The position numbers and the translations under genes are program-made. 50,198 nt of DNA from Candidatus Zambryskibacteria bacterium RIFCSPLOWO2_02_FULL_39_26 (lineage in GTDB: Bacteria; Patescibacteriota; Minisyncoccia; Phycocordibacterales; DATDWN01). The stretch is taken from assembly GCA_001825395.1 (NCBI GenBank), contig MHWN01000019.1:1-50198 (forward strand), in the 5' to 3' direction. Positions 1 to 50,198 of the stretch are shown in pieces (within the stretch, counting starts at the first letter, position 1; the number at the start of each line of letters is the position of its first letter). The notes under the pieces were generated by a model that had not been told where the DNA came from, ran no database searches, and worked only from the letters and a program-made list of their open reading frames with translations.

Positions 1-69
1 ACTGACTCCTTACAGGAGCTGTACGCCTTTTGGATCTTTTTCAGAAGAATAAGTATTAATTTGCTTTGT

Positions 70-142
70 GCGCGTGTAGCTCAGCTGGTAGAGCGCTCGA
101 CTGATACTCGTGAGGTCCATGGTTCGAACCCATGCACGCGCA
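70..142 (+). tRNA. tRNA-Ile(GAT), CCA not encoded
   Basis: Cloverleaf: GCGCGTG/CACGCGC acceptor, GCTC/GAGC D-arm, CTCGA-CTGATAC-TCGTG anticodon arm (one T-T mismatch), CATGG-TTCGAAC-CCATG T-arm. Confidence 0.9.
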
Positions 143-211
143 CAAAGCACGGTAGTTTATTCTTCTGAAAAAGCTCTCGAAAGGTCTTGCGAAAGTGCCC
201 CGCACTTTCGC

Positions 212-249
212 ACTCGTGAGGTCCATGGTTCGAACCCATGCACGCGCAC
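212..249 (+). repeat. 38-bp exact duplicate of the tRNA-Ile 3' half (att-like scar)
   Basis: ACTCGTGAGGTCCATGGTTCGAACCCATGCACGCGCAC is identical to 106-143. Confidence 0.9.
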
Positions 250-398
250 TAGCGAAAAAATCCCAACTGCTTGGGATTTTTTCAGACTAGTGCGAGCCGG
301 AGACATGTTTTCCAGCAGGAAAACGGTCGAGGTCGGGCCGAGAAATTTTGCGAGCGACGGCGAGAAAAATATTGTTGGCCACAAGAACTTTCGGCAAC

Positions 399-430
399 AA
401 AAAAAGGGTGGCGCAACTTGCACGCCACCC
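399..430 (-). terminator. intrinsic terminator of the 451-708 gene
   Basis: GGGTGGCG/CGCCACCC stem followed by T7 on the minus strand. Confidence 0.75.
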
Positions 431-450
431 CTTCACCAATCCCGCGCCGA

Positions 451-708
451 CTAGCGCGGGCGAACAATCTTCGTCCGATTCGTGTTGATGGGTCGGGTCA
501 TCCGATGCCACCAACCCGGAAACCAAGCTAGGAACATCCTGTCGGCTTCCAGAGACATCACGAAAATTGCGATGATGGATACGGCTCCGACCGCCATCCA
601 CGAGTTAGTCGGAATTACCGAGTCGTCCGGGACTTCGAGCCCGCCCACAGACGTGAGAGCGAGAACGAAAAACATGCCGAAGATCAAGCCTCTGATGCTG
701 ATTTGCAT
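451..708 (-). CDS. small orphan membrane protein (85 aa, 2 hydrophobic segments), SD-led cassette 1
   Basis: ORF with AAGGAG 6 nt upstream of ATG, own promoter and terminator. Confidence 0.7.
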   Translation of the reverse strand: MQISIRGLIFGMFFVLALTSVGGLEVPDDSVIPTNSWMAVGAVSIIAIFVMSLEADRMFLAWFPGWWHRMTRPINTNRTKIVRPR

Positions 709-731
709 CGTGGTCTCCTTTTCAACCCTAA

Positions 732-760
732 ATTATATACTACTTTGTATGTAAAGTCAA
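732..760 (-). promoter_or_regulatory. sigma70-type promoter TTGACT-17-TATAAT
   Basis: Near-consensus hexamers with 17-bp spacer. Confidence 0.75.
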
Positions 761-773
761 GTATTTTTCGAGT

Positions 774-807
774 AGCAAAATACCCCTATTTCTAGGGGTA
801 TTTTGCT
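774..807. terminator. bidirectional hairpin downstream of 16S
   Basis: AGCAAAATACCCCTA-tttc-TAGGGGTATTTTGCT perfect inverted repeat. Confidence 0.6.
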
Positions 808-816
808 TATATCATC

Positions 817-836
817 CTTTATTTTGTTCCGTTCAA
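817..836. other. 3' arm of pre-16S processing stem (pairs with 6430-6449)
   Basis: CTTTATTTTGTTCCGTTCAA is the exact reverse complement of 6430-6449. Confidence 0.8.
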
Positions 837-996
837 TCCAGTCTTTCCCGGTGTCATGCCGATTTAATGACTACGGCAATCGTCAATTATGTGCTCAATT
901 GAAGCACACAATATCGACTCACATTCTTCTGTCAAAGACAGAAAAGGTTTCAAATTGAATTATTCCACGACCAGCTTCCGCTAGCCGTGCCTTGTT

Positions 997-1776
997 CAGG
1001 CACTTCTACATGTCGCCATGTAGCTTGGACTATATCATCATCCGTTGAAAGAAAATTTCTGCTTTTATTGGATGCCATGATCCTATTATTCTAGCAAATT
1101 CTTTGTGGCTCCTTCGACTAACAAAGAATCTCCAATAATACGGATCTACCCTTTTACTTGGATTGTGGATTTTTCCACATCCTATTCCAAGACCAATAAG
1201 AATACTTTTTAAGGTTTCCATTTTTTCGAAGTCTTTTTGAACTAACTGAATGTAGAATTCGTCACGAGTTCGTGGAATTCCACCCTCGGCATCAAAAAAT
1301 CCTCGAATATAAGCAATTTTCTCTCCTTCTGTCATTAGTGTGATCGGATCAAAAGAGAAATGTAGATCTTTACATACTGTTTCCAGTATATAATAATCAC
1401 GATCTTTCCCTTCTTTATAGATCCATGCATTCACACCAACCGACATCAATAAATCTTTCAACATATCGAGCCATTCCGGATATTTCTGTCCAAAACGGAT
1501 TCTTTTTTTCTTATTAAGAGAGGCGTCATGCATAGCTCCTTGAAGATACGCATATATTTCTCTCTTACTCAATACTCCAGATTTAAACGGAGTTCGGCGT
1601 GTAGTCTCTGAGGGGTTACTCTTTATTAAAAGAGAACTTCCCTGCTGATTGTCTGCACTTAAAGCATTTTCACTCATTTGGTAATTATACCAAGTGAGTA
1701 GCCTAAGATACACAGAGTTTCCAGCATACAGCCAATTTTTTCACAAAGAATTACTTCTTTGGGTCGCAACAAGTTT
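997..1776 (-). mobile_element. group I intron after 16S U1498
   Basis: AAGTCGT|AACAAGG split, terminal G, guide CTTGTT-GCGAC pairs with both exons, AATCAGCAGG and CAGAGACTAC core motifs. Confidence 0.92.
1030..1677 (-). CDS. LAGLIDADG homing endonuclease (S1498 intron), probably leaderless
   Basis: YLQGAMHDAS and YIRGFFDAEG motifs; TGnTATAAT 6 nt before ATG at 1677 (ORF track extends to 1713). Confidence 0.88.
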   Translation of the reverse strand: MSENALSADNQQGSSLLIKSNPSETTRRTPFKSGVLSKREIYAYLQGAMHDASLNKKKRIRFGQKYPEWLDMLKDLLMSVGVNAWIYKEGKDRDYYILETVCKDLHFSFDPITLMTEGEKIAYIRGFFDAEGGIPRTRDEFYIQLVQKDFEKMETLKSILIGLGIGCGKIHNPSKRVDPYYWRFFVSRRSHKEFARIIGSWHPIKAEIFFQRMMI

Positions 1777-2088
1777 ACGACTTACTCCCTGTTACCGAAT
1801 TTACCGTGGTCTAGCATACGCTAGCCTTCGGGTATTCCCGGTTCCCTTGAGTTGACGGGCGGTGAGTACAAGACTTGAGAACGTATTCACCGCGGTATAG
1901 CTGACCCGCGATTACTAGCAATTCCAACTTCATGGGGTCGAGTTTCAGCCCCCAATCTGAACTGGGGCGACTTTTATTAAGATTGGCTCAGGGTTACCCC
2001 GTCGCAACTCGTTGTAGTCGCCATTGTATTATGTGTGTAGCCCAAGGTATCAAAGGGACATGCTGACCTGGCGTCATCCTCGCCTTCC

Positions 2089-2237
2089 TCCCAGCTTTTT
2101 GCTAGCAAGCAAAAAGTAGTTTGATAAGTTAAAAAAGTTTAAGAAGTTTTATAAGTTTTTGAATTCTAACTTATTCAACTTTTCTGACTTATTAACTTAT
2201 ACAACTTGCTTTTTGAGCTTACGCTCAAAAAGCTGGG
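2089..2237 (-). repeat. ~150-nt hairpin expansion in 16S helix 40 region
   Basis: CCCAGCTTTTTG...CAAAAAGCTGGG arms enclosing AAGTT/AACTT units in place of a short loop. Confidence 0.8.
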
Positions 2238-2681
2238 CAGTCTCGCCTGATACGTATAACAGACAACGAGGGTTGCGTTCGTTACCCCACTTAAGGGAAC
2301 AATTCAAATCACGAACTGACGACGGCCATGCATCACCTGTCCAACTGTCCTTGTGAGACGGCACACGTTTCTGCGTGCCTTCAGTTGGATTTCTAACCTT
2401 GGTAAGGTTCTTCGTTTATCATCGAATTAAACCACATAATCCACTGCTTGTGCAAGTCCCCGTCTATTCCTTTGAGTTTTAACCTTGCGGTCGTACTACC
2501 CAGGCGCCGAGCTTAACGCGTTAGCTTCGTCTCTCAGAGGGTCGATACTCCGAAAAACCAGCTCGGAAAGTTTAGGGCGTGGACTACTGGGGTATCTACA
2601 TACGTGTTACTTCTTTCGAAGACCACTGTACCCAGTATTACAGATGGATCTCTATGTCGCCATAGAGGTCGGACTATATCA

Positions 2682-3404
2682 TTATCTTAATGTAAACTGT
2701 CGCAACGAATATGTTTCTTTTGGATTATGGTAGGAATCTATCATTTTTTCCAGAAGTTTTTGTTTTTCAATGTTCGGCCAGAATCGTGATGTGTGCGTAA
2801 TATGCACACCATCAATAAATCCGACTTTTTGATAAAACTTTTTCATATTTTCTTTGTCTCTTATTTTTACTTTACCATCCCCTGCATCACAGGCTGTAAT
2901 ACCTAGTGATTGGAGGAGAGTGATATATTCTTTTCTGAGCTTTGGATGAGCACAAGCGAGATAGACTCCACGAATCAGCCATTTAGCTTCATCTTTTTTA
3001 GTCTTTCTCCGTGCTACATACAAACTCACTCCACCATCACAACTAAATGCTGATTGCAAGAATTCTTTTACGACGTTATGTCGAATAAGTTCTTCAATTG
3101 GTAACTTAGTTTTAGGAAGCTCGCCATTTTTATACCGAAGTGTTCGGAATGTTCCAAACTTTTCAGTAAATAATTGACCTGCTTCTTTTGAATCAACGAT
3201 CGCTCGATGGAGTCCGTCAGAAGTCATGTCCAAACGGACACGATTTTCTGGTAATGCAAATTCTTGCATTATAGACTCTTTGAAAATCGAAACAAGTCGC
3301 TGTGATTTATTGGAGAAGTAGAATCGCCAGCTGTTTCTGCCTTTCGGCGACAAACAACCGTCGGTAAAAATAAGTCCAAGTAATGTTGCAGTAGTTTTGT
3401 TCAT
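2682..3404 (-). CDS. double-motif LAGLIDADG homing endonuclease (S788 intron)
   Basis: LLGLIFTDGCL and FLQSAFSCDGGV motifs, located in intron. Confidence 0.85.
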   Translation of the reverse strand: MNKTTATLLGLIFTDGCLSPKGRNSWRFYFSNKSQRLVSIFKESIMQEFALPENRVRLDMTSDGLHRAIVDSKEAGQLFTEKFGTFRTLRYKNGELPKTKLPIEELIRHNVVKEFLQSAFSCDGGVSLYVARRKTKKDEAKWLIRGVYLACAHPKLRKEYITLLQSLGITACDAGDGKVKIRDKENMKKFYQKVGFIDGVHITHTSRFWPNIEKQKLLEKMIDSYHNPKETYSLRQFTLR

Positions 3405-3470
3405 TAAGATATTCGGCGTTTAGTCTCTGAGGGGTCAATCAAGCACTAATTTTTGGAGTCAAGATAATAC

Positions 3471-3499
3471 TTGACAATAATAGTAGTCTATGTTATTCT
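3471..3499 (+). promoter_or_regulatory. promoter TTGACA-17-TGnTATTCT antisense to the 16S transcript
   Basis: Consensus -35, 17-bp spacer, extended -10. Confidence 0.7.
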
Positions 3500-3516
3500 G
3501 TTAGTCGGAGGTGACC

Positions 3517-3636
3517 ATGACAGACACAAAGAATTTTGCCGAGTCCTTGGAAGGAAAGGGTCTCACACCGCAAGAGAAAGCTGTCCTGATGAAACAGGCT
3601 GGACTTCCCTACGATGAGAATTCTCCCAAAAGGTAG
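3517..3636 (+). CDS. 39-aa orphan peptide MTDTKNFAESLEGKGLTPQEKAVLMKQAGLPYDENSPKR, SD-led cassette 2, antisense within S788 intron
   Basis: GGAGGTGA at 3507-3514, ATG 3517, TAG 3634-3636; below ORF-track cutoff and translated by hand. Confidence 0.65.
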   Translation: MTDTKNFAESLEGKGLTPQEKAVLMKQAGLPYDENSPKR

Positions 3637-3705
3637 CCTGGCGGATGCTTTGGAGCGACGTATCGCGCGACTCGCGATTATGAAGCTTTAGGCCAGGCGG
3701 TTCTC

Positions 3706-3745
3706 GAGAGGTTGTGTCGTTCCGACACAACCTCTTATTCTTTTT
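3706..3745 (+). terminator. intrinsic terminator of the intron-embedded cassette
   Basis: AGAGGTTGTGTCG-ttc-CGACACAACCTCT followed by TATTCTTTTT. Confidence 0.7.
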
Positions 3746-4176
3746 CCAAAAATTAGTGCTTGATGACTTCCCTGCTGATTGCCTGCACTCAAAACATTTT
3801 CACTTACTTAATAATTATACTAAATAAGTAGTCTGAGATACACAGGTATTCCAGCATACAGCCAAATTCTCATTCCGACGTCACCGTCGGAAGGGACCAG
3901 ATCGATCCCATTCGCTACCCACGCTTTCGTGTTTCAGTGTCAGGAGTGGCCCAATGAACTGCCTTCGCTTTTGGTGTTCCCCATGATATCAACGGATTTC
4001 ACCCCTACTCCATGAGTTCCATTCATCCCTGCCATCCTCTAGCTGTGCCGTTTCAATCGCACTTCCGAGGTTAAGCCTCGGGTTTTAACAATTGACTAAC
4101 ACTGCCACCTACACACCCTTTACGCCCAATGATTCCGGATAACGCTCGGGGCACTCGTATTACCGCTGCTGCTGGC

Positions 4177-5117
4177 CAATTTATTCTCATATCACTACGA
4201 GGATTGGACTATATCATCATCCATTATTTATTTTAAAAACAAATAATGGAGTTCGGCGTCTGATAGAAAATTTAAAAATCTCTCTATCTCACTGTTTTGG
4301 AAGTTTTTTAGACTTTCTCAAGATCAGTCTCTGAGGGGTCAAGTATAATTTGGGGTAGTTTGTAATCAAAACAGGATAAAATGTATGGCTGTATGGTGGA
4401 AAGAAAAATATCTCTTCCATCTTTGCCAACATATAGTTTTATATATTTCTTGCCTCTGCAAGATGGTGTTTGTATAGAAGTTTTTATTTTAAACTTTTCA
4501 TACAATACTTCTTGCAAAAGTCTTACATCTGATTGGCTGAATGAATCAGTACTAAAGGAAAACGAGTAATGTGATTTGACTCGATAATCCAATGTTCCAT
4601 CATCCATAAACCAAACTGCAAGACTAAGAGAAGAAACTGGTAACTTTTTAATAGTAGCTGGAACTGATTTTGACCCTGATCCATAGAACAAATTTCTAAA
4701 GAAATCTAATTCAACAAGAGATCTCGTGCTGAAATACCATTGCCCATTATCTTTTCTTTGTTTAGGAGGAGTTTTGACTAGATTTTGAAACTCATTATAG
4801 AGCCAGAAAACGTAATCTTTTTTGCGTTCAGACTGTTTTATTTGTAATCTGCTCGCCTTGAAACCATCATGTTCCAAGTATCCATCTCCCAACAAAGTTC
4901 CTACTACTATTTCTTTTTGTCGTTCTGTTAAACTCACTACTTAATTATACCGACTTTCCTGCTGATTGTCTGTCAAGAATCTCTTATGAGACGCAGCTCT
5001 TAACAGATTTCCAGCATATAAGCCGAATTTGCTTAGAACCTTACGATTCTAAGTCGCGCACAGTAATTACGAATTTTTAATGCTACTAAATTGGAAGTGG
5101 AGCTTAATCCACATTTC
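4177..5117 (-). mobile_element. group I intron after 16S U516
   Basis: CTCGT|GCCAGCAGC split, terminal G, core motifs. Confidence 0.92.
4308..4937 (-). CDS. LAGLIDADG_2-type homing endonuclease (S516 intron)
   Basis: VVGTLLGDG and LAVWFMDDG motifs; TATAAT 6 nt before GTG start. Confidence 0.9.
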   Translation of the reverse strand: MSLTERQKEIVVGTLLGDGYLEHDGFKASRLQIKQSERKKDYVFWLYNEFQNLVKTPPKQRKDNGQWYFSTRSLVELDFFRNLFYGSGSKSVPATIKKLPVSSLSLAVWFMDDGTLDYRVKSHYSFSFSTDSFSQSDVRLLQEVLYEKFKIKTSIQTPSCRGKKYIKLYVGKDGRDIFLSTIQPYILSCFDYKLPQIILDPSETDLEKV

Positions 5118-5285
5118 ACGAGTTTAGCAACCCCTTATTCGTGAGGTACTATCAATAAACTTTCTCCCTCATAAAAGATGTTTACGACCCAGAGGGTCTT
5201 CATCCATCACGCGGTGTCGCTCCATCAGACTTTCGTCCATTGTGGAAGATTCTCGACTGCGGCCACCCGTAGGTGTATGGTCCGT

Positions 5286-6019
5286 CATAGTGTTTTCCCC
5301 GATCACTCGGGGTATCAGACTATACCTTCATCCTCGACTAAACTTGTAAATTTAGAGAGGAGCCAACATGTTAGCTTGTACATAGGTCTTCTAACCGGTA
5401 CAAACTCTCTCGCGTCAATTTATAAAATTGTACGAGAAGTCGTTACGGGGTCAAATGATAAAAATTTTCTTTTTCCGCCAGTTTTCGAATTTAGAGATCG
5501 TATTTCTTCAATCTTTTTAAGGATTGAGGAATAATTTTCGTCTGAAATTCGATTTGTCCGGAGGTTATCGCCAAATTGAGATAATATCTCAAGAGCGATA
5601 CTTGCTTGTTTCTTTTTCAAAATAAGATGCGGAAGCATTTTATTGAGAATGCGGCGTACGTCTTTGCGGTCTACAATTACTAACTCCGCTTGATCGTGCG
5701 CCACAGAAACCCGCACTTTTCCCGCATTAAGATATTTTTGCATTTTCTCTAACATATCGATATGTCGAATATGTTGAGTGAAATTAATCCGAATGCGAGG
5801 ACGATATAAACGCTGGTATTGTGGAGACTGTTTCGTCAGTATTGCTACCAAAGAACCGTCTCCATCAAAGAAACCTGCGATATACGCGTCAGAAAACTTT
5901 TTTTCATCGACTTCCCACGGTATTGCCTTCATATACATGTATTATATCATGTCCTCTGAAGGTTCCACCGTTATGAGTTGGATTTTACTTGAGAATCACT
6001 TCTCAAGGAGACAAATTTT
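5286..6019 (-). mobile_element. group I intron after 16S position ~328
   Basis: CTGAGAT|ACGGACC split with exon-terminal U and intron-terminal G. Confidence 0.88.
5420..5938 (-). CDS. single-motif LAGLIDADG homing endonuclease (S328 intron)
   Basis: YIAGFFDGDGS motif and PHLILKKKQA segment typical of the I-CreI-like family. Confidence 0.9.
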   Translation of the reverse strand: MYMKAIPWEVDEKKFSDAYIAGFFDGDGSLVAILTKQSPQYQRLYRPRIRINFTQHIRHIDMLEKMQKYLNAGKVRVSVAHDQAELVIVDRKDVRRILNKMLPHLILKKKQASIALEILSQFGDNLRTNRISDENYSSILKKIEEIRSLNSKTGGKRKFLSFDPVTTSRTIL

Positions 6020-6460
6020 ATCTCAGTACCATCGGTGGGGGCCAAGCTCTCACTCCCCCTAAGCGTCATTGCCTTGGTAGGCCATTACCCTACCAACTAG
6101 CTGATACTCCGCAGGCCATTCTTTTAGCGCAACTGTAATAAAACAGCGCTTTACTCCGAAGAGACTATCAAGTATTACCCAATCTTTCGACTAGTTATTC
6201 CTGACTAAAAGGGATGTGCCCACGTGTTACTACCTCGTTCGCCACTGCTCTTGCGAGCCGTTTGACTTGCATGCCTTATCCACACCGCCAGCGTTCATCC
6301 TGAGCTAGGATCAAACTCTTAAAATAATTTCTGTGAAATTATTTTATCCGACCCATGAGACGAAGTCTCGTCTGGGTTTAGGATAAGCCCTAAACGCTTT
6401 CGCGTCGGGCAAAATTTGATTCACAAATTTTGAACGGAACAAAATAAAGAAGAATATAAT

Positions 6461-6549
6461 TTAGTCTATAAAGTCAAGGGTCTTAAAGTCTGTAAAGTAA
6501 ATTTGAATTCACTTTATGGACTTTATGGACTTTATGGACTTTCTACTTA
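6461..6549. repeat. palindrome family A (TAAAGTC/GACTTTA units), 16S leader copy 1
   Basis: Near-identical to 6642-6732; related to 20353-20430, 28167-28258, 32886-32975. Confidence 0.85.
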
Positions 6550-6641
6550 TCTTGGGCTGTTGTGATGTTTTTTATGATTGATTTTTATTGATATTGAAAA
6601 TCGTTGCTTAGATTTTCATATCCGAAAGCATTTATAGGAAA

Positions 6642-6732
6642 CTAGTCTATAAAGTCAAAGGTCTTAAAGTCTGTAAAGTAAATCTGAATTCACTTTATGG
6701 ACTTTTAACTTTATGGACTTTACGGACTACTT
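6642..6732. repeat. palindrome family A, 16S leader copy 2
   Basis: TAGTCTATAAAGTCAAAGGTCTTAAAGTCTGTAAAGT...ACTTTATGGACTTT. Confidence 0.85.
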
Positions 6733-6843
6733 AGTTTCTTGCACTTATAAATACATTCTTGCCCGACCAAATAATAATTTGGTTTAGGGCTATAATTCAT
6801 TCAATTTTCAATGAACTAAAATGTGCCTTTTGGGCACCATAGT

Positions 6844-6871
6844 AGTATAGTCATTTTTCAAATCGAGTCAA
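6844..6871 (-). promoter_or_regulatory. 16S rRNA promoter TTGACT-16-TATACT
   Basis: 16-bp spacer typical of rRNA promoters, upstream of the 16S leader. Confidence 0.7.
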
Positions 6872-6984
6872 GTCCTGAATCCCTTTATTTTTAAGTAAAT
6901 GACCGCACCTGAAACATTCCACACGCCGATGAGAGTCTGCCTTTACAGGTAAATCGTAAAACATATTTTGCCTCCATAGAAATA

Positions 6985-7896
6985 CTACACTTTCTTCTGA
7001 AACTTTTCAAGAGTGACGAGCAATGGGCTTGCGACGAAAATTGAGGAGTAAGTTCCGGCGATGATACCGACGAGAAGGACGAAGGCAAAATCTTTTGTAG
7101 ACTCTCCACCTATGAAATACAGAGCGACAAGAGCGAAGAAAATTGTAAGCGAGGTGTTAATTGATCTGCCGAAGGTTTGAGTAACTGACTTACCAACGGT
7201 TTGCTCAAATGTCACTTTCGAGCTCAGTGAGAGGTTTAAACTCTCACGAAGATTTTCTCGTACTCGGTCAAATACTACTATGGTATCGTGGACAGAGTAG
7301 CCGAGAATGGCCAAGAGTGCCGTGACGAAAAGCAAATCAATCTCTCCTCCGCGAAAATGAGTCCATGTTACGAAAATCCCAGTTGGAATAATAACATCGT
7401 GCGCTAAGGCAACAATCGTAGCCAAACCATATTTCCAAGAAGCCACAGGACGAGAAACTTTTCTAAAAGCGAATGTGATAAAAAGTACTATGCAAATAAT
7501 CACAATAACTATGGCGATCATAGCTTTATTTTTGAGCTGATCCCCAACTACAGGACCGATTGAGTTAAACCTCTCTTCTTTTGCCGGATTTACAGAATCT
7601 TTTTGAAATGCGCCCAATACAACCATTTTTTCTCCAGGAGTTAAATCTCGAGACTTTAAGATATATCGCAAATCCCCTGAAGGAGAGAGAATATATGTGC
7701 CAATATTTAAAGTATCCAAACTTTCCTTGATTGACTCTGGGGCTGGTCTTGAAGTAGCATAGCTTATTTCCAAAAGTGACCCCCCTTTGAAATCAATGCC
7801 GAGGTTAAAACCGTACACGAACACAGCCAGTACTGAACCTGCAATGAGCAAAGTTGAGAGCATGAAAAATATTTTTCTGTGATTAATTATATACAT
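6985..7896 (-). CDS. secF: protein translocase subunit SecF
   Basis: LGIDFKGG, GYSVHDTIVVFDRVREN, GTYSSIFVA motifs. Confidence 0.97.
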   Translation of the reverse strand: MYIINHRKIFFMLSTLLIAGSVLAVFVYGFNLGIDFKGGSLLEISYATSRPAPESIKESLDTLNIGTYILSPSGDLRYILKSRDLTPGEKMVVLGAFQKDSVNPAKEERFNSIGPVVGDQLKNKAMIAIVIVIICIVLFITFAFRKVSRPVASWKYGLATIVALAHDVIIPTGIFVTWTHFRGGEIDLLFVTALLAILGYSVHDTIVVFDRVRENLRESLNLSLSSKVTFEQTVGKSVTQTFGRSINTSLTIFFALVALYFIGGESTKDFAFVLLVGIIAGTYSSIFVASPLLVTLEKFQKKV

Positions 7897-7900
7897 GTTC

Positions 7901-7997
7901 GTTTTAATTTTAAATTCTAAATTTTAAGTTTTAAATGAATGTTTTAATTTTAAAATTTGAATTTGATTTAAAATTTATAAATTAAAATTTAAAATTT
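7901..7997. repeat. AT-rich imperfect palindrome (family B-like) between secD and secF
   Basis: TTTTAAATT/AATTTAAAA units; similar tract at 9397-9505. Confidence 0.55.
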
Positions 7998-8001
7998 TGT
8001 A

Positions 8002-9354
8002 TTACATATGTAATCCGTTACTGAATAAAAATTTTTTAAACTTTGATTCGTTATTATCAAATGATTTTTTGGCCACAGCAAACAAAAATGTTCTAGATAT
8101 GGTGATGGCTGTAAGCATTGAAATTAAAACTCCTATACCCAAAGTCAGGGCGAAACCTTTGATAGCTGAAGTACCGAGCCAGAAAAGGATGATGGCGGTG
8201 ATGATTGAAGAAATGTTTGAATCGCGGATAGAAAGCCATGCTCTTGAAAAACCCTCGTGCAAGGCGTCATAAATAGATTTGCCTTTTTTCAGTTCTTCTT
8301 TGGTTCTTTCAAAAATTAAAATATTGGCATCCACCGCCATGCCGATGGAAAGTATAAATCCGGCGATGCCAGCCGCGGTCAGAGTTACGGGAATAAGTTT
8401 GAAAATAGCCAGAGACAAAATGATATAAATAACAAGAGAGACCGAGGCAAGAAACCCCGGAAGTCTGTACCAAAATATCAAAAAAATAACTATCAAAGCA
8501 AAGCCCCAAATTCCCGCTTTGACCCCTGCCGTTTTTGCATTTTCTCCAAGAGAGGCGCCGATTGTTTGGGTGGAAATAAGCTCAACCGGCACAGGTAAAG
8601 CGCCGTAGTTTAAATCGCGGACCAAGGACTTGGCTTCTTCAGTGGTAAAACCGCCTGAAATCACGGCCTTACCGTCTGTGATTTCATCTTGAATGACCGG
8701 ACTGGAAATGATCACACCATCCAGAAAAATGGCCAGCACTTCGCCTTTATGCTCTTTGGTTATCTTTCCAAACAAATCCTTTCCTTCGGGGTTAAGAGTT
8801 AAAGCCACGATTGGCTGTCCTGATATTTGACCCGATCCAGAGTTTGTAAATTGGAGTGCCGCACTGCCGATATATTGTCCATCCAAACCTGTTGGTAAAA
8901 ATACTTCGTCTATTGTTTTATTTTTCAATTCTTCTGCTGTAAAATTTTTAGCTTCTGGTCGAACGAGCTGAAACTCTAGTTGTGGAGTTTTGCCGATAAG
9001 AGCGACAGCTTGTTCAATATCAGCGACTCCCGGCAGTTCAACCAAAAGTCTCCAGTCGCTTAAACCCGAAACTATTCCGGGGTTAACCACTTGGACGACC
9101 GGCTCGCCAACGCCGAAAAGATTAACTCTTCTTTCAATGACATCGCGAAGAGAGGACATGGCATCTCCCACACTTCCTGATTTTACTTTGGAAACATCGG
9201 CTCGGTAAGTTAGCTCCGTTCCGCCGTTTAGATCAAGACCGAGTTTGAAAGCATATTTTGACCAAGTTGGTGAAGTTTGCGATTTGTAGACAAAAAAACC
9301 GATTCCGGCTACTAGAATAACTAGAAAAATCGATATTATTCTGTGTTTTAACAT
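8002..9354 (-). CDS. secD: protein translocase subunit SecD
   Basis: LGLDLNGG, GMAVDANILIFER, IRDSN motifs. Confidence 0.97.
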   Translation of the reverse strand: MLKHRIISIFLVILVAGIGFFVYKSQTSPTWSKYAFKLGLDLNGGTELTYRADVSKVKSGSVGDAMSSLRDVIERRVNLFGVGEPVVQVVNPGIVSGLSDWRLLVELPGVADIEQAVALIGKTPQLEFQLVRPEAKNFTAEELKNKTIDEVFLPTGLDGQYIGSAALQFTNSGSGQISGQPIVALTLNPEGKDLFGKITKEHKGEVLAIFLDGVIISSPVIQDEITDGKAVISGGFTTEEAKSLVRDLNYGALPVPVELISTQTIGASLGENAKTAGVKAGIWGFALIVIFLIFWYRLPGFLASVSLVIYIILSLAIFKLIPVTLTAAGIAGFILSIGMAVDANILIFERTKEELKKGKSIYDALHEGFSRAWLSIRDSNISSIITAIILFWLGTSAIKGFALTLGIGVLISMLTAITISRTFLFAVAKKSFDNNESKFKKFLFSNGLHM

Positions 9355-9515
9355 ACCCGAACTATTATAGGGATTCAGGATAATAAATCAAGAGTAAATT
9401 TTCACTTTTTAATTTAGAATTTTTAATGAATTTTCAATGATTAATTTTAAATTTTAAAATTAGAAATTAAGTAAAAATTAAAAAGTATAAAATTAAAAAT
9501 TATTTAATATTTTTT

Positions 9516-11341
9516 CTAAAACTCTTGGTAGTTGAAAGCTCTCGGCACGAAGATGGCCGTCACACTTTTTGAATTATCAACAGTAACGGTGCATGGTCCG
9601 GTGCCACTACAATCCCCCGTCCAGCCATTAAATCTCCAGTAAGCCGAACTAGGAATGGCAGTTAAGATAACCGTGCTGTTTTCAGTATAAATTTTTGTGC
9701 AAGGTGATCCGCAAACGCTCGTGTCTATAACATTGTCAGTAGATTTGACTCTGCCCCCAACTGTTGAACTGCTGTGACTGTTTTGTTTGGAGAGCCGGGT
9801 GGAGAAACGGTTACGGTAACTTGATTACTGTCGGCGGAAACCCCCTCTCGAGTAGTGTTAATCTTTACAGTATATGTGCCGGTGCCGAAAGAACAGCCTC
9901 TTGATTCAACTGTATTGGAAGATGAAAATGTGTATTGCGGATTGATATTGCCGGGCAAGAAACAATAAAACTTATAATCTATTGCTCCGGTAGCCGTACC
10001 AGACACATTGGCCGTAACAGTTCCACTTAGCGGCGAAACTCCGGAAGCTGGAGAGGCCGAAGCCGAAACAGAAAGCGTCGGTGAAGCGGGAGGATTTACG
10101 GTTATTGGAACATTGTCCGAGACTTCTCCAAACCAACCAATACCCTCTTTAACCATCCGCCATCGGAAATTATATGTGCCCTGTGTGGTAGGAGCTGTGA
10201 TATTGAAAGTAAATATTTTTGAATCGCCCGGAGCAATTGAATCGCCCGGGGCAAGAAGAACTCTGGCGCTGGCCAACCATGTACTATCATCCGGTGGCTC
10301 TCCCGGCTTCCAGCCACCCAATTTGTATTCGTCAGCTTGCGTCCAAGTCGTATCACCGTCATTTGTCATTGTTAAAGTGACGGTTTGAGTTTGGCCAGTT
10401 GTCATGGACGTTGACGGCACATTTTGGGAAATGAAATCGGCGTTATCAACCGGAGCTTGCGGCCAAATGGTTCTCTGGGCAACGGCTTTACCATTGTTAC
10501 AGTTTAATTCGTAGGTATAGCCATTATTATAATCGGTCAAATTTCCGGTAAAGGATGTGCCTTGATATGATATGCCTGTGTCTGGGATCGGAGTTGGAGT
10601 GGTGGCAACACCAACCAAAGTTATGGTCCAAGGTAAGGTAAAATTAAGGTTGAATCTTAAAGTCGTGCTGGTGTTGTATGGAGGAAAATAATCATCAGCT
10701 TCAAATGAAGTGATTTGGCATATCGACCTTTGATTAACTTGACAAGTGGCGCTACATAACGCCGGAGACGAGCCGTTATTGCTTCCTTCATCACACCCCT
10801 CGCCCGTCTCCCGAACATTATTGCCACAATATGGTCCACCCGTGCCACCATAACCTTCAGAACAATCTAAGGGACAAGACTCATAACTTTCTCCCATCCC
10901 TGGTGCGCATATACCATCACCACAACCCTCTCCACCGCCAGCACCGGTACAGCTATCCGTCGCCGGACCGTTACAAGAGGTGCAACTACTATATGCGGCA
11001 CTGCAAAGACAAGCAGGGACACCCGGCGCAGTACATTCCGCTGGATCATAATAAGCTGATTCACATACTAATGCTGCATCTAACCCCCAACTTGGATCAA
11101 TACACAAATATTCTCCATTGACTGAACACCAGATAAACCCTCCGTTTGTGCAATCATAACAGCCCCCGCCTGTTGCGCCAAAAAAATCGTCCCAATTACC
11201 GTCCCCATTTGTATCCCCATAGCATCCCAGACTTTGAGCATTGGCATCAGATGTGAAAGCGAAAAAAGATGAAAATACGAGGAGACCGATTATTACTGAT
11301 AATTTTATAAAATCGGATTTTTTGTGATTTTTATTTTTCAT
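9516..11341 (-). CDS. Cys-rich secreted/surface protein with NBR1-Ig-like, PKD-like and C-terminal InlB B-repeat-like domains; apparent frameshift near 9767
   Basis: ORF 9725-11362 plus continuation in another frame (STVGGRVKS...WRFNGWTGDCSGTGPCTVTVDNSKSVTAIF...YQEF*) ending at 9516. Confidence 0.75.
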
Positions 11342-11792
11342 ATTGAAATGTAACCATAACACCTTTGTCCTTCAAAGAAGAAATGGTTAAAATTATTTTT
11401 TGATTAGTTTTTCCCGCCAAAAAAACGGCGATGGTCTGCGACACTGTCTTTTTTGAAATGTTCCAGTCGTTGGTTTTTAGGACATTCTCGTACATAACTG
11501 CCAAATCTTTCAAAGACTTGCTTGAAACATAAGATACTGTGGTTTTTGTTTTATCTCCCGGAACAGCCACTGTTCCAGAATAATTTAGACTAGCATTCTC
11601 CAAAATGAGCTCAACCGGAAAATCAGGCGGCAAATCCTTGTACAAAGAAATCCTGGTTCCGACAGGATAATTGCCGGGGATAATCACTTCCGGCCCATTT
11701 ATAAACGAATCGTAATTAAAGTAGGCAAAAGTTGAAACTATTATTATAAAAATGACAAGATAGACTAACTTGGATTTGTATAAGTTACTCAT
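11331..11792 (-). CDS. membrane-anchored hypothetical protein
   Basis: N-terminal TM, LPPDFP motif; TATAAT 6 nt before ATG 11792. Confidence 0.75.
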   Translation of the reverse strand: MSNLYKSKLVYLVIFIIIVSTFAYFNYDSFINGPEVIIPGNYPVGTRISLYKDLPPDFPVELILENASLNYSGTVAVPGDKTKTTVSYVSSKSLKDLAVMYENVLKTNDWNISKKTVSQTIAVFLAGKTNQKIILTISSLKDKGVMVTFQYEK

Positions 11793-11898
11793 GGGTTTAT
11801 TATACAACCATCATATAGCATTTTCAATACTTTAAGTAAAATCTGACAAAAGAAACGCCCAGCACTTTCCGAAGAAAATGCTGGACGGTATGAGAGAA

Positions 11899-12897
11899 CT
11901 ACTTGTGGGAGTAAGTCATGACTTCGTCCACAATTCCCCTGGAAGTCTGACGGCACCCAATGGTCACCATCTGTTTCCCAGAGAATCTGGACCTAGTCAA
12001 TATCCCACTACTTGCATCACTTAGAGGCCACGTCGTTCCAGGCTTCCAAGTGAGCATGAGTTTGATGTTTTCCACCTCGTTAGCCGAATACTCCCAAGGC
12101 GGAGTGGCTCGGAGGTTCAGAAGACCCGGGGCGTTATGGTGAGACAACCCGAATACATGGCCAAACTCATGACCAACAACAAGATCATAAAGCTGGCTAC
12201 GGGAAAAGGCAATGCCTCCACCCACGATCCGATAGTTGATGATGTCCCAAGTCACAATCGCGTCGAAACCTTTATCTTCGATGGTCTGATCTATCCGCAG
12301 TGGAAAGACAGCCGTGCCGGGAACAGCCGAGGTACTGGCATAAACCTGAAAGCCGATTTGGTTTTGGAGCTTTTGAGCCCAAGTGTATATGAGAGAAGCA
12401 CTGTTGGGCCACTCTTCAATAAACCTCTGCTCGAGCACAATTGAAACCGGGCCATCAAGACGATATAGCGGGTGAAGGCCTGGATTGAAATCGGCTCCGA
12501 TATCTCCAAAAACCGCCTGCCTGACTGTCAGCTCACTATTGCCTGCCGCATGCAGACAATAGATGAGCAAATTGGTCAGTGCAGTTCTTTGCGCCGTCAC
12601 GAAAGGCAAGCAACTCTCGGCAGTTACGGTGATTTGGAAACCACCGGTTGTCGAGCGAATGATCACCTTGCCAGATTCGTCAGTTTGAAACTGACCGAAA
12701 CTGGTTGAGAGCGTTGCTCCGGAAATCGGCTGATTCGACCCGCGTTCCAGCACCCAAAAGGTGTATTCCGCCTCAGCCGGCGGAGTAACTGTTGGAGTTG
12801 GAAGTGGAGAAGGGCTGGTCTGGGTCTCATCACAGGCGGACGAGAAAAAAGCCATGGCCAGAACGACCATGACTGCGAAAAACTTACTGCGCGTCAT
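11899..12897 (-). CDS. lipoprotein with metzincin Zn-protease motif, SD-led cassette 3
   Basis: Lipobox-like SSAC, HEFGHVFGLSH (HExxHxxGxxH), AAGGAGG SD, terminator hairpin ~11845-11886. Confidence 0.85.
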   Translation of the reverse strand: MTRSKFFAVMVVLAMAFFSSACDETQTSPSPLPTPTVTPPAEAEYTFWVLERGSNQPISGATLSTSFGQFQTDESGKVIIRSTTGGFQITVTAESCLPFVTAQRTALTNLLIYCLHAAGNSELTVRQAVFGDIGADFNPGLHPLYRLDGPVSIVLEQRFIEEWPNSASLIYTWAQKLQNQIGFQVYASTSAVPGTAVFPLRIDQTIEDKGFDAIVTWDIINYRIVGGGIAFSRSQLYDLVVGHEFGHVFGLSHHNAPGLLNLRATPPWEYSANEVENIKLMLTWKPGTTWPLSDASSGILTRSRFSGKQMVTIGCRQTSRGIVDEVMTYSHK

Positions 12898-13055
12898 GGT
12901 TGGCCTCCTTTTTTGGCCTTATCGAAAATGACAAAGTGCAACAAAAAGCGTTTGTACAGTTCTAAACGCATTATACACCAAAAAGTCAAGATTGGGGAAA
13001 AGTCAAGTTCAAACAGTGGATATCCTGTGCACATCCCCATACCCTATTTTCTAGA

Positions 13056-13102
13056 TTTCCCTCCCATTCCCCTAGGCGACGCCTAGGGGAATGGGAGGGA
13101 AA
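13056..13102. repeat. REP-like perfect palindrome flanking RAYT
   Basis: TTTCCCTCCCATTCCCCTAGGCG-A-CGCCTAGGGGAATGGGAGGGAAA. Confidence 0.9.
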
Positions 13103-13110
13103 AATAAATA

Positions 13111-13797
13111 TTATTTATTAAAGGTCACCCAATCAAAAATCTCTTTATCGAAAATTTCTTTGTCTAAAAAATATTGTGGAAAAACCTTTAGATTTAAAAT
13201 CCTGCCTCTTAATCTTTTGATTTTCCTAAAATCTAAATAACTGCTCCACTCATATTTATTTAAAAATTCAATGCTTTTTTTAACATTTCGTATCTCCTTT
13301 TCTTTCCATAAAGGATCTATTAATTTTAAAGGGTTTAGATGTATATATGAAAAAATGTATTTTGATTGAACATCATTTTTTGTATGAACTGCTTTAAATG
13401 GACCTTCAAAAAGTTTTCCTGTTCTTTTATATTTTTTATTAAAGTACATTGAATATGATGTGCAAAGTTTTTGAACGAACACGCTGATTGAATTCGTCTC
13501 CTCTCCTAGGTCCCCTAGGCGACGCCTAGGGGAAATGTATAGATGAAAATGATTGGGCATTAAAACCCATGCTCCGATTGAAACAAGTTCTTCCCCTCTA
13601 TTGAAATCGAAGGCATCAATTTTTTTACCAACAATATCATCCCTAAAATTTATACTTTTTTCTGAATTGCACAAATATAATAATTTTGTAAATCTGTCTC
13701 TATCTAGATCATCGGTAAAAATATTTTGCTTGCTGTTCCCACGATTATAAATATGGTAATACTCCCCTTCAACTAAAGCTTCTTTTCTATATGTCAT
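13111..13797 (-). CDS. REP-associated tyrosine (Y1/HUH) transposase, RAYT-like
   Basis: YYHIYNRG, LMPNHFHL (HUH), YIHLNP (catalytic Tyr), YEWSSY motifs. Confidence 0.9.
   Translation of the reverse strand: MTYRKEALVEGEYYHIYNRGNSKQNIFTDDLDRDRFTKLLYLCNSEKSINFRDDIVGKKIDAFDFNRGEELVSIGAWVLMPNHFHLYISPRRRLGDLGEETNSISVFVQKLCTSYSMYFNKKYKRTGKLFEGPFKAVHTKNDVQSKYIFSYIHLNPLKLIDPLWKEKEIRNVKKSIEFLNKYEWSSYLDFRKIKRLRGRILNLKVFPQYFLDKEIFDKEIFDWVTFNK
13511..13533. repeat. REP palindrome in frame inside RAYT
   Basis: TCCCCTAGGCGACGCCTAGGGGA, encodes SPRRRLGD. Confidence 0.9.
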
Positions 13798-13819
13798 ACG
13801 TAAGATTATATCATACCTA

Positions 13820-13840
13820 CCCCTAGGCGTCGCCTAGGGG
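13820..13840. repeat. REP palindrome upstream of RAYT (inverted copy)
   Basis: CCCCTAGGCGTCGCCTAGGGG. Confidence 0.9.
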
Positions 13841-13861
13841 ACTAGGGGATAAAAGATAGAG

Positions 13862-15211
13862 CTAGACTCCGCTTCGGGAAAGGAGAGCTTTGATGGTTTT
13901 TAGGGCTATTTTGATATCCAGCCAGAATGAGCGGTTTTTTATGTAAAAGAGGTCATAAGAGAGTTTGGTTTTAGTTTGATTGTAGTCCGTTGAAAATTTC
14001 GGCGGAGTTTTCTGGTAAAGCTGGGCCCAACCGGAAAGCCCGGGTTTTATCAAGTGTCTGACATTATAAAAACTGATTTCTTTTTCATAAAGCTCTACGA
14101 GCTTTGGTAATTCCGGTCTTGGGCCGATGAGCGATAAATCACCCTTCAAAATATTCCAAAGTTGCGGTAACTCATCAATCCTTGAGGCTCGCAGGAAGGC
14201 ACCGACTGTTGTCACCTTCTCTTGCCTATTTAACTCGCCATCACCACCGTCATCCAAAGACATTGTCCTAAATTTTATGATATTGACCAGATGATTGTTT
14301 TGACCGATTCTTTCCTGTTTAATAAATATTTTTCCCCGGTCATCAAGAATGATGGCTAGAAAAACAAAAGGATAAAAGACCAAAGAAATAATCCCTAAAA
14401 TAATGGATAGGGCAATATCCATCATTCTTTTTAGAAAGTCGTATGTAAATTTAGGAGAAACTGAAATATTTTCCAAAAACCATGAGTAAGTGACCAAAGA
14501 CAGCGGAATCCTGTCAAAAATATCTTCATATATCCGGTGGGAGTCAATAAAACGGACTTTGGAGAAAATAAGATTATAGAGATGTGGTAGAAGAGGAGTG
14601 ATTTTCTCATGGGAGAAATCTATGGCAATAATTTTAATATTATTTGAATAGACATTCTTAATAATATCTTCCTGGATATCAATAGCCTCTATATTGTGAA
14701 CATCCACCGAAGAAGTGAAAAATAAATCATAACGAGTGTTAACATTCACTTCGTGCAAAAGTTCTTTCATCTCCTCCCCCGCCCCAATCAGTAGCGCCGG
14801 CTGTTTCTCGCGTCTTGTAAAAAGAGCGATGCCATAAAGTCTCCAGACCAAAACGCAAGCAAAGGAAATAAAAAGGTATATGAAAAGGATTGTTTTCGGA
14901 GTAATGCCGAAGACAGGTATTGCGTAGAAAAATATTATGGCAAAAATACTGTTGACTACTTGAGCGTTGAAAATAACTCCCGGAAGTTTGCTTTTTAGTA
15001 TAAGGGTGTGTTTTTCATAAAGTCCTGAAATAAAATAGACTAAAATCCATACAATAAAAAGAATGGAGAAAGGGTTGAGGTGGGTTAGAAATAAGTCCCT
15101 AGTTGGAATTTCAGCAAAACGCAAATAAAGGGCAAACCACAGCGAAAAAACAAAGAAAAATATGTCGCCAAAAAAGAGGATGACGGCTTCTTTTCGAGTC
15201 AGGTTACTCAT
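13862..15211 (-). CDS. polyprenyl glycosylphosphotransferase (WcaJ/WbaP-like sugar transferase)
   Basis: KFRTM, RIDELPQLWNILKGDLSLIGPRPE, KPGLSGWAQ motifs. Confidence 0.93.
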   Translation of the reverse strand: MSNLTRKEAVILFFGDIFFFVFSLWFALYLRFAEIPTRDLFLTHLNPFSILFIVWILVYFISGLYEKHTLILKSKLPGVIFNAQVVNSIFAIIFFYAIPVFGITPKTILFIYLFISFACVLVWRLYGIALFTRREKQPALLIGAGEEMKELLHEVNVNTRYDLFFTSSVDVHNIEAIDIQEDIIKNVYSNNIKIIAIDFSHEKITPLLPHLYNLIFSKVRFIDSHRIYEDIFDRIPLSLVTYSWFLENISVSPKFTYDFLKRMMDIALSIILGIISLVFYPFVFLAIILDDRGKIFIKQERIGQNNHLVNIIKFRTMSLDDGGDGELNRQEKVTTVGAFLRASRIDELPQLWNILKGDLSLIGPRPELPKLVELYEKEISFYNVRHLIKPGLSGWAQLYQKTPPKFSTDYNQTKTKLSYDLFYIKNRSFWLDIKIALKTIKALLSRSGV

Positions 15212-15248
15212 GTGTAATATGGGTAATACTATGATAAAATGGCCAAAT

Positions 15249-16394
15249 ATGCAATCCGATGGGCAAATAGTTAAAGTCTGCTACATCATAACTAAAGGGG
15301 TTTGGGGAGGAGCCGGGAAGTATGTTTGGAGCCTCGCTACAAACTTGCCAAAGGAAAAATATGAAGTAGTGGTCATAACCGGGGAGGGCGAAGCTTTGAA
15401 GGAAAGGCTTGAAAAATCAGGTATCAAGACTTACACCTTAAGAAATCTAAAAAGAGACATTTCCATAATAAATGAAATAGAAAGTTTTTTTAAACTCCTA
15501 AGAATTATACGGAAAGAACGTCCTAAAATACTCCATCTTAACAGTCCCAAAGCCAGCGGGCTTGGCTCGGTTGCCGGAAGACTATTGTTTGTTCCACAAA
15601 TAATCCAAACTGTCCACGGATTTAGTTGGAACGAAGACAGACCGGAGTGGCAGAAAATTTTAATCACTTTGTTTTCTTGGTTGACCATAATCCTTTGTCA
15701 CAAAACCATAGTACTTTCTTCCCAAGAACAAAGACAAGCTAAAAAGTTACCACTTGTCAGAGATTCAAAAATAATTTTAATAAGAAACGGTATTGAAAAA
15801 ATTGCATTTAAAGAAAAAGATACGGCTCGGCAAGAATTACTGACCCTATTTGGACATCCGATGTCCAAGTTCAAAGAATTGCTGTGGATTGGCACCATAT
15901 CCGAGCTTCACAAAAACAAAGGGTTGGAATATGCGATATCAGCTATAGCGTACATAAAAAAATCTTTCATATTCTGCATTATTGGTGAGGGTGACGAAAG
16001 AGAAAATTTAGAGAAATTGATTAAAAAAAATAAATTGCAGGAAAAAGTTTTTCTTTTGGGGTTTGTGGATAAAGCAAACGAATACCTAAAAACCTTTGAT
16101 ATCTTTACTTTAACTTCTTTGAAGGAGGGTCTCCCCTACTCAATACTAGAAGCTGGACTTGCGGAACTCCCAGTTATTGCAAGTAATGTCGGAGGGATCC
16201 CTGACATTATTGAAAACGGCGTAAGCGGAATTCTCACAACCAAAAGCAGAGTTGGTGAGATAACTCGAGCAATTGAGTATTTGATGGACAACCCAGACAA
16301 AAGAGAACTGTATGGTAAAAATCTCAAACAAAAAGTAGAGAAAGATTTTTCTTTTGAGCAAATGTTAGAGAGAACCACTGTTTTATACATTTAG
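15249..16394 (+). CDS. GT4 family glycosyltransferase
   Basis: GGA N-terminal motif, EGLPYSILEA motif; start chosen after TGnTAAAAT (ORF track from 15162). Confidence 0.92.
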   Translation: MQSDGQIVKVCYIITKGVWGGAGKYVWSLATNLPKEKYEVVVITGEGEALKERLEKSGIKTYTLRNLKRDISIINEIESFFKLLRIIRKERPKILHLNSPKASGLGSVAGRLLFVPQIIQTVHGFSWNEDRPEWQKILITLFSWLTIILCHKTIVLSSQEQRQAKKLPLVRDSKIILIRNGIEKIAFKEKDTARQELLTLFGHPMSKFKELLWIGTISELHKNKGLEYAISAIAYIKKSFIFCIIGEGDERENLEKLIKKNKLQEKVFLLGFVDKANEYLKTFDIFTLTSLKEGLPYSILEAGLAELPVIASNVGGIPDIIENGVSGILTTKSRVGEITRAIEYLMDNPDKRELYGKNLKQKVEKDFSFEQMLERTTVLYI

Positions 16395-16416
16395 AAATTT
16401 AAAATTAGAAATTGTT

Positions 16417-17568
16417 TTATACCCCCACCATCTCGTTGGACGCCACATCAGGATGCACCGTCCGGCTCGACTTCTTCATCCCCATCAAAATCCCCAACCC
16501 CAAAAACTCTGTTAATAAATGACTCCCACCATAGCTCATAAACGGGAGCGTATTACCTGTAACTGGCAGTAAACCAATATTCATACCTATATGAATAAAA
16601 CTGTGAATAAAGAAGAATATAAAAAGACCAATACCAAATAAAATCTCAAAATTGCTTCCGCCGCGAAAAGAAATTTTAAGCATTCTCCAAAAAATAATCC
16701 CGTAGACCATAAACAAAAGCATAACACCAGCAAAACCCCACTCTTCCGCAAAGGCCGAGAAAATAAAATCGGTTTGATATTCAGGTAAAAATTGGAGCTT
16801 GGATTGAGTGCCATAACCTATGCCCTTTCCTAGAAGCTGTCCGGAACCAATAGCGATAATCGACTGGTATGAATTGTAGCCACTGCCTCGAATATCGGTT
16901 AAGGGATTGAGAAAATTTTTTATACGATCTTTTTGATATGGAGCAAAAACAAAAAACCATAGGGCCCCGAAACTAAAAAGCCCGACAAGAAACACCGCCA
17001 GTAAATGTTTTTTGGATATTCCCGAAACTAAAACCATTCCGAGCCATAGAAAAAAGATAATAATAGCCGAGCCAAAATCCGGCTGGAGGAAGATGAGGCT
17101 AAAAATAACAAAGGCATAAAACCCAGAAACCAGGATGTGTCTGATGTTGGCTATTTCAATATGCCGTCTGGAAAAATATTTGGCTAAAATTAGAATTAAA
17201 ATAAGTTTTATCGGGTCTGTCGGCTGGAATGACAAAAACCCCAAATCAAACCAGCTTTTTGCTCCTTTATATATACTGCCAAAAACAAACAGTAATAAAA
17301 GTAAAATTATTGACAATATGAAAAGAATTACAATAATTCTGGTATTTTTTAAAAAGGTCCAGTTAATTACACTAGCCAGAAGAAAAACAATGATGGAAAC
17401 GACCAGCCAAATTGTTTGACGTTCAAAAAAAAGATTTTTTACTATTCCCCCTTCTTTAAACTGAAAAGAGTTCATGGTGATAAGACCGGCCAGAGAGACC
17501 AAGACTACGCTACCAAATAAAATCCAGTCAATATTTCTGAAAATATTTTTCAATGATATGGAATTCAT
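16417..17568 (-). CDS. rodA: rod shape-determining protein RodA (SEDS family)
   Basis: SFQPTD, LQPDFGSA, PEYQTDFIF, LPFMSYGGS motifs. Confidence 0.9.
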   Translation of the reverse strand: MNSISLKNIFRNIDWILFGSVVLVSLAGLITMNSFQFKEGGIVKNLFFERQTIWLVVSIIVFLLASVINWTFLKNTRIIVILFILSIILLLLLFVFGSIYKGAKSWFDLGFLSFQPTDPIKLILILILAKYFSRRHIEIANIRHILVSGFYAFVIFSLIFLQPDFGSAIIIFFLWLGMVLVSGISKKHLLAVFLVGLFSFGALWFFVFAPYQKDRIKNFLNPLTDIRGSGYNSYQSIIAIGSGQLLGKGIGYGTQSKLQFLPEYQTDFIFSAFAEEWGFAGVMLLFMVYGIIFWRMLKISFRGGSNFEILFGIGLFIFFFIHSFIHIGMNIGLLPVTGNTLPFMSYGGSHLLTEFLGLGILMGMKKSSRTVHPDVASNEMVGV

Positions 17569-17597
17569 AGAGGTGCGCCAGATTTGAAAGTTTAGAG

Positions 17598-18959
17598 CTA
17601 GATTTCTCGGTAGATGACAGTAATAACATTCGGTTTCTTCGGACAAATGGCCCTGCCTATTTTATTGTAAATAGAACTTAAATCTTCTTTTGACGGAGCA
17701 AAAAAGTAGTGAGATGGATTCGAACTTAATCCTCTCAAAAAACCTTCGTCAACGTTCTTGCCAAGACCTATGGTATAAATGGCAACCCCCCCTGACTTAA
17801 TCTCTCCTGCAATGTTTTGAGCGGAGGCGCTTGGATAATTGGTCTCGCCTATTTTCTGCGGCTCTGTCGGAACCCCGTCAGTGAGAAGTATAACCACTTT
17901 TTTACTGTCAGCCCCTCCGCGAATAGACCTTAACTCCTGGAAGGCATCATTTAAACCGCCGGTAATATTTGTCTGCTCAAGAGTGGTGGTGCTTAAAAAA
18001 AGATTGTTTACCGCTTCCGTGGCAATATTTTTATCAGCTGATAAAGTGCTTTCTTGCTTTGAGTTCGTGCCGAAAGAAGTAATGGCCACTTGGTCTTGGG
18101 CGGATAAATTTTTTATGAAATTTTGGGCTGTACTAATAACAGTTGAAAACGGTTCGGGCGGACTGACGCTCTCTGACATCATGCTTCCTGATTTGTCCAA
18201 AACCAAATCCACATCAACCGGATTGAGACATGCTTCCACTCCGAGATTAAATGGCTTCGGCCAAGTAAAGACGAAATCCTGGGTTACTTTTTTGACTAAA
18301 CTATCAACAAACGAGCGAGAGGCGGCTACCACATTTTCGTTGTTGTCCAAGACTAGCACTACTAGTTCAACTTGCGGTATTGTCTCGGTAGAATTGTTTG
18401 TGATACTTCCAGTAATTCTCGGCGTTGTAGAAGCAAAAAGTAGCGTGCTGTGATTTACGGTTACATCCAAGTCTTTCCTTTCATCCTTTTCCCACGGAGC
18501 AAAGTTTGTAAACTGGAAATCAGCAGTTTTTGGTTTTTGATTTTTCAAAACGATACCAGTTTCAAAAACGGCAAATTTTTTACCTTTTGGAATGCTCGTC
18601 TCCCCCTCAATGGTTGTAATTAATTTGTTGTTTGTATCATAAATACCGAAGCGATATTTTGCTCTAGGATTTTTGGAAGTAATATTTGGGTTTTCTATGT
18701 ACGCCACTGCACTATAGACATCTCCGGAAATATTGAAAACTTTGGACCATAAGACTACCGGAGCCAAAGCCTCGTTGCTACAAATATTTTTACACGACCC
18801 CCCGCAGTCAATGCCGAGTTCACTGCCATTTTTAACACCGTCACTACAAGTTGGTGTTTTGTAAATAATTTTCCAAAAAACCGCGCCGACAATCAGCGCT
18901 AGCACCAATATTACACTGCCTCCATATAAAAACCGCCTTTTAGCCGACCAAGATGTCAT
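17598..18959 (-). CDS. membrane-anchored VWA-domain protein
   Basis: DKSGS MIDAS, LLTDG; TCSDG..N..E.GIDCGG Cys motif; TATACT 6 nt before ATG 18959. Confidence 0.85.
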   Translation of the reverse strand: MTSWSAKRRFLYGGSVILVLALIVGAVFWKIIYKTPTCSDGVKNGSELGIDCGGSCKNICSNEALAPVVLWSKVFNISGDVYSAVAYIENPNITSKNPRAKYRFGIYDTNNKLITTIEGETSIPKGKKFAVFETGIVLKNQKPKTADFQFTNFAPWEKDERKDLDVTVNHSTLLFASTTPRITGSITNNSTETIPQVELVVLVLDNNENVVAASRSFVDSLVKKVTQDFVFTWPKPFNLGVEACLNPVDVDLVLDKSGSMMSESVSPPEPFSTVISTAQNFIKNLSAQDQVAITSFGTNSKQESTLSADKNIATEAVNNLFLSTTTLEQTNITGGLNDAFQELRSIRGGADSKKVVILLTDGVPTEPQKIGETNYPSASAQNIAGEIKSGGVAIYTIGLGKNVDEGFLRGLSSNPSHYFFAPSKEDLSSIYNKIGRAICPKKPNVITVIYREI

Positions 18960-19069
18960 GCGGATAGTATAACGTATAAAGTATAAGGTATAAAGGTAAA
19001 AAATTGGAAAGCAGAAAGTAGTATTTGACAATGACAGTAAAAAGCATAGCCTGATTAAGAGAGGTGGTT

Positions 19070-19282
19070 ATGATGGCTGGTTATATCACCAGACTTTGGT
19101 ACAAAGACGGTACTCTTGATCGAGTTGAGGTACAGGTCGGTAGGGGGTACGAGAAATTCTGGAGCAATACCGTGAGATTCAGAAATACGGATCCACTGGC
19201 GGTCACAAGGGTGGGACATGGCAGTTATGTAGAGGTCCATCGTTTTTGGTTTTTTGGATCACTCATAACTGTCCTGAACTAG
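19070..19282 (+). CDS. 70-aa orphan protein, SD-led cassette 4
   Basis: TTGACA-16-TAGCCT (19025-19052), GAGGTG SD, terminator AAGGCGCGACA-tttc-TGTCGCGCCTT-TT (19305-19336). Confidence 0.65.
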   Translation: MMAGYITRLWYKDGTLDRVEVQVGRGYEKFWSNTVRFRNTDPLAVTRVGHGSYVEVHRFWFFGSLITVLN

Positions 19283-19354
19283 CTCTGAAAAAACCCAACA
19301 AACAAGGCGCGACATTTCTGTCGCGCCTTTTGATTTGTCTAAAATCGAATCACC

Positions 19355-19798
19355 TGTTCTGGCGCCTACCTATCCCAGTAGTAGATGCTTCGCATCACTA
19401 CGGGACATGCTTTCCCACGAGTGAGTACTTGCCCCGTAGCGAGCTTCGCTCTGCTACTAGGGTCATCGGCACTATTGGGCTTAACCCCAGTAGTAGAAAT
19501 TTGAAAAGTTAAATAATTTGTTCTGGCGGCTAGCTACTTTCCCCGTGAGAGTATCATCGCCTCAACCGAGCTTAACTTCCGTGTTCGGAATGAGAACGGG
19601 TGTGACCTCGGCGATAAGCCACCAAAACAAATTATTCAACTTTATTTACTTTTCAAATTTCACTACAGGGCATGCTTCCGTGTCGGAATGCCTGGCCCGT
19701 ACCGAGCTATGCTCTGGTACTGGGCAGAACAGGTGCCTGTCCCGTAGTCAGCTTTGCTGTACTACTGGGATGACCACCACGTTAAATCACCAACACAA
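19355..19798 (-). pseudogene. second divergent 5S rRNA gene fragmented into six pieces by five palindromic insertions
   Basis: Pieces 19355-19372, 19410-19427, 19463-19484, 19675-19690, 19726-19735, 19771-19798 join into a sequence colinear with the intact 5S. Confidence 0.85.
19521..19627 (-). rRNA. rrf: 5S rRNA (intact), nested inside insertion 19485-19674
   Basis: CACACCCGTTCTCATTCCGAACACGGAAGTTAAG core, paired ends TTTGGTGGC/GCCGCCAGA. Confidence 0.95.
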
Positions 19799-20308
19799 AG
19801 AATTCAATCTATTTTGTATATTGTATCTAATTGTAAAAGTAACGTTCATGGCTGTATTATGATAATTAAAAATAAATTTTTAATTGTATTCATTCCATGT
19901 AACAGGATAAAGCTCACCCACGAATAATACAAACAGATACTAATCTTTCGAATAAATTTAGTAATTCATTCGTTAAAATTCGTACATTCGTAGATTGGTG
20001 GGCTGGTTCTCAAATTTCCTAATAGAAATCGGCTAATTAGTACACCTCGGCTCAACACATTACTGTGCTTACACCTAGTGCCTATCACGTAATAATCTCT
20101 TACGGGCCTCAAACGATTCCTAATCTTGAAGTTGGCTTCATGCTTAGATGCTTTCAGCATTTATCCATTCCCGACTTAGCTACTCTGCGGTGCCCTTGGC
20201 AGGACAGCAGACACACCAGAGGTCAGTTCATCCCGGTCCTCTCGTACTAGGGACAAATCTTCTCAAGAATCAACGCCTACAGTAGATAGGAGACCAACCT
20301 GTCTCACG

Positions 20309-20918
20309 CATGTTCCCACAAATTACTTTGTGCATTGGACTATAACTTGATCAAGTCCAAAGTCTGTAAAGTCGTAAAGTCTTTAAAGGAAATTCCTTTA
20401 GGGACTTTATGGACTTTTAACTTTCGACTCAACTGTTGATGTTTAGTCTCTACGGGCACTTATGAAGTTGAGAGAAGGAGCGAAGAAAAATCTTCGCTGA
20501 AGGAGTGTGGGCCGAAAGGAGACTCCGGCCAATCAAGACAATCAAGCTTGAACCAGCGCGAAGCTTACAATCCAAGCGCCTAGTCACTTTCTAGTATTAT
20601 CAAGTCCAGAAATGCACTCCCGACTCCACACATCCTTCTCTCAACTTCATAAACTTCCCTCGGTATTACCCACACATATGGGTTCCACCGATATAAATCA
20701 ACTTTAACCCCTCCCTCCTCGTACGAGGAGGGAGGGAACCGCCGTGATTTGATTGATCTCGCCCTGCGAAGCTCGTAATCGAGCGAAGTAGGGGCTCTAT
20801 CTTTTATTTGCAGAAATAAATTTCTGCAATTTTAAAACGAACTATATTATTTTTTGCCTCTGAGGATTCAGATTGTGGAGGAATCATTATATATCTTGCG
20901 ATATGATATGAATCCTCC
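20309..20918 (-). ncRNA. ORF-less group I intron after 23S U2593
   Basis: TCAGACCGT|CGTGAGAC split, terminal G, guide TCACG-GCGGTT near 20737-20747. Confidence 0.85.
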
Positions 20919-20927
20919 ACGGTCTGA

Positions 20928-21806
20928 CATGCCTTCCATTATTACTAATGGTACTGACTATACTTTTTCCAGGTTTTCCACTTCTAGAACTGACGTGTTA
21001 GCACCCGCCTCTTCGGCGAGCACTCTGTCTATCTTACTAGACAAGTCGATACGGGGATTATCAATCTTATAGTTCATTACTTCTGGAATAAACGGAGTAA
21101 CAATTGAAATAAAACGAGTATAATCGTTTCTCCCAATTGCAATTTTCCATTGATTTCTATCTTTCACAATTGTTGGATGTAGATGATACTTTTCCTTCAG
21201 AAAATCTGCAATTACTTTTTGATCTTCAAAAGAAAACGAATGTGTGTTCAAGGTGATGTCGCCACCATTATTTGAACCGTCATCCATATACCACACTGCC
21301 AACATTTGATCCGAAAAAATCGGTAGTATTTCTGTTGGGAACTTCTTCACTCCATTTTTATAAAAAATTTCGTGAATTATTCCAAAGTTTTTTAGACTTT
21401 TTGTGTGAAAGTACCAAGATACTTCTTTTAGATTTCGTTTCTTGTTTAGCCAAGAAATCTCCCTTGGTTCTTTAGAAACTAAATCTTTTAACATCTTATA
21501 CTTCCACCAGACATACTCTTTTTGTTTATCACCATGATGCACTCGAAGGCGAGCAGTGTAACTAGCTCGTATTCCTTTCGATCGACACTCAAGCCGTACA
21601 TCGCCAAGCAATGACCCTATAATCACATCTAATTGATGTGATGGAAATGCAGATTGTAATCTTCCCACGATATTATCCATTACCTATATTTTACCACCAT
21701 AAGTGATAAAAATGTGCAACCGGACTTCACCGTTATGAGTCAGTTTATTTTTATTTATTTCTTATTTATTCTCGTAAATTGTCTTAAGCTGGGCTCATGA
21801 ATCCTT
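20928..21806 (-). mobile_element. group I intron after 23S U2584
   Basis: GCTGGGT|TCAGACCGT split, guide TGA-GCCCAGC, terminal G. Confidence 0.88.
20958..21680 (-). CDS. LAGLIDADG_2-type homing endonuclease (L2584 intron)
   Basis: IIGSLLGDV (G->V variant) and LAVWYMDDG motifs. Confidence 0.88.
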   Translation of the reverse strand: MDNIVGRLQSAFPSHQLDVIIGSLLGDVRLECRSKGIRASYTARLRVHHGDKQKEYVWWKYKMLKDLVSKEPREISWLNKKRNLKEVSWYFHTKSLKNFGIIHEIFYKNGVKKFPTEILPIFSDQMLAVWYMDDGSNNGGDITLNTHSFSFEDQKVIADFLKEKYHLHPTIVKDRNQWKIAIGRNDYTRFISIVTPFIPEVMNYKIDNPRIDLSSKIDRVLAEEAGANTSVLEVENLEKV

Positions 21807-21890
21807 ACCCAGCTCGCGTATCTTTTTAAATGGCGAACAGCCATACCCTTGGGAGCTTCTTCACCCCCAGGCTAAGATGAGCCGACATCG

Positions 21891-22120
21891 CTGTCGTATT
21901 TTTCTCCCATTACTGAGAGGATCGGACTATATCTTCATCCTAATTTGAAATTAGGAGATTGGCGTGTAGTCTCTACGGGTTCCCAAATATAATTTAATAT
22001 ATGAGCCTTCCCACGGTATTGTCCATGGCTAATGGAGTTCACCGTTATAGCCAATTTATTTTTGTATCGCATTACTGCGATAGGCACCCCGATGTTGCTC
22101 AATTTTTACATTGAACGTTA
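21891..22120 (-). ncRNA. compact ORF-less group I intron (230 nt) after 23S U2500
   Basis: GGCACCT|CGATGTCGG split, guide CATCG-GGGTGCC, terminal G. Confidence 0.9.
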
Positions 22121-22306
22121 AGGTGCCGAACTGCACCGTCGCTATGGACGCTTAGGTGCAACCAGCCTGTTCATTTCTGTTTTGTAACAGGTGTGTGGCT
22201 GGTGAATAGACTATATCATCATCCCTCTGCTCACGAGCGGAGGGAGACGGCGTGTTAGCGTAAACCTGTGTTCGAAGCAGGAATACACTCTGATCACAGA
22301 AAGTGA

Positions 22307-22915
22307 TCAAGTCGTTACAGGGTCAAAGAGTTTATATTGTAATGATTCAATAATGAATGGGTAGATTAAAGATTGGAATTTTTTAGTCTCTCTTGCTCCA
22401 AAAAATAACGCGAAACCTTTATTTTTCTTATCATAGATTTTGGTAGCAATGTCAAAATTTTTCTCAATAGTTTTTTGTAATATTTCTGATTCAGTACGCG
22501 TTATGCGACCGAGATAAATAAAACTATTTCTGTTTATTTTGTCATAGTAACCATCATCCATATACCAAACAGCAAGTGTTATTGGATGGATTAAAAAATT
22601 TCCAATATCAGTTGGGATAATTTTCTTTCCATTGGGATAGAAATACTTTCGCCATTTTCCAAAGCTGGGTGATGCACTCGACTGCCATCGGCAATACGAG
22701 TACGTTGCCTTAGTTTTGGGATGTATTCTTTCGAGGTAACTTGGTGTTCCTTGAAATAATCTGCCGAAAATTTTTCCTTTCCACAAAACATAATCTTTTT
22801 GTTTATCACTATGTTCCAGTCTTAGTCTGGCATTCTTCTCTCCGGTTTTTTGTAAAAAACCATCACCGAGAACTGTACCGACCAAGACATTTGTTTGTTG
22901 TTTAGTTAATTCCAT
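22307..22915 (-). CDS. LAGLIDADG_2-type homing endonuclease (L2449 intron)
   Basis: LVGTVLGDG and LAVWYMDDG motifs. Confidence 0.9.
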   Translation of the reverse strand: MELTKQQTNVLVGTVLGDGFLQKTGEKNARLRLEHSDKQKDYVLWKGKIFGRLFQGTPSYLERIHPKTKATYSYCRWQSSASPSFGKWRKYFYPNGKKIIPTDIGNFLIHPITLAVWYMDDGYYDKINRNSFIYLGRITRTESEILQKTIEKNFDIATKIYDKKNKGFALFFGARETKKFQSLIYPFIIESLQYKLFDPVTT

Positions 22916-23084
22916 TGCATCAATTATACATTACATTTTTTCTCTCGACTTCCCACGGGATTGCGCACTCTAGAACTCCTAAAACTTTTTTACAAAAGTT
23001 CGGAGAGACCTGTGCGTGTCAACCGTTATAAGCCGTTTATACCCCGACCTAGATCGTCGGGACACAGGAGTAACACAAAATTAT

Positions 23085-23190
23085 TTGAGTCATGATTTTT
23101 TATAGTATCTGCGGAACCTGTGAAAAGGTGAGCAGAAAGAAAATTTTCACCAGAAAATTATTCTGTTACTAGAAAAAATTATGACGAAAA
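23085..23190. repeat. ~106-bp inverted-repeat element also present after recA (46346-46451, inverted)
   Basis: Colinear match including GAAAGAAAATTTTCA.CAGAAAATTATTCTGTTACTAGAAAAA. Confidence 0.88.
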
Positions 23191-23463
23191 ACAATTCCAT
23201 GTATCCTATTTCTCCGCAAATTACTTCGCGGGAGGACAACAAGACTCTTCTAAACAAATCTATAAATAGATCTATCGCAGAGTCCATCCCCGGGGTAGCT
23301 TTTATCCGATAATCTCCGGCCGCCTCTAACACGGACCGTCGGTTCACTATGTTCTGCTTTCGCATCTGTTTGGCATGTACGCCTTACAGTTAAGCCAGCT
23401 TGTGCCATTACACTATCGCCATGGTTTCCATTCACGGCTAGCTGACCTTAATAAACTCCTCCG

Positions 23464-24099
23464 TTACTCTTTAGGCATTTTGTTCCCTAATTTATATCTA
23501 AGAGATGGAATAATATATGGACTTACAATATTCCTAAACTTTTCAGCTGATTCTGAAATAATATAAAGTCTTAAGTATTTTTGTTTTTGAACATGAAGTT
23601 TTGTTTCAATGTCAAATTTTTTACTTAAAACATTTTGTATTCTTTTAAGCTCATCTCTTTTATATCCAAGTGTATGAATAATATAGGTATTGTGTTTTTT
23701 GGACTTCAATGACCCATCATCCATAAACCAAATCGCTAAGCTCAATGGTGTAAGTAATTCGTGAATAGAATTTGGAATTATTTTCTTTTTTCTACTGTAG
23801 AATTGCTCACCATAAAATTTTAGTAATTCATGTGAATATGTAGAGAAATGATAACTGAATGGTTTATTGTTTTTTAGTCTTATCTTAGGAGTCATTCGCA
23901 CCCAATTATGTAATTCCTTATGTAACCAGTCTAAATATTCTTTTTGAATGACAGAATGTTCAATCTTTAGTTTATAAGTTTTTCCATTATTTTGAGTTTC
24001 CAAATGACCATCGCCAAGCGTAAGACCAACAATAATATCTCTCTGTTTTGAGGTGAGTTCTAGATTCTTTTTGTAATCTTCTATCTCTTTTGACCTCAT
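23464..24099 (-). CDS. LAGLIDADG_2-type homing endonuclease (L2262 intron), stop codon in 3' exon
   Basis: IVGLTLGDG and LAIWFMDDG motifs; last codons CCT AAA GAG TAA are 23S exon sequence. Confidence 0.9.
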   Translation of the reverse strand: MRSKEIEDYKKNLELTSKQRDIIVGLTLGDGHLETQNNGKTYKLKIEHSVIQKEYLDWLHKELHNWVRMTPKIRLKNNKPFSYHFSTYSHELLKFYGEQFYSRKKKIIPNSIHELLTPLSLAIWFMDDGSLKSKKHNTYIIHTLGYKRDELKRIQNVLSKKFDIETKLHVQKQKYLRLYIISESAEKFRNIVSPYIIPSLRYKLGNKMPKE

Positions 24100-24552
24100 T
24101 TTATTTTAATTAGGTTGATACAACTTAATGTATCTACTTTGTGTCACCACAAAGATCGGACTATATCTTCATCCTTTTTACTGGATGGCTGACATTTAGT
24201 CTCTACGGGTATTTATGAATTAGAAGATGAGTGGGTCCGACCGTACGTTCGGACCCAGATGAATTAAGAGCCAAAACTCTGCAATTTTCGTACTACTACG
24301 AGCCCTAAGTCTCGCACCACGCCGCCTGATGCAGTGGTTTGCAGAATATTGTTCCAATTGCTGGACTCTTTACTCATCTTCTAATTCACAAACTTCCCTC
24401 GGTGTAATCTTAATTATATCAAGATTTCCACCGATATAGTCAACTTTTCTCATACCGTTTTCACGATATGGTCCCCCTTATTTCTTTTTTTCGGTATGAA
24501 CCACCTAGGAGGCGCCACGGATTGAAGAAACGAAATTACTTTCGCGTCCTCA
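23476..24552 (-). mobile_element. group I intron after 23S U2262
   Basis: GGGGCGCTATCCT|CCTAAAGAGTAACGG split, terminal G. Confidence 0.88.
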
Positions 24553-24853
24553 AGGATAGCGCCCCACTAAAACTGCCCACCAGAAACTGTCTCTCGTCGT
24601 TTTTGCCGCCGAGGTTAGAAATTACATCAAACAAAATGGCTATTTCACTGTCGAGTAGATTCCATCCGAAAACGAAACCGTCAAACCTCTGACCACTATG
24701 CTACGTATGTCAAACGTAATCTCAATATCAAGTTGCAGTAAAGCTCCCGGGGTCTTTTCGTCTAACTGCAGGTAACCGGCATCTTCACCGGTATTGTATT
24801 TTCACCGAGCAAATCCCCGAGACAGTTCTCCAGTCATTATACCATTCGTGCAC

Positions 24854-24891
<38 letters not shown>

Positions 24892-25704
24892 CAATATTAT
24901 ACTTTCATATAACCTTATGGACTATATCTTATCAGTTTTAATATTCTGATTTTGGCGTGTAGTCTCTGAGGATTTTCTAAGAGTGTCGAATTGTTCTGAT
25001 AATGTTTCAGAAATATATTCTTTTGAATATTTTCTGTTTTTACCTTGAGCATTCATAGTAAATGCTATGTCTACAATTCGTTTGAACCCTCCAATAGTTA
25101 AATGCTCCTTTTTCATAATCCTATCTATAATATCGGTGAATTTCTCAAAATCTTGTGTTTTCGTCGCTAAACGATATTTTCTGAAAAACGGAATTATTTT
25201 TTCTTGAAGAGTCTTGTGATTTTCAACCGTGTACGTCATCACATTATATGGTGACGTCTTGCGGTGTATTCTTCCAGTTTTAAAGACATGATCTTTAAGA
25301 AGGAGAAGCACATCTACATTGTTTTCATGTTGATAAACTTGAAAACAAGGATTTAATATCCATTTCCATCCTTGGCCCGTGCCATCTGAATAGACGTAAT
25401 ATTTTTGTTTTGTCATCGCGACACTGAAACTAGACTCACCATCTACAAATCCAGCCATGAAATAGTTTAAATATTTTCCAGGTAGTTTTGATAGACGGTC
25501 ATAATATTCTTTATGTTTTTCTTTTTTCATTGTGTTAGATGACACTCTTAGAATCTTTCCTGCTGATTGTTCGCGTCGGCTTTTGGATTTTTACCGTCAA
25601 GGTACCAAAAGTTCATTGCGAGTTTTCCAGCATTTGGCCAAATTTTAGAACGGCCCTTTTTGTTTCCCGGCACTTTCTTAGAAAGTGCTGGGCGTAGCAA
25701 AATT
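24892..25704 (-). mobile_element. group I intron after 23S U1923
   Basis: AACGGT|CCTAAGGTAGC split, terminal G. Confidence 0.9.
24922..25545 (-). CDS. single-motif LAGLIDADG homing endonuclease (L1923 intron, I-CeuI-like position)
   Basis: FMAGFVDGESSF, FQVYQH, KIIPFF motifs. Confidence 0.9.
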   Translation of the reverse strand: MSSNTMKKEKHKEYYDRLSKLPGKYLNYFMAGFVDGESSFSVAMTKQKYYVYSDGTGQGWKWILNPCFQVYQHENNVDVLLLLKDHVFKTGRIHRKTSPYNVMTYTVENHKTLQEKIIPFFRKYRLATKTQDFEKFTDIIDRIMKKEHLTIGGFKRIVDIAFTMNAQGKNRKYSKEYISETLSEQFDTLRKSSETTRQNQNIKTDKI

Positions 25705-25710
25705 ACCGTT

Positions 25711-26005
25711 CATTTTGTGTAGTTTTTTGTATAATGATGCACAACTTTATTTTATCATCAAAAACTTTCTATTGTTAACTCATTGTCGCCAATGAGATCG
25801 GACTATATCATCTCCTCGATTTCTCTCGGAGTTCTGCGTATAGTCTCTGAGGGTTTCCTTCGATTTCTCTCAGGATCTTCCCTGCTGATTGTCCGCGCTG
25901 AACAGATTTTCACTACTTGGTGGTTAAACCGCCAAGTGAGTACTGTTAGATTCTCGGATTTTCCAGCATATAGCAGAATTTTTTGTAACTACAACAGTCC
26001 AGTCT
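25711..26005 (-). ncRNA. ORF-less group I intron after 23S U1917
   Basis: GTAACTAT|AACGGT split, terminal G, AATCAGCAGG and CAGAGACTA core. Confidence 0.9.
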
Positions 26006-26180
26006 ATAGTTACGGCCGACATTCACCAGGGCTTATATAGTCAGCCTACAATCTTGCGATTTTCAGTTACCATATTTGACCTTCTGGCATTGGTCAGGCA
26101 TCACCCCCTATACATCCTCTTGCGAGTTCGCAGGGAGCTGTGTTTTTGATAAACAGTTGCCAGAGAGACTTTTGTTGCAA

Positions 26181-26337
26181 CCTCGCACGCAGCGCGAGGA
26201 AATCCAAATTACAAAATCCAAATGACAAATCAATTACAAAATCCAAATGACAAAGTTTTTAATTTTGAAATTTAAATTTTGAATTTGATTGGAAATTTGA
26301 AATTTGAGCTTTGAAATTCCTTGTGCTACGCACAAGG
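26181..26337 (-). repeat. AT-rich hairpin insertion in 23S (H63 region)
   Basis: GC-clamped stem enclosing a tandem ATTACAAAATCCAAATGACAAA repeat. Confidence 0.75.
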
Positions 26338-26871
26338 TAAGCCTTATTCCGAAGTTACGGCTGCTTTTTTGCCGAGTTCCTTGGGGATCTCTCACTCGTT
26401 CGCCTTACTCTACTCGAGCTGACTACCTGTGTCGGTTTACGGTACGGATTTCTGCGTGTTATGCTTAGAAAATTTTCTTGGAAGCGTGCTTTGTTGAATC
26501 CCTTTTGACGTATCGCCAGGTTTAAATGTTAATTGGTATTCTCAATTAAGAGCTCGTGCGGATTTTCCTACACGACTACCTTCTAACATTTACTCAAATC
26601 CAATAATGAGCTCAACATACTACACTCCGTCATTCCATCGCACACACAGAAAGTTCGGGAATATTAACCCGATGTCCATCGGCTGCGGATCTCTCCATTG
26701 CCTTAGGCCCGACTAACCCTGCTCTGATTGACATTGAACAGGAAACCTTAGTCTTTCGGCGTGAAGGGTTCTCACCTTCATTGTGGTTACTTGTGCCAAC
26801 ATTCTTACTTCACAACGCTCCAGCGTGGGTCACCCCTTCACCTTCACAGCAGATGCGAATACTCTCCTACC

Positions 26872-27063
26872 GCTCCGCTCGCATCTCGCTACACTCGATG
26901 CTTGCTAAATTTAAAATTGAAAAATCAAAGTGTAAAATGACAATGCAAAATTAAAAATTTTAATTCTCGAAATTCCTTAATTTTACATTTTTAACTGTCA
27001 TTTTGATTTTTGATATTTACATTTTACATTTAGTTCGCCTCGAACACAGTGAGATGCGAACGA
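26872..27063 (-). repeat. IVS-like hairpin in 23S helix 45 (palindrome family B)
   Basis: AAAATCAAAGTGTAAAATGACAATGCAAAATTAAAAATTTT, identical to the H9/H10 copy. Confidence 0.82.
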
Positions 27064-27697
27064 AACCCTCAGTTTCGGTACTATGTTTAACCCCGATTAT
27101 TTGCGGCGCGGATTCTCTTACTGAGTGAGCTGTTACGCTATCTTTAAAGGATGGCTGCTTCTAAGCCAACCTCCTCAGTGTTTGAGAAAATCCACCACCT
27201 TAAGTGTACTTAACATAGATTTAGGGACCTTAAATAGAGATCTAGGCTGTTTCCTTTTTGACGTGTGGAGCTTAGCCCCCACCGTCTAACTGCCGTATAT
27301 TTAATCTTCCGTATTCGGAGTTTGATAGGTCTCACGAGATTGCTCCCTGTTGAGACCTTCCAGTGCTCTACCCCGGAAGGATACGTACGACGCTAGCCCA
27401 AAAGCTATTTCGGAGAGAACCAGCTATTACCAGGCTCGATTAGCTTTTCACTTCTTATCACAAGTCATCCGGTAGTATTGCACGGCTAAACGGTTCGGGC
27501 CTCCCAAGGGATTTCTCCCTTGTTCACCCTGCTCATGACAAGCTCGCTCTGGCTTCGGGTCTGTACCACACGATACTATAAATAAATATAGAAGCGCGCT
27601 ATTCACACTCGGTTTCCCTGTGACTCCACCCCGATGAAGGGCTTAGTCGAACCGCGTAGTACAACTCGTTGGCTCATTCTTCAATAGGCACGCCATG

Positions 27698-27833
27698 ACG
27701 GCGCCTCACTTCGTTCGCCACCTAAATTCAAAATGAAAATATCAAAATGAAAAATTAAATTCTGAGAATTTTCATTTTACACTTTGATTTCTTATTTTTA
27801 CATTTAAGCGGTGTCGAACGCAGTGAGACGCCG
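27698..27833 (-). repeat. IVS-like hairpin in 23S helix 25 (family B-like)
   Basis: GGCG.CTCACT..GTTCG/CGAAC..AGTGAGACGCC clamp around AT-rich arms. Confidence 0.78.
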
Positions 27834-27890
27834 CGCTGACTCCTTGTAAGCATATGGTTTCAGATCTATTTCACTGTCCTAATCGGACTT

Positions 27891-27927
<37 letters not shown>

Positions 27928-28139
27928 ATCTCAAAATGTATTTAGCCTTACCGGTTAGTACCGGCAAATTCCTCCGAGCTATTCATGTCTCGAAGTACTC
28001 AAGAACAGAAACAAAGAAGATATTATATTTTCACTTACGGGACCATTACCCTCTAGGGTCGCGCTTTCCAGCGCGTTCAGTTAACATAATATTTTTTAAC
28101 TCCTCTCATAATAAATTATGACGTTTCTGCCTTACAACC

Positions 28140-28283
28140 CCACGCAACTAACCGAAGTTCGTTGCAAGTCTATAAAGTCAAAAGTTTATAAAGTCCTTAA
28201 AGTGGGATGCAAATGCATTTCACTTTATAACTTTACAGACTTTAAGGACTTTCGACTCGCATCTTACCTCAGTAAGGTGCGTG
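28140..28283 (-). repeat. hairpin insertion in 23S H16-H18 region (family A)
   Basis: TATAAAGTC.../GACTTT units inside a CCACGCA/TGCGTGG clamp. Confidence 0.78.
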
Positions 28284-28400
28284 GTTTGGGCTTTTGCGTT
28301 TTCGCTCGCCGCTACTTGCGCAATTCTTATTAGTCTTTTTTCCTCCAGGTACTGAAATGTTTTACTTCCCTGGGTGTACTCTGTACATAATCTGCACAGT

Positions 28401-28573
28401 TCCAACACCTCACACAAGATTGATGTTCAAAATCAAAATTTAAAAATCAAAGTGTAAAATGACAATGCAAAATTAAAAATTTTTAATTCTATAATTTTAC
28501 ATTTTCAACTGTCATTTTTATTTTTGATATTTACATTTTACATTTCAAGCATCTCACCTCTGTGAGATGTTGG
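28401..28573 (-). repeat. IVS-like hairpin in 23S H9/H10 region (family B)
   Basis: TCCAACA.CTCACA/TGTGAGATGTTGGA clamp; core nearly identical to the H45 insertion. Confidence 0.82.
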
Positions 28574-28763
28574 AGGGTTTCCCCATTCAGAGATTTCCGG
28601 ATCGCAGGTTGCTAGGCACCTCCCCGAAACTTATCGCAGCCATGCTACGTCTTTCATCGCCATTTTGAGTCAAGGCATCCACCATACGCTCTTAAATTTC
28701 CCATTAGGAAATTTAAAAACCACATGACTGCAAAATATCACCACTGATACTTTGTAATCATTT

Positions 28764-28795
28764 ACCCCAGTAGTAGAGCAAGGCTCACTACAGGG
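28764..28795. repeat. CCCAGTAGTAG...CACTACRGGG palindromic element in 23S leader
   Basis: CCCCAGTAGTAGAGCAAGGCTCACTACAGGG, same family as the 5S insertions. Confidence 0.8.
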
Positions 28796-29081
28796 TTTCA
28801 CTTTATCCTGTTACATAAAATTAATATGTAACACTTTTACTTACTTTTACCTACTCCATCTACACTCGAAAAGACCCCAGTCTTTTATTAAAGTGCGATG
28901 GTATGAAGTTTTCAAATAACTTTCTTTTCTGAAATTTCACTTTTCACCCATCCGAAGAATTGGGGTTGCGGAATCAAAAAACCGCTCTTTTCAAAGCGGT
29001 TTTTTGAGCAACAACCAAATAGGCCGTTATCTATACCGCTGTGAAATTAAGTGAAATGTAAACATATCTGTGATGAGTTAG

Positions 29082-29110
29082 AGTATATAGGAAACCTCCT
29101 ATAGTGTCAA
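29082..29110 (-). promoter_or_regulatory. 23S-5S promoter TTGACA-17-TATACT
   Basis: Near-consensus hexamers ~370 nt upstream of 23S. Confidence 0.7.
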
Positions 29111-29368
29111 ATCCTATTTTATCTAACAACCTGGGGATAAAAAAGCCTTTTGATACCGCCCCACTTAGCGATCTTATCCGGCCGACTAAATCACCAAGTA
29201 AGATTAGTCTACACATACATTATAATAGTGCTATAGCACTATTATAATGTATGTGTAAAATATGCATGTAAAAGAATTTCAAATAAATGCGAAAACCCGC
29301 TCAAGTTTTGCAAAGCAAAATTTGAGCGGGCAGACCGTCCTTGCAAACGATTGTCGCAAGACGATAGT

Positions 29369-29731
29369 TTAGAATGCCTTCCTGTACTTTCTCGAGGCAC
29401 GGAAACTGAAAAGCGACCAGAGTAAATCAATGAAACTTCCGAGTACCCCAATCAATATCAAAAACGGTATGACAACGAAAGTGATACTCAAAATCCAGTC
29501 CATGGGTGTTGCAAGATATGGCCAGACCACATCTTTCAGAAAGTGAACAAAGCGAGCAATGAGATGCTTCTGAATACCGACTGGATGATGCCAGTCTGCA
29601 TTTTGAAGCCACCAAAAACCGCAGTACAGAGAAATTACGAAAAAGGTAAAATCTCTTACAACCCTTCTTACTCTGTGGAAAGTCAACCAGCCAACTCCCA
29701 CAAGCTTGAGCTCCGGCTTCAAATCCGTCAT
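29369..29731 (-). CDS. orphan membrane protein (120 aa), SD-led cassette 5
   Basis: TTGACG-17-TAGTTT (29776-29748), GGAGGT SD, ATG 29731, terminator CCCGCTCAA...TTGAGCGGG-TTTT (29292-29330). Confidence 0.7.
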   Translation of the reverse strand: MTDLKPELKLVGVGWLTFHRVRRVVRDFTFFVISLYCGFWWLQNADWHHPVGIQKHLIARFVHFLKDVVWPYLATPMDWILSITFVVIPFLILIGVLGSFIDLLWSLFSFRASRKYRKAF

Positions 29732-30003
29732 GGAACCTCCAAATATCAAACTACCCCAAAAACCGATTTACGTCAATTGTATGTAATATCCAAATAGCTT
29801 GGAATCACCCAAACCCCTAGGAATACCTGTACCGAATAATAATTATGTCAATCAAAAGGCTCCCGAGTGGGAGCTTTTTGGAAACTTTCACAATTTGGAT
29901 GCAGTTCAAGAAGCAAGATTTTTTGGCGACCAAGCTGTAGAAAACTACTGCGCATAGAGCCAAAAAATTAAGGCGACAAAGAAATGCGCCAAATTTGGAA
30001 GTT

Positions 30004-30690
30004 TTAGTGGTGGGCGATTTCGCTTTGAATGCGCTCAATGGATCGTGCCGCAGCCGCCTGTCCCCCAAGACCGAAAGACAAACCAAGAGCAAGTGACACT
30101 GCTACCACAAAGCCTGTGAAGAGAGTCTGGATAAATGCTCCGGCAATTCCCATTTGGGAAAGAGCAACCAGAATGGCAAAAACCCAAACAGCCCATCTTG
30201 AAACTGTTCCCAAGAAATTTGCCTGTGAGAGACTGGCTGTGCGAGCTGATGCCACTACTATTCTTGAGAGCACGTCACCAACCACTGCCCCAACTAGCAA
30301 TATGAGAACTGCAATGATTAGCTGTGGCAAATAGCCAATAACAACCTGTTGTAGAAAAGCTGTTACTTGGTTCAAACCAAGAACGTCAAAGCTGGCAATC
30401 AAGAATACTACGATAGTAAAGTATTTGACTAGACTGCCCAAAAAATGACCGGAGTTGAGATTGAGACCGGATCTTTTTATAACACTTTCAAACCCAGCTC
30501 TTCTCAAAGCCTCATCAAACTTTATGACCTTGATGAGGTGAGTAATGGCCTTTCCAATGGCAACACCTATGGCCCAACCAATTGCTAAAATAACTATTGC
30601 AACAATCAAGTTAGGAATGAAAAGAATCACTCCCGTCCAAAGATTTTGGAAAGAAGTATTCAAAACTTGACCCCATGTGGTTAAAATCAT
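30004..30690 (-). CDS. TM-helix-repeat membrane protein (MscS N-terminal/CmpX-like)
   Basis: IPNLIVAIVIL and YLPQLIIAVLIL repeats, LSFGLGG. Confidence 0.85.
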   Translation of the reverse strand: MILTTWGQVLNTSFQNLWTGVILFIPNLIVAIVILAIGWAIGVAIGKAITHLIKVIKFDEALRRAGFESVIKRSGLNLNSGHFLGSLVKYFTIVVFLIASFDVLGLNQVTAFLQQVVIGYLPQLIIAVLILLVGAVVGDVLSRIVVASARTASLSQANFLGTVSRWAVWVFAILVALSQMGIAGAFIQTLFTGFVVAVSLALGLSFGLGGQAAAARSIERIQSEIAHH

Positions 30691-30733
30691 ATAAACTATA
30701 TTAACGAATAATACCCATATTATACGTTAATAT

Positions 30734-31324
30734 CTATACAATGCCAAGCTTGTTTAGCACCTTCCTGTGTGGATAGTCCAAAATGTCCCTTATGAGCTTA
30801 TCAAACATGGACAAGCGGTATTTGAAGTCTTCTGTTGTAAAATGGGCGTATTTTAGCTCTTTTCCGATCTCCGACTCAAGGGTTTTTATGGTATTTTGCA
30901 GTCTTCCTTTCTTTATGTTATCCCCGACGATAAGCAAATCTGCCCGGCTTTCCGGCTCCTGAATGAATACTCCCGCCACTATTATAAGTTTTATTGACCC
31001 CAACTTGCTTATTCTTCTCATGATTTCCTTTGATTGAAGCGGCTCTGTATTGATTAAAAAGTTTTGAAGCGGAACAAGATATGAGAAATCTTTATTTAAG
31101 ATAAACCCCCCATTTTTTTTCCTTTGACCACCACCTTTTCTTCTAATCAAGCCCGTTTTTCTCAAGACCGAAATTTCTCTGCGAACCTTGGATGTTCTGG
31201 CTTTTATTCGAAAAGCGATATTTCTGGCATCAAATGCCATATCTGGATTAAAAAGAAACAGCCGCATTATTTTGACCTTGTTTTCACTTCCAAACAATTT
31301 AGATAAGGTCTCCATTAGGGTCAT
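30734..31324 (-). CDS. winged-helix plus nucleotidyltransferase-like protein
   Basis: LFGS..KVKIMRLF N-terminus, ADLLIVGD, LESEIGKEL; start uncertain. Confidence 0.75.
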   Translation of the reverse strand: MTLMETLSKLFGSENKVKIMRLFLFNPDMAFDARNIAFRIKARTSKVRREISVLRKTGLIRRKGGGQRKKNGGFILNKDFSYLVPLQNFLINTEPLQSKEIMRRISKLGSIKLIIVAGVFIQEPESRADLLIVGDNIKKGRLQNTIKTLESEIGKELKYAHFTTEDFKYRLSMFDKLIRDILDYPHRKVLNKLGIV

Positions 31325-31398
31325 TATAATCATCTTTTCAAAAAAAGCTATAGATTGACATATATATCAAATGTGATATTAATACAAATGGAGGCTCG

Positions 31399-31581
31399 AT
31401 GGAAAATGTTTTGAGGGTGTTGAGTGGAATCATGCTTGGAATTGGATGTCTACTGTTGGTCATCGACTTCATGGCTATATACGAGCTGAAAAAAGCATCG
31501 GCTATTCCACTCCAGACAATTAGTATGACTGCTCTTTGTTTTCTCGGGAGCTTGGCCGCTAGTAGTCTCTCGAAAAAATAG
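31399..31581 (+). CDS. 60-aa two-TM orphan protein, SD-led cassette 6
   Basis: TTGACA at 31355, GGAGG SD, hairpin ACGGCGTACTT-aaa-AAGTACGCCGT (31598-31622). Confidence 0.65.
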   Translation: MENVLRVLSGIMLGIGCLLLVIDFMAIYELKKASAIPLQTISMTALCFLGSLAASSLSKK

Positions 31582-31860
31582 ATCAGTCATCGTCCAAACG
31601 GCGTACTTAAAAAGTACGCCGTAAAATTTTATATATAATAGTTATTTATTATTTTAAATCTTTATTTTATATGACATTTTAAATCATACCATTTACTAGC
31701 GATCGCTGGTAAATAGTTTGATTTAGGTAAAGGTAAGTAATCTCTAATCAAAACTCCCTTAGGTTTAACCTTGGGGAAGTTTTATCTTTAATCCTGAATC
31801 TATTTTAATGAGATCTTCGTTCCCTGCCCCTCGCTTGGTAGCTCGGGACACCCGCTAAAA

Positions 31861-32259
31861 TTACTTTAAGGTAATTTTTGCTCCGGCTTCCTCTAGTTTT
31901 TTCTTAAATGCTTCTCCATCCGCTTTTTTCATTCCCTCTTTAAGCATACTTGGTGCTGCATCTACTAAATCTTTTGCTTCTTTAAGGCCTAGGCCCAAGA
32001 CTTCTTTAACAACTTTAATAACAGCGATTTTTGTTGCACCACCATCTGTTAGTTCAACATTGACTGTTGATTTCTCTTCTGCGCCACTCGCTACTGCACC
32101 ACCTGCCGGTGCTGCTACAGCAACCGCTGCTGCTGAAACACCGAACTTCTCTTCTAAGTGCTTAACAAGTTCGTGTAAATCCAAGACTGACATAGAATCA
32201 ATAGCTGATACTATATCCTTGAACTTTGCTGGAGTTGATATTGTTTTAATTTCTTCCAT
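31861..32259 (-). CDS. rplL: 50S ribosomal protein L7/L12
   Basis: [30 protein letters not shown] motifs. Confidence 0.98.
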
Positions 32260-32264
32260 GATAA

Positions 32265-32380
32265 TAAATGTAAAATGTAAATCTCAAAAATCAAAATGAC
32301 AATTCAAAATGTAAAATTGTAATGCGTTTACATTTTGTATTTTACTTTGTCATTTTACATTTTGATTTTTGCATTTTTAA
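32265..32380. repeat. palindrome family B between rplJ and rplL
   Basis: AATGTAAAATGTAAAT.TCAAAAATCAAAATGACA..., related to the 23S H45/H9 insertions. Confidence 0.8.
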
Positions 32381-32390
32381 TTAATGATAA

Positions 32391-32879
32391 TTATACTTTC
32401 TTCTTCGCTATTTCACTAAGTGCCATTACAAAACCCTGAATAGGTGAATTAATGAGATTAACAAACTGGACCTGCAGAGTCTTCAGTCCAGGAATTTGAG
32501 CGATTGAAACCATCTCTTCCCTATTCATGAACTTGCCTTCAAAAATTCCTCCGATAATCTGCACTTTCTTGTCCAAAGACTTTTGGAAAGAATAAATCTC
32601 TCTAGCAGAGTCTAATGGATCTGTTCCATAAACTATTCCAAGCTCTCCCGGCATCTCTGGCATATTCCCGGCAATGTTATTTTCTGACAAAGCCTTCCTT
32701 GTCAAAGTTTTTTTAGCGATGGTATAACCGATATCCCTTTCTCTCAAAACTTTTCGAATTTTAGTTGATTCGGAAACAGGAAGAGAGTGGAAGTTAATAA
32801 ACACAATTCCCGCCGAATCTTTTAGAATTTTTTTAAGTTTTGTCAAAATTTCTCCCTTTTTTTCTTTTGATACCGCCAT
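32391..32879 (-). CDS. rplJ: 50S ribosomal protein L10
   Basis: AKKTLTRKAL, GGIFEG, upstream of rplL. Confidence 0.95.
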   Translation of the reverse strand: MAVSKEKKGEILTKLKKILKDSAGIVFINFHSLPVSESTKIRKVLRERDIGYTIAKKTLTRKALSENNIAGNMPEMPGELGIVYGTDPLDSAREIYSFQKSLDKKVQIIGGIFEGKFMNREEMVSIAQIPGLKTLQVQFVNLINSPIQGFVMALSEIAKKKV

Positions 32880-32885
32880 AATGAA

Positions 32886-32975
32886 TAGTTATAAAGTTCT
32901 TAAAGTCAAAAGTCTATAAAGGCAGGGTTCTGCTTTACTTTATGGACTTTAGAGACTTGATAGACTTTCGACTAA
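32886..32975. repeat. palindrome family A in rplJ 5' leader
   Basis: TATAAAGT...ACTTTATGGACTTT...GACTTTCGACTA. Confidence 0.8.
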
Positions 32976-33019
32976 TAATCCGACCTAAGGTTAAAATTGA
33001 GTTCTTCACTTTAGATGAA

Positions 33020-33062
33020 GAAAAATCTCGATAGGGCTTATGGATTGCCTATTGTCTTTGAC
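33020..33062 (-). promoter_or_regulatory. L10 leader (ribosomal protein autoregulatory RNA)
   Basis: AAAGACAATAGG...TAAGCCCTATCGAG resembles the L10-leader pattern; TTGACA-16-TATCCT promoter just upstream. Confidence 0.6.
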
Positions 33063-33107
33063 CTTATGCACCATAGGATACAGGAAGATTATTTTTTGTC
33101 AATTATT

Positions 33108-34421
33108 CTATTTCCCCACAAATAAACGTTTTACAAAACTAAATATACTACTTAAAAAACCTTGTCTTTCTGGTGCTTCGAAAACTTCTATAACATTGGC
33201 AAGTTGATTAGAATCTTTCTCTAAAATTTCTGATTTTTCTTGCTCTTCTTGTTCCAGCTGTTTTGTTACCACTTCTACTTTCTGAACAGAAGCTATTTTT
33301 GTGTTGTCACCTTGAAGGGCGGGGGAAATATTATTTAAAGCTACTTTAACTTCATTTATTTTTGCTTGTATTTCTCCCAGATTAATTTCTGGTAAGGTAG
33401 TAGTAATAATTTTTTTTATTGGATTTGAAAGTGTTATGTCGGCACTATTTATTCCTGTAGTTTCATCCGCGAAAACAACTCTTGTCCCCGTCGAAACTAG
33501 AGTATCTTCCGGTATAATGAAAGACTTATTATTATTTGCAAGACTCCACCCGCCCAGATTAATTTCTGATCCAGATTTGTTTTCTATTTCAATACCATCT
33601 GAAACTCTTTGAAGTGAAATCAAGGGCAAAATTACCTTCACATTTATTCGACTGACAGCTTGTTTATCAGAACCATAAGCATTTAAAACAATCGCATAAT
33701 TCCCCGCGTGCCTATAGTTGTGTGTAACTGTTTTACCAAGAAGAGTGGTACCATCACCAAAGGACCATTTATATGTAATGGCTTGTTCTGATAAGTTTTG
33801 CAGTTTGGTTGGACTTGCAATAAAGATGACGGGGTTTCCTACTGCCGTTAACCTATCTCTCCCGGCCGAAACCTCAAACTCGATTTTGTTCTCTGTACTA
33901 CTTAGTGGAGCGGGGCTGCTGTGGGCAGAATTTGCTGTGTTGGTTTGACTGGAACTAGACTGGTCAGTTGTGGTTTCTGTACTGGTCTGCTCGTTGGTTG
34001 TTGTACTATTTGAAGACGAGCTAGATTCTCCACCGATAGTTATTTGCTGGCTAGCCGAGAAGGATTGTAAGCTTGTCCTTCCTGTGGCTGTTATCGTTAG
34101 TGTGTACGTTCCGACAGTGGAATCTTGGTATAGAAAATTCTTATTGGCTGTATTTTTAGACATTGTTGTGGAAACCGGATTGCCGGAGGTGTTGAAAAAT
34201 TGGCCTGTTGGAGATATCGAAGTAAAAACAAGATCATGAGTTTCGGTAATGTTTTCTGAAACTCCTTGCGAGTTTTGTGATTGTATAGTGATGGTTTCTG
34301 AAGAAACTCCAATAGAAACAGTTTGTGGTTCTGTAATAAATACAAATTGGGAAACTTGAGCGCTAGCAGTACTGGCCATTAAGAAAAAAGTAATTGGAAC
34401 GGAAATTAGCCTTTTCATCAA
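33108..34421 (-). CDS. secreted PKD-domain / lamin-tail-like protein
   Basis: Signal peptide, YKWSFGDG, IEIENKS..EINLGGWSL. Confidence 0.85.
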   Translation of the reverse strand: MMKRLISVPITFFLMASTASAQVSQFVFITEPQTVSIGVSSETITIQSQNSQGVSENITETHDLVFTSISPTGQFFNTSGNPVSTTMSKNTANKNFLYQDSTVGTYTLTITATGRTSLQSFSASQQITIGGESSSSSNSTTTNEQTSTETTTDQSSSSQTNTANSAHSSPAPLSSTENKIEFEVSAGRDRLTAVGNPVIFIASPTKLQNLSEQAITYKWSFGDGTTLLGKTVTHNYRHAGNYAIVLNAYGSDKQAVSRINVKVILPLISLQRVSDGIEIENKSGSEINLGGWSLANNNKSFIIPEDTLVSTGTRVVFADETTGINSADITLSNPIKKIITTTLPEINLGEIQAKINEVKVALNNISPALQGDNTKIASVQKVEVVTKQLEQEEQEKSEILEKDSNQLANVIEVFEAPERQGFLSSIFSFVKRLFVGK

Positions 34422-34430
34422 ATTATAAAA

Positions 34431-34595
34431 TTAATTTTTAATTGTTGCTTGAATTGCTGAAGCAGCGTTGTCGCCACTAGCCGAAGATTTTTTCTCATAA
34501 AATCTGGTTGCGAAAATAATCATTAGACTGACAGAGATAATGGCGGCAAAACCCAAGAAAAATTTTATAAAATCTTTATCAAAATATTGAGACAT
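34431..34595 (-). CDS. 54-aa single-TM protein MSQYFDKDFIKFFLGFAAIISVSLMIIFATR...
   Basis: Hand-translated ORF below track cutoff, fits tightly upstream of the PKD gene. Confidence 0.6.
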   Translation of the reverse strand: MSQYFDKDFIKFFLGFAAIISVSLMIIFATRFYEKKSSASGDNAASAIQATIKN

Positions 34596-34736
34596 CCCAG
34601 TAGTAGAAAATTAATTTATAATATATATCTTTATTACTTTATATAGTAACTAATTCTTCATATTTGTTCAAATCTGATATATGTAATTTTCACTACGGGA
34701 TAGCCCTGTAGTGAGCTCTGCTCTACTACTGGGACA
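34595..34736. repeat. two CCCAGTAGTAG/CACTACGGGA palindromic elements, the first enclosing ~80 bp of AT-rich DNA
   Basis: TCCCAGTAGTAGAAAATTA...TAATTTTCACTACGGGA and GCCCTGTAGTGAGCTCTGCTCTACTACTGGGA. Confidence 0.82.
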
Positions 34737-34741
34737 TTGTT

Positions 34742-35452
34742 TTATTGTAAACTAGCTTTTAGTTGGAGAAGGCTAGCATCATTGGGTATTTTAGATAAAC
34801 CTTGGTTAACTATCGTCCTGGCTTTATCCAAATCCTTAAAAATATCCCTGTAAATTTCAGCCAACTGGACATAAAGATAGGCTTGATTGGGAGCTTTGGA
34901 TATGGCTTGTTGGTAGTACACCTCTGCCTGCCCGTTATCCTTCAAAAAATAAGCGTACAAATTACCTAAATTACCAAGAGAAATGTAATTAGTCGGAGCA
35001 AGCCGCCCGGCGTATTGCCATGAAAATATCGCGCCCTGATAGTCCCCGGCCATTTTTTGATAAATACCTAGATTAATCCATGCTTTAAAATCCGTCGAGT
35101 CTTTCTTTAATTGAGCCTGCAGTGCAAGAATTTTTTCAGTAGCCAGATTGCTGGCCTCCGGGGAAATCATGGCCCCGGCATAAATTGTAACTTTTCTGTT
35201 TAGATCTGGCACTGGTTGTGGAATGCCTCCACCGCCTCCAACCTGCTCTATCTTATAATTGCCTGTACCTTCTATGTTAACGAGATCAGTATTGTTTTTA
35301 TCAGTTGTAGTAGTTGTAGTCGTGGCTTTAGTGGCATAAATATCCGGCAAATTATCTGTATTGCGAGATTGTCTATCAAAAAAGATGTAGATAGCAAACA
35401 GCGCAATAATAACAACAGCACTTCCAATAATTTTGTGTGTTTTTGTAATCAT
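34742..35452 (-). CDS. membrane-anchored TPR protein
   Basis: AWINLG..., GNLGNLY...AEVYYQQAI TPR-like helices; start uncertain. Confidence 0.85.
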   Translation of the reverse strand: MITKTHKIIGSAVVIIALFAIYIFFDRQSRNTDNLPDIYATKATTTTTTTDKNNTDLVNIEGTGNYKIEQVGGGGGIPQPVPDLNRKVTIYAGAMISPEASNLATEKILALQAQLKKDSTDFKAWINLGIYQKMAGDYQGAIFSWQYAGRLAPTNYISLGNLGNLYAYFLKDNGQAEVYYQQAISKAPNQAYLYVQLAEIYRDIFKDLDKARTIVNQGLSKIPNDASLLQLKASLQ

Positions 35453-35521
35453 TAGAAATAGTATAAACGACAAAAACTCCCTTTGCAATCAAAGGAAGTT
35501 TTCGTCTTTTTTGGGTTTGCT

Positions 35522-36400
35522 TTAGAAGCCTTTCAGTTTAGAAACCTCGGCCATTTTAGCTCTAGTCTTCGGTCCGAAAACTCCATAGCCTGGCGCGCCC
35601 GGTCCTGCTATGCCGTACTTGACTTGGAATTTCTGAATGGCCGTCCTGGTCAATGAGCCGAAATAAGTGGTTTCATTGCCCGGTGAACCAACGCCCGATG
35701 AAGCTATCTGTGTATCTGAATCGGAATTTAGAACTTTTTGAAGATTTTTAACATCGGCGCCGGTGCTACCGACAATTAAATTTCTACTGAAAACAAAACC
35801 TGTGCCGGACCCTATACTGACTATTCCGAGTTGGGCTTGCAAAAGCTGAACTTGGGCCAGCAGAGCGGCAATTTGATTTTGTAGACTGGATGTGGATGAT
35901 GTTTGAGTGGTGGCTGAAGAAGCTGTTGGAGTAGCCACTATTCCCCCGCCTCCGCCCCCGCTACCGGTGGAAGTGGTGGTTACTGGAGTTGAAGGATTGC
36001 CAGAACCACTGCTACCACCCCCGCCCCCACTGCCTATATTAACACTGCAAACGGTAGTGCTTGGGGTGATAATAACCGCCTGGGTTGATGTGGCCGACAG
36101 ACTCAATTTTGATACGTCCGCACATTGGTTAGATGTGATATTTCCGATCGGCGCATCGCTTGATAGTGTATATCTGTCAGCTGAAGTTACTGAAAAAAGA
36201 GAGTTTTCCAATAAATTCACCGTAAAACTGGAAGCGCTCACCACGATTGACTCCACCACCGAACTTTCCCCATCAACATTCAATGTCATTCCCCCCACAG
36301 AGATTATGGCTGAAGAAGTAAGCGAGACATCATTATAGTCTGCCAGAGCGATAAACGGAGCCGACAGAAGGCTTAAGTAAATTATTAATTTTTTCATCAT
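35522..36400 (-). CDS. secreted peptidoglycan-binding-domain protein
   Basis: GSTGADVKNLQKVLN...YFGSLTRTAIQKFQ...FGPKTRAK. Confidence 0.88.
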   Translation of the reverse strand: MMKKLIIYLSLLSAPFIALADYNDVSLTSSAIISVGGMTLNVDGESSVVESIVVSASSFTVNLLENSLFSVTSADRYTLSSDAPIGNITSNQCADVSKLSLSATSTQAVIITPSTTVCSVNIGSGGGGGSSGSGNPSTPVTTTSTGSGGGGGGIVATPTASSATTQTSSTSSLQNQIAALLAQVQLLQAQLGIVSIGSGTGFVFSRNLIVGSTGADVKNLQKVLNSDSDTQIASSGVGSPGNETTYFGSLTRTAIQKFQVKYGIAGPGAPGYGVFGPKTRAKMAEVSKLKGF

Positions 36401-36421
36401 AGTGTTTTTACATTATCTCGT

Positions 36422-37114
36422 TTAACGCAAAGCCATCCAATACCATGCATTATCTGTTGGATTTCTCGTACCAAGCCCGGATAAATTCACATTTAAAACT
36501 GATACTTGAATACCAAGAGTAGTTGATGAAGCACTAACAAATATTATGTCTTTATCCTCATCAGCGGCACCGTTAATCTTTGGGGTTACAAACACTCTCC
36601 ATCCTGTACCATTCACCGCTTCACTACCTGTACAAATAACAGAGACTGTGGAAGAGCCTGTAAGAGCTCCTATAGTTGGTGTACATGTTCCAAAAAGTAA
36701 TTGACTTACTCCTGAGCCATTTCCACCAATAACCATACCTAGAGAAGCCGTGGTTGTACCTGTCACCCCCAAAGCCACATAAGGCGATGTAGAAGCAATA
36801 CCAACTTTAGCGCTTGATGAACCGATAATAACCGATGTGGCTGTGGTTGTGCCAAGGTTCAAAACTCCGCCACCAGCGGTATCAAGACCATATCCGGCAA
36901 CAACTGTCATGTTACCGCTTGTTGCAAGAGTACTTGAAGCATTGACCGCGCCGGTCAGTGCAGAAGCTCCAGTGACAGTTAGAGTCCCATCTGTACTAAT
37001 ATTTGTACTTATGGTGCTGGAAGCCGAAGCGGCCATAGCACTCATCAAAATACCAAACAAAAACAAGGACACATAAAAAACGAATTCCTTTCTAAAAAAT
37101 ATTGTTTTTAACAT
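36422..37114 (-). CDS. secreted Ser/Thr/Gly-rich surface protein
   Basis: Signal peptide, TISTNISTDG, WYWMA C-terminus; start uncertain. Confidence 0.75.
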   Translation of the reverse strand: MLKTIFFRKEFVFYVSLFLFGILMSAMAASASSTISTNISTDGTLTVTGASALTGAVNASSTLATSGNMTVVAGYGLDTAGGGVLNLGTTTATSVIIGSSSAKVGIASTSPYVALGVTGTTTASLGMVIGGNGSGVSQLLFGTCTPTIGALTGSSTVSVICTGSEAVNGTGWRVFVTPKINGAADEDKDIIFVSASSTTLGIQVSVLNVNLSGLGTRNPTDNAWYWMALR

Positions 37115-37329
37115 ATTTATTATTATTCTAATAATTTGATAACTACACACTCTCGGTTTTTAAACCGACTTCTTAAAATTATACTCTTTTTTTTGACTAA
37201 TGGGTAATAATCTGGGCTAACTGTGGATAAGTCGGCTATTTAGAGACAACAAAAAACCACTCAATCCATAAAGGAAAGGTGGTTTTTTGTTAACTTAGGC
37301 TAAACCAGACCGACTAGCTAATCCAAGGA

Positions 37330-40300
37330 TTAGTAAGATCGAGACTGTAGAAGACCTGAAGTTGGGAAGCCTACGATACCGTATCCTGTAGTCCAATCAA
37401 CTGAACTAAAGACGGCGGTCGAAGTTGCGTTTGGTGACCAAACGAAGTTACTTGTAGCAAGGGTTGTACCATTTGCAGTACTTGTAGCTGCGGATGAGTC
37501 TGCCAACATCTTTGTCACAACTGAAGCGCCAGTAGCGTTGGCTCCGATAGAACCTCGAAGTTCAAAGTATCGAGTTTGTCCTGCAGGAACCTCAACTGGG
37601 TTAGAAGCTGTTTGGAAGTCAAGAGTAGTCAAGCTGCCTGTAGATGCACAAGTACTACTTGCGTTAGTCATGTTGACTGCACCATTACTACATGTAGATG
37701 TAGCTAGGTTTTCGTCAATTTGACCACCACTACTTGTTCCACCAACTGCGAAGTTTCCTGACATTGCTGTTGAGTATCCAGAATCAGTGTATCCGAACAA
37801 ACCAACATTTGTAACCGCCAATGTTGTTGTAGCTAGAGTGAAGGTGAATCGGAAGATGCCCACGTCTCCAGCTGAATCAGCCGTTACCTTGAATCTCATC
37901 AGTCTGCCATCTCCAATACCTGTACTTGAAAGTGATTCAAGCGCGATGGTTGGGAATGTGTTGAATAGTCTTACTCCAGCAACACCAGCCGTGATAGCAC
38001 TAACTGTAAGTGTGTTACCAGACGATAGACCGGATCCTTCGGCATTTGTAGGGTCAATCTTGACTAGATCTCCCTCTACCCCCGTCAGTCCTGTTCCAAC
38101 ATCCTGGAAGTCAGCTTTAACAGTAACTAGAACGTCTGTATCTTTTGGAAGAAGCAGAGTGCTATTTAATGTTGAAGTTGCTGTTGTGTTTGAACCGGTG
38201 AAGGTTGCAGTACCTATAAGTCCACCTGAAGAGTTGTATAGGTAAACTGTACCCAAGTTTTGAGCAACGTTTGCACTGTTACCAGCAGTTACGGCTGTTA
38301 GAGCCAAACCAATCTTTGATAGATTGACTGACTCGTTTGTAGCTCGGAACTTGATAACCCCCGTGGTTACACCTGTTGAACCTCCAGCCACTAGCTTATA
38401 TGCCGGTGATGATGGATCAACTGAACCGGTGAATGAACCTGTAGCAACCGTCATAACTTGACCGTTATTAGATGTTAGAGTTTCCGAAACACTAGCTCCC
38501 GAAGTTACGCCTGTAACTGTTGGATCGCTGGTGCTTAGAAGACCCCATTGCATCTGGGAGTTGGCGTGAGCTGAAGAGGCAACGTTACACTCAAGTCTAA
38601 GCGTCTTAACTACACCCTTTGCAATAGTAAGTTGCTGATCAAATGTAAATGTCTGACTAAGTGCTGTAGATGTTGCAACGGTAGTTGAAGGGTTAACAAC
38701 GTTTGAACCCGTGTTCAAAGGTGTTGCGCCATCATAAACCTGACATGAAGTCATAATTGTCTCATCTGCCGCAAATGATTGTGAGCTTCCGTTGTAATAG
38801 AAAGGAATTGCTCCCAATCTGACATCTTCACCTGATGCTGAAGCGTCAAACTGATAGTTAGCGAATGTCACTCTGCCACCAGGAACGATTGAAGCCGCGC
38901 TTGGTGTAGCGGAAACAGTAACAGTAAGGGCCGCTGACTTGACAGTCATGGTGTTCATACTGAATGCCCCGTTTGCCGACAAACTGATGGTGTTACCCGT
39001 TGTTTGTCCAGTGACACTTGTCCATCCCGATGAAGGTGTAGCGGACACTATTACTGTAGCCCCGTTAGGTGCGCCTGTTGGGATTTTACCCTTAATAGTG
39101 TAAGTACTTATTCCAAGAGGGAAGGTGATTGTGTCTGTGAATGTAATTGTACAACCTGTTGTACATGTTGATGCCTCGTCAATTGGGCCGGCAATCACCG
39201 CGCCGTTTTGATTAACGATAGTGATGCTTGTGATACCAGTTGAAGAAGTCCATGATCCGGTTGTAGCAATGGTGAAGGCCAATGATTGTACAGAGATAGG
39301 TTCACCCTTGATGTCTGTTTGGAATCCACCGAGTACTTGGTTAGGAACGTTTACAGCAATGTTTTGAGCGGCAACTGATGTTGCTTTTCCGATTGATGTA
39401 ACTGTACCTGCAGAAACCGTCACAATGTTTGCTTGGAACCAAGGTGTGCCTGTAGTGAAATTACCGCAAGCCTGTGAAGTTGAACATGTGACTACAGAGT
39501 TAGAACCTGCTGGAGGCGTAATTCCATAACCATATGTTACTCCGGATACGTATAGGTCAGTTGTTTTGTAGAGATCAAATTTGATTGTTCTACCAGCTGA
39601 ACCTGATCCTGTTATGTCACCTTGAACGTAAATATCTTTTGCAAGACCCTTGTCAATAAGGAGACCTCCAGAGAAGTTTGCAGAATAGTATTTACCATCC
39701 ACTGAAACTGTTGTTGGGTAAGCAGTACCATCAACATAGACCATTACATTTGAAAGGTCGTCCTTTGATGCTGAACCCGACTGATTCCATCGTATTGACC
39801 AAAGTTTAACCTGTTCTGCTGAACCGGCTGTAACTCTGATACCGGAGAATTTGTAACCAGTTGTGCCAATTTCCTTACTTTGGGATGTCCCTGGATCGTA
39901 AGATGAAGCAGCAATCGTAACACTACCCAATGTTAGGGAAGCGTTTATGGTGTGCATTGCACCTCCGATAGGAAGGGATCCGGAAACTGACGCTGAAGTG
40001 TTGACTGCAACAACATTTAAGCCGACCACTTGTCCAGCGTATGCACTAAGTGAAGCGGCCATGTTGCCTGCAATTGTAACTGTTTGAGAAGTACCTGCTG
40101 GAATGACAAATGGCTCACCCACGTTTGCTTGGTGGTTTGAGTTCAGTGTCTTTGCAATACCGATCTGGGTACCATCGCTCTTGAGTAGAACGACGCCACC
40201 GAAGACAGCGTCCACTCCAAGACCTGTTCGCTCTACCGTAATAGAATTAACTGTCACATCAGATGCTCCTGCTGTCAGGATAACTGTTGTGAAAGGAATT

Positions 40301-40842
40301 CTGGCTGCACTTGTTGGTGCAAGAGAATTTGCAGGTTGTGAACCAGCCACGATTGATAGTCCGCCTCCAGTTGGAAGTGAAGGACCAACAACCACTGTGT
40401 TCATTGAGTTGAGCTTTGCCCTTGTGATTGGGCCGACATAACCAACTGCTGGCGTAATTCCATATTTATTCTGGAATTTAATAACCGCTGCCCGTGTAAG
40501 CGCACCAAAGTATGAAGTTTCATTCCCCGGTGAACCAACACCTGAAGAGGCCACTTGGGTATCAGCGCTCATATTCAGAACCTTTTGAAGATTCATAACA
40601 TCTGCGCCGGTACTGCCAATAGTCAAGTTTGTATTGAAGGTGTAGCCTGTAGAGCTACTTCCTGTCGTAGCCGCAAGTTGTGCTTGCAACGCTTGAATGG
40701 TTGCCAGCAAACTGTTGATCTGCGCTTGCAAATCCGAGGCGGTATCGGCACTGGCCAATCCTGGCGCGAATGCAGAAACTGCCATAGCGAATCCAACCGC
40801 AACAGCAACATATTTTACAGCTATTGATTTTGATAAAGTCAT
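37330..40842 (-). CDS. large S-layer-like surface protein with N-terminal peptidoglycan-binding domain (1170 aa)
   Basis: Signal peptide, LQAQINSLLATI coiled coil, PG-binding motif, long T/S/G-rich beta region, long 5' intergenic region. Confidence 0.85.
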   Translation of the reverse strand: MTLSKSIAVKYVAVAVGFAMAVSAFAPGLASADTASDLQAQINSLLATIQALQAQLAATTGSSSTGYTFNTNLTIGSTGADVMNLQKVLNMSADTQVASSGVGSPGNETSYFGALTRAAVIKFQNKYGITPAVGYVGPITRAKLNSMNTVVVGPSLPTGGGLSIVAGSQPANSLAPTSAARIPFTTVILTAGASDVTVNSITVERTGLGVDAVFGGVVLLKSDGTQIGIAKTLNSNHQANVGEPFVIPAGTSQTVTIAGNMAASLSAYAGQVVGLNVVAVNTSASVSGSLPIGGAMHTINASLTLGSVTIAASSYDPGTSQSKEIGTTGYKFSGIRVTAGSAEQVKLWSIRWNQSGSASKDDLSNVMVYVDGTAYPTTVSVDGKYYSANFSGGLLIDKGLAKDIYVQGDITGSGSAGRTIKFDLYKTTDLYVSGVTYGYGITPPAGSNSVVTCSTSQACGNFTTGTPWFQANIVTVSAGTVTSIGKATSVAAQNIAVNVPNQVLGGFQTDIKGEPISVQSLAFTIATTGSWTSSTGITSITIVNQNGAVIAGPIDEASTCTTGCTITFTDTITFPLGISTYTIKGKIPTGAPNGATVIVSATPSSGWTSVTGQTTGNTISLSANGAFSMNTMTVKSAALTVTVSATPSAASIVPGGRVTFANYQFDASASGEDVRLGAIPFYYNGSSQSFAADETIMTSCQVYDGATPLNTGSNVVNPSTTVATSTALSQTFTFDQQLTIAKGVVKTLRLECNVASSAHANSQMQWGLLSTSDPTVTGVTSGASVSETLTSNNGQVMTVATGSFTGSVDPSSPAYKLVAGGSTGVTTGVIKFRATNESVNLSKIGLALTAVTAGNSANVAQNLGTVYLYNSSGGLIGTATFTGSNTTATSTLNSTLLLPKDTDVLVTVKADFQDVGTGLTGVEGDLVKIDPTNAEGSGLSSGNTLTVSAITAGVAGVRLFNTFPTIALESLSSTGIGDGRLMRFKVTADSAGDVGIFRFTFTLATTTLAVTNVGLFGYTDSGYSTAMSGNFAVGGTSSGGQIDENLATSTCSNGAVNMTNASSTCASTGSLTTLDFQTASNPVEVPAGQTRYFELRGSIGANATGASVVTKMLADSSAATSTANGTTLATSNFVWSPNATSTAVFSSVDWTTGYGIVGFPTSGLLQSRSY

Positions 40843-41201
40843 ATATATTTAATAAAACAACCCCTCCCTACTTTACTATTAATAATTGTGTAGAGAGATG
40901 TTATTGAAAACAATTAACTAACTTCTTAACAATTCTAGATACAATTACAAAATACAAATTTTCCATAAATATTTCATAATCATACCTACATACTAATCCC
41001 TCACTTTAATTGTTTACTTTTGCACCTAACTTAATCTTTACTTTGAAAGTAAAAACGTGCTGACACAAAATGAATCGACACAAAAGTGAAGAGATAGATG
41101 ATAAGTTTGGACGGAATTTCTGAAATGCGGACGTAAAGGAAATTGTGCGACAAGTTCTGAAGGCGCGATTCTATAATCGCGCTTTATAAAATCCATATTT
41201 A

Positions 41202-41270
41202 TCCGCACACTAACTTTAGCATCGCTTTACCGTGTTTTTTCAAAACACAATACCAAAGTTAGTGTGTGGA
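41202..41270. repeat. CCGCACACTAAC...GTTAGTGTGYGG palindrome (family C); second copy 42414-42548
   Basis: Shared arms at both loci. Confidence 0.7.
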
Positions 41271-41562
41271 TTTATTTGTCAAATAACTTTCTGTTCTGAC
41301 AAAGAGAATGTACAGTGAATTGCACAAGGTGCCTAAACACCTGTACAGAAACCATTATATAGTCTCCTGACAAGACTTTCAAATAACCGTGTGGATAACT
41401 CTAACTTTTTAGCCATTTTTGGATAAAACAGCCAAAATACGCCACGGAAACCATTATTCCAAAAAGGGCGATGAAAGTCAATGTTACTCTAGAGAGAGGC
41501 AATAAGTACACCCGTATTTTACTCCCAATATCCAGAAAAACAGTATTATTATGGCCTAATAT

Positions 41563-42291
41563 TTATGCCAGAGAGTACTTGCTCCAGCGCCTCTCTCCAG
41601 TTCTTTTCAGTACCCCAGCTTTTATGAATGAGGTCAACTCCCTCTGTATGGTTTTTTCACTGCAATCCTTTATGACAGCAGATATGTCTTTAATCGTTAA
41701 TTCCTTTTTTTTCCTTAGTAAATTTAAAATTATATTTTGGCGATTTGACCTTTTAAACTGGTCTCGACTCTTTAAAAGACTGTTGTCCTTTATACCACCT
41801 CCACTGGATAAATATCTGTCCTTTATACCCAAACCGACCTCTTTAACATTAAAAAATGATTTTGGGATAGTACCATCAACTGCTCCACTGTGGTTTGACA
41901 TTTCAGAGTCCATAATTCCGACTAAACTTGAAAATTCCTTCTTTAAAATAGTGAAATTCATATTGGATAACAACCCCCCAAAAGAAGATATTTCTAACAA
42001 AGAGACTAGCTCCAAGATACGAGTCTTAACGTTATAAATAAAATCACCACAGCTAGATTCATTTATATCCTTGTAATTTAAGATAAAGGACATTAGATCT
42101 CCGGCTTTTTTCCTTAGAGTCCACTTCGTTGGTTCATTTTCGGAAAATAAATTGGTAACCATATAGACTGCCGATACTAGTTTTTCTGTCTTTTTGTACA
42201 CAAAAACGAAATTGGCATCTTCGCCAAAAAATGAGATGGGGTCTATATTATTTGTATTTAAATTTGCGGAAACCCTATTTTCTTGTTCCAT
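41563..42291 (-). CDS. helical-bundle plus C-terminal DeoR-like HTH protein
   Basis: KTEKLVSAVYMVT N-terminus; LTIKDIS...SEKTIQREL...GERRWSKY. Confidence 0.82.
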   Translation of the reverse strand: MEQENRVSANLNTNNIDPISFFGEDANFVFVYKKTEKLVSAVYMVTNLFSENEPTKWTLRKKAGDLMSFILNYKDINESSCGDFIYNVKTRILELVSLLEISSFGGLLSNMNFTILKKEFSSLVGIMDSEMSNHSGAVDGTIPKSFFNVKEVGLGIKDRYLSSGGGIKDNSLLKSRDQFKRSNRQNIILNLLRKKKELTIKDISAVIKDCSEKTIQRELTSFIKAGVLKRTGERRWSKYSLA

Positions 42292-42315
42292 ATATTTACC
42301 ACTTTAAGGGAGTAA

Positions 42316-42386
42316 TGTCCTTAATTGTTATTTAATATGTCCTATATAAATAATAAATGTCCTTTAGAACATTAAGCACGTCCATT
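42316..42386. promoter_or_regulatory. four phased YGTCCW repeats upstream of the HTH gene
   Basis: Copies at 42316, 42338, 42358, 42379. Confidence 0.5.
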
Positions 42387-42590
42387 ATACTCATTAAAGA
42401 CATTTAGGCAAGCCCGCACACTAACATTGCCATCATCCTGCTTTTCAAAAACGACACTAGTACCAACTTAGATATCTTTGCCATAATCTCGCTTTAAGCG
42501 ATGATTACTACAGAACATATTAGAGCAATGGCAATGTTAGTGTGCGGACGTGCCAGACAAGTAATGATTTATTTGCTAAAATACCTAGAT

Positions 42591-44807
42591 ATGGCCAAGA
42601 AGGATAAGAAAAGAAGAGGTGGAGAGGCAAATAGTGAATCTTCTTATGGGTATCTAAAAGATGAAACTTTGCAAGGCATAATTGCCATCCTATTTTTTGT
42701 ATTGAGTGTATTTTTTACACTATCCAGTTTTACCACCAAAGGGGGTAATAATTTGGCTGGCTTTGTCGGTGAGCAGTCTTATAAAATATTTCATGATATT
42801 CTTTTCGGAGTCGGATATTATTTGTTGCCTGTAATATTTTTAATGCTATGTATTTCCTTCTTCAAATCGTTGAAAAAGAAACTGGCCACGACCCATACTA
42901 TCGGCGGTATTTTATTTTTCATTTCCGGACTTGGACTTATCAATATAAGTTTACCTGACAGGGGCGGGTTTGTTGGGGGACTTATCTCCAGCCCCCTTGT
43001 AAGTTTATTTGATGTTTACGCCAGTGTTGTCATACTTTTAGCTCTTATGGTTATATCATGTCTGATCATATTTGACGCGCCACTTAAGCTTACATTCATT
43101 ACTTCATTATTTAAAAAAAGGGATATTCTCCCCGAAACGGAAGATTCTGGACCGGAGATAATTATCGCTAATTCGGGCGGTTTAAGCCAAGATGATTTAA
43201 AAAATTTAAGAAAAGACGGTCATGCGATTGAAAAAACTCTCGAAACAAAAAGAACTGGGGAAATATTACCAAATAATAAAAAGGAGGAATTTGGCGTAAA
43301 TCTTCTTTCTTTTAACGGAAAAGAATTTGTTCCGCCACCTCTTTCTCTTCTTCAAGAAGATCATGGCAAACCGGGAGTTGGAGATATAAAAGCTAATTCA
43401 AATATTATCAAAAGAACACTGGCGAACTTTGGCATTAATGTTGAAATGGATGAAATTTCCATTGGCCCATCAATAACCAGATACGCCCTGAAGCCGGCGG
43501 AGGGAGTAAAATTGTCCCGCATTGTCGGACTTCAAAATGATCTGTCTTTGGCTCTTGCCGCCCATCCAATACGAATAGAAGCTCCAATTCCCGGAAAATC
43601 TCTGGTCGGAATTGAAATACCGAATAGTATTAAAACAACCGTCGGACTTGGGACGCTATTGTCCTCAAACGAATTTCAAAATTCGGATAAACCGCTTTTG
43701 GTTTCTCTTGGAAAAGGAATCTCCGGAATGTCATATTTTGCCAATTTATCCAGAGCTCCACACTTTCTTATTGCCGGAGCAACCGGTGCCGGCAAATCGG
43801 TCTCTATACACGCCATCATTACCTCGCTCCTTTATAGAAATTCCCCTGATAATTTGAAATTCATAATGATAGATCCTAAGCGAGTGGAGTTGACCCTTTA
43901 TAACAAAATACCCCATTTACTGACTCCTGTTATTACCGACGCTAAAAAAACTATTTTGGCCCTGAAATGGGCGGCTAAAGAAATGGATAGGCGTTATGAC
44001 ATTCTTCAGGCCGAAAGTTTGCAAAATATTTCTTCTTACCATAAAAATGTGGTTGAGCCGGAACTAAAAAAGAAAAAAACAGTTAAGGCGTCAGCTACGA
44101 CAGACGACAAACAAATTGAGACCATGCCTTATATCGTCATCGTTATTGACGAATTGGCTGATATTATGTCAATGTATCCTCGCGAACTGGAATCGGCTAT
44201 TGTTCGCTTGGCCCAAATGTCTCGAGCAGTTGGAATCCATCTTATTCTTTCCACCCAAAGACCTTCGGTAAACATCATTACCGGACTTATCAAAGCCAAC
44301 ATTCCGACAAGAATCGCCTTGCAGGTGGCCTCCCAAGTAGACTCCCGAACTATTCTTGATATGGGCGGGGCGGAAAAACTTTTGGGAGCCGGGGATATGC
44401 TTTACCTTTCCGGAGAAATGTCTCAACCACAAAGAATCCAATCGGCATATATATCGGAAAATGAAGTCAAGGCAGTGGTGAAATATCTGGCCCAAAGTTA
44501 TGAAAGTGATGTGCCAAATGAAATAAACCTAACCGGTGAAAATCAGAAAAATAATATTTTTGAAGCAACACTTGAAGATGAGAAAATGGAAAACGATGAC
44601 GAACTTTATGAAGAAGCCAAGAAGACTGTCATGGAAGCCGGCAAGGCATCTACCTCTTATCTTCAGCGAAAACTGGGTATTGGTTACGCCCGGGCCGCCC
44701 GGCTTATTGATATGCTTGAAGAGCGCGGAGTGATTGGCCCAGGTTCTGGAGCCAAACCACGAGAAGTTATAGGAAACACGACATCAATTACGAATGAGAA
44801 CGAATGA
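42591..44807 (+). CDS. ftsK: DNA translocase FtsK/SpoIIIE
   Basis: 4TM region, GATGAGKS Walker A, IDELADIM, gamma domain LQRKLGIGYARAARLID; start after TGnTAAAAT. Confidence 0.97.
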   Translation: MAKKDKKRRGGEANSESSYGYLKDETLQGIIAILFFVLSVFFTLSSFTTKGGNNLAGFVGEQSYKIFHDILFGVGYYLLPVIFLMLCISFFKSLKKKLATTHTIGGILFFISGLGLINISLPDRGGFVGGLISSPLVSLFDVYASVVILLALMVISCLIIFDAPLKLTFITSLFKKRDILPETEDSGPEIIIANSGGLSQDDLKNLRKDGHAIEKTLETKRTGEILPNNKKEEFGVNLLSFNGKEFVPPPLSLLQEDHGKPGVGDIKANSNIIKRTLANFGINVEMDEISIGPSITRYALKPAEGVKLSRIVGLQNDLSLALAAHPIRIEAPIPGKSLVGIEIPNSIKTTVGLGTLLSSNEFQNSDKPLLVSLGKGISGMSYFANLSRAPHFLIAGATGAGKSVSIHAIITSLLYRNSPDNLKFIMIDPKRVELTLYNKIPHLLTPVITDAKKTILALKWAAKEMDRRYDILQAESLQNISSYHKNVVEPELKKKKTVKASATTDDKQIETMPYIVIVIDELADIMSMYPRELESAIVRLAQMSRAVGIHLILSTQRPSVNIITGLIKANIPTRIALQVASQVDSRTILDMGGAEKLLGAGDMLYLSGEMSQPQRIQSAYISENEVKAVVKYLAQSYESDVPNEINLTGENQKNNIFEATLEDEKMENDDELYEEAKKTVMEAGKASTSYLQRKLGIGYARAARLIDMLEERGVIGPGSGAKPREVIGNTTSITNENE

Positions 44808-44900
44808 CACGAATGGAATTTATTCATGTGCCCTATTCGCAAAGGTTTTTAACTATTCGTGTCATTCGCATGAATTCTGGTGGATTAGTGTCGCACTTAC

Positions 44901-45254
44901 ATGAATAGAAACGCCACATCCTTACTGCGAATTACCTTATTTTCTATCCTAGGTATGGTTATAGTGGGATATTCCATATTTCAGGCATGGAAGCTTATTT
45001 CTGGACCAATTATTGATATATACACACCCCAAAACGGCGCGACCTACAGCCAGACTCTCATAGAAATAGAGGGTCGGGCTCGAAATATTTCTTACTTAAA
45101 CTTAAACGATAGACCAATCTTTACAAACAAGAATGGTTATTTTAAAGAAAAATTGCTCCTGTCACCGGGGTATAATATAATCAAATTAGACGCAAAAGAT
45201 AAGTTCAAAAATTACACGAAAAAGAGATTGGAAATTATATTAAAAGAGTTTTAA
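44901..45254 (+). CDS. membrane-anchored Ig-like domain protein
   Basis: N-terminal TM, P.NG..., G.F.EKLLL.PGYN.I motif. Confidence 0.8.
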   Translation: MNRNATSLLRITLFSILGMVIVGYSIFQAWKLISGPIIDIYTPQNGATYSQTLIEIEGRARNISYLNLNDRPIFTNKNGYFKEKLLLSPGYNIIKLDAKDKFKNYTKKRLEIILKEF

Positions 45255-45270
45255 TAATTAAAATAATACT

Positions 45271-46341
45271 ATGAAGAAAAAAGTACAGAAAGAACCTAAA
45301 AACGAAATCGGGAAAGTTAACGTGGAAAATACTTTAAGAGAAATCCGAACGAAGTTTGGTGACGACGCGATTATGATGCTTGGTGACAAGCCACACGTGG
45401 ACGTTAACGCCATATCCACCGGCTCTATTGGTCTTGATGCGGCACTCGGTGTTGGAGGACTTCCGCGCGGCAGAATAATTGAAATCTTTGGACCGGAATC
45501 GTCGGGAAAGACAACATTGTCTTTACACGTCATCGCTGAAGCCCAGAAAAAAGGCGGGATTTGCGCATTTATTGATGCCGAACACTCCATGGATCCGGAA
45601 TACTCAAAACGCTTGGGTGTGAACATTGCCGAGCTTTTGATCTCCCAGCCGGACAATGGCGAACAGGCTCTGGAGATTGTGGATTCGCTTGTACGCTCCG
45701 GCAAAATTGATGTTATCGTCATTGACTCCGTAGCCGCTCTTACTCCAAAAGATGAAATTGAAGGCGATATGGGCGCACACCATGTCGGCAAGCAGGCCCG
45801 CCTTATGTCCCAAGCTCTTCGCAAACTAACCGCCATTGTGGCAAAGTCAAAGACAATTGTCATTTTTATAAACCAAATCCGAATGCAGATTGGTGTAATG
45901 TTTGGCAATCCTGAAACCACTCCTGGAGGAAAAGCGCTTAAGTTTTACACTTCTATTCGAATAGATATCCGCCGCATCGCCCAAATAAAAAAAGGTGAGG
46001 AAGTGATGGGTGGACGAATCAGAGTAAAAGTGGTCAAAAACAAAGTTGCCGCTCCTTTCAAACAAACCGAGTTTGATTTAATGTACAACGAAGGCATTTC
46101 TCGCGAGGGTGAACTTATCGCTCTTGGTGAAAAGATGGGAATTATAAAAAAATCCGGCACAAGTTATGCCTACGGCGAAGAAAAACTTGGTCGTGGATAT
46201 GATGCAACTCGCCAATTTCTCAAAGACAAAGCCAACAAAAAAATCGCTGACCATATTCTAAAAGAAATTCGCGCAGGTCTCGCTAAAAACGGCGGGTCAG
46301 TTGTGGCTGTAAATACTGGTGAATCAAGTTCGGAAGAATAA
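45271..46341 (+). CDS. recA: recombinase RecA
   Basis: [35 protein letters not shown] motifs. Confidence 0.99.
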
Positions 46342-46345
46342 ATCT

Positions 46346-46451
46346 TTTTCGTAATAAATTTTTCTAGTAACAGAATAATTTTCTGCTGAAAATTTTCTTT
46401 CTACTCATCTTTTCACAGATTCCGTAGATACTAGAAAAATTTATTACTCAA
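46346..46451. repeat. ~106-bp element with 19-bp inverted repeats (GTAATAAATTTTTCTAGTA), copy of 23085-23190
   Basis: Arms 46351-46369 and 46429-46447. Confidence 0.88.
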
Positions 46452-46523
46452 CGATTTTATAATACAGAAAACCGACTCAGCGAGACGGTTTGTCTGCTTG
46501 CCGGTATAACGCTGAACCTTTGA

Positions 46524-46739
46524 CTACCTACCGGTAGCTGTCTCCTCATGAGGCCTAAGGCAGGTATCGCAGTTCTTGCAACACCCAGATCCATCCCACT
46601 TGTGTTTCTCATCTTTGCATCTAGGCTTATCTTTTCGGTATAAACCATCGCCACAAAGGTGCCACCCTTTGGCTGGTTTTCTTCGGGCATTTCCAGATTT
46701 CAAGTCGATACGATTCCATTCAGCCATGGTCTTTCTCAT
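46524..46739 (-). CDS. 71-aa basic Cys/His-rich orphan protein, SD-led cassette 7
   Basis: TTGACA-16-TAGTAT (46788-46761), GGAGGG SD 8 nt before ATG, hairpin plus T4 at 46468-46491. Confidence 0.65.
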   Translation of the reverse strand: MRKTMAEWNRIDLKSGNARRKPAKGWHLCGDGLYRKDKPRCKDEKHKWDGSGCCKNCDTCLRPHEETATGR

Positions 46740-47006
46740 TTTATAAACCCTCCATAAAAAATACTACAGTTAAAAAATAACTTGTCAAACTGGCTTTTAG
46801 GCCTTAAATAAGCTATATTATCCCCAGTTACTTGTCCCGTTAGAAGCTTCAGTCAAAATCTCTCTCGGAAAAACAGTGAAATATTAAACACTCGGTGTTT
46901 AATATTAGTGTCTATTAAATAAAACTTTGATGCAGAAAACCCCGTACCAAGTAATCTTTGGTACGGGGTATACCCTGCAAGGGAGACCTTTGATAAACTG
47001 AAGGCC

Positions 47007-47837
47007 TTATTTTACCTCATATGTTATAGTCACATTTGATACTATTTCGTTTTCTCCGACTGGCACTTGTGGTGATGTTGAAACCACATCCGTAGCTATA
47101 GACTTTGCTTCCAGTCCATAATACATTGGCACTGGATAATTTCCGTTCTCATTAAAGCTTACAATCCTAACAAGTTTTACACCAAGAGACTTTGCTAGAA
47201 TTTTTGCTTTTGCTTTTGCATCAGTTATTGCTTTATCCCGTGCATCGGCTTGTACTGCGTCCATATCGTCTGTGACAAAATTAAGTCCACTTATATTTTG
47301 AGCTCCTAGACTTCCGACTTTTGTCAAAATATCTCCGGCTGTGTCTGTTTTTCTGACTTTGACAGAAATAGTTTGACTAACTTCGTAACCGATAAGCACT
47401 TGCTTACCTGGAGGGCAATAAACCGGCATCATGACTCCATTTGTTGATTCAGCTCTCTGGCAGACACTGCTTGAATATTCATATTTCGGATTTGAATAAT
47501 ACCCCACTGTCTTTATATCTTTCTCATCCACTCCCATACCCTTGACTGCGTCTAAAATAGAATTGATTTTTTTGCTTTCTTTACCCTGCGCCTCTTTCAC
47601 CGTCTTACCTTCCTCAATCACTGAAAATGAAAACGAGCCTGTATCAGGAATGGCAAAAACAGATCCTTTTCCTGAAATCGTTATAGTATTTGCCGGGTAA
47701 ACTCCTCCGCCAATGTACGAAAACTCCTTTATGGTATTAAGGGCTTTGAAACCCAAGAAAACGGCCAACGTTATGACGACAGCGAAAACTCCCTTAAATA
47801 AACGGCTCTTTTGAACATCATTTAGATATTGATACAT
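47007..47837 (-). CDS. SIMPL (DUF541) domain protein
   Basis: ITISGKGSVFAIPD, DIKT, AITDAKAKAKILAKSLGVKL motifs. Confidence 0.92.
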   Translation of the reverse strand: MYQYLNDVQKSRLFKGVFAVVITLAVFLGFKALNTIKEFSYIGGGVYPANTITISGKGSVFAIPDTGSFSFSVIEEGKTVKEAQGKESKKINSILDAVKGMGVDEKDIKTVGYYSNPKYEYSSSVCQRAESTNGVMMPVYCPPGKQVLIGYEVSQTISVKVRKTDTAGDILTKVGSLGAQNISGLNFVTDDMDAVQADARDKAITDAKAKAKILAKSLGVKLVRIVSFNENGNYPVPMYYGLEAKSIATDVVSTSPQVPVGENEIVSNVTITYEVK

Positions 47838-47883
47838 ATTTTTATCCGCCTCTTGCGAAAATTAATAAAAGGTAATAATTTAT

Positions 47884-48438
47884 TTATCGCATATTTAGAC
47901 GATTGTTTTGCCTAAACATTACAAGCTTGAAAATAAAAATGGAAATATAACTAATCAGAACACCGAGTATTATACCAAAAAGCACATCGCTTAACCAATG
48001 AACACCGAGATAAAGCCGTGAAAAAGCCACTAGCATGATGCCTGAAAGACAAATGGTATTAAAAATAACTCTTCCCCTACTTCTGAAACACGAATCAAAA
48101 ATGTAAATAAGTATCACAAAAAATATTGTGGCTGAAGTGGCATGATAACTTGGAAAACTGGAACTAAACACCGACATAAAACCGTCCAAAGGCCTAGCAA
48201 TATTAAAAATATTTTTTAAAATATAAACTATGACTGTCCCAAACAATAATGTGGAGAAAAAAAGAAGGGCATAACGAAAATTTCTAATCAGAAAAATAAG
48301 TATGGTAAAACAAATGACCAGTAAAATAAAATACCAAGATGCATCAAAAAAAGTTGTGAGGGTATACATGACATCCGTAAGAATCGGGGTTCTGGTCAGT
48401 GAAAAATAATTTTGTACTGGAACATCAAATGAATACAT
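47884..48438 (-). CDS. PAP2-family membrane phosphatase
   Basis: K......RP, SFPSYH, SRLYLGVHWLSDV motifs. Confidence 0.92.
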   Translation of the reverse strand: MYSFDVPVQNYFSLTRTPILTDVMYTLTTFFDASWYFILLVICFTILIFLIRNFRYALLFFSTLLFGTVIVYILKNIFNIARPLDGFMSVFSSSFPSYHATSATIFFVILIYIFDSCFRSRGRVIFNTICLSGIMLVAFSRLYLGVHWLSDVLFGIILGVLISYISIFIFKLVMFRQNNRLNMR

Positions 48439-48456
48439 GACAAAAATTTTTAATTT

Positions 48457-49356
48457 CTAATTTTCAATTTCCAAACGAGCGAAAATGCCACAGGGCAAAA
48501 GTCTGCCGCCTGAAGTTTCTTTGATGGCCAACTCCCCTGAAGTTATTTTACTATTATAGTTTTTTGCAAAAGACTCCAATAGTTGTGCATATGTAATGTG
48601 GGAGTATCCTGAAGCGTAACCGTTTAGAACTACAGCAATAGGATTTGGTGAAAGTAAACTTTTCAAACGCAACAGTAGTGGTTGCAAATCAGTTTTAATA
48701 TTCCAAGCTTCTCCTTTAGGACCTTTGCCATACACAGGAGGATCTAAAAGAATAACATCGTATTTATTTCCTCTTTTTATTTCTCGTTCAACAAATTTTC
48801 TGACGTCATCAACAATAAATCTCACTGGTTTGTCAGAAAGTCCGGATGAGTCTAAATTTTTGTGAGCTAAATCAACCATAAATTTAGAAGCGTCCACATG
48901 AACAACGCTTGCTCCGGTTCGTGCGCAAGTCATACTTGCACCCCCTGTGTAGGCAAAAAGATTTAGAACTTGGATTTTTTTATTCGTCTCATTCGCATGT
49001 TTCGTAGATTCGTATCGCATTTTGATTTTCTCCTCCAACCACTTCCACTGCCCGGATTGTTCAGGAAAAAGTCCTAAATGCTTGGAAGGTAGAAGTTCCA
49101 GGTTAAAAGTTAGATCACCCAGAGATACCTGCCAATTTTTATTTATTCCCTCTTTAACTTTCCACTTGCCAGAAGTGCCAACGCGAGTGTAAACTGCATC
49201 CGCTTTTTCCCACTGACTTTTATCTAATTTCTTTGACCAAATCGCCTGCGGATCCGGACGAGTTAAAATTATGCTTCCATATCTCTCCAATTTCTCTCCA
49301 TCTCCGCTATCAAAAAACTCATAATCAGCCGATTTTTTTGTGATGAGTATTTTCAT
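48457..49356 (-). CDS. class I SAM-dependent methyltransferase (RlmI/RlmK-like)
   Basis: VLNLFAYTGG, HVDAS, YDVILLDPP motifs. Confidence 0.9.
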   Translation of the reverse strand: MKILITKKSADYEFFDSGDGEKLERYGSIILTRPDPQAIWSKKLDKSQWEKADAVYTRVGTSGKWKVKEGINKNWQVSLGDLTFNLELLPSKHLGLFPEQSGQWKWLEEKIKMRYESTKHANETNKKIQVLNLFAYTGGASMTCARTGASVVHVDASKFMVDLAHKNLDSSGLSDKPVRFIVDDVRKFVEREIKRGNKYDVILLDPPVYGKGPKGEAWNIKTDLQPLLLRLKSLLSPNPIAVVLNGYASGYSHITYAQLLESFAKNYNSKITSGELAIKETSGGRLLPCGIFARLEIEN

Positions 49357-49358
49357 AA

Positions 49359-50108
49359 CTACTGAACGATGATATTTCCAGTCATTTCTGTATGGGCGCT
49401 GCAGTGGTAAGGATATGCCCCAATCTTACTAAAAACAACTGAATGTAACTCTCCTTTATTAAGCGCTTTTGAATTTTGTTTCTCAAAATAAGTATGTGCA
49501 GGATGACTATCAGTATTAACATAGTGGATAGTGTCATCATCATTCACCCAGATTACTTTGGTATTAGGACTCACAATCAAATCTTTAGGTAAAAATTTAA
49601 TTTCGGACATCCTTATCGTTATCTCACTTTTATTTCTCATATCCTGAAATGGCACGGCTGTGTCTCTGTCTATCGCAAATTCAAAATAACCCTGATGGCA
49701 GGATCTGTCCGGCCAGCAAGCATTGTAGTCAACTTTATAAAGCCCATTCGGGGCATCCGCATCAAAGTTTTTTCTCAATACAAGTTTATTACTATCTATT
49801 ACTGTCTCTCCAACACTGTATTCAACCCCGTCTTTTTTAATGGAAATGGATGAAGGTGGAGCAAGATCAAAATTGAAATCAATAACAATGTTTATTGGGG
49901 ATGCGGCCAAGACAGAAGCATGGGCAGGGGTATTAGTTTCATAATGAGCACTCTTCTTTGGACGGTTAAAGTCAAAATTCAAACTGGATGACTTCTCCAA
50001 ATTTTCATTCTTTAGACCACCAACACTTTCATCTTTATTCAAACTGTAGAAAGCAAAAATGCTTATCAAAATAAGAATAACTAATATAACTAATGCTTTT
50101 TTGCTCAT
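49359..50108 (-). CDS. membrane-anchored CopC-like plus cupredoxin (plastocyanin-like) protein
   Basis: H..ETNTPAH..., HQG motif; WVNDD..H and YHCSAHTEM type-1 copper site; start at MSKK. Confidence 0.85.
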   Translation of the reverse strand: MSKKALVILVILILISIFAFYSLNKDESVGGLKNENLEKSSSLNFDFNRPKKSAHYETNTPAHASVLAASPINIVIDFNFDLAPPSSISIKKDGVEYSVGETVIDSNKLVLRKNFDADAPNGLYKVDYNACWPDRSCHQGYFEFAIDRDTAVPFQDMRNKSEITIRMSEIKFLPKDLIVSPNTKVIWVNDDDTIHYVNTDSHPAHTYFEKQNSKALNKGELHSVVFSKIGAYPYHCSAHTEMTGNIIVQ

Positions 50109-50198
50109 AATTTTTTGGGTGACTATCCGGTGTTGATCCGGAACTTGAAGTTCCACAAACTTCCGTGCAGAGCCGCTACACTATAGTCACCATTAATA

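Follow-up and report, generated by a model that had tools for sequence, protein, structure and literature searches.

Shine-Dalgarno (SD) boxes exist, in the textbook and comparative view, because of the CCUCC in the tail of 16S rRNA. Genomes of the GeneMarkS-2 ‘group C’, for example Mycobacterium and Deinococcus, reportedly mix leaderless and SD-led genes. Phage morons and other horizontally acquired genes are self-contained promoter-ORF-terminator units of deviating composition that often are orphans and lie between conserved genes, and integron cassettes are single-gene units with attC ends, held in arrays and served by an integrase.

Ribosomes that do not use an anti-SD have also been described. 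In the available parts of PMC7797042 and PMC13000453, the ribosomes of Bacteroidia are presented as SD-blind, with an anti-SD that is present and sequestered by bS21, bS18 and bS6, and with rpsU as a rare SD-led gene. The available parts of Amin et al., 2018 (PMC6107228) and of PMC10783764 name Bacteroidetes genera, Mycoplasma, Carsonella, Nanoarchaeia and Flavobacteriia as taxa without an anti-SD and describe such organisms as generally having no recognisable SD; the former adds that lineages losing either the anti-SD or the SD lose the other. The terms CPR, Parcubacteria and Patescibacteria are absent from the main texts of these last two papers.

Here we describe seven SD-led units in a 50,198-nt stretch of DNA of the tiny groundwater bacterium Candidatus Zambryskibacteria (contig MHWN01000019.1, hereafter the window), from a genome that we label G000 (611 kb in 28 contigs, 92.6% completeness). 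Like group C genomes, G000 appears to combine two initiation modes, with a -10 box a few nucleotides before first-gene starts and an SD-type site elsewhere; unlike them, it has no canonical CCUCC tail, and its SD-led set is a small, GC-richer and fast-evolving minority. As in Bacteroidia, as portrayed in the parts cited above, the bulk genes are SD-free and a few genes carry a strong, purposefully conserved SD, but here the anti-SD sequence itself is gone, a bS21 gene was not found, and dozens of accessory genes, instead of rpsU, are SD-led. The tail without CCUCC and the core genes without SD resemble what the same sources report for anti-SD-less taxa. Of the elements of a canonical SD-led gene, the purine-rich box at the right distance is present and the complementary CCUCC in the 16S tail is not. 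The units resemble morons as self-contained orphan single-gene units of deviating base composition, but they are not in a prophage, their slots and boxes are conserved across species, and their promoter DNA is compositionally native. With integron cassettes they share single-gene units, unrelated content and recurrent positions, but they have their own promoters and no attC-like ends, and do not form an array.

Results

Seven SD-led units in the window

A preliminary description of this DNA had proposed seven cassettes of common architecture, and all seven ORFs were present with the coordinates and strands it gave (Table 1, cassettes 1–7). A promoter of the form TTGACN-16/17-TAnnn(T/A) precedes six of the seven: the spacer is 17 nt in cassettes 1, 2 and 5, which fit TTGAC(T/A/G)-17-TAnnnT, and 16 nt in cassettes 4, 7 and 6, the last with a weak -10, TATTAA. 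In the promoter of cassette 3 the spacing, 8 or 25 nt, is non-canonical; both irregularities had been noticed before. Every unit has a GGAGG-type box ending 3–9 nt 5’ of the ATG (in order, AAGGAG, GGAGGTGA, AAGGAGG, GAGGTGG, GGAGGT, GGAGG and GGAGGG). A terminator hairpin had been ascribed to each unit, and folding against shuffled sequences found strong ones in cassettes 1, 3, 4, 5 and 6 (z -3.6 to -6.3; 0/200 shuffles as stable), four of them followed by a U run and that of cassette 6 by an interrupted one. The hairpin of cassette 7 is weak (z -2.0; 10/200 shuffles as stable), and no convincing terminator was found for cassette 2 (z +0.3). As single ORFs between their own promoter and their own terminator, then, six of the seven have a canonically spaced promoter, five a strong hairpin and one a weak one. 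The ORFs are GC-richer than the genome, as had been claimed (0.43–0.55 vs 0.392), and a contig from an independent run confirms the region of cassette 1 (254–975 covered, 0 differences); among RNA runs, none was found to contain this DNA. Cassette 2 is the weakest of the seven: it has a promoter, a box and an ORF and, as a correction to the earlier description, it lies antisense inside a 16S insertion, the limits of which were taken from joints in the contig comparison.

Table 1. Coordinates of the SD-led units and neighbouring features in the window.
Feature	Position	Strand	Details
Cassette 1	399..760	-	-35 TTGACT 760-755, -10 TATAAT 737-732, AAGGAG 720-715
Cassette 1 ORF	708-451	-	85 aa, two hydrophobic helices, GC 0.55
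Cassette 1 terminator	about 432-399	-	hairpin + U7, z -3.6
16S trailer	771..952	-	ends in 16S terminator at about 800-775
16S rRNA gene	953..6326	-	interrupted by several insertions; sole 16S of genome
16S tail	965-953	-	GAAUAAUUCAAUU in place of bacterial model’s GAUcACCUCCUUu (Rfam alignment, model positions 1478-1533)
16S helix 45	about 990-967	-	intact
Cassette 2	3471..3636	+	TTGACA 3471-3476, TATTCT 3494-3499, GGAGGTGA 3507-3514
Cassette 2 ORF	3517-3636	+	39 aa; antisense within 16S insertion 2599-3904
Cassette 3	11845..13006	-	TTGACT 13006-13001 and 12989-12984, TATAAT 12975-12970, AAGGAGG 12910-12904
Cassette 3 ORF	12897-11899	-	332-aa lipoprotein metzincin, HEFGHVFGLSH
Cassette 3 terminator	about 11887-11856	-	hairpin, z -5.5
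IS200-like Y1 transposase gene	13111..13797	-	PF01797, E 4.7e-6; directly upstream of cassette 3
Cassette 4	19025..19335	+	TTGACA 19025-19030, TAGCCT 19047-19052, GAGGTGG 19061-19067
Cassette 4 ORF	19070-19282	+	70 aa, soluble; convergent with 5S gene
Cassette 4 terminator	19304-19329	+	hairpin + U4, z -5.7
Cassette 5	29290..29776	-	TTGACG 29776-29771, TAGTTT 29753-29748, GGAGGT 29740-29735
Cassette 5 ORF	29731-29369	-	120-aa membrane protein; upstream of 23S gene
Cassette 5 terminator	about 29331-29295	-	hairpin, z -6.3
Cassette 6	31355..31630	+	TTGACA 31355-31360, TATTAA 31377-31382, GGAGG 31390-31394
Cassette 6 ORF	31399-31581	+	60 aa, membrane
Cassette 6 terminator	31598-31622	+	hairpin, z -5.2
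Cassette 7	46465..46788	-	TTGACA 46788-46783, TAGTAT 46766-46761, GGAGG 46753-46749
Cassette 7 ORF	46739-46524	-	71 aa, Cys-rich; downstream of recA
Cassette 7 terminator	about 46505-46471	-	weak hairpin, z -2.0

The products of the seven units are mutually unrelated. None matched PHROGs or NCBIfam (0/7 each) or scored above the cut-off in Pfam (7 searched), and a word-indexed protein search with cassettes 5 and 7 returned only their own clusters. The metzincin of cassette 3 carries the HExxHxxGxxH zinc-binding motif, and all 28 aligned sequences share C22 (the lipobox Cys), H243, E244, H247, G250 and H253; its score against Pfam Peptidase_M10 is 17.3 bits, below the cut-off of 24. Its family has 101 representatives at E≤1e-3. 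The nearest Atlas clusters are mostly from Acidobacteriota, and an Acidobacteria MAG has a match of 39% identity across 57 residues; of 400 further genomes from the phylum, 49 gave weak matches. Among the seven units and their 200-nt flanks, no common ends were found, only chance matches of 11–14 nt, and attC-like ends were absent. The lack of shared ends noted earlier therefore stands, while the earlier remark that no integrase is visible is amended by the IS200-like transposase gene adjoining cassette 3, the only recombinase-like annotation in the window; an integrase-like gene was not noticed. The start of that gene is of the leaderless type (TATAAT, 7 nt, ATG). Genome G019 has several copies of the IS200-like transposase.

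Bulk genes and the 16S rRNA tail

In G000, GGAG or GAGG lies at -18 to -4 of 21 of the 425 long ORFs (about 5%), which is close to chance and agrees with the earlier remark that core genes have no SD. Gene calls and starts came from crude ORF rules, and the same pipeline found these motifs in 9/38 cases in an E. coli control, equivalent to about half sensitivity. Within 20 nt of their starts, 422 long ORFs show a 16-fold enrichment of TATAAT, positioned at about -12 to -7, and a -10 box stands 4–9 nt 5’ of the start in 111/425. Many bulk genes have this box 6–7 nt ahead of the ATG and therefore look leaderless, whereas the cassettes have leaders.

In an Rfam alignment the 16S gene has GAAUAAUUCAAUU at the position expected for GAUCACCUCCUUU (pattern match at 957–975), bearing out the proposal of a ribosome without an anti-SD. 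The same kind of tail was found in nine genus relatives, in one contig identical to the window and in 12/12 other families of the order examined, and CCUCC is absent after helix 45 in 22 lineages. Elsewhere in the class, the canonical tail GGATCACCTCCTT occurs in 75 of 301 genomes, and G792, of the same class, has it immediately after helix 45. Because the loss is spread over at least 13 families, it is old. Conserved blocks of the 16S trailer pair with the 5’ leader (about 6327–6560) in a long processing stem (duplex -80.9 kcal/mol) and are kept in relatives; the trailer is probably removed in processing.

Excess over chance and base composition

The genome-wide scan that the preliminary description had called for, run here as promoter, box, ATG and an ORF of at least 30 aa, found 18 units, including six of the seven in the window. 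Twenty simulated Markov-1 genomes held 0.5 ± 0.6 on average and 2 at most. Outside long ORFs, GGAGG is followed by an ATG and an ORF in 29/206 cases (14%) vs 1.5–3.9% for ten control pentamers, at a spacing of 3–9 nt with a mode of 4–7 nt. The corresponding counts are 8/32 vs 0–6% in genus loci, 15/76 vs 3–8% in G792 and, in G040 of another family, 8/59 vs 0–5% for nine of the ten controls; the tenth, GGGAG, which can itself partly pair with an anti-SD, reached 6.5%. In G000 the class comprises about 18 full units and roughly 30–40 SD-led ORFs. Most of its products are small, very rapidly evolving membrane proteins, secreted proteins or lipoproteins; a few members are enzyme genes, such as folA, a thyA-like gene and a HIT gene of the relatives.

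Median GC3 is 0.49 for 20 SD-led genes vs 0.36 for 143 leaderless genes (p 3e-7), although a selection effect accounts for part of the GC-richer signal in motif-based lists, since GC-rich DNA more readily yields open frames; ORFs behind control motifs are GC-rich too. R/(R+K) is 0.45 vs 0.32. In their promoters and spacers the units share the AT-richness of the host genome. Motif excess, composition, 16S tail and core genes together uphold the claim of a distinct, SD-led, GC-richer gene class.

Conservation of slots and boxes among relatives

The slot of cassette 1, bounded by the 16S terminator and the tRNA-Ile promoter, is filled in G000 and in 9/9 relatives by a unit with a promoter, a GGAG box, a GC-rich membrane ORF of 68–105 aa and a terminator, and in all nine relatives the ORF ends just ahead of the terminator. 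Some of the encoded proteins can still be recognised as similar (L009/L010/L014, E 2e-5 to 2e-3; L012/L013, 2e-6). This occupancy contradicts the suggestion that the units are mainly recent foreign insertions. SD-led ORFs with unrelated products lie next to the 5S gene, the position of cassette 4, in G017, G005 and G013, and not in G019. At least one SD-led small ORF, again of unrelated product, fills the recA slot of cassette 7 in 4/5 relatives. The slot of cassette 5 has an SD-led ORF in 1/5 relatives, and the orthologous gap of cassette 6 (116–482 nt) has none in 5/5.

In 11 species folA, the thyA-like gene and the HIT gene share a common neighbourhood, and the thyA-like genes of these species form one clade (support 100/99, branch lengths 0.03–0.8) with GC3 of 0.46–0.66 across it. 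Within the genus, the thyA-like genes are either SD-led with GC3 0.46–0.66 or leaderless with GC3 0.31–0.33 (G024, G002). The thyA of G000 is 54% identical to its counterpart in a genome of another family and 33–39% to the genus genes, occupies another place in another orientation, and G000 lacks the genus-type copy; it looks like an imported xenologue.

GGAG or GAGG lies at -18 to -4 in 10/10 leaders of the cassette 1 slot, 10/11 of folA and 8/11 of the thyA-like gene, against a background of about 5%, although these counts overstate the statistical weight, as kin are not independent. In orthologous leaders the bases flanking the box have diverged and the box is kept. This persistence of slots and box from species to species, amid changed surroundings, indicates that the GGAG box is under selection within the anti-SD-less lineage. 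Its retention speaks against the decay of expression signals expected of donor relics.

Discussion

We observe a common architecture, an excess over chance, the absence of an anti-SD, conserved slots and boxes, and raised GC3. We lean, with confidence a little above even, towards reading the units as the cell’s own leadered, SD-led minority class, with a selected GGAGG box that is read by a partner other than the 16S tail. The seven units would be the organism’s own genes, transcribed separately and with leaders, and members of a class spread through the genome and the lineage (an order of Paceibacteria/Parcubacteria), against an order-wide background of bulk genes that may be leaderless or otherwise SD-free and of 16S tails without CCUCC. 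Purifying selection would retain the box 4–9 nt before the ATG, where it could mark start sites or control translation on the cell’s own mRNAs, through something other than the canonical 16S 3’ tail, while in part of the class members would be replaced, or new ones imported, at unchanged slots. A counterpoint is that unrelated products within one slot also fit replacement by transfer. To our knowledge, every known role of a GGAGG box at such spacing depends on CCUCC, so a selected box without CCUCC has no established mechanism. We hold only tentatively, as possible, the more specific proposal that, in an order whose ribosomes all lack the anti-SD, a selected GGAGG start signal on a dedicated class of GC-rich mRNAs is recognised by something other than the 16S tail, such as a protein or another RNA. 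If true, it would be a second, anti-SD-independent reading of the Shine-Dalgarno box beside leaderless initiation.

It is rather unlikely that the units are imported, moron-like genes from GC-richer SD-using donors or anti-SD-bearing relatives, forming a transient and decaying class in which the box is a functionless relic. The higher GC, GC3 and Arg-over-Lys usage would follow from such an origin, as would the orphan status of the products (cassettes 5 and 7 matching only their own clusters; 0/7 in PHROGs and NCBIfam), their lack of relationship within one slot, the transposase beside cassette 3, the Acidobacteriota affinity of the metzincin (with its 57-residue MAG match), the relocated thyA closer to another family than to its genus, the slot of cassette 6 empty in 5/5 relatives and that of cassette 5 filled in 1/5; the two kinds of genus thyA-like genes have the expected look of amelioration. 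However, the box is kept in syntenic orthologues amid diverged leader bases, the promoters and spacers are host-like, the anti-SD loss is old, and the metzincin family recurs, if weakly, in the phylum. GC3 is also high through a clade with branches up to 0.8 substitutions per site, which argues against import because synonymous sites should by then have reached the genomic bias. Several class members nevertheless look imported. The mobile pool proposed earlier fits the thyA of G000, the metzincin, which is perhaps imported, and cassette 6, and it finds no support as a general explanation. A cryptic or displaced anti-SD is improbable: the mature 16S tail would be longer, and a pyrimidine-rich stretch 17–25 nt 3’ of helix 45 in G000, ACCUUUUCU, would pair weakly with GGAGG by G-U wobble. 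SD-led leaders do pair with the extended tail at a mean of -7.8 kcal/mol, compared with -3.3 in the leaderless set and -4.2 in the remaining genes, but such a gap is expected for any purine-rich leaders against any pyrimidine-rich target. Moreover, across 22 lineages random 45-nt windows drawn from the loci pair with AAGGAGGU as well as the 45 nt that follow helix 45 do (mean -4.8 kcal/mol after helix 45 vs -5.0 in the random windows; median percentile 0.58). A hairpin after the tail has a 5’ pyrimidine-rich arm in G000 and nine relatives (read by eye), and the G034 tail has CACCUCG about 28 nt after helix 45; the sequence of the stretch, however, is not conserved, and it lies in the trailer that pairs with the 5’ leader and is probably removed.

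We give very little credence to a second, canonical 16S that is absent from the assemblies and translates the SD-led class, a form of the second ribosome type suggested before. The 28 contigs and 92.6% completeness of G000 leave room for one, rRNA genes often go unassembled or unbinned, and 3/5 high-quality relatives have no 16S match whatsoever, but G000 yielded a single locus, as did each of the 100%-complete G034 (5 contigs) and G027 (8 contigs), every lineage examined has an anti-SD-less gene, and none of the CCTCC sites in the genome has a helix-45-like context. The one canonical 16S end, in G198, a bin of the same order, comes from a contig of 4 kb, has a helix 45 of the ordinary bacterial kind and is most likely contamination. 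Expression by host ribosomes after DNA or RNA transfer from a putative episymbiont seems to us scarcely credible. Indirectly, it would suit the canonical bacterial signals, the GC-richer composition and a class frequency that is similar whether the genome has its own anti-SD (G792, 15/76) or not (G000, 29/206). The promoters, though, do not differ in type from those of the cell’s own leaderless genes, lipoproteins and membrane proteins suit the cell’s own envelope, and the units are scattered, without borders or shared ends. The class also includes folA and the thyA-like gene, which lie in conserved synteny and are needed by the cell itself, contrary to the earlier idea of genes tuned to a different translation apparatus, and the thyA-like gene is leaderless and AT-rich in two genus members, pointing to own-cell use. 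We know of no such inter-bacterial transfer mechanism. The least probable reading is that open frames arose by accident in GC-rich spacers near rRNA genes and that the units are nothing more. Small ORFs are easily over-called, and cassette 2 alone, 39 aa long, antisense in the 16S insertion and without a terminator, is possibly of this kind; for the whole class, chance is contradicted by 18 full units vs 0.5 expected, an excess specific to SD pentamers, the invariant lipobox Cys and HExxHxxGxxH of the metzincin, and ORFs ending right before terminators in 9/9 relatives. None of what the preliminary description had named as telling against it, an equal SD frequency before core genes, neutral SD decay or a canonical 16S in the genome, was found.

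In this order the loss of the anti-SD tail is ancient and covers at least 13 families, yet a defined set of genes keeps the box at orthologous positions and at the canonical distance amid changing surroundings. This could mean that the box has an unrecognised reader, that it has a second function hidden in ordinary bacteria, or that the influx of genes into genomes this small is much more intense and more structured than has been thought. The marked set of fast-evolving envelope proteins may mediate host contact. For annotation of CPR genomes, the pattern suggests a simple rule: leaderless starts for the bulk, and SD-led starts for the small GC-rich accessory genes, which tend to escape gene callers.

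Seven SD-led cassettes in the window

The window corresponds to contig C19 of a genome of 611 kb (G000; 28 contigs, GC 0.392). DNA runs containing its sequence were groundwater and soil metagenomes, and DNA contigs from other runs cover cassettes 1–4. The preliminary description had proposed seven units of one architecture, each with a promoter, a GGAGG-type Shine-Dalgarno (SD) box before the ATG, an ORF and a terminator hairpin. All seven ORFs were found in place, with promoter-like hexamers, GGAGG-type boxes and downstream hairpins. Promoter spacers are 17 nt in cassettes 1, 2 and 5 and 16 nt in cassettes 4, 6 and 7 and, as had been noted, the spacing is non-canonical in cassette 3 and the −10 box weak in cassette 6. 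The claim of a terminator in every unit held in part: five hairpins are far more stable than shuffled sequences (z −3.6 to −6.3), that of cassette 7 is weak (z −2.0) and cassette 2 has none (z +0.3).

In agreement with the same description, no ends are common to the seven units and their products are unrelated. None of the seven products reached the Pfam cut-off, PHROGs and NCBIfam gave no matches for them, and for cassettes 5 and 7 a search of 5.8 billion proteins returned their own clusters only. The product of cassette 3, described as a Zn-protease, is indeed a lipoprotein metzincin, with the lipobox Cys and the HExxHxxGxxH motif invariant across 28 relatives. It was matched by 101 representatives at E≤1e-3, while a word-indexed search retrieved near-identical proteins only (three matches); as a single protein it was matched in 1 of 200 other genomes of the order, and a scan of genome contigs placed homologues at at least two loci.

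The preliminary account of the surroundings needed correction on two points, since an IS200-like transposase gene adjoins cassette 3 and cassette 2 lies antisense within a 16S insertion. The transposase gene (Y1 type, PF01797, E 4.7e-6) is directly upstream of cassette 3 and has a leaderless-type start, that is, a −10 box a few nt before the start codon; similar sequences occur on five contigs of the relative G019. Cassette 3 heads a GC-richer stretch in which an ORF of 158 aa has a start of the leaderless type and another gene encodes an Ig-like-domain protein of 545 aa (PF16158, E 7e-8). In the relatives G017 and G005, the interval between the same core genes is occupied by different SD-led lipoproteins.

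Table. Positions of features in the window
Feature	Position	Strand	Remark
tRNA-Ile gene	70-143		
Cassette 1 ORF	451-708		
16S gene	6326 down to ~953	minus	broken by several insertions, two with LAGLIDADG ORFs
16S insertions	2599-3904, 4176-5116, 5286-6020, ~1006-1780		
LAGLIDADG ORFs	1030-1713, 2682-3404		in two 16S insertions
Cassette 2 ORF	3517-3636		
GC-richer stretch	9725-12897	minus	headed by cassette 3
Cassette 3 ORF	11899-12897		
Transposase gene	13111-13797	minus	IS200-like
Cassette 4 ORF	19070-19282		
5S gene	19626-19521	minus	
23S gene	28691-20029	minus	with group I introns
Cassette 5 ORF	29369-29731		
Cassette 6 ORF	31399-31581		
ftsK	42501-44807	minus	core gene
recA	45271-46341	minus	core gene
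Cassette 7 ORF	46524-46739		

The 16S tail lacks the anti-SD in at least 13 families of the order

The absence of an anti-SD (CCUCC in the 16S tail), a premise of the preliminary description, was borne out. In the Rfam alignment, window 1010-953 matches model positions 1478-1533, helix 45 is intact and the tail reads GAAUAAUUCAAUU versus GAUcACCUCCUUu in the model; the assembly has one 16S gene only. Nine genus relatives have the same tail after helix 45, with one or two base differences in four. It is also found in the stretch G019:C2:1725-3707, which is 100% identical to window 1-1983, as against 67-71% for other G019 genes; misbinning of this contig, or its presence in more than one bin, is probable, and G019 is therefore no independent witness for cassette 1. 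In other families of the order, 12 of 12 have GGA(A/U/G)U..UUC.. tails after helix 45, without CCUCC. Elsewhere in the class the canonical tail GGATCACCTCCTT occurs in 75 of 301 genomes, compared with one match for the reversed control pattern, and in the anti-SD-bearing relative G792 it stands directly after helix 45. Within the order itself the canonical pattern matched twice: one match is outside any rRNA context, and the other is on a contig of 4 kb whose helix 45 is of the ordinary bacterial kind, probably contamination.

The 16S leader (~6327-6560) and a ~200-nt trailer (771-952), both on the minus strand, form a long duplex (−80.9 kcal/mol), presumably an RNase III-type processing stem. 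Because the trailer pairs with the 5' leader, we read it as part of this stem and not as a concealed part of the mature tail. The leader also contains a short tandem repeat, AAGTCCATA, in three copies. The insertions in the 16S gene are skipped at their joints by contigs of other organisms, and group I intron matches within them are at or under the Rfam cut-off. The box of cassette 2, GGAGGTGA (3507-3514, + strand), is antisense to the 16S primary transcript (minus strand, ~3511), and the excised insertion RNA of this genome thus carries a perfect UCACCUCC; this cannot be a general reader of the box, since relatives without the insertion also have SD-led genes.

Core genes are SD-poor and SD-led units exceed chance

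The earlier claim that core genes lack an SD also stood. GGAG or GAGG lies at −18 to −4 in 21 of 425 long ORFs (5%), which we estimate to be about the base-composition expectation; the same crude pipeline gave 9 of 38 (24%) on an E. coli stretch, and is therefore insensitive, yet not blind. Near starts, at distances of up to 20 nt, TATAAT is enriched 16-fold, with its centre at −12 to −7, and a −10 box lies 4-9 nt before the start in 111 of the 425 ORFs, so the bulk of first genes look leaderless.

The full cassette pattern (TTGACN, 16-18 nt, TAnnn[T/A], 4-60 nt, an SD pentamer, 3-10 nt, ATG and an ORF of at least 30 aa) was counted 18 times in the genome, the seven cassettes accounting for six, as against 0.5 ± 0.6 (maximum 2) in 20 Markov-1 simulated genomes. 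Of 206 GGAGG sites outside ORFs of at least 150 aa, 29 (14%) have an ATG 4-9 nt downstream that opens an ORF of at least 30 aa, compared with 1.5-3.9% for ten control pentamers of similar composition. GGAGG precedes ATG in 8 of 32 cases at genus loci and in 8 of 59 in a genome of another family (G040), where nine of the ten control pentamers gave 0-5% and GGGAG 6.5%. The same kind of excess is seen in G792 before small GC-rich ORFs (15/76), and the core genes of this genome are likewise SD-poor (11/146). Since G792 combines an anti-SD with SD-poor core genes and a GGAGG excess, the two-tier arrangement seems to be older than the loss of the anti-SD.

That the SD-led genes are GC-richer was confirmed across the genome: among those of at least 60 aa, with an ATG start no more than 10 codons from the first possible start (n = 20), median GC3 is 0.49, versus 0.36 for leaderless genes (n = 143; p 3e-7), and R/(R+K) is 0.45 versus 0.32. 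Beyond the window, the class contains thyA, a NUDIX hydrolase and several orphans, among others.

Conserved slots, retained boxes and turnover

Orthologous intergenic positions (slots) were compared among relatives. In G000 and in 9 of 9 relatives, one unit of the same build fills the slot that separates the 16S terminator from the tRNA-Ile promoter; it has TTGAC(T/A), a −10 box, GGAG in its leader, an ATG and a GC-rich terminator. The ORFs of this slot (68-105 aa, GC 0.49-0.58) encode one or two hydrophobic helices, and the proteins have diverged nearly beyond recognition, those of L009/L010/L014 and of L012/L013 still being alike; the GGAG box is present in 10 of 10 leaders. One or more SD-led ORFs follow recA in four of five relatives, the cassette 5 slot is filled in one of five, and the cassette 6 slot is empty in all five. 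An SD-led ORF adjacent to 5S is present in G017, G005 and G013 and absent in G019. The proteins encoded, a polysaccharide deacetylase lipoprotein, a membrane protein of 61 aa and a protein of 67 aa, are unrelated to one another.

The clearest test was offered by a cluster of folA, a thyA-like gene and a HIT gene, which keeps its neighbourhood across 11 species. All the thyA-like genes of these clusters fall in one clade (support 100/99, branch lengths 0.03-0.8) with GC3 of 0.46-0.66 throughout. In the leaders, GGAG or GAGG is found at −18 to −4 in 10 of 11 cases for folA and in 8 of 11 for the thyA-like gene, whose other three leaders have AAGGA; the spacer bases vary between species. Taken with the 16S slot (10 of 10), a motif of 4-5 nt is strongly retained in this CCUCC-less lineage, which we treat as evidence of selection in a qualitative sense only, because kin are not independent. 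On the sequence evidence, the SD-led class is native and conserved.

Membership nevertheless changes. The thyA of G000 (G000:C15:25376-26197; L080/L087), an SD-led thymidylate synthase gene with GC3 of 0.58, shows 54% identity to a genome from another family, against 33-39% to genus genes. It lies as an insertion between HIT and a conserved neighbouring gene, in a place and orientation that differ from the genus type, and G000 lacks the thyA-like gene that the genus type has between folA and HIT; we read the G000 thyA as a xenologue. The nearest Atlas clusters of the cassette 3 metzincin are mostly Acidobacteriota, and its sole genus homologue among the matches listed is 31% identical. Two genus members have a leaderless, AT-rich thyA-like gene (GC3 0.31-0.33), so the SD-led and leaderless states are interchangeable over time. 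The proposal that the class was acquired from SD-using donors therefore fares unevenly: we conclude that turnover and import feed it, as with thyA and perhaps the metzincin, but they leave the retention of the box unexplained.

Candidate readers of the box

No reader of the box was found among tail k-mers, the extended tail, 16S-internal sites, CsrA, bS21 or a second 16S. An alternative SD matching the real tail was rejected because k-mers of the tail complement are not enriched before core genes. A separate anti-SD RNA fared no better, as the genome has 27 near-matches with CCTCC, six of them intergenic and none in a helix-45-like context. An internal 16S site was considered in the form of CUCCU near the position-725 region of G000, which is not conserved (UUCCU in G017, CACCU in the 100%-complete relative G034); the intron-less 16S of G034 has CCTCC and CTCCT nowhere. 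The extended tail of G000 has ACCUUUUCU, able to wobble-pair with GGAGG, and SD-led leaders pair with this tail better than other leaders do; a cryptic anti-SD there was rejected because, across 22 lineages, the pairing of AAGGAGGU with the 45 nt that follow helix 45 is no better than with random windows. For a CsrA-type regulator the match was sub-threshold (20.7 bits versus a cut-off of 27), and a search for bS21 gave no match.

Of the explanations offered in the preliminary description, a second ribosome type finds no support, no second 16S having been detected in G000 or in the 100%-complete relatives G034 and G027, and we found no evidence supporting expression in a host cell. GGAGG might instead mark a transcription start. 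A gap of 6-7 nt separates the −10 box from GGAGG in 6 of 30 cases in G000 and 6 of 17 at genus loci, compared with 7 of 176 and 1 of 45 for GGAGG without a following ORF, which points to many units with very short leaders. This reading was rejected because, where leaders are long, the box still stands at SD distance from the ATG; the constant is the distance to ATG. The observation of SD-led cassettes in a genome without an anti-SD thus stands and extends beyond the window, and the proposal of a distinct gene class is supported. The best-supported reading is that these cassettes belong to a class of SD-led genes, native and under selection, in an order with ribosomes that would operate without an anti-SD, the functional steps being ones that we infer.

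Anti-SD loss is known from other taxa, where it is reported to accompany SD loss (PMC6107228; PMC10783764). We found no treatment of SD, anti-SD or leaderless initiation in Parcubacteria/CPR in the literature searched, though the anti-SD-less taxa in the supplementary tables of these papers could include CPR; in PMC12641261 and PMC6851277 the relevant terms occur only in a legend or in reference lists.

Repeats near tRNA genes and cassettes

The 3' half of the tRNA-Ile gene is repeated ~70 nt downstream of the gene (window 1-40 and 213-250; also L007, L010, L012 and L013), and several relatives have recurrent copies of a hairpin element containing CTCCTTACAGGAG next to tRNA genes and tRNA fragments. 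Together these look like att-site remnants or scars of tRNA-associated introns or mobile elements. Repeats of ~100 nt at ~7905-8000 and 9395-9510 match both strands (palindromic, MITE-like) and have tens of copies in G019 and G005. Another repeat, of ~115 nt, lies between recA and cassette 7 (~46340-46460) and has at least six copies in G005.

Follow-up and report, generated by a model that had tools for sequence, protein, structure and literature searches.

Group I introns are known carriers of homing endonuclease genes. The intron that interrupts the 16S rRNA gene in the window (i.e., the whole analysed stretch, 50,198 nucleotides of Candidatus Zambryskibacteria bacterium RIFCSPLOWO2_02_FULL_39_26) holds such a gene and also a second unit, bounded by a perfect inverted repeat and bearing gene-like signals on the strand opposite to rRNA transcription. 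The question is whether this unit is a gene carried by the intron, an element that moves by itself or a structured arm of the ribozyme with no gene in it. The reading retained here, with a probability of about 0.6, is that of an antisense small-gene cassette in the P6 arm, horizontally acquired with the intron, the cargo of which is frameshifted and now inactive or decaying.

The S788 intron and the closing stem of its P6 loop

The group I intron occupies 2599-3904 on the minus strand (1306 nt). These bounds are given by intron-less 16S contigs, in which 2598 is joined to 3905 and 1306 bases are skipped. The insertion point lies between positions 778 and 779 of the Rfam model RF00177, which we take to be site S788 in E. 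coli numbering. As read from the sequence, U ends the 5' exon and G ends the intron, and the conserved gene is interrupted exactly.

The core elements Q, R and S are found in the correct order, all on the minus strand. The 5' ribozyme part (P1-P5 and the Q element) lies at 3765-3904 and was recognised by its similarity to the S1498 intron of the window (84% identity over 103 nt, at 1636-1738). Within it, the Q element AATCAGCAGG is at 3771-3780 (reverse complement). The R element, i.e., the 5' strand of P7, reads CAGAGACTA in rRNA sense at 3421-3429, a motif shared with the S1498 intron; the S element, i.e., the 3' strand of P7, reads GATATAGTCC in rRNA sense at 2671-2680 and is aligned with that of the S1498 intron. 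A LAGLIDADG homing endonuclease gene of 240 aa (2682-3404, minus strand; Pfam LAGLIDADG_3, E 1.2e-8) is localized in the loop after R (P8 region). The S1498 intron passes the Rfam model RF00028 (51.9 bits vs. a gathering score of 50). The best match of the S788 intron is partial (2650-2844, 28.6 bits, E 2e-4) and below the gathering score, its alignment being broken by the two large inserts, i.e., the unit studied here and the endonuclease gene. A fold with a group I covariance model had been proposed as a check in an earlier, sequence-only reading of this DNA.

That reading had placed the unit between core motifs of the S788 intron and had described a short hairpin at the same place in the S1498 intron. 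Both statements are correct: the unit lies between Q and R of the minus-strand intron (P6 region), and in the S1498 intron only 26 nt, with a short hairpin, separate the match to the Q motif (AATCAGCAGGGAAG) from R.

The inverted repeat it had reported is indeed perfect: 3438-3457 and 3745-3764 are complementary at 20 of 20 positions and enclose 287 nt, the whole unit being 327 bp long. On the minus strand, i.e., in rRNA sense, 3745-3764 is the 5' arm of the stem and 3438-3457 the 3' arm, as indicated by the repeat itself, by the folds and by homologous stems. According to our own arithmetic estimate, chance would give about 1e-6 such repeat pairs in 1.3 kb. On the rRNA-sense strand the 20 bp are paired in both the MFE and the centroid folds, with z = −8.97 (closing stem included). 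The stem was also aligned with those of two further introns described below, G461 and G582. In this alignment of three introns, 91% of the cells are paired and both sides have changed in 6 of the 20 pairs, a level of covariation that is reached in 1 of 500 shuffles (slid controls give 0-2 pairs). The inner end of the stem, AATTTTTGGA/TCCAAAAATT, is found in all three, and in G582 one arm reads TTTTTGAAG, which makes a G-U pair in the rRNA-sense RNA. The suggestion that the stem insulates the cargo from ribozyme folding is consistent with the pairing in both folds and with the compensatory changes in the two other introns. The segment 3438-3764 would then be the outer part of the P6 arm, a 20-bp helix closing a 287-nt loop with a self-contained antisense small-gene cassette; as the helix joins the ends of the loop, P6 and the ribozyme core could fold irrespective of the cargo.

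It must be noted that two 23S introns of the same window have perfect stems of 20-21 bp around GC-rich, ORF-less P6 inserts without gene signals. Thus, the combination of a long stem and a GC-rich insert does not by itself indicate a gene. These two introns and the good fold of the rRNA-sense strand speak for a non-coding, structured extension of P6, in which the gene-like signals would be fortuitous and the similarity to a protein described below (P0003) would reflect conservation of the RNA. The signals themselves bear on that reading.

The putative antisense gene, its signals and its frameshift

All the signals are on the plus strand, at the places where the sequence-only reading had seen them. 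They are: (i) a sigma-70-type promoter at 3471-3499 (TTGACA-17-TATTCT, 10 of 12 matches, with TG before the −10 box); (ii) a Shine-Dalgarno sequence, GGAGGTGA, at 3507-3514, read from the sequence, the GGAGG core of which is 5 nt from the ATG; (iii) an ORF of 39 codons plus stop at 3517-3636 (ATG at 3517, stop at 3634-3636); (iv) an intrinsic terminator at 3706-3746, with a stem of 14 bp, a loop of 3 nt and a T run that leads into the stem arm. The hairpin of the terminator (3706-3736) has 14 pairs, 7 of them G-C, and is followed by the T run. On the rRNA-sense strand no U run follows this hairpin, as read from the fold; the terminator should thus halt the antisense transcript only and leave pre-rRNA synthesis running. 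A gene with an intrinsic terminator would be tolerated inside an rRNA gene in the antisense orientation only, and the terminator would stop antisense transcription short of the upstream exon.

Taken alone, promoter-like sites are at chance level (12 found vs. 11.2 expected). The ordered set, i.e., a promoter, then a Shine-Dalgarno sequence and an ATG opening an ORF of 35 or more codons, and finally a terminator, is found in 0 of 10,000 dinucleotide-shuffled strands of 3458-3744. This result argues against the non-coding extension, and so do the fold of the insert in the mRNA strand, only weakly better than that of shuffles (z = −2.14), and the recurrence of the full set of signals in G461 and G582, where the sequences they enclose are unrelated. 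Among the sequencing runs on record as RNA, none contains more than 5% of the sampled words.

The cassette does not resemble its host in composition. Its coding part has 50% GC and a GC3 of 51-52%, vs. 39% and 37%, respectively, for the genome. Upstream of 662 long ORFs (a crude choice of starts, the first ATG of each long ORF being used), 5-mers resembling TATAAT show an enrichment of about 5-fold, and GGAGG one of 1.0-fold. CACCTCCT is missing from the window and from the 3' end of the host 16S rRNA (CCUCC; one assembled 3' end). The strong Shine-Dalgarno sequence of the cassette is apparently unusual for this host, in which TATAAT boxes adjoin the starts, and the cassette looks foreign. Since both the GC content and the Shine-Dalgarno-dependent start mismatch the host, the cassette was most likely brought in together with the intron by horizontal transfer.

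The peptide had been taken for a complete product of 39 aa. Its place is correct, while the ORF appears to be only the front part of a longer gene. Among 1.84 billion representative proteins, the closest match to the peptide besides itself is P0003, a protein of 56 aa (E 9.3e-7). The 39-aa ORF has 74% identity to residues 3-33 of P0003. In the next (+1) frame, a second ORF of 25 codons plus stop (3614-3691, plus strand) has 84% identity to residues 32-56, i.e., to the C-terminal part of the same family. P0003 is a single open frame of 56 codons with the same start and the same stop as the window cargo. As P0003 matches both ORFs in successive frames, the window cargo is a frameshifted copy of a 56-aa protein, the switch of frame being located within 3614-3621. 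Each of the seven aligned N-terminal replacements can be explained by one base change, and the two start regions are distinguished by an indel of two codons that keeps the frame. Coding selection on the cargo gene is suggested by this one pairwise comparison. The single open frame, the shared start and stop and the in-frame indel are also difficult to reconcile with a non-coding P6 extension. The broken frame of the window copy and the orphan or nearly orphan state of the cargo ORFs are in its favour; on the whole that reading is considered very unlikely.

The frameshifted form is found without gaps in contigs of three assemblies; it is identical in X4 and X10, and X9 has 8 differences over 1213 nt. 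A peptide identical to the 39-aa ORF (P0001) is called on 27 contigs. These occurrences, together with the openness of the +1 frame and its 84% identity to P0003, could be taken in favour of a functionally intact gene, either read by a +1 ribosomal frameshift near 3614-3621 or active as the 39-aa product alone. However, no frameshift-promoting motif was recognised by eye at the site, a recent inactivating indel accounts for the same facts, and the assemblies probably sample one population, three runs being listed as potential origins of the DNA. An intact gene is therefore regarded as extremely improbable. The ORF being a frameshifted fragment of a 56-aa gene, the cargo copy in the S788 intron is probably inactive or decaying.

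The search of the peptide against protein databases that had been proposed gave one homolog, P0003, and no match in Pfam, PHROGs or PDB. For the 39-aa and 25-aa ORFs, no Pfam family is found at E up to 1, and no LAGLIDADG domain; for P0003, none at E up to 10; and the cargo peptides have no sequence match in PHROGs or PDB. The AlphaFold model of P0003 has three helices and is weak (pLDDT 67); Foldseek gives no match for it at E up to 0.001. In the ESM Atlas, P0003 is matched by unnamed clusters alone (0.90-0.91). A relation to Sigma70_r4 or to the LuxR-type helix-turn-helix (GerE) was considered because P0005, a protein with seven matched Sigma70_r4 stretches, matched the window peptide at E 3.7e-5. 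It was rejected: P0003 has no such Pfam match and BLASTP of P0003 vs. P0005 gives E 0.18.

No related locus of P0003 was confirmed in genome contigs or in metagenome contigs. The degenerate pattern LADALERRIAR has 6 matches in metagenomes, all of them chance matches in GC-rich unrelated ORFs, and the pattern TPQEKAVLxKQA has none in 185,579 species genomes. Among 401 genomes of the phylum, P0003 matches the window and gives 3 weak matches (E 0.003-0.006), which lie inside long unrelated frames of 217-414 aa.

Antisense cassettes among the P6 loops of Patescibacteria

The Q motif of this intron family was searched in the 401 Patescibacteria genomes, leading to 111 distinct sites. At these sites P6 contains 43 short hairpins and 50 sense LAGLIDADG (49 genes or remnants and the LAGLIDADG_2 gene of the window itself). 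The rest comprises 1 long hairpin, 1 sense non-endonuclease ORF, 2 antisense cassettes, 13 unresolved cases and 1 contig end. The two antisense cassettes are that of the S788 intron and G461; a third, G582, was obtained by a second pattern search. All the pattern searches are tied to the Q motif of the family, the second and third also to TTTTTGGA or TTTTTGRA. Several other candidates were rejected: L018 is a sense LAGLIDADG gene, L107 and L138 are endonuclease remnants, L108 is a long hairpin, L124 results from a mis-paired R motif, and G1170 is a chance match in a coding sequence.

G461 is a 23S intron with the promoter TTGACT-17-TATATT, AAGGAGG, an ORF of 41 aa and a 14-bp terminator; its peptide is hydrophobic, with about 23 residues in one hydrophobic stretch, and its N-terminus is basic. 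The 16S intron G582 has TTGATT-17-TACAAT, GGAGG, an ORF of 63 aa and an 8-bp terminator followed by T7. The peptide of G582 is hydrophilic, its own database entry (P0006) is its sole match, and its AlphaFold model is a single long helix (pLDDT 67). It does not align with P0003, and the G582 cassette was not found in 8 other genomes of its family. In both introns the −35 context ACTTGAC/T stands directly after the stem, as in the S788 intron. The three cassettes thus have in common a homologous stem, the promoter context and the terminator, and their ORFs are unrelated. A provisional class with three members can be described: a closing stem, the −35 context ACTTGAC/T, a Shine-Dalgarno sequence with ATG, a small ORF and a T-run terminator that leads into the stem.

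The comparison with related introns leads to the conclusions that: (i) the search for alternative cargo at this loop recovers the signals and the stem in G461 and G582, and not the ORF of the window; (ii) the idea of an intron as vehicle for a non-endonuclease cargo gains two more Patescibacteria introns with antisense cassettes, the copy in the window being itself frameshifted; (iii) judged from the sequences, the antisense intron-borne mini-gene is a rare, recurrent kind.

The repeat had also been read as the ends of a mini element, i.e., a MITE-like or recombinase-moved cassette bounded by terminal inverted repeats and inserted in the P6 hairpin independently of the intron. The likeness to MITEs and other such elements lies in the perfect 20-bp repeat at both ends of the 327-bp unit, and the ends of the unit match the outer ends of the repeat exactly. 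In contigs of sister introns, hairpin loops of 5-16 nt stand exactly in place of 3438-3764, and the joint of 3437 with 3765 is found in 9, 4, 2 and 1 contigs of four DNA runs. Moreover, related stems with an invariant inner part of 10 bp occur at three different rRNA sites, in three lineages and with a different cargo each. On the contrary, the 611-kb genome has a single copy of the unit; a search of 62 genomes from the family of the host gives only five chance-level matches (19-38 nt, E 0.003-0.01), and the phage and plasmid collections give none. No target-site duplication is seen: GGGGTCA and GACTTCCC, which flank the unit, do not form a direct repeat and correspond to the two strands of P6. 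The joints in the sister introns are supported by flanks of 24-26 nt of conserved core and thus represent variation within the family rather than excision. As the arms vary by compensatory changes, like an RNA helix, selection seems to act on the pairing and not on a recognised end sequence. The cassettes are seen only in introns, adjoining the Q motif of this family (which the pattern searches required), so that it is simpler to assume that they descended with the intron. The claim of a mini element is thus not borne out for a transposing element, and this origin is considered quite unlikely. Under the preferred reading, i.e., a cassette acquired with its intron, the LAGLIDADG gene of the adjacent loop would provide the mobility and the cargo would be carried along.

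The three cassettes also bear on a possible regulation. In type I toxin-antitoxin systems (hok/sok and similar), the mRNA of a small ORF is complementary to an abundant transcript of the opposite strand. By analogy, the cassette could be a working module, its mRNA being silenced by the complementary intron of the pre-rRNA and expressed once rRNA synthesis stops; such a module, toxin-antitoxin-like or sensing the growth state, may stabilise the intron. The complementarity is given by the geometry, the cassette being wholly within the transcribed intron, and head-on transcription and RNA pairing are the proposed means of silencing during rRNA synthesis. The stem, the promoter context and the terminator are conserved while the cargo varies, and the short, hydrophobic peptide of G461, with its basic N-terminus, resembles type I toxins. 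The difference is that the antisense partner would be the pre-rRNA intron and not a dedicated small RNA. Type I toxins are small, hydrophobic and membrane-active; the window peptide and P0003 are charged and hydrophilic, the G582 peptide is hydrophilic as well, and a long hydrophobic stretch is found only in G461. It must be added that the window copy is frameshifted and that no paper was found with terms for both group I introns and type I toxin-antitoxin in its title or abstract. A working regulated module is thus held to be unlikely.

Comparison with known intron cargo and meaning for Patescibacteria

The closest known cargo is that of LAGLIDADG genes in rRNA introns of CPR/Patescibacteria (Tsurumaki et al. 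2024, PMC11270868), which shares with the cassette the hosts, the rRNA genes and the ribozyme family. This cargo likewise lies in a terminal loop closed by a stem, and consists of rRNA-sense endonucleases that give the intron its mobility. The S788 cassette differs by its antisense orientation, by its own promoter and terminator and by the lack of similarity to endonucleases. In the survey of Tsurumaki et al. only ORFs with Pfam domains were annotated, and the word "antisense" is nowhere in its main text.

Antisense homing endonuclease genes are described in the myxomycete nuclear rDNA group I introns Dir.S956-2 and Dsq.L2066 (PMC9548176). The likeness to the cassette is that of a protein gene on the opposite strand of a group I intron, with expression attributed to an internal promoter; interference of the antisense transcript with the pre-rRNA is raised as a concern for these introns also. 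The myxomycete cargo is eukaryotic, with a Pol II promoter, polyadenylation, spliceosomal introns and a His-Cys box endonuclease. In contrast, the S788 cassette has bacterial signals (sigma-70 promoter, Shine-Dalgarno sequence and intrinsic terminator) and a small non-endonuclease ORF. Neither cargo of a kind other than homing endonuclease genes nor, in bacteria, an opposite-strand cargo equipped with a promoter and a terminator of its own was found in the full-text literature searched or in the main text of the one systematic survey devoted to rRNA insertions in CPR.

As three independent cases share the covarying stem and the promoter framing and hold unrelated ORFs, the comparison suggests that small genes can be carried from one lineage to another by introns of the single rRNA operon that these tiny bacteria have. 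For annotation, it means that such ORFs inside rRNA genes are easily overlooked or labelled "hypothetical", as for the G582 peptide. The finding also raises a testable question, i.e., how a gene is expressed or silenced on the antisense strand of the most transcribed locus of the cell. More tentatively, and with low probability, the P6 arm may be a portable expression chassis (the conserved 20-bp helix together with a promoter and a terminator that acts one way only) in which small genes, some of them toxin-like, are swapped; pre-rRNA synthesis would be the off-switch, and the cargo would be expressed when ribosome production stops or when the intron is lost. If this were true, selfish introns would have a novel means of transporting cargo that is conditional or addictive.

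Structure of the intron and of its P6 insert

The rRNA genes have an unusual order on the minus strand (19521-28691 and 960-6326): the 23S (28691 down to 20029) and 5S (19626-19521) genes are upstream; about 13 kb beyond the 5S, the 16S gene follows (6326 down to about 960). The 16S gene has at least four interruptions, with a LAGLIDADG gene in each insertion, and the cassette-bearing one splits it between positions 778 and 779 of the RF00177 model. The bounds of this intron are 2599-3904 (1306 nt), because in contigs of intron-less 16S genes (four metagenome runs) 2598 is directly joined to 3905; the 5' exon ends with U and the intron with G. This intron and the one close to the 3' end of the 16S gene are named S788 and S1498 after the sequence-only reading, whose site numbers appear to fit the E. 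coli numbering.

The S1498 intron is above the Rfam group I threshold (51.9 bits). The first 103 nt (5') of the S788 intron are 84% identical to it (1636-1738 vs. 3767-3869, the latter in S788), and the 3' part is also alignable. Given the 84% identity and the common 3' core, one ribozyme lineage has spread to a second site within the 16S gene. Genomes G013 and G041 have close copies of an intron of the S1498 type.

The region between the Q and R elements of a group I intron is P6. In the S788 intron, Q (AATCAGCAGG in the rRNA sense, 3771-3780) and R (CAGAGACTA, 3421-3429) flank a perfect inverted repeat of 20 nt (arms 3438-3457 and 3745-3764), as claimed by the sequence-only reading, and the P6 loop has a length of 287 nt. 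The gene signals are on the plus strand, i.e., antisense to the rRNA, again in agreement with that reading: promoter TTGACA-17-TATTCT with TG ahead of the -10 box (3471-3499), Shine-Dalgarno (SD) GGAGGTGA (3507-3514), ATG at 3517 opening a 39-codon ORF, and a terminator of 14 pairs (7 G-C) then a T run (3706-3736), the strongest in the scanned 5-kb region. Promoter-like sites by themselves are at chance level (12 observed vs. 11.2 expected). When the loop was dinucleotide-shuffled 5000 times and each shuffle read on its two strands (10,000 strands), the ordered set of signals was obtained 0 times, and single signals 152 times (promoter at 10/12), 5 times (terminator of at least 8 bp) and 432 times (SD plus ATG). 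When the rRNA-sense strand is folded, the 20-bp stem is present in the minimum-energy structure and in the centroid one alike, the cargo folding on itself. At the equivalent place the S1498 intron has a short hairpin alone (26 nt from the Q-motif match to R).

The unit had also been considered as a possible mini element bounded by terminal inverted repeats. It is single-copy in the 611-kb genome; 62 genomes of the host family contain just five chance-level matches (19-38 nt), phage and plasmid collections contain none, and there is no target-site duplication, the flanks of the arms being the two strands of P6. On these searches a transposing mini-element is thus unlikely. In sister introns from metagenome contigs, 3438-3764 is exactly replaced by short hairpin loops, e.g., TCCGCCATTTGGCGGA or CAAAG. 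These joints are supported by 24-26 nt of conserved core, and thus reflect within-family variation and not excision. Elsewhere in the window, the last 38 nt of tRNA-Ile (70-143), i.e., 106-143, are exactly repeated at 212-249, 106 nt downstream; such a duplication is of the kind left by an element integrated into a tRNA gene.

Contents of P6 in other introns

The Q motif AATCAGCAGGRAAG was searched in 401 genomes across the phylum, every site was fetched and the Q-R distance was measured. The 82 positive genomes yielded 111 distinct sites, including 5 from the window's own genome. P6 is a hairpin of at most 70 nt by motif at 41 sites, a hairpin with one mismatch in R at 2, and contains a sense-strand LAGLIDADG gene at 49 (tblastn with five intact queries from the set; two remnants, 156 and 251 nt). 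No recognisable R was found at 13 sites (several inside protein-coding genes by eye), and one site is at a contig end. Single sites correspond to the window's own LAGLIDADG_2 gene, to a long hairpin (159 nt) and to a sense 72-aa non-endonuclease ORF. The two others are antisense cassettes: that of the window and that of G461, another Patescibacteria genome. The 72-aa ORF (L073, a site of genome G217, G217:C9:1046-2700) is in the first 228 nt past the Q motif and has no LAGLIDADG similarity; the same intron family thereby has another type of cargo that is not an endonuclease gene.

The G461 intron is in a 23S gene, with a LAGLIDADG gene in the next loop, a layout as in the window. Its P6 insert (297 nt, stem 18/19) has TTGACT-17-TATATT with TG, AAGGAGG five bases ahead of ATG, an ORF of 41 codons, its peptide being hydrophobic over a long stretch, and a terminator of 14 pairs plus T run. 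In 401 genomes of the window's class, a stricter pattern (Q motif, then TTTTTGGA after 8-20 nt) matches only the window and G582, a third Patescibacteria genome. The G582 intron is in the 16S gene near model position 546, without an endonuclease gene; its P6 insert (360 nt) has TTGATT-17-TACAAT, GGAGG, a 63-codon ORF and an 8-pair terminator then T7. The sole database match of the G582 peptide is its own entry, P0006 (labelled by NCBI as a hypothetical protein, Candidatus Yanofskybacteria genome), and the cassette is absent from the 8 other genomes of the G582 family. With a looser pattern, the 401 genomes taken from the G461 class yielded just G461 and one chance match. G461 and G582 thus have alternative cargo, with different ORFs, in the P6 loop of their introns. 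The antisense P6 cassette is recurrent but rare, within three overlapping 401-genome samples (fewer than 1203 distinct genomes) and for this Q motif and these stems, the patterns being blind to cassettes in which either differs.

Alignment of the three units reveals common P6 flanks and a homologous stem with an invariant inner 10 bp (AATTTTTGGA/TCCAAAAATT). Immediately within the stem all three have the -35 context ACTTGAC/T, and the T run of each terminator passes into the opposite arm. The three ORFs are not alignable with each other. In the stem, 91% of cells are paired and 6/20 pairs are changed on both sides; this is reached by 1/500 shuffles, and partner-slid controls give 0-2. This favours selection of the stem for pairing, the evidence being modest with three sequences. 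Such a covarying, homologous helix is best read as part of the P6 arm of the ribozyme, closing off a variable cargo, and the promoter and terminator framing as inherited or exchanged together with it.

Two 23S group I introns also have perfect or near-perfect 20-21-bp stems between Q- and R-like elements: 20460-20479/20633-20652, closing a 153-nt P6 insert, and 24212-24232/24372-24392, closing a 139-nt one. These stems are mutually related and unrelated to the S788 stem. Both inserts (49-50% GC, several hairpins each) have no promoter, SD, ORF or terminator and resemble simple RNA extensions of P6. Such extensions, too, thus seem to use long stems and GC-rich inserts. Where the 23S gene is rich in introns, it also has a 23-nt inverted repeat, 87% complementary, around 126 nt (22837-22859/22986-23008).

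A frameshifted ORF in a host poor in Shine-Dalgarno sites

The 39-aa ORF is present as initially read, but sequence comparison makes it a broken (frameshifted) copy of a longer gene and not a complete one. Among 1.84 billion representative proteins (E up to 0.001), five matches were found, one being the window's own peptide; the closest of the others is P0003 (56 aa, E 9.3e-7). Its residues 3-33 align to the 39-aa ORF (74% identical) and its residues 32-56 to a 25-aa ORF at 3614-3691, one frame over (84% identical). Both genes have the same start and the same stop, and the frame switches inside 3614-3621. Every N-terminal replacement can be explained by a single base change, and the difference at the start is an indel of two codons that keeps the frame; in this single comparison, the pattern fits a coding sequence. 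The frameshift site is covered without indel in contigs of three metagenome runs (X4 and X10 identical, X9 with 8 differences/1213 nt) and the 39-aa peptide is called on 27 contigs, thus the frameshift is no isolated assembly error, although the samples probably represent a single population.

P0003 comes from three ENA contigs, each of at most 991 bp. The database search suggested for the peptide gives this one close relative, matched in two frames, while Pfam, PHROGs and PDB sequence searches give no match for the window's peptide or for P0003. The AlphaFold model of P0003 has three helices (pLDDT 67), and a fold search found no match. A sigma-70 region 4 identity, hinted at only via P0005 (a protein with repeated Sigma70_r4), failed on follow-up comparison. 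By these searches, the cargo proteins are orphans.

The coding stretch of the cassette has 50% GC and a GC3 of 51-52%, vs. 39% and 37% (432 long ORFs) for the genome. CACCTCCT is absent from the whole window, and the 16S 3' end beyond the last helix (950-1000, minus) is GGAATAATTCAATTT, with no CCTCC; the genome seems to be without an anti-SD sequence. For 662 long ORFs, the 20 nt ahead of the first ATG are enriched about 5-fold in 5-mers that are parts of TATAAT, and GGAGG is at 1.0-fold, with no enrichment. Translation in the host appears to start mostly on leaderless or very-short-leader mRNAs (crude start calls, one assembly), and the strong SD of the cassette is thus out of place. The cassette looks foreign to its host. 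GC, SD and frameshift suggest that the cargo, now decaying here, came together with its intron out of a lineage that uses SD sites; this copy is probably inactive. It must be added that just downstream of the 16S gene (451-708, minus, flanks to about 760) a GC-rich 85-codon ORF encodes a hydrophobic protein, with TTGACT-17-TATAAT, an AAGGAG SD and a strong terminator; this is a further small gene that looks foreign and has an SD where the host has few.

Antisense cargo of a putatively mobile intron

The helix would allow P6 to form regardless of the loop content. A gene with its own intrinsic terminator would be compatible only with the antisense orientation: in the rRNA sense, an A run precedes the hairpin and CUCGAGAACC follows it, so no stop of pre-rRNA synthesis is expected. 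By ending the antisense transcript, the terminator would also shield the exon upstream. Mobility of the intron would be due to the LAGLIDADG gene, the cargo being carried along. In the boldest reading, the pre-rRNA intron, fully complementary to the cassette mRNA, would gate expression like a type I toxin-antitoxin pair. With its toxin-like character, the G461 peptide is compatible with such gating; the hydrophilic and frameshifted window peptide is not.

LAGLIDADG genes in the sense orientation are well documented for the rRNA introns of CPR, in a study which considered Pfam-annotated ORFs only and whose main text contains "antisense" 0 times (PMC11270868), whereas the window cassette is antisense. 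Antisense genes with an internal promoter are described in myxomycete introns (PMC9548176), but there the cargo is an endonuclease and the location nuclear rDNA. Full-text searches of the literature yielded no description of antisense non-endonuclease cassettes within group I introns of bacteria. The cassette is real and extends the range of cargo carried by introns.

Follow-up and report, generated by a model that had tools for sequence, protein, structure and literature searches.

The window analysed here is a stretch of 50,198 nt (contig MHWN01000019.1) from the genome of Candidatus Zambryskibacteria bacterium RIFCSPLOWO2_02_FULL_39_26, a groundwater bacterium of the Parcubacteria-like CPR. 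This genome (G000; other G-numbers denote congeners and C-numbers other contigs of G000) comprises 611,437 bp (0.61 Mb) and is 92.6% complete. The 16S and 23S genes of the window contain four group I introns. Such intron-rich rRNA genes at first pointed to a chloroplast, a reading that was discarded once the genome proved to be that of a 0.61-Mb, 92.6% complete prokaryote with relatives that carry the labels Parcubacteria, Minisyncoccia or Zambryskibacteria. The 23S-5S transcription unit ends in a nested arrangement in which the only working 5S rRNA gene lies inside a hairpin repeat, itself inside an older, dead 5S. The features are as follows, the pieces and inserts of the old gene being listed from its 5' end.

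19771 to 19798, minus strand: piece 1 of the outer (old, type B) 5S, its 5' end with the 5' strands of helices I and II, identified by alignment to the inner 5S and by a type-B signature against relatives
19736 to 19770, minus strand: insert 5, a 35-bp REP-like hairpin between RF00001 consensus pairs 25 and 26, with its CCTG (plus strand) tail towards the arm tip
19726 to 19735, minus strand: piece 2 of the outer 5S, 5' strand of helix III, by alignment to the inner 5S
19691 to 19725, minus strand: insert 4, a 35-bp REP-like hairpin of the GTAC variant, in hairpin loop C
19675 to 19690, minus strand: piece 3 of the outer 5S, loop C and the 3' strand of helix III, with a 1-nt deletion in the conserved CCGAAC loop, by alignment
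19485 to 19674, minus strand: insert 3, a 190-bp long member of the hairpin family, with REP-like heads (19485-19496 and 19660-19674), a 5S precursor stalk and the intact 5S
19521 to 19626, minus strand: inner intact 5S rRNA gene (type A), 78.2 bits against RF00001
19463 to 19484, minus strand: piece 4 of the outer 5S, 3' strand of helix II and 5' strand of helix V and loop E, by alignment
19428 to 19462, minus strand: insert 2, a 35-bp REP-like hairpin in loop E, 5' strand
19410 to 19427, minus strand: piece 5 of the outer 5S, helix IV and loop D, by alignment
19373 to 19409, minus strand: insert 1, a 37-bp REP-like hairpin in the loop E region, 3' strand
19355 to 19372, minus strand: piece 6 of the outer 5S, 3' strands of helices V and I, by alignment
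19304 to 19329, minus strand: terminator-like hairpin directly behind the 3' end of the outer 5S, at the end of the 23S-5S transcription unit
28766 to 28795, strand not assigned: short hairpin of the same family; the 5' end of the 23S gene lies about 75 nt downstream
34596 to 34733, strand not assigned: doublet from the same family, with a 104-bp long form (34596-34699), a 4-nt spacer and a 30-bp short form (34704-34733)

Excision of the five inserts by script, at the coordinates given above, leaves six pieces (18+18+22+16+10+28 = 112 nt in order of coordinate). These are colinear with the inner 5S from end to end, with 93 of 115 alignment columns identical, a 1-nt gap in loop C and one further gap in helix IV. 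The original prediction, made from the letters of the window, had described such a remainder, colinear with the intact 5S and divergent from it, and had noted insertion without target duplication; both descriptions hold. At all ten junctions the alignment to the inner 5S shows zero bases duplicated or lost, and insert 3 alone can be shifted, by 1 nt. The ends of the inserts are also as first described, four being hairpins of 35-37 bp and the 190-bp third carrying the intact 5S, and both orientations occur (inserts 1 and 3 face one way and the remaining three the opposite way). The inner gene, well above the RF00001 gathering score of 38, covers model positions 1-120 with helices I-V and is the sole RF00001 match in the 611-kb genome. 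The locus is confirmed as a true nest.

The sequence comes from a short-read metagenome assembly, in which unitigs break within repeats, and an artefact of assembly or binning could have fused the 5S genes and repeats of two strains. Support comes from outside the source sample: in sequencing runs X3 and X5, which belong to two other studies, unitigs of even depth cover 19250-19900 without a mismatch (about 50-67 in X3 and 100-125 in X5). Among the records listed, single unitigs with at least 31 nt on both sides bridge at least seven of the ten junctions in X3 and at least six of ten in X5; the remaining junctions (three of ten in X3) have 11-30 nt on the shorter side among the longest records listed. 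Nested loci homologous to this one are also present in the independently assembled genomes G002, G018, G023 and G052 and in four metagenome contigs. With the same mismatch-free sequence recovered in two other studies, an artefact is barely credible.

The outer copy is a genuine 5S, colinear and decayed, and it stands where the rRNA operon natively ends; the terminator-like hairpin (19329-19304) follows immediately. Threaded on the alignments, it retains 11 of 13 pairs in helix I and 4 of 4 in helix III; helix II, which had been predicted to pair poorly, keeps about 3 of 5-6. The genus has two covarying types of 5S, A and B, which often replace each other. An earlier suggestion that the outer copy might be a chimera of two older 5S genes does not agree with its being type B at all three diagnostic blocks read, namely the 5' strand of helix II, the 3' strand of helix II with helix V, and the 3' GGTAG block. 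(In a MAFFT alignment of the outer halves, inserts retained, with intact 5S genes, the halves were misaligned, and the intact-gene rows alone were used.) Judged from its sequence, the copy looks dead, decayed but recent, and it is probably not expressed as a functional RNA. RNA runs X17 and X16 cover the conserved core 19522-19607 alone, mostly with mismatches that mark other organisms' 5S, and are uninformative on which copy is expressed. With the inserts left in place, cmscan reported no 5S at E<=10 in either outer half (19340-19500 and 19660-19815), a result that is silent on the excised copy.

A copy of this kind could still be a gene if its inserts were removed from the RNA in an intron- or IVS-like manner, with the pieces joined or held together as a second 5S. 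The excerpted text of PMC11270868 describes CPR rRNA genes as rich in excised insertions, and because all inserts here are self-contained hairpins in loop regions, the outer helices I, III, IV and V could still form. Such an outcome is nevertheless very improbable. Helix II is broken, loop C carries its deletion and loop E is split by two inserts, and once insert 3 is excised the two halves measure 54 and 58 nt. At E<=10, 19340-19500 and 19660-19815 gave no match to an intron or ribozyme of Rfam, save a chance snoRNA match at E 3.5. In relatives, the corresponding old copies have been truncated or show more breaks, and there is no known splicing mechanism for hairpins of this type. The locus resembles the CPR rRNA insertions (group I/II introns, homing-endonuclease ORFs and RNase III-type IVS) in occurring in the same kind of organism with rRNA genes crowded by insertions; unlike in those cases, the interrupted gene is dead and the inserts are repeats at the DNA level, not introns, with a 5S gene among them.

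All five inserts, the 190-bp carrier included, are members of one family of REP-like, GTAG-type hairpins, of which G000 holds about 13 short copies (29-37 bp), some of them between protein genes, and at least five long ones. The assignment of all five inserts to one REP-like family is therefore upheld, with members elsewhere in the genome and in the genus. When 14 short copies are aligned, 96.4% of cells are paired and four pairs (8 cells) are compensatory, which 0 of 500 shuffles equalled, and the short inserts fold as single-stranded DNA far better than shuffles (z -3.1 to -6.1). GTAG follows a CCC foot in 12 of the 14 aligned copies and GTAC in the other two, insert 4 among them; the tetranucleotide is located 3 nt inside the element, not at its extreme end. 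The same heads bound unrelated cargo of 65-124 bp at C8:48032-48155, C21:11997-12061, C6:~4270-4334 and 34596-34699 of the window, and inverted doublets with 4-5-nt spacers are found at 34596-34733 of the window, C28:10929-10973, C6:4236-4334, C25:~44250-44294 and C21:~11980-12061. One REP, at C22:3561, lies within the loop of a larger imperfect palindrome. Paired heads only are the informative signal of the family: a loose regular expression for a single head gave 49 matches against 32 in shuffles, barely enriched, and was discarded as evidence. The copy number of the family is low, at about 20.

The family is similar to the REP/REPIN elements of E. coli and of Pseudomonas (GTAG-type) in being composed of imperfect palindromes of about 30 bp with GTAG by the stem foot and conserved bulges, in forming singletons and inverted doublets, in lacking target duplication, and in sharing its genome with RAYT-like Y1 genes. 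It differs in that no RAYT is flanked by this family (no REPtron), in having only some 20 copies, in having members inside an RNA gene, and in its long forms with cargo, which in one case is a complete, functional 5S gene. REPs inside other palindromes and inside genes, as well as RAYT cleavage at GTAG, are described in the excerpted text of PMC3733652; the host group here, the Patescibacteria, is not among the phyla that this excerpt gives for REPs. MITEs are a poorer match, since the 5S inserts lack a target-site duplication, although in the long forms the heads do serve as inverted termini.

Read against the RF00001 structure line, all five inserts map to loop regions (B, C or E) of the old 5S. 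Inserts 5 and 3 interrupt a single stack of two pairs, one on each strand (25|26 and 52|53); insert 4 occupies hairpin loop C, and loop E has insert 2 on its 5' strand and insert 1 on its 3' strand. A one-sided CNTG tail is directed towards the arm tip in five of five inserts, and likewise in both elements of metagenome contig L076. No fixed target word was found directly 5' of the inserts, whose 5' flanks end GTA, ATG, GTG, AAG and AAG. The only recurring insertion site is that of insert 3, GGAAG|UUAAGC, which is used by the cassette in G000, G002 and G018 and by a short REP in L076. Five of about 20 family members are thus gathered in 444 bp of 611,437 bp, where about 0.015 would be expected if they were evenly spread, so that some targeting is needed; the earlier view of the dead gene as merely a safe landing site is insufficient by itself to account for this density.

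IS200/IS605 elements and their non-autonomous, palindrome-associated derivatives have hairpin-defined ends, insert without target duplication and move through a single-stranded DNA intermediate. An intermediate of this kind would explain why placement and orientation follow the fold of the target strand. The hairpin family shares with IS200/IS605 the hairpin-defined ends and the absence of target duplication, and it differs in that no conserved 4-5-nt target word stands 5' of the inserts and no tnpA or tnpB lies between the ends.

The original prediction pointed to HUH/Y1 transposases, and in this it stood in part. Such genes are present: G000 has six Y1 (PF01797) matches, one IS200-like and five RAYT-like (216-265 aa), the latter with HxH and YxxxN motifs and matching NF047646 at 28-38 bits. 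The linkage did not follow, as none of the six is flanked by the hairpin family. Each of the five RAYT-like genes has a different hairpin family at its ends, the IS200-like gene has unrelated hairpins, and in the five congeners G005, G044, G016, G046 and G018 none of 16 Y1 matches lies near a family copy. With no Y1 gene linked to the family, a mobilizing enzyme of this class is putative. In a genome that is 92.6% complete, the cognate gene may be absent from the assembly.

The family is present in 14 of 41 genomes of the genus (a reversed control pattern gave 0 matches), with long-form arms in 13 of 41 and a consensus that is nearly invariant over the 14 genomes. Comparison with close relatives, which had been proposed as a check, showed that the nesting is shared: G002 and G018 carry the same REP-headed 5S cassette at the same site as G000, so that head, stalk and 5S are common to three species. 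Piece 4 of the outer 5S is identical to the homologous old piece in G018 at 20 of 22 positions, and the junction of old-5S piece, left head and inner 5S recurs in G018 and in three metagenome contigs with 93.5% identity over 77 nt. G002 has the headed cassette yet 0 other family copies. In L076, a short copy near-identical to insert 5 occupies the site of insert 3 in the same orientation, and a REP-headed 5S cassette lies 9 nt away, in loop C; the cassette of G023, with degenerate heads, is also in loop C. Old-5S remnants stand beside an intact gene in at least 13 of 41 congeners. Such fossils in related species suggest that the 5S has repeatedly been replaced by insertion. For the empty site, a metagenome scan with a 35-nt strain-specific flank gave 0 matches and found no such allele, in a scan that may omit near-identical records. 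A joint in X5 between 19372 and about 19550, with 14 letters between, was considered as an empty allele and proved to be another organism's plain type-B 5S, similar to that of G018.

The same comparison qualifies the claim that a REP-like element had captured a 5S gene. Headless stalked 5S cassettes lie in or beside old 5S copies of G023, G009, G048, G015, G052, G017 and G008, so the heads are not required for 5S turnover, and they may have been added later or serve in processing. An opposite order of events can be formulated, in which a short REP entered loop B, either where two 5S copies were present or where the copy was already dead, and a stalked 5S hairpin then entered or replaced the apical 4 bp and loop of that REP, either as a hairpin into a loop or by recombination with foreign DNA; the mobile unit would be the stalked 5S and the heads bystanders. 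In keeping with this, insert 3 keeps the outer 12 and 11 nt of the REP, its stalk replacing the apical GC-NNN-GC part alone, and the stalk motif AATTTGAAAA is also found at the un-nested 5S of G005. The REP at C22:3561 sits in a palindrome loop, as do other REPs in the excerpted text of PMC3733652. This order is on the whole unlikely. Until a rescue copy arrived, a sole 5S interrupted by a REP would harm the cell. Head, stalk and 5S form one unit in three species, the long forms in which these heads enclose different cargo show that heads can bound a unit, and no known mechanism moves a bare stalked rRNA gene.

It might also be supposed that the outer halves and hairpins are under selection as a processing or protection scaffold for the 5S precursor, the heads providing a recognition stem for an RNase or another protein and the outer helices I and II extending the stalk. 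The locus as a whole folds at -199.7 kcal/mol, against -139 +/- 7.3 kcal/mol for shuffles (z -8.3), and outer helix I forms the closing stem of this fold. Head-bearing hairpins occur just upstream of the 23S gene in G000, while G023 and L076 have them between 23S and 5S, in the spacer, and the near-invariance of the hairpin consensus would also suit a selected role. The outer pieces, moreover, are recognizable in species whose spacers cannot be aligned and whose adjacent gene shares just 64-71% DNA identity. Against this, the junction positions, the kinds of insert (REP or an 'E' element, which has no match in Rfam at E<=1) and the presence of the outer 5' half all vary among species. Among the 30 genomes with a 5S motif match, 20 have a single 3' end only; the outer copies have lesions at conserved 5S positions, and the short hairpins are found between protein genes as well. 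A functional precursor design is accordingly improbable.

The explanation preferred here, with a probability of roughly 0.55 for the account as a whole, is that a resident 5S was killed and replaced by an inserted 5S cassette, to which four short hairpins were later added. The resident type-B gene, at the native 3' end of the 23S-5S unit, would have been inactivated by a hairpin-shaped cassette inserted precisely between two stacked base pairs of the loop B region. This cassette would have consisted of a type-A 5S and a precursor stalk of about 35 bp, capped at its base by two GTAG-type REP-like palindrome heads, and its gene would have taken over as the sole 5S of the cell. Four family members of 35-37 bp would then have entered the dead copy, in the regions of loops B, C and E, again precisely and with no target duplication. 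As the most likely mechanism, an HUH/Y1-type (RAYT/IS200-like) enzyme acting in trans would have placed folded single-stranded hairpin DNA at points of the folded 5S strand that were unpaired or only weakly paired. The old 5S, being heavily transcribed, strongly folding and dispensable, may have been both a preferred and a tolerated target.

A broader reading is possible, if somewhat doubtful. The 5S with its precursor stalk, sometimes REP-capped, may be a mobile, non-autonomous hairpin cassette that inserts as a structure-directed single strand into the loops of resident 5S genes, killing and substituting them. It would move between lineages (hence the A/B swaps) and leave up to three nested or serial fossils, and the same process would place REP and 'E' repeats according to the fold of the target. 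This would work like the homing of introns and inteins, in which a selfish insert targets a conserved essential gene at the same site across species and the cell remains viable. The comparison extends to the working principle only: viability here would come from a replacement gene rather than from splicing, no endonuclease is encoded, and the genus shows several other junction positions.

In a survey of 645 CPR 5S genes, the excerpted text of PMC11270868 reports no insertion of 100 bp or more in any of them. Infernal reports the inner gene alone, so nests like that of G000 would be missed by standard annotation. The implications reach beyond this locus. Few genes are considered as immobile, or as consistently inherited by vertical descent, as those for rRNA. 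The locus and its relatives would show that insertion can repeatedly replace an essential RNA gene present in one copy, and do so across sequence types, in genomes of only 0.6 Mb, and that REP-like hairpins can bound cargo up to the size of a functional gene. These loci would also show that insertion site and orientation follow the secondary structure of the target strand, which is a direct, testable prediction for the target choice of REP or RAYT-type elements, a matter still unsettled to our knowledge. If the mobile-cassette reading is true, an essential rRNA gene would be the cargo of a selfish element homing into its own paralogue. For the Patescibacteria, such fossils are to be expected in typing based on the 5S or the rRNA operon and in pseudogene calls.

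The 5S locus at 19355-19798 consists of an intact inner gene inside a 190-bp insert and a resident outer gene that this and four shorter inserts split into six pieces. In the Rfam scan of the window the inner gene is the sole 5S (19521-19626, minus strand, 78.2 bits); at 106 nt it fits a 105-110-nt class that one study gives mainly for Parcubacteria (PMC9297842). The outer copy was rebuilt by script, cutting out the five insert intervals and aligning the remainder to the inner gene. Its pieces (18, 18, 22, 16, 10 and 28 nt; 112 nt in sum) can be aligned with the inner 5S from one end to the other, 93 of 115 columns being identical, and all ten insert junctions are exact on this alignment, with zero bases duplicated and zero lost; sliding is possible for insert 3 only, by 1 base. 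The original prediction of a colinear but divergent 5S, interrupted without target duplication, is borne out, as are the shared insert ends in both orientations (inserts 1 and 3 one way, inserts 2, 4 and 5 opposite). Scanned in situ with Infernal, inserts still in place, the outer 5S gave no 5S match. A survey of 645 CPR 5S genes records no insertion of 100 bp or more in any (PMC11270868); because Infernal reports the inner gene only, nests like this one would escape such a survey. A literature search, largely at abstract level, found no 5S nested in a 5S and no rRNA gene carried by a REP-like element.

That the locus is an artefact of assembly is very unlikely. The stretch 19250-19900 is tiled at even depth by zero-mismatch unitigs from runs of two studies other than that of the source sample, and the DNA runs containing the window stretch are groundwater and soil metagenomes. 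Among the matches listed, which are the longest of a set of more than 1,100, single unitigs extending 31 nt or more to either side bridge 7 of the 10 junctions in one run (X3) and 6 of 10 in the other (X5); at the other junctions the shorter side among these matches is 11-30 nt, because the graphs branch within repeats. Homologous junctions are present in relatives' independent assemblies.

A terminator-like hairpin (19329-19304, minus strand) directly follows the 3′ end of the outer 5S, which therefore stands where the 23S-5S unit natively ends. The 23S lies in pieces on the minus strand (20029-28691, with three group I introns), and the 16S, also in pieces (1728-6326, one group I intron), is 13 kb downstream of the 5S on the same strand, so that the rRNA genes are unlinked. 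This gene order is unusual; the 16S and 23S (1476-6326 and 20029-28691) also carry further large insertions beside the four introns, with ORFs of 170-240 aa within. It is most improbable that the outer copy is still a gene. Threading on the alignment keeps 11 of 13 pairs of helix I and 4 of 4 of helix III, and helices IV and V are formable, but helix II has only about 3 of 5-6 pairs, as had been predicted, and loop C carries a 1-nt deletion in the conserved CCGAAC. Its minimum-energy fold (-30.5 kcal/mol) is not 5S-shaped, whereas that of the inner copy (-40.3 kcal/mol) is the canonical Y. The outer 5S reads as a fairly young pseudogene.

The genus has two 5S types, with compensatory differences in helices II and V. 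A 5S match was obtained in 26 of 40 relatives drawn; among the 15 of the same genus, eight have type A (...TTGAGGCGATG...GTAGCTAG...) and seven type B (...TAGTGCCGATG...GTAGGTAG...). In this genome the inner 5S belongs to type A; each of the three diagnostic blocks read in the outer 5S is of type B, so the suggestion that the outer copy is a chimera of two older 5S genes was rejected.

The inserts belong to a REP-like hairpin family. A paired-head pattern matches 12 places in the genome, 4 of them at the 5S locus, and further copies and long forms were found by reading around paired and single heads; a loose single-head pattern (49 matches vs 32 in shuffles, barely above chance) was left out as evidence. 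There are about 13 short hairpins of 29-37 bp, doublets with 4-5-nt spacers at five places, and at least five long forms, in which shared heads enclose differing content.

Long forms of the family in the genome (C, contig)
34596-34699 of the window, 104 bp
C8:48032-48155, 124 bp
C21:11997-12061, 65 bp
C6:~4270-4334, 65 bp
Insert 3 of the window, the 5S carrier, 190 bp

In an alignment of 14 short copies (13 from this genome, one from the relative G023), 96.4% of cells are paired, four pairs (8 cells) show compensatory change, the observed covariation is reached by 0 of 500 shuffles, and 12 of the 14 have GTAG after the CCC foot. Single-stranded DNA folding gives z-scores of -3.1 to -6.1 for six copies, namely the four short 5S inserts and two others. 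The family occurs in 14 of 41 genus genomes, with 1-11 matches each to a strict pattern of the common form (counts include overlapping and both-strand matches), and a reversed control pattern matches nowhere among the 41; the stem is nearly invariant across the genomes carrying the strict pattern, and long-form arms are found in 13 of 41. One long form, ~125 bp in length and AT-rich in content, has the arms CCAGTAGT(A)GAAAATGACAT (C8:48032-48155 here, C1:79725-79851 in G005) and is also present in G042, G016, G046, G047, G023 and G056. Its conservation spans several species, and it may represent a MITE-like unit or a stalked small RNA. The short copy at C6:145-173 lies in apparently coding sequence between two AGCGAAG words, and the two at C22:3561-3589 and C22:~6345-6375, separated by about 2.8 kb, share identical flanks as parts of a repeated stretch. 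The C22:3561 copy occupies the loop of an imperfect palindrome larger than itself; REPs within other palindromes have been described (PMC3733652).

The family's concentration at the 5S locus is extreme, 5 of about 20 members lying within 444 of 611,437 bp (~0.015 expected). Sites on the outer copy were assigned by colinearity from the inner gene's RF00001 structure line.

Inserts on the 5S fold (RF00001 consensus positions)
19373-19409, insert 1: loop E 3′ strand, between two pairs of the 2-bp helix
19428-19462, insert 2: loop E 5′ strand, after position 74
19485-19674, insert 3: loop B region, 3′ strand, between 52 and 53
19691-19725, insert 4: hairpin loop C, between 35 and 36
19736-19770, insert 5: loop B region, 5′ strand, between 25 and 26

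Inserts 5 and 3 lie on opposite strands and split one and the same stack of two pairs, in the small helix of the loop B region; none of the five lies in helix I, II or IV. Family elements have a 4-5-nt CNTG-N tail at just one of their sides, which makes them asymmetric, and in all five inserts the tail is towards the arm tip; the three 5′-strand inserts point one way and the two 3′-strand inserts the other (chance probability 1/16). The tail rule also holds for two elements of L076, a metagenome contig from another organism. Sites adjacent only in the folded strand, and orientation that tracks the fold, point to single-stranded DNA read by structure as the insertion target.

Insertion without duplication into a single-strand fold is known behaviour of HUH/Y1 enzymes, and Y1 genes are present: PF01797 (Y1_Tnp) matches six places in the genome. 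One protein is an IS200-like TnpA (143 aa, NF033573 at 114 bits). The other five (216-265 aa) have HxH and YxxxN motifs and are RAYT-like; four match NF047646, 'REP-associated tyrosine transposase', at 28-38 bits, below the cut-off of 80, and the fifth (C12) matched no NCBIfam family. Each is flanked or overlapped by its own, distinct hairpin family with copies elsewhere in the genome, a REPtron-like arrangement and a striking REP-system load for 0.61 Mb.

Loci of the RAYT-like genes
13111-13797 of the window (13056-13840 with own hairpins)
C28:2024-2723
C12:1745-2699
C9:2333-3473
C5:19058-19817

Hairpins of the window's gene, CCCCTAGGCG-N-CGCCTAGGGG, lie at 13056-13102, 13511-13533 (within the ORF) and 13820-13840. 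The 5S family flanks none of the five, and in G005, G044, G016, G046 and G018 none of 16 Y1 matches is near a family copy. The family has the structure that defines GTAG REPs and REPINs, as the REP-like label implied, but not the linkage of a REPtron, and the proposed Y1 enzyme, unlinked to the family in this genome and five congeners, is a putative mobiliser. The genome (611,437 bp, 28 contigs, 0.1% contaminated) is 92.63% complete, and the cognate enzyme could lie within the missing ~7%.

Of the REP consensus, insert 3 retains the outermost 12 nt on one side and 11 nt on the other, the apical GC-NNN-GC alone being replaced, by a ~35-bp stalk plus 5S. The stalk motif (AATTTGAAAA...) is the ordinary 5S precursor stalk of the genus and also flanks un-nested 5S genes (e.g., G005, G009); the carrier thus joins REP heads to a stalked 5S. 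That the heads are bystanders and the stalked 5S itself is the mobile unit is possible though doubtful. The head-stalk-5S pattern occurs in 3 of 41 genomes (this one, G002 and G018). In G005, G024, G017, G048, G015, G009 and G008 an intact stalked 5S precedes a 5′-truncated old copy, usually with an antisense repeat 'E' in helix IV. G002 has a complete nest, its headed cassette entering an old type-B 5S at the exact site and orientation seen here, with a type-B inner gene and two copies of E instead of short REPs.

Further loci vary this arrangement. G018 and three identical metagenome contigs keep the 3′ part of an old 5S with E, then left head and stalk, and then the final 21 nt of a type-A inner gene, which match those here exactly; the whole 77-nt junction stretch in G018 has 93.5% identity to the window. 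A third 5S upstream is intact, type B, with a differing stalk. G023 has a nest in loop C with degenerate heads and at least three other inserts, and G052 has three levels of 5S. In L076 the insert 3 site is occupied, in the same orientation, by a short REP near-identical to insert 5; the left head of a 5S cassette follows after 9 nt, in loop C, and the spacer has a long-form REP. The old 5S of L076 also has a 29-nt GC-rich hairpin of another kind on the 3′ strand of helix I (L076:1290-1330). It seems that hairpins of several different families accumulate in dead 5S copies. In G005 and G024 (L018:1650-1980, L003:1650-1975) ~370 nt separate the intact 5S from the truncated copy, with which the 5S 3′ flank is duplicated; in G024 this stretch holds a ~95-codon ORF, then E fused to 5S position ~27.

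The E repeat (~85 nt: TTACAGG..CTGTACACCTTTC, variable hairpin, TCAAGGTCTTGCGAAGT, second hairpin, ACTTCTCACYC), a second structured element dispersed through these genomes, gave no match in an Rfam search. Of 41 genus genomes, 39 contain its core pattern, with 1-19 occurrences apiece; E lies within dead 5S of at least eight congeners, sense in loop B and antisense in helix IV, and is absent from the 5S locus here.

E copies (nine in this genome; L, loci of relatives)
C11:23719-23759
C17:7809-7849
C25:14751-14789 and 44592-44630
C3:388-421
C6:8491-8524
C22:6559-6599
C8:2697-2730 and 32962-33014
L008:400-520 and 730-850
L006:1360-1470 and 1660-1770

A 5S 3′-end motif is found in 30 of 41 genomes; in ten of them a single contig has it two or three times within 1 kb. 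This genome, G002 and G009 have old ends that deviate from the exact motif; with these added, old-5S remains occur in at least 13 of 41; twelve such loci were read by eye, G013 (L073) not among them. Old and new 5S differ in type here and in G008, G013, G018 and G052, and the cassette/old-gene boundary takes at least five positions. DNA identity of the neighbouring protein gene is only 64-71% from one of these species to another, and their spacers fail to align, so recognisable old copies are either much younger than the species or constrained. Constraint would suit a nest acting as a functional processing scaffold, an improbable reading beside the decay of the outer copy.

The best-supported reading is that a REP-headed, stalked type-A 5S took the place of the resident type-B gene by a precise insertion into it. 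Short members of the same family would then have piled into the dead copy, a highly transcribed, strongly folding target, by a process that reads the single-strand fold and leaves no duplication. Such a mechanism is suggested by the fold-matched placement, and recurrent 5S replacement across the genus is favoured.
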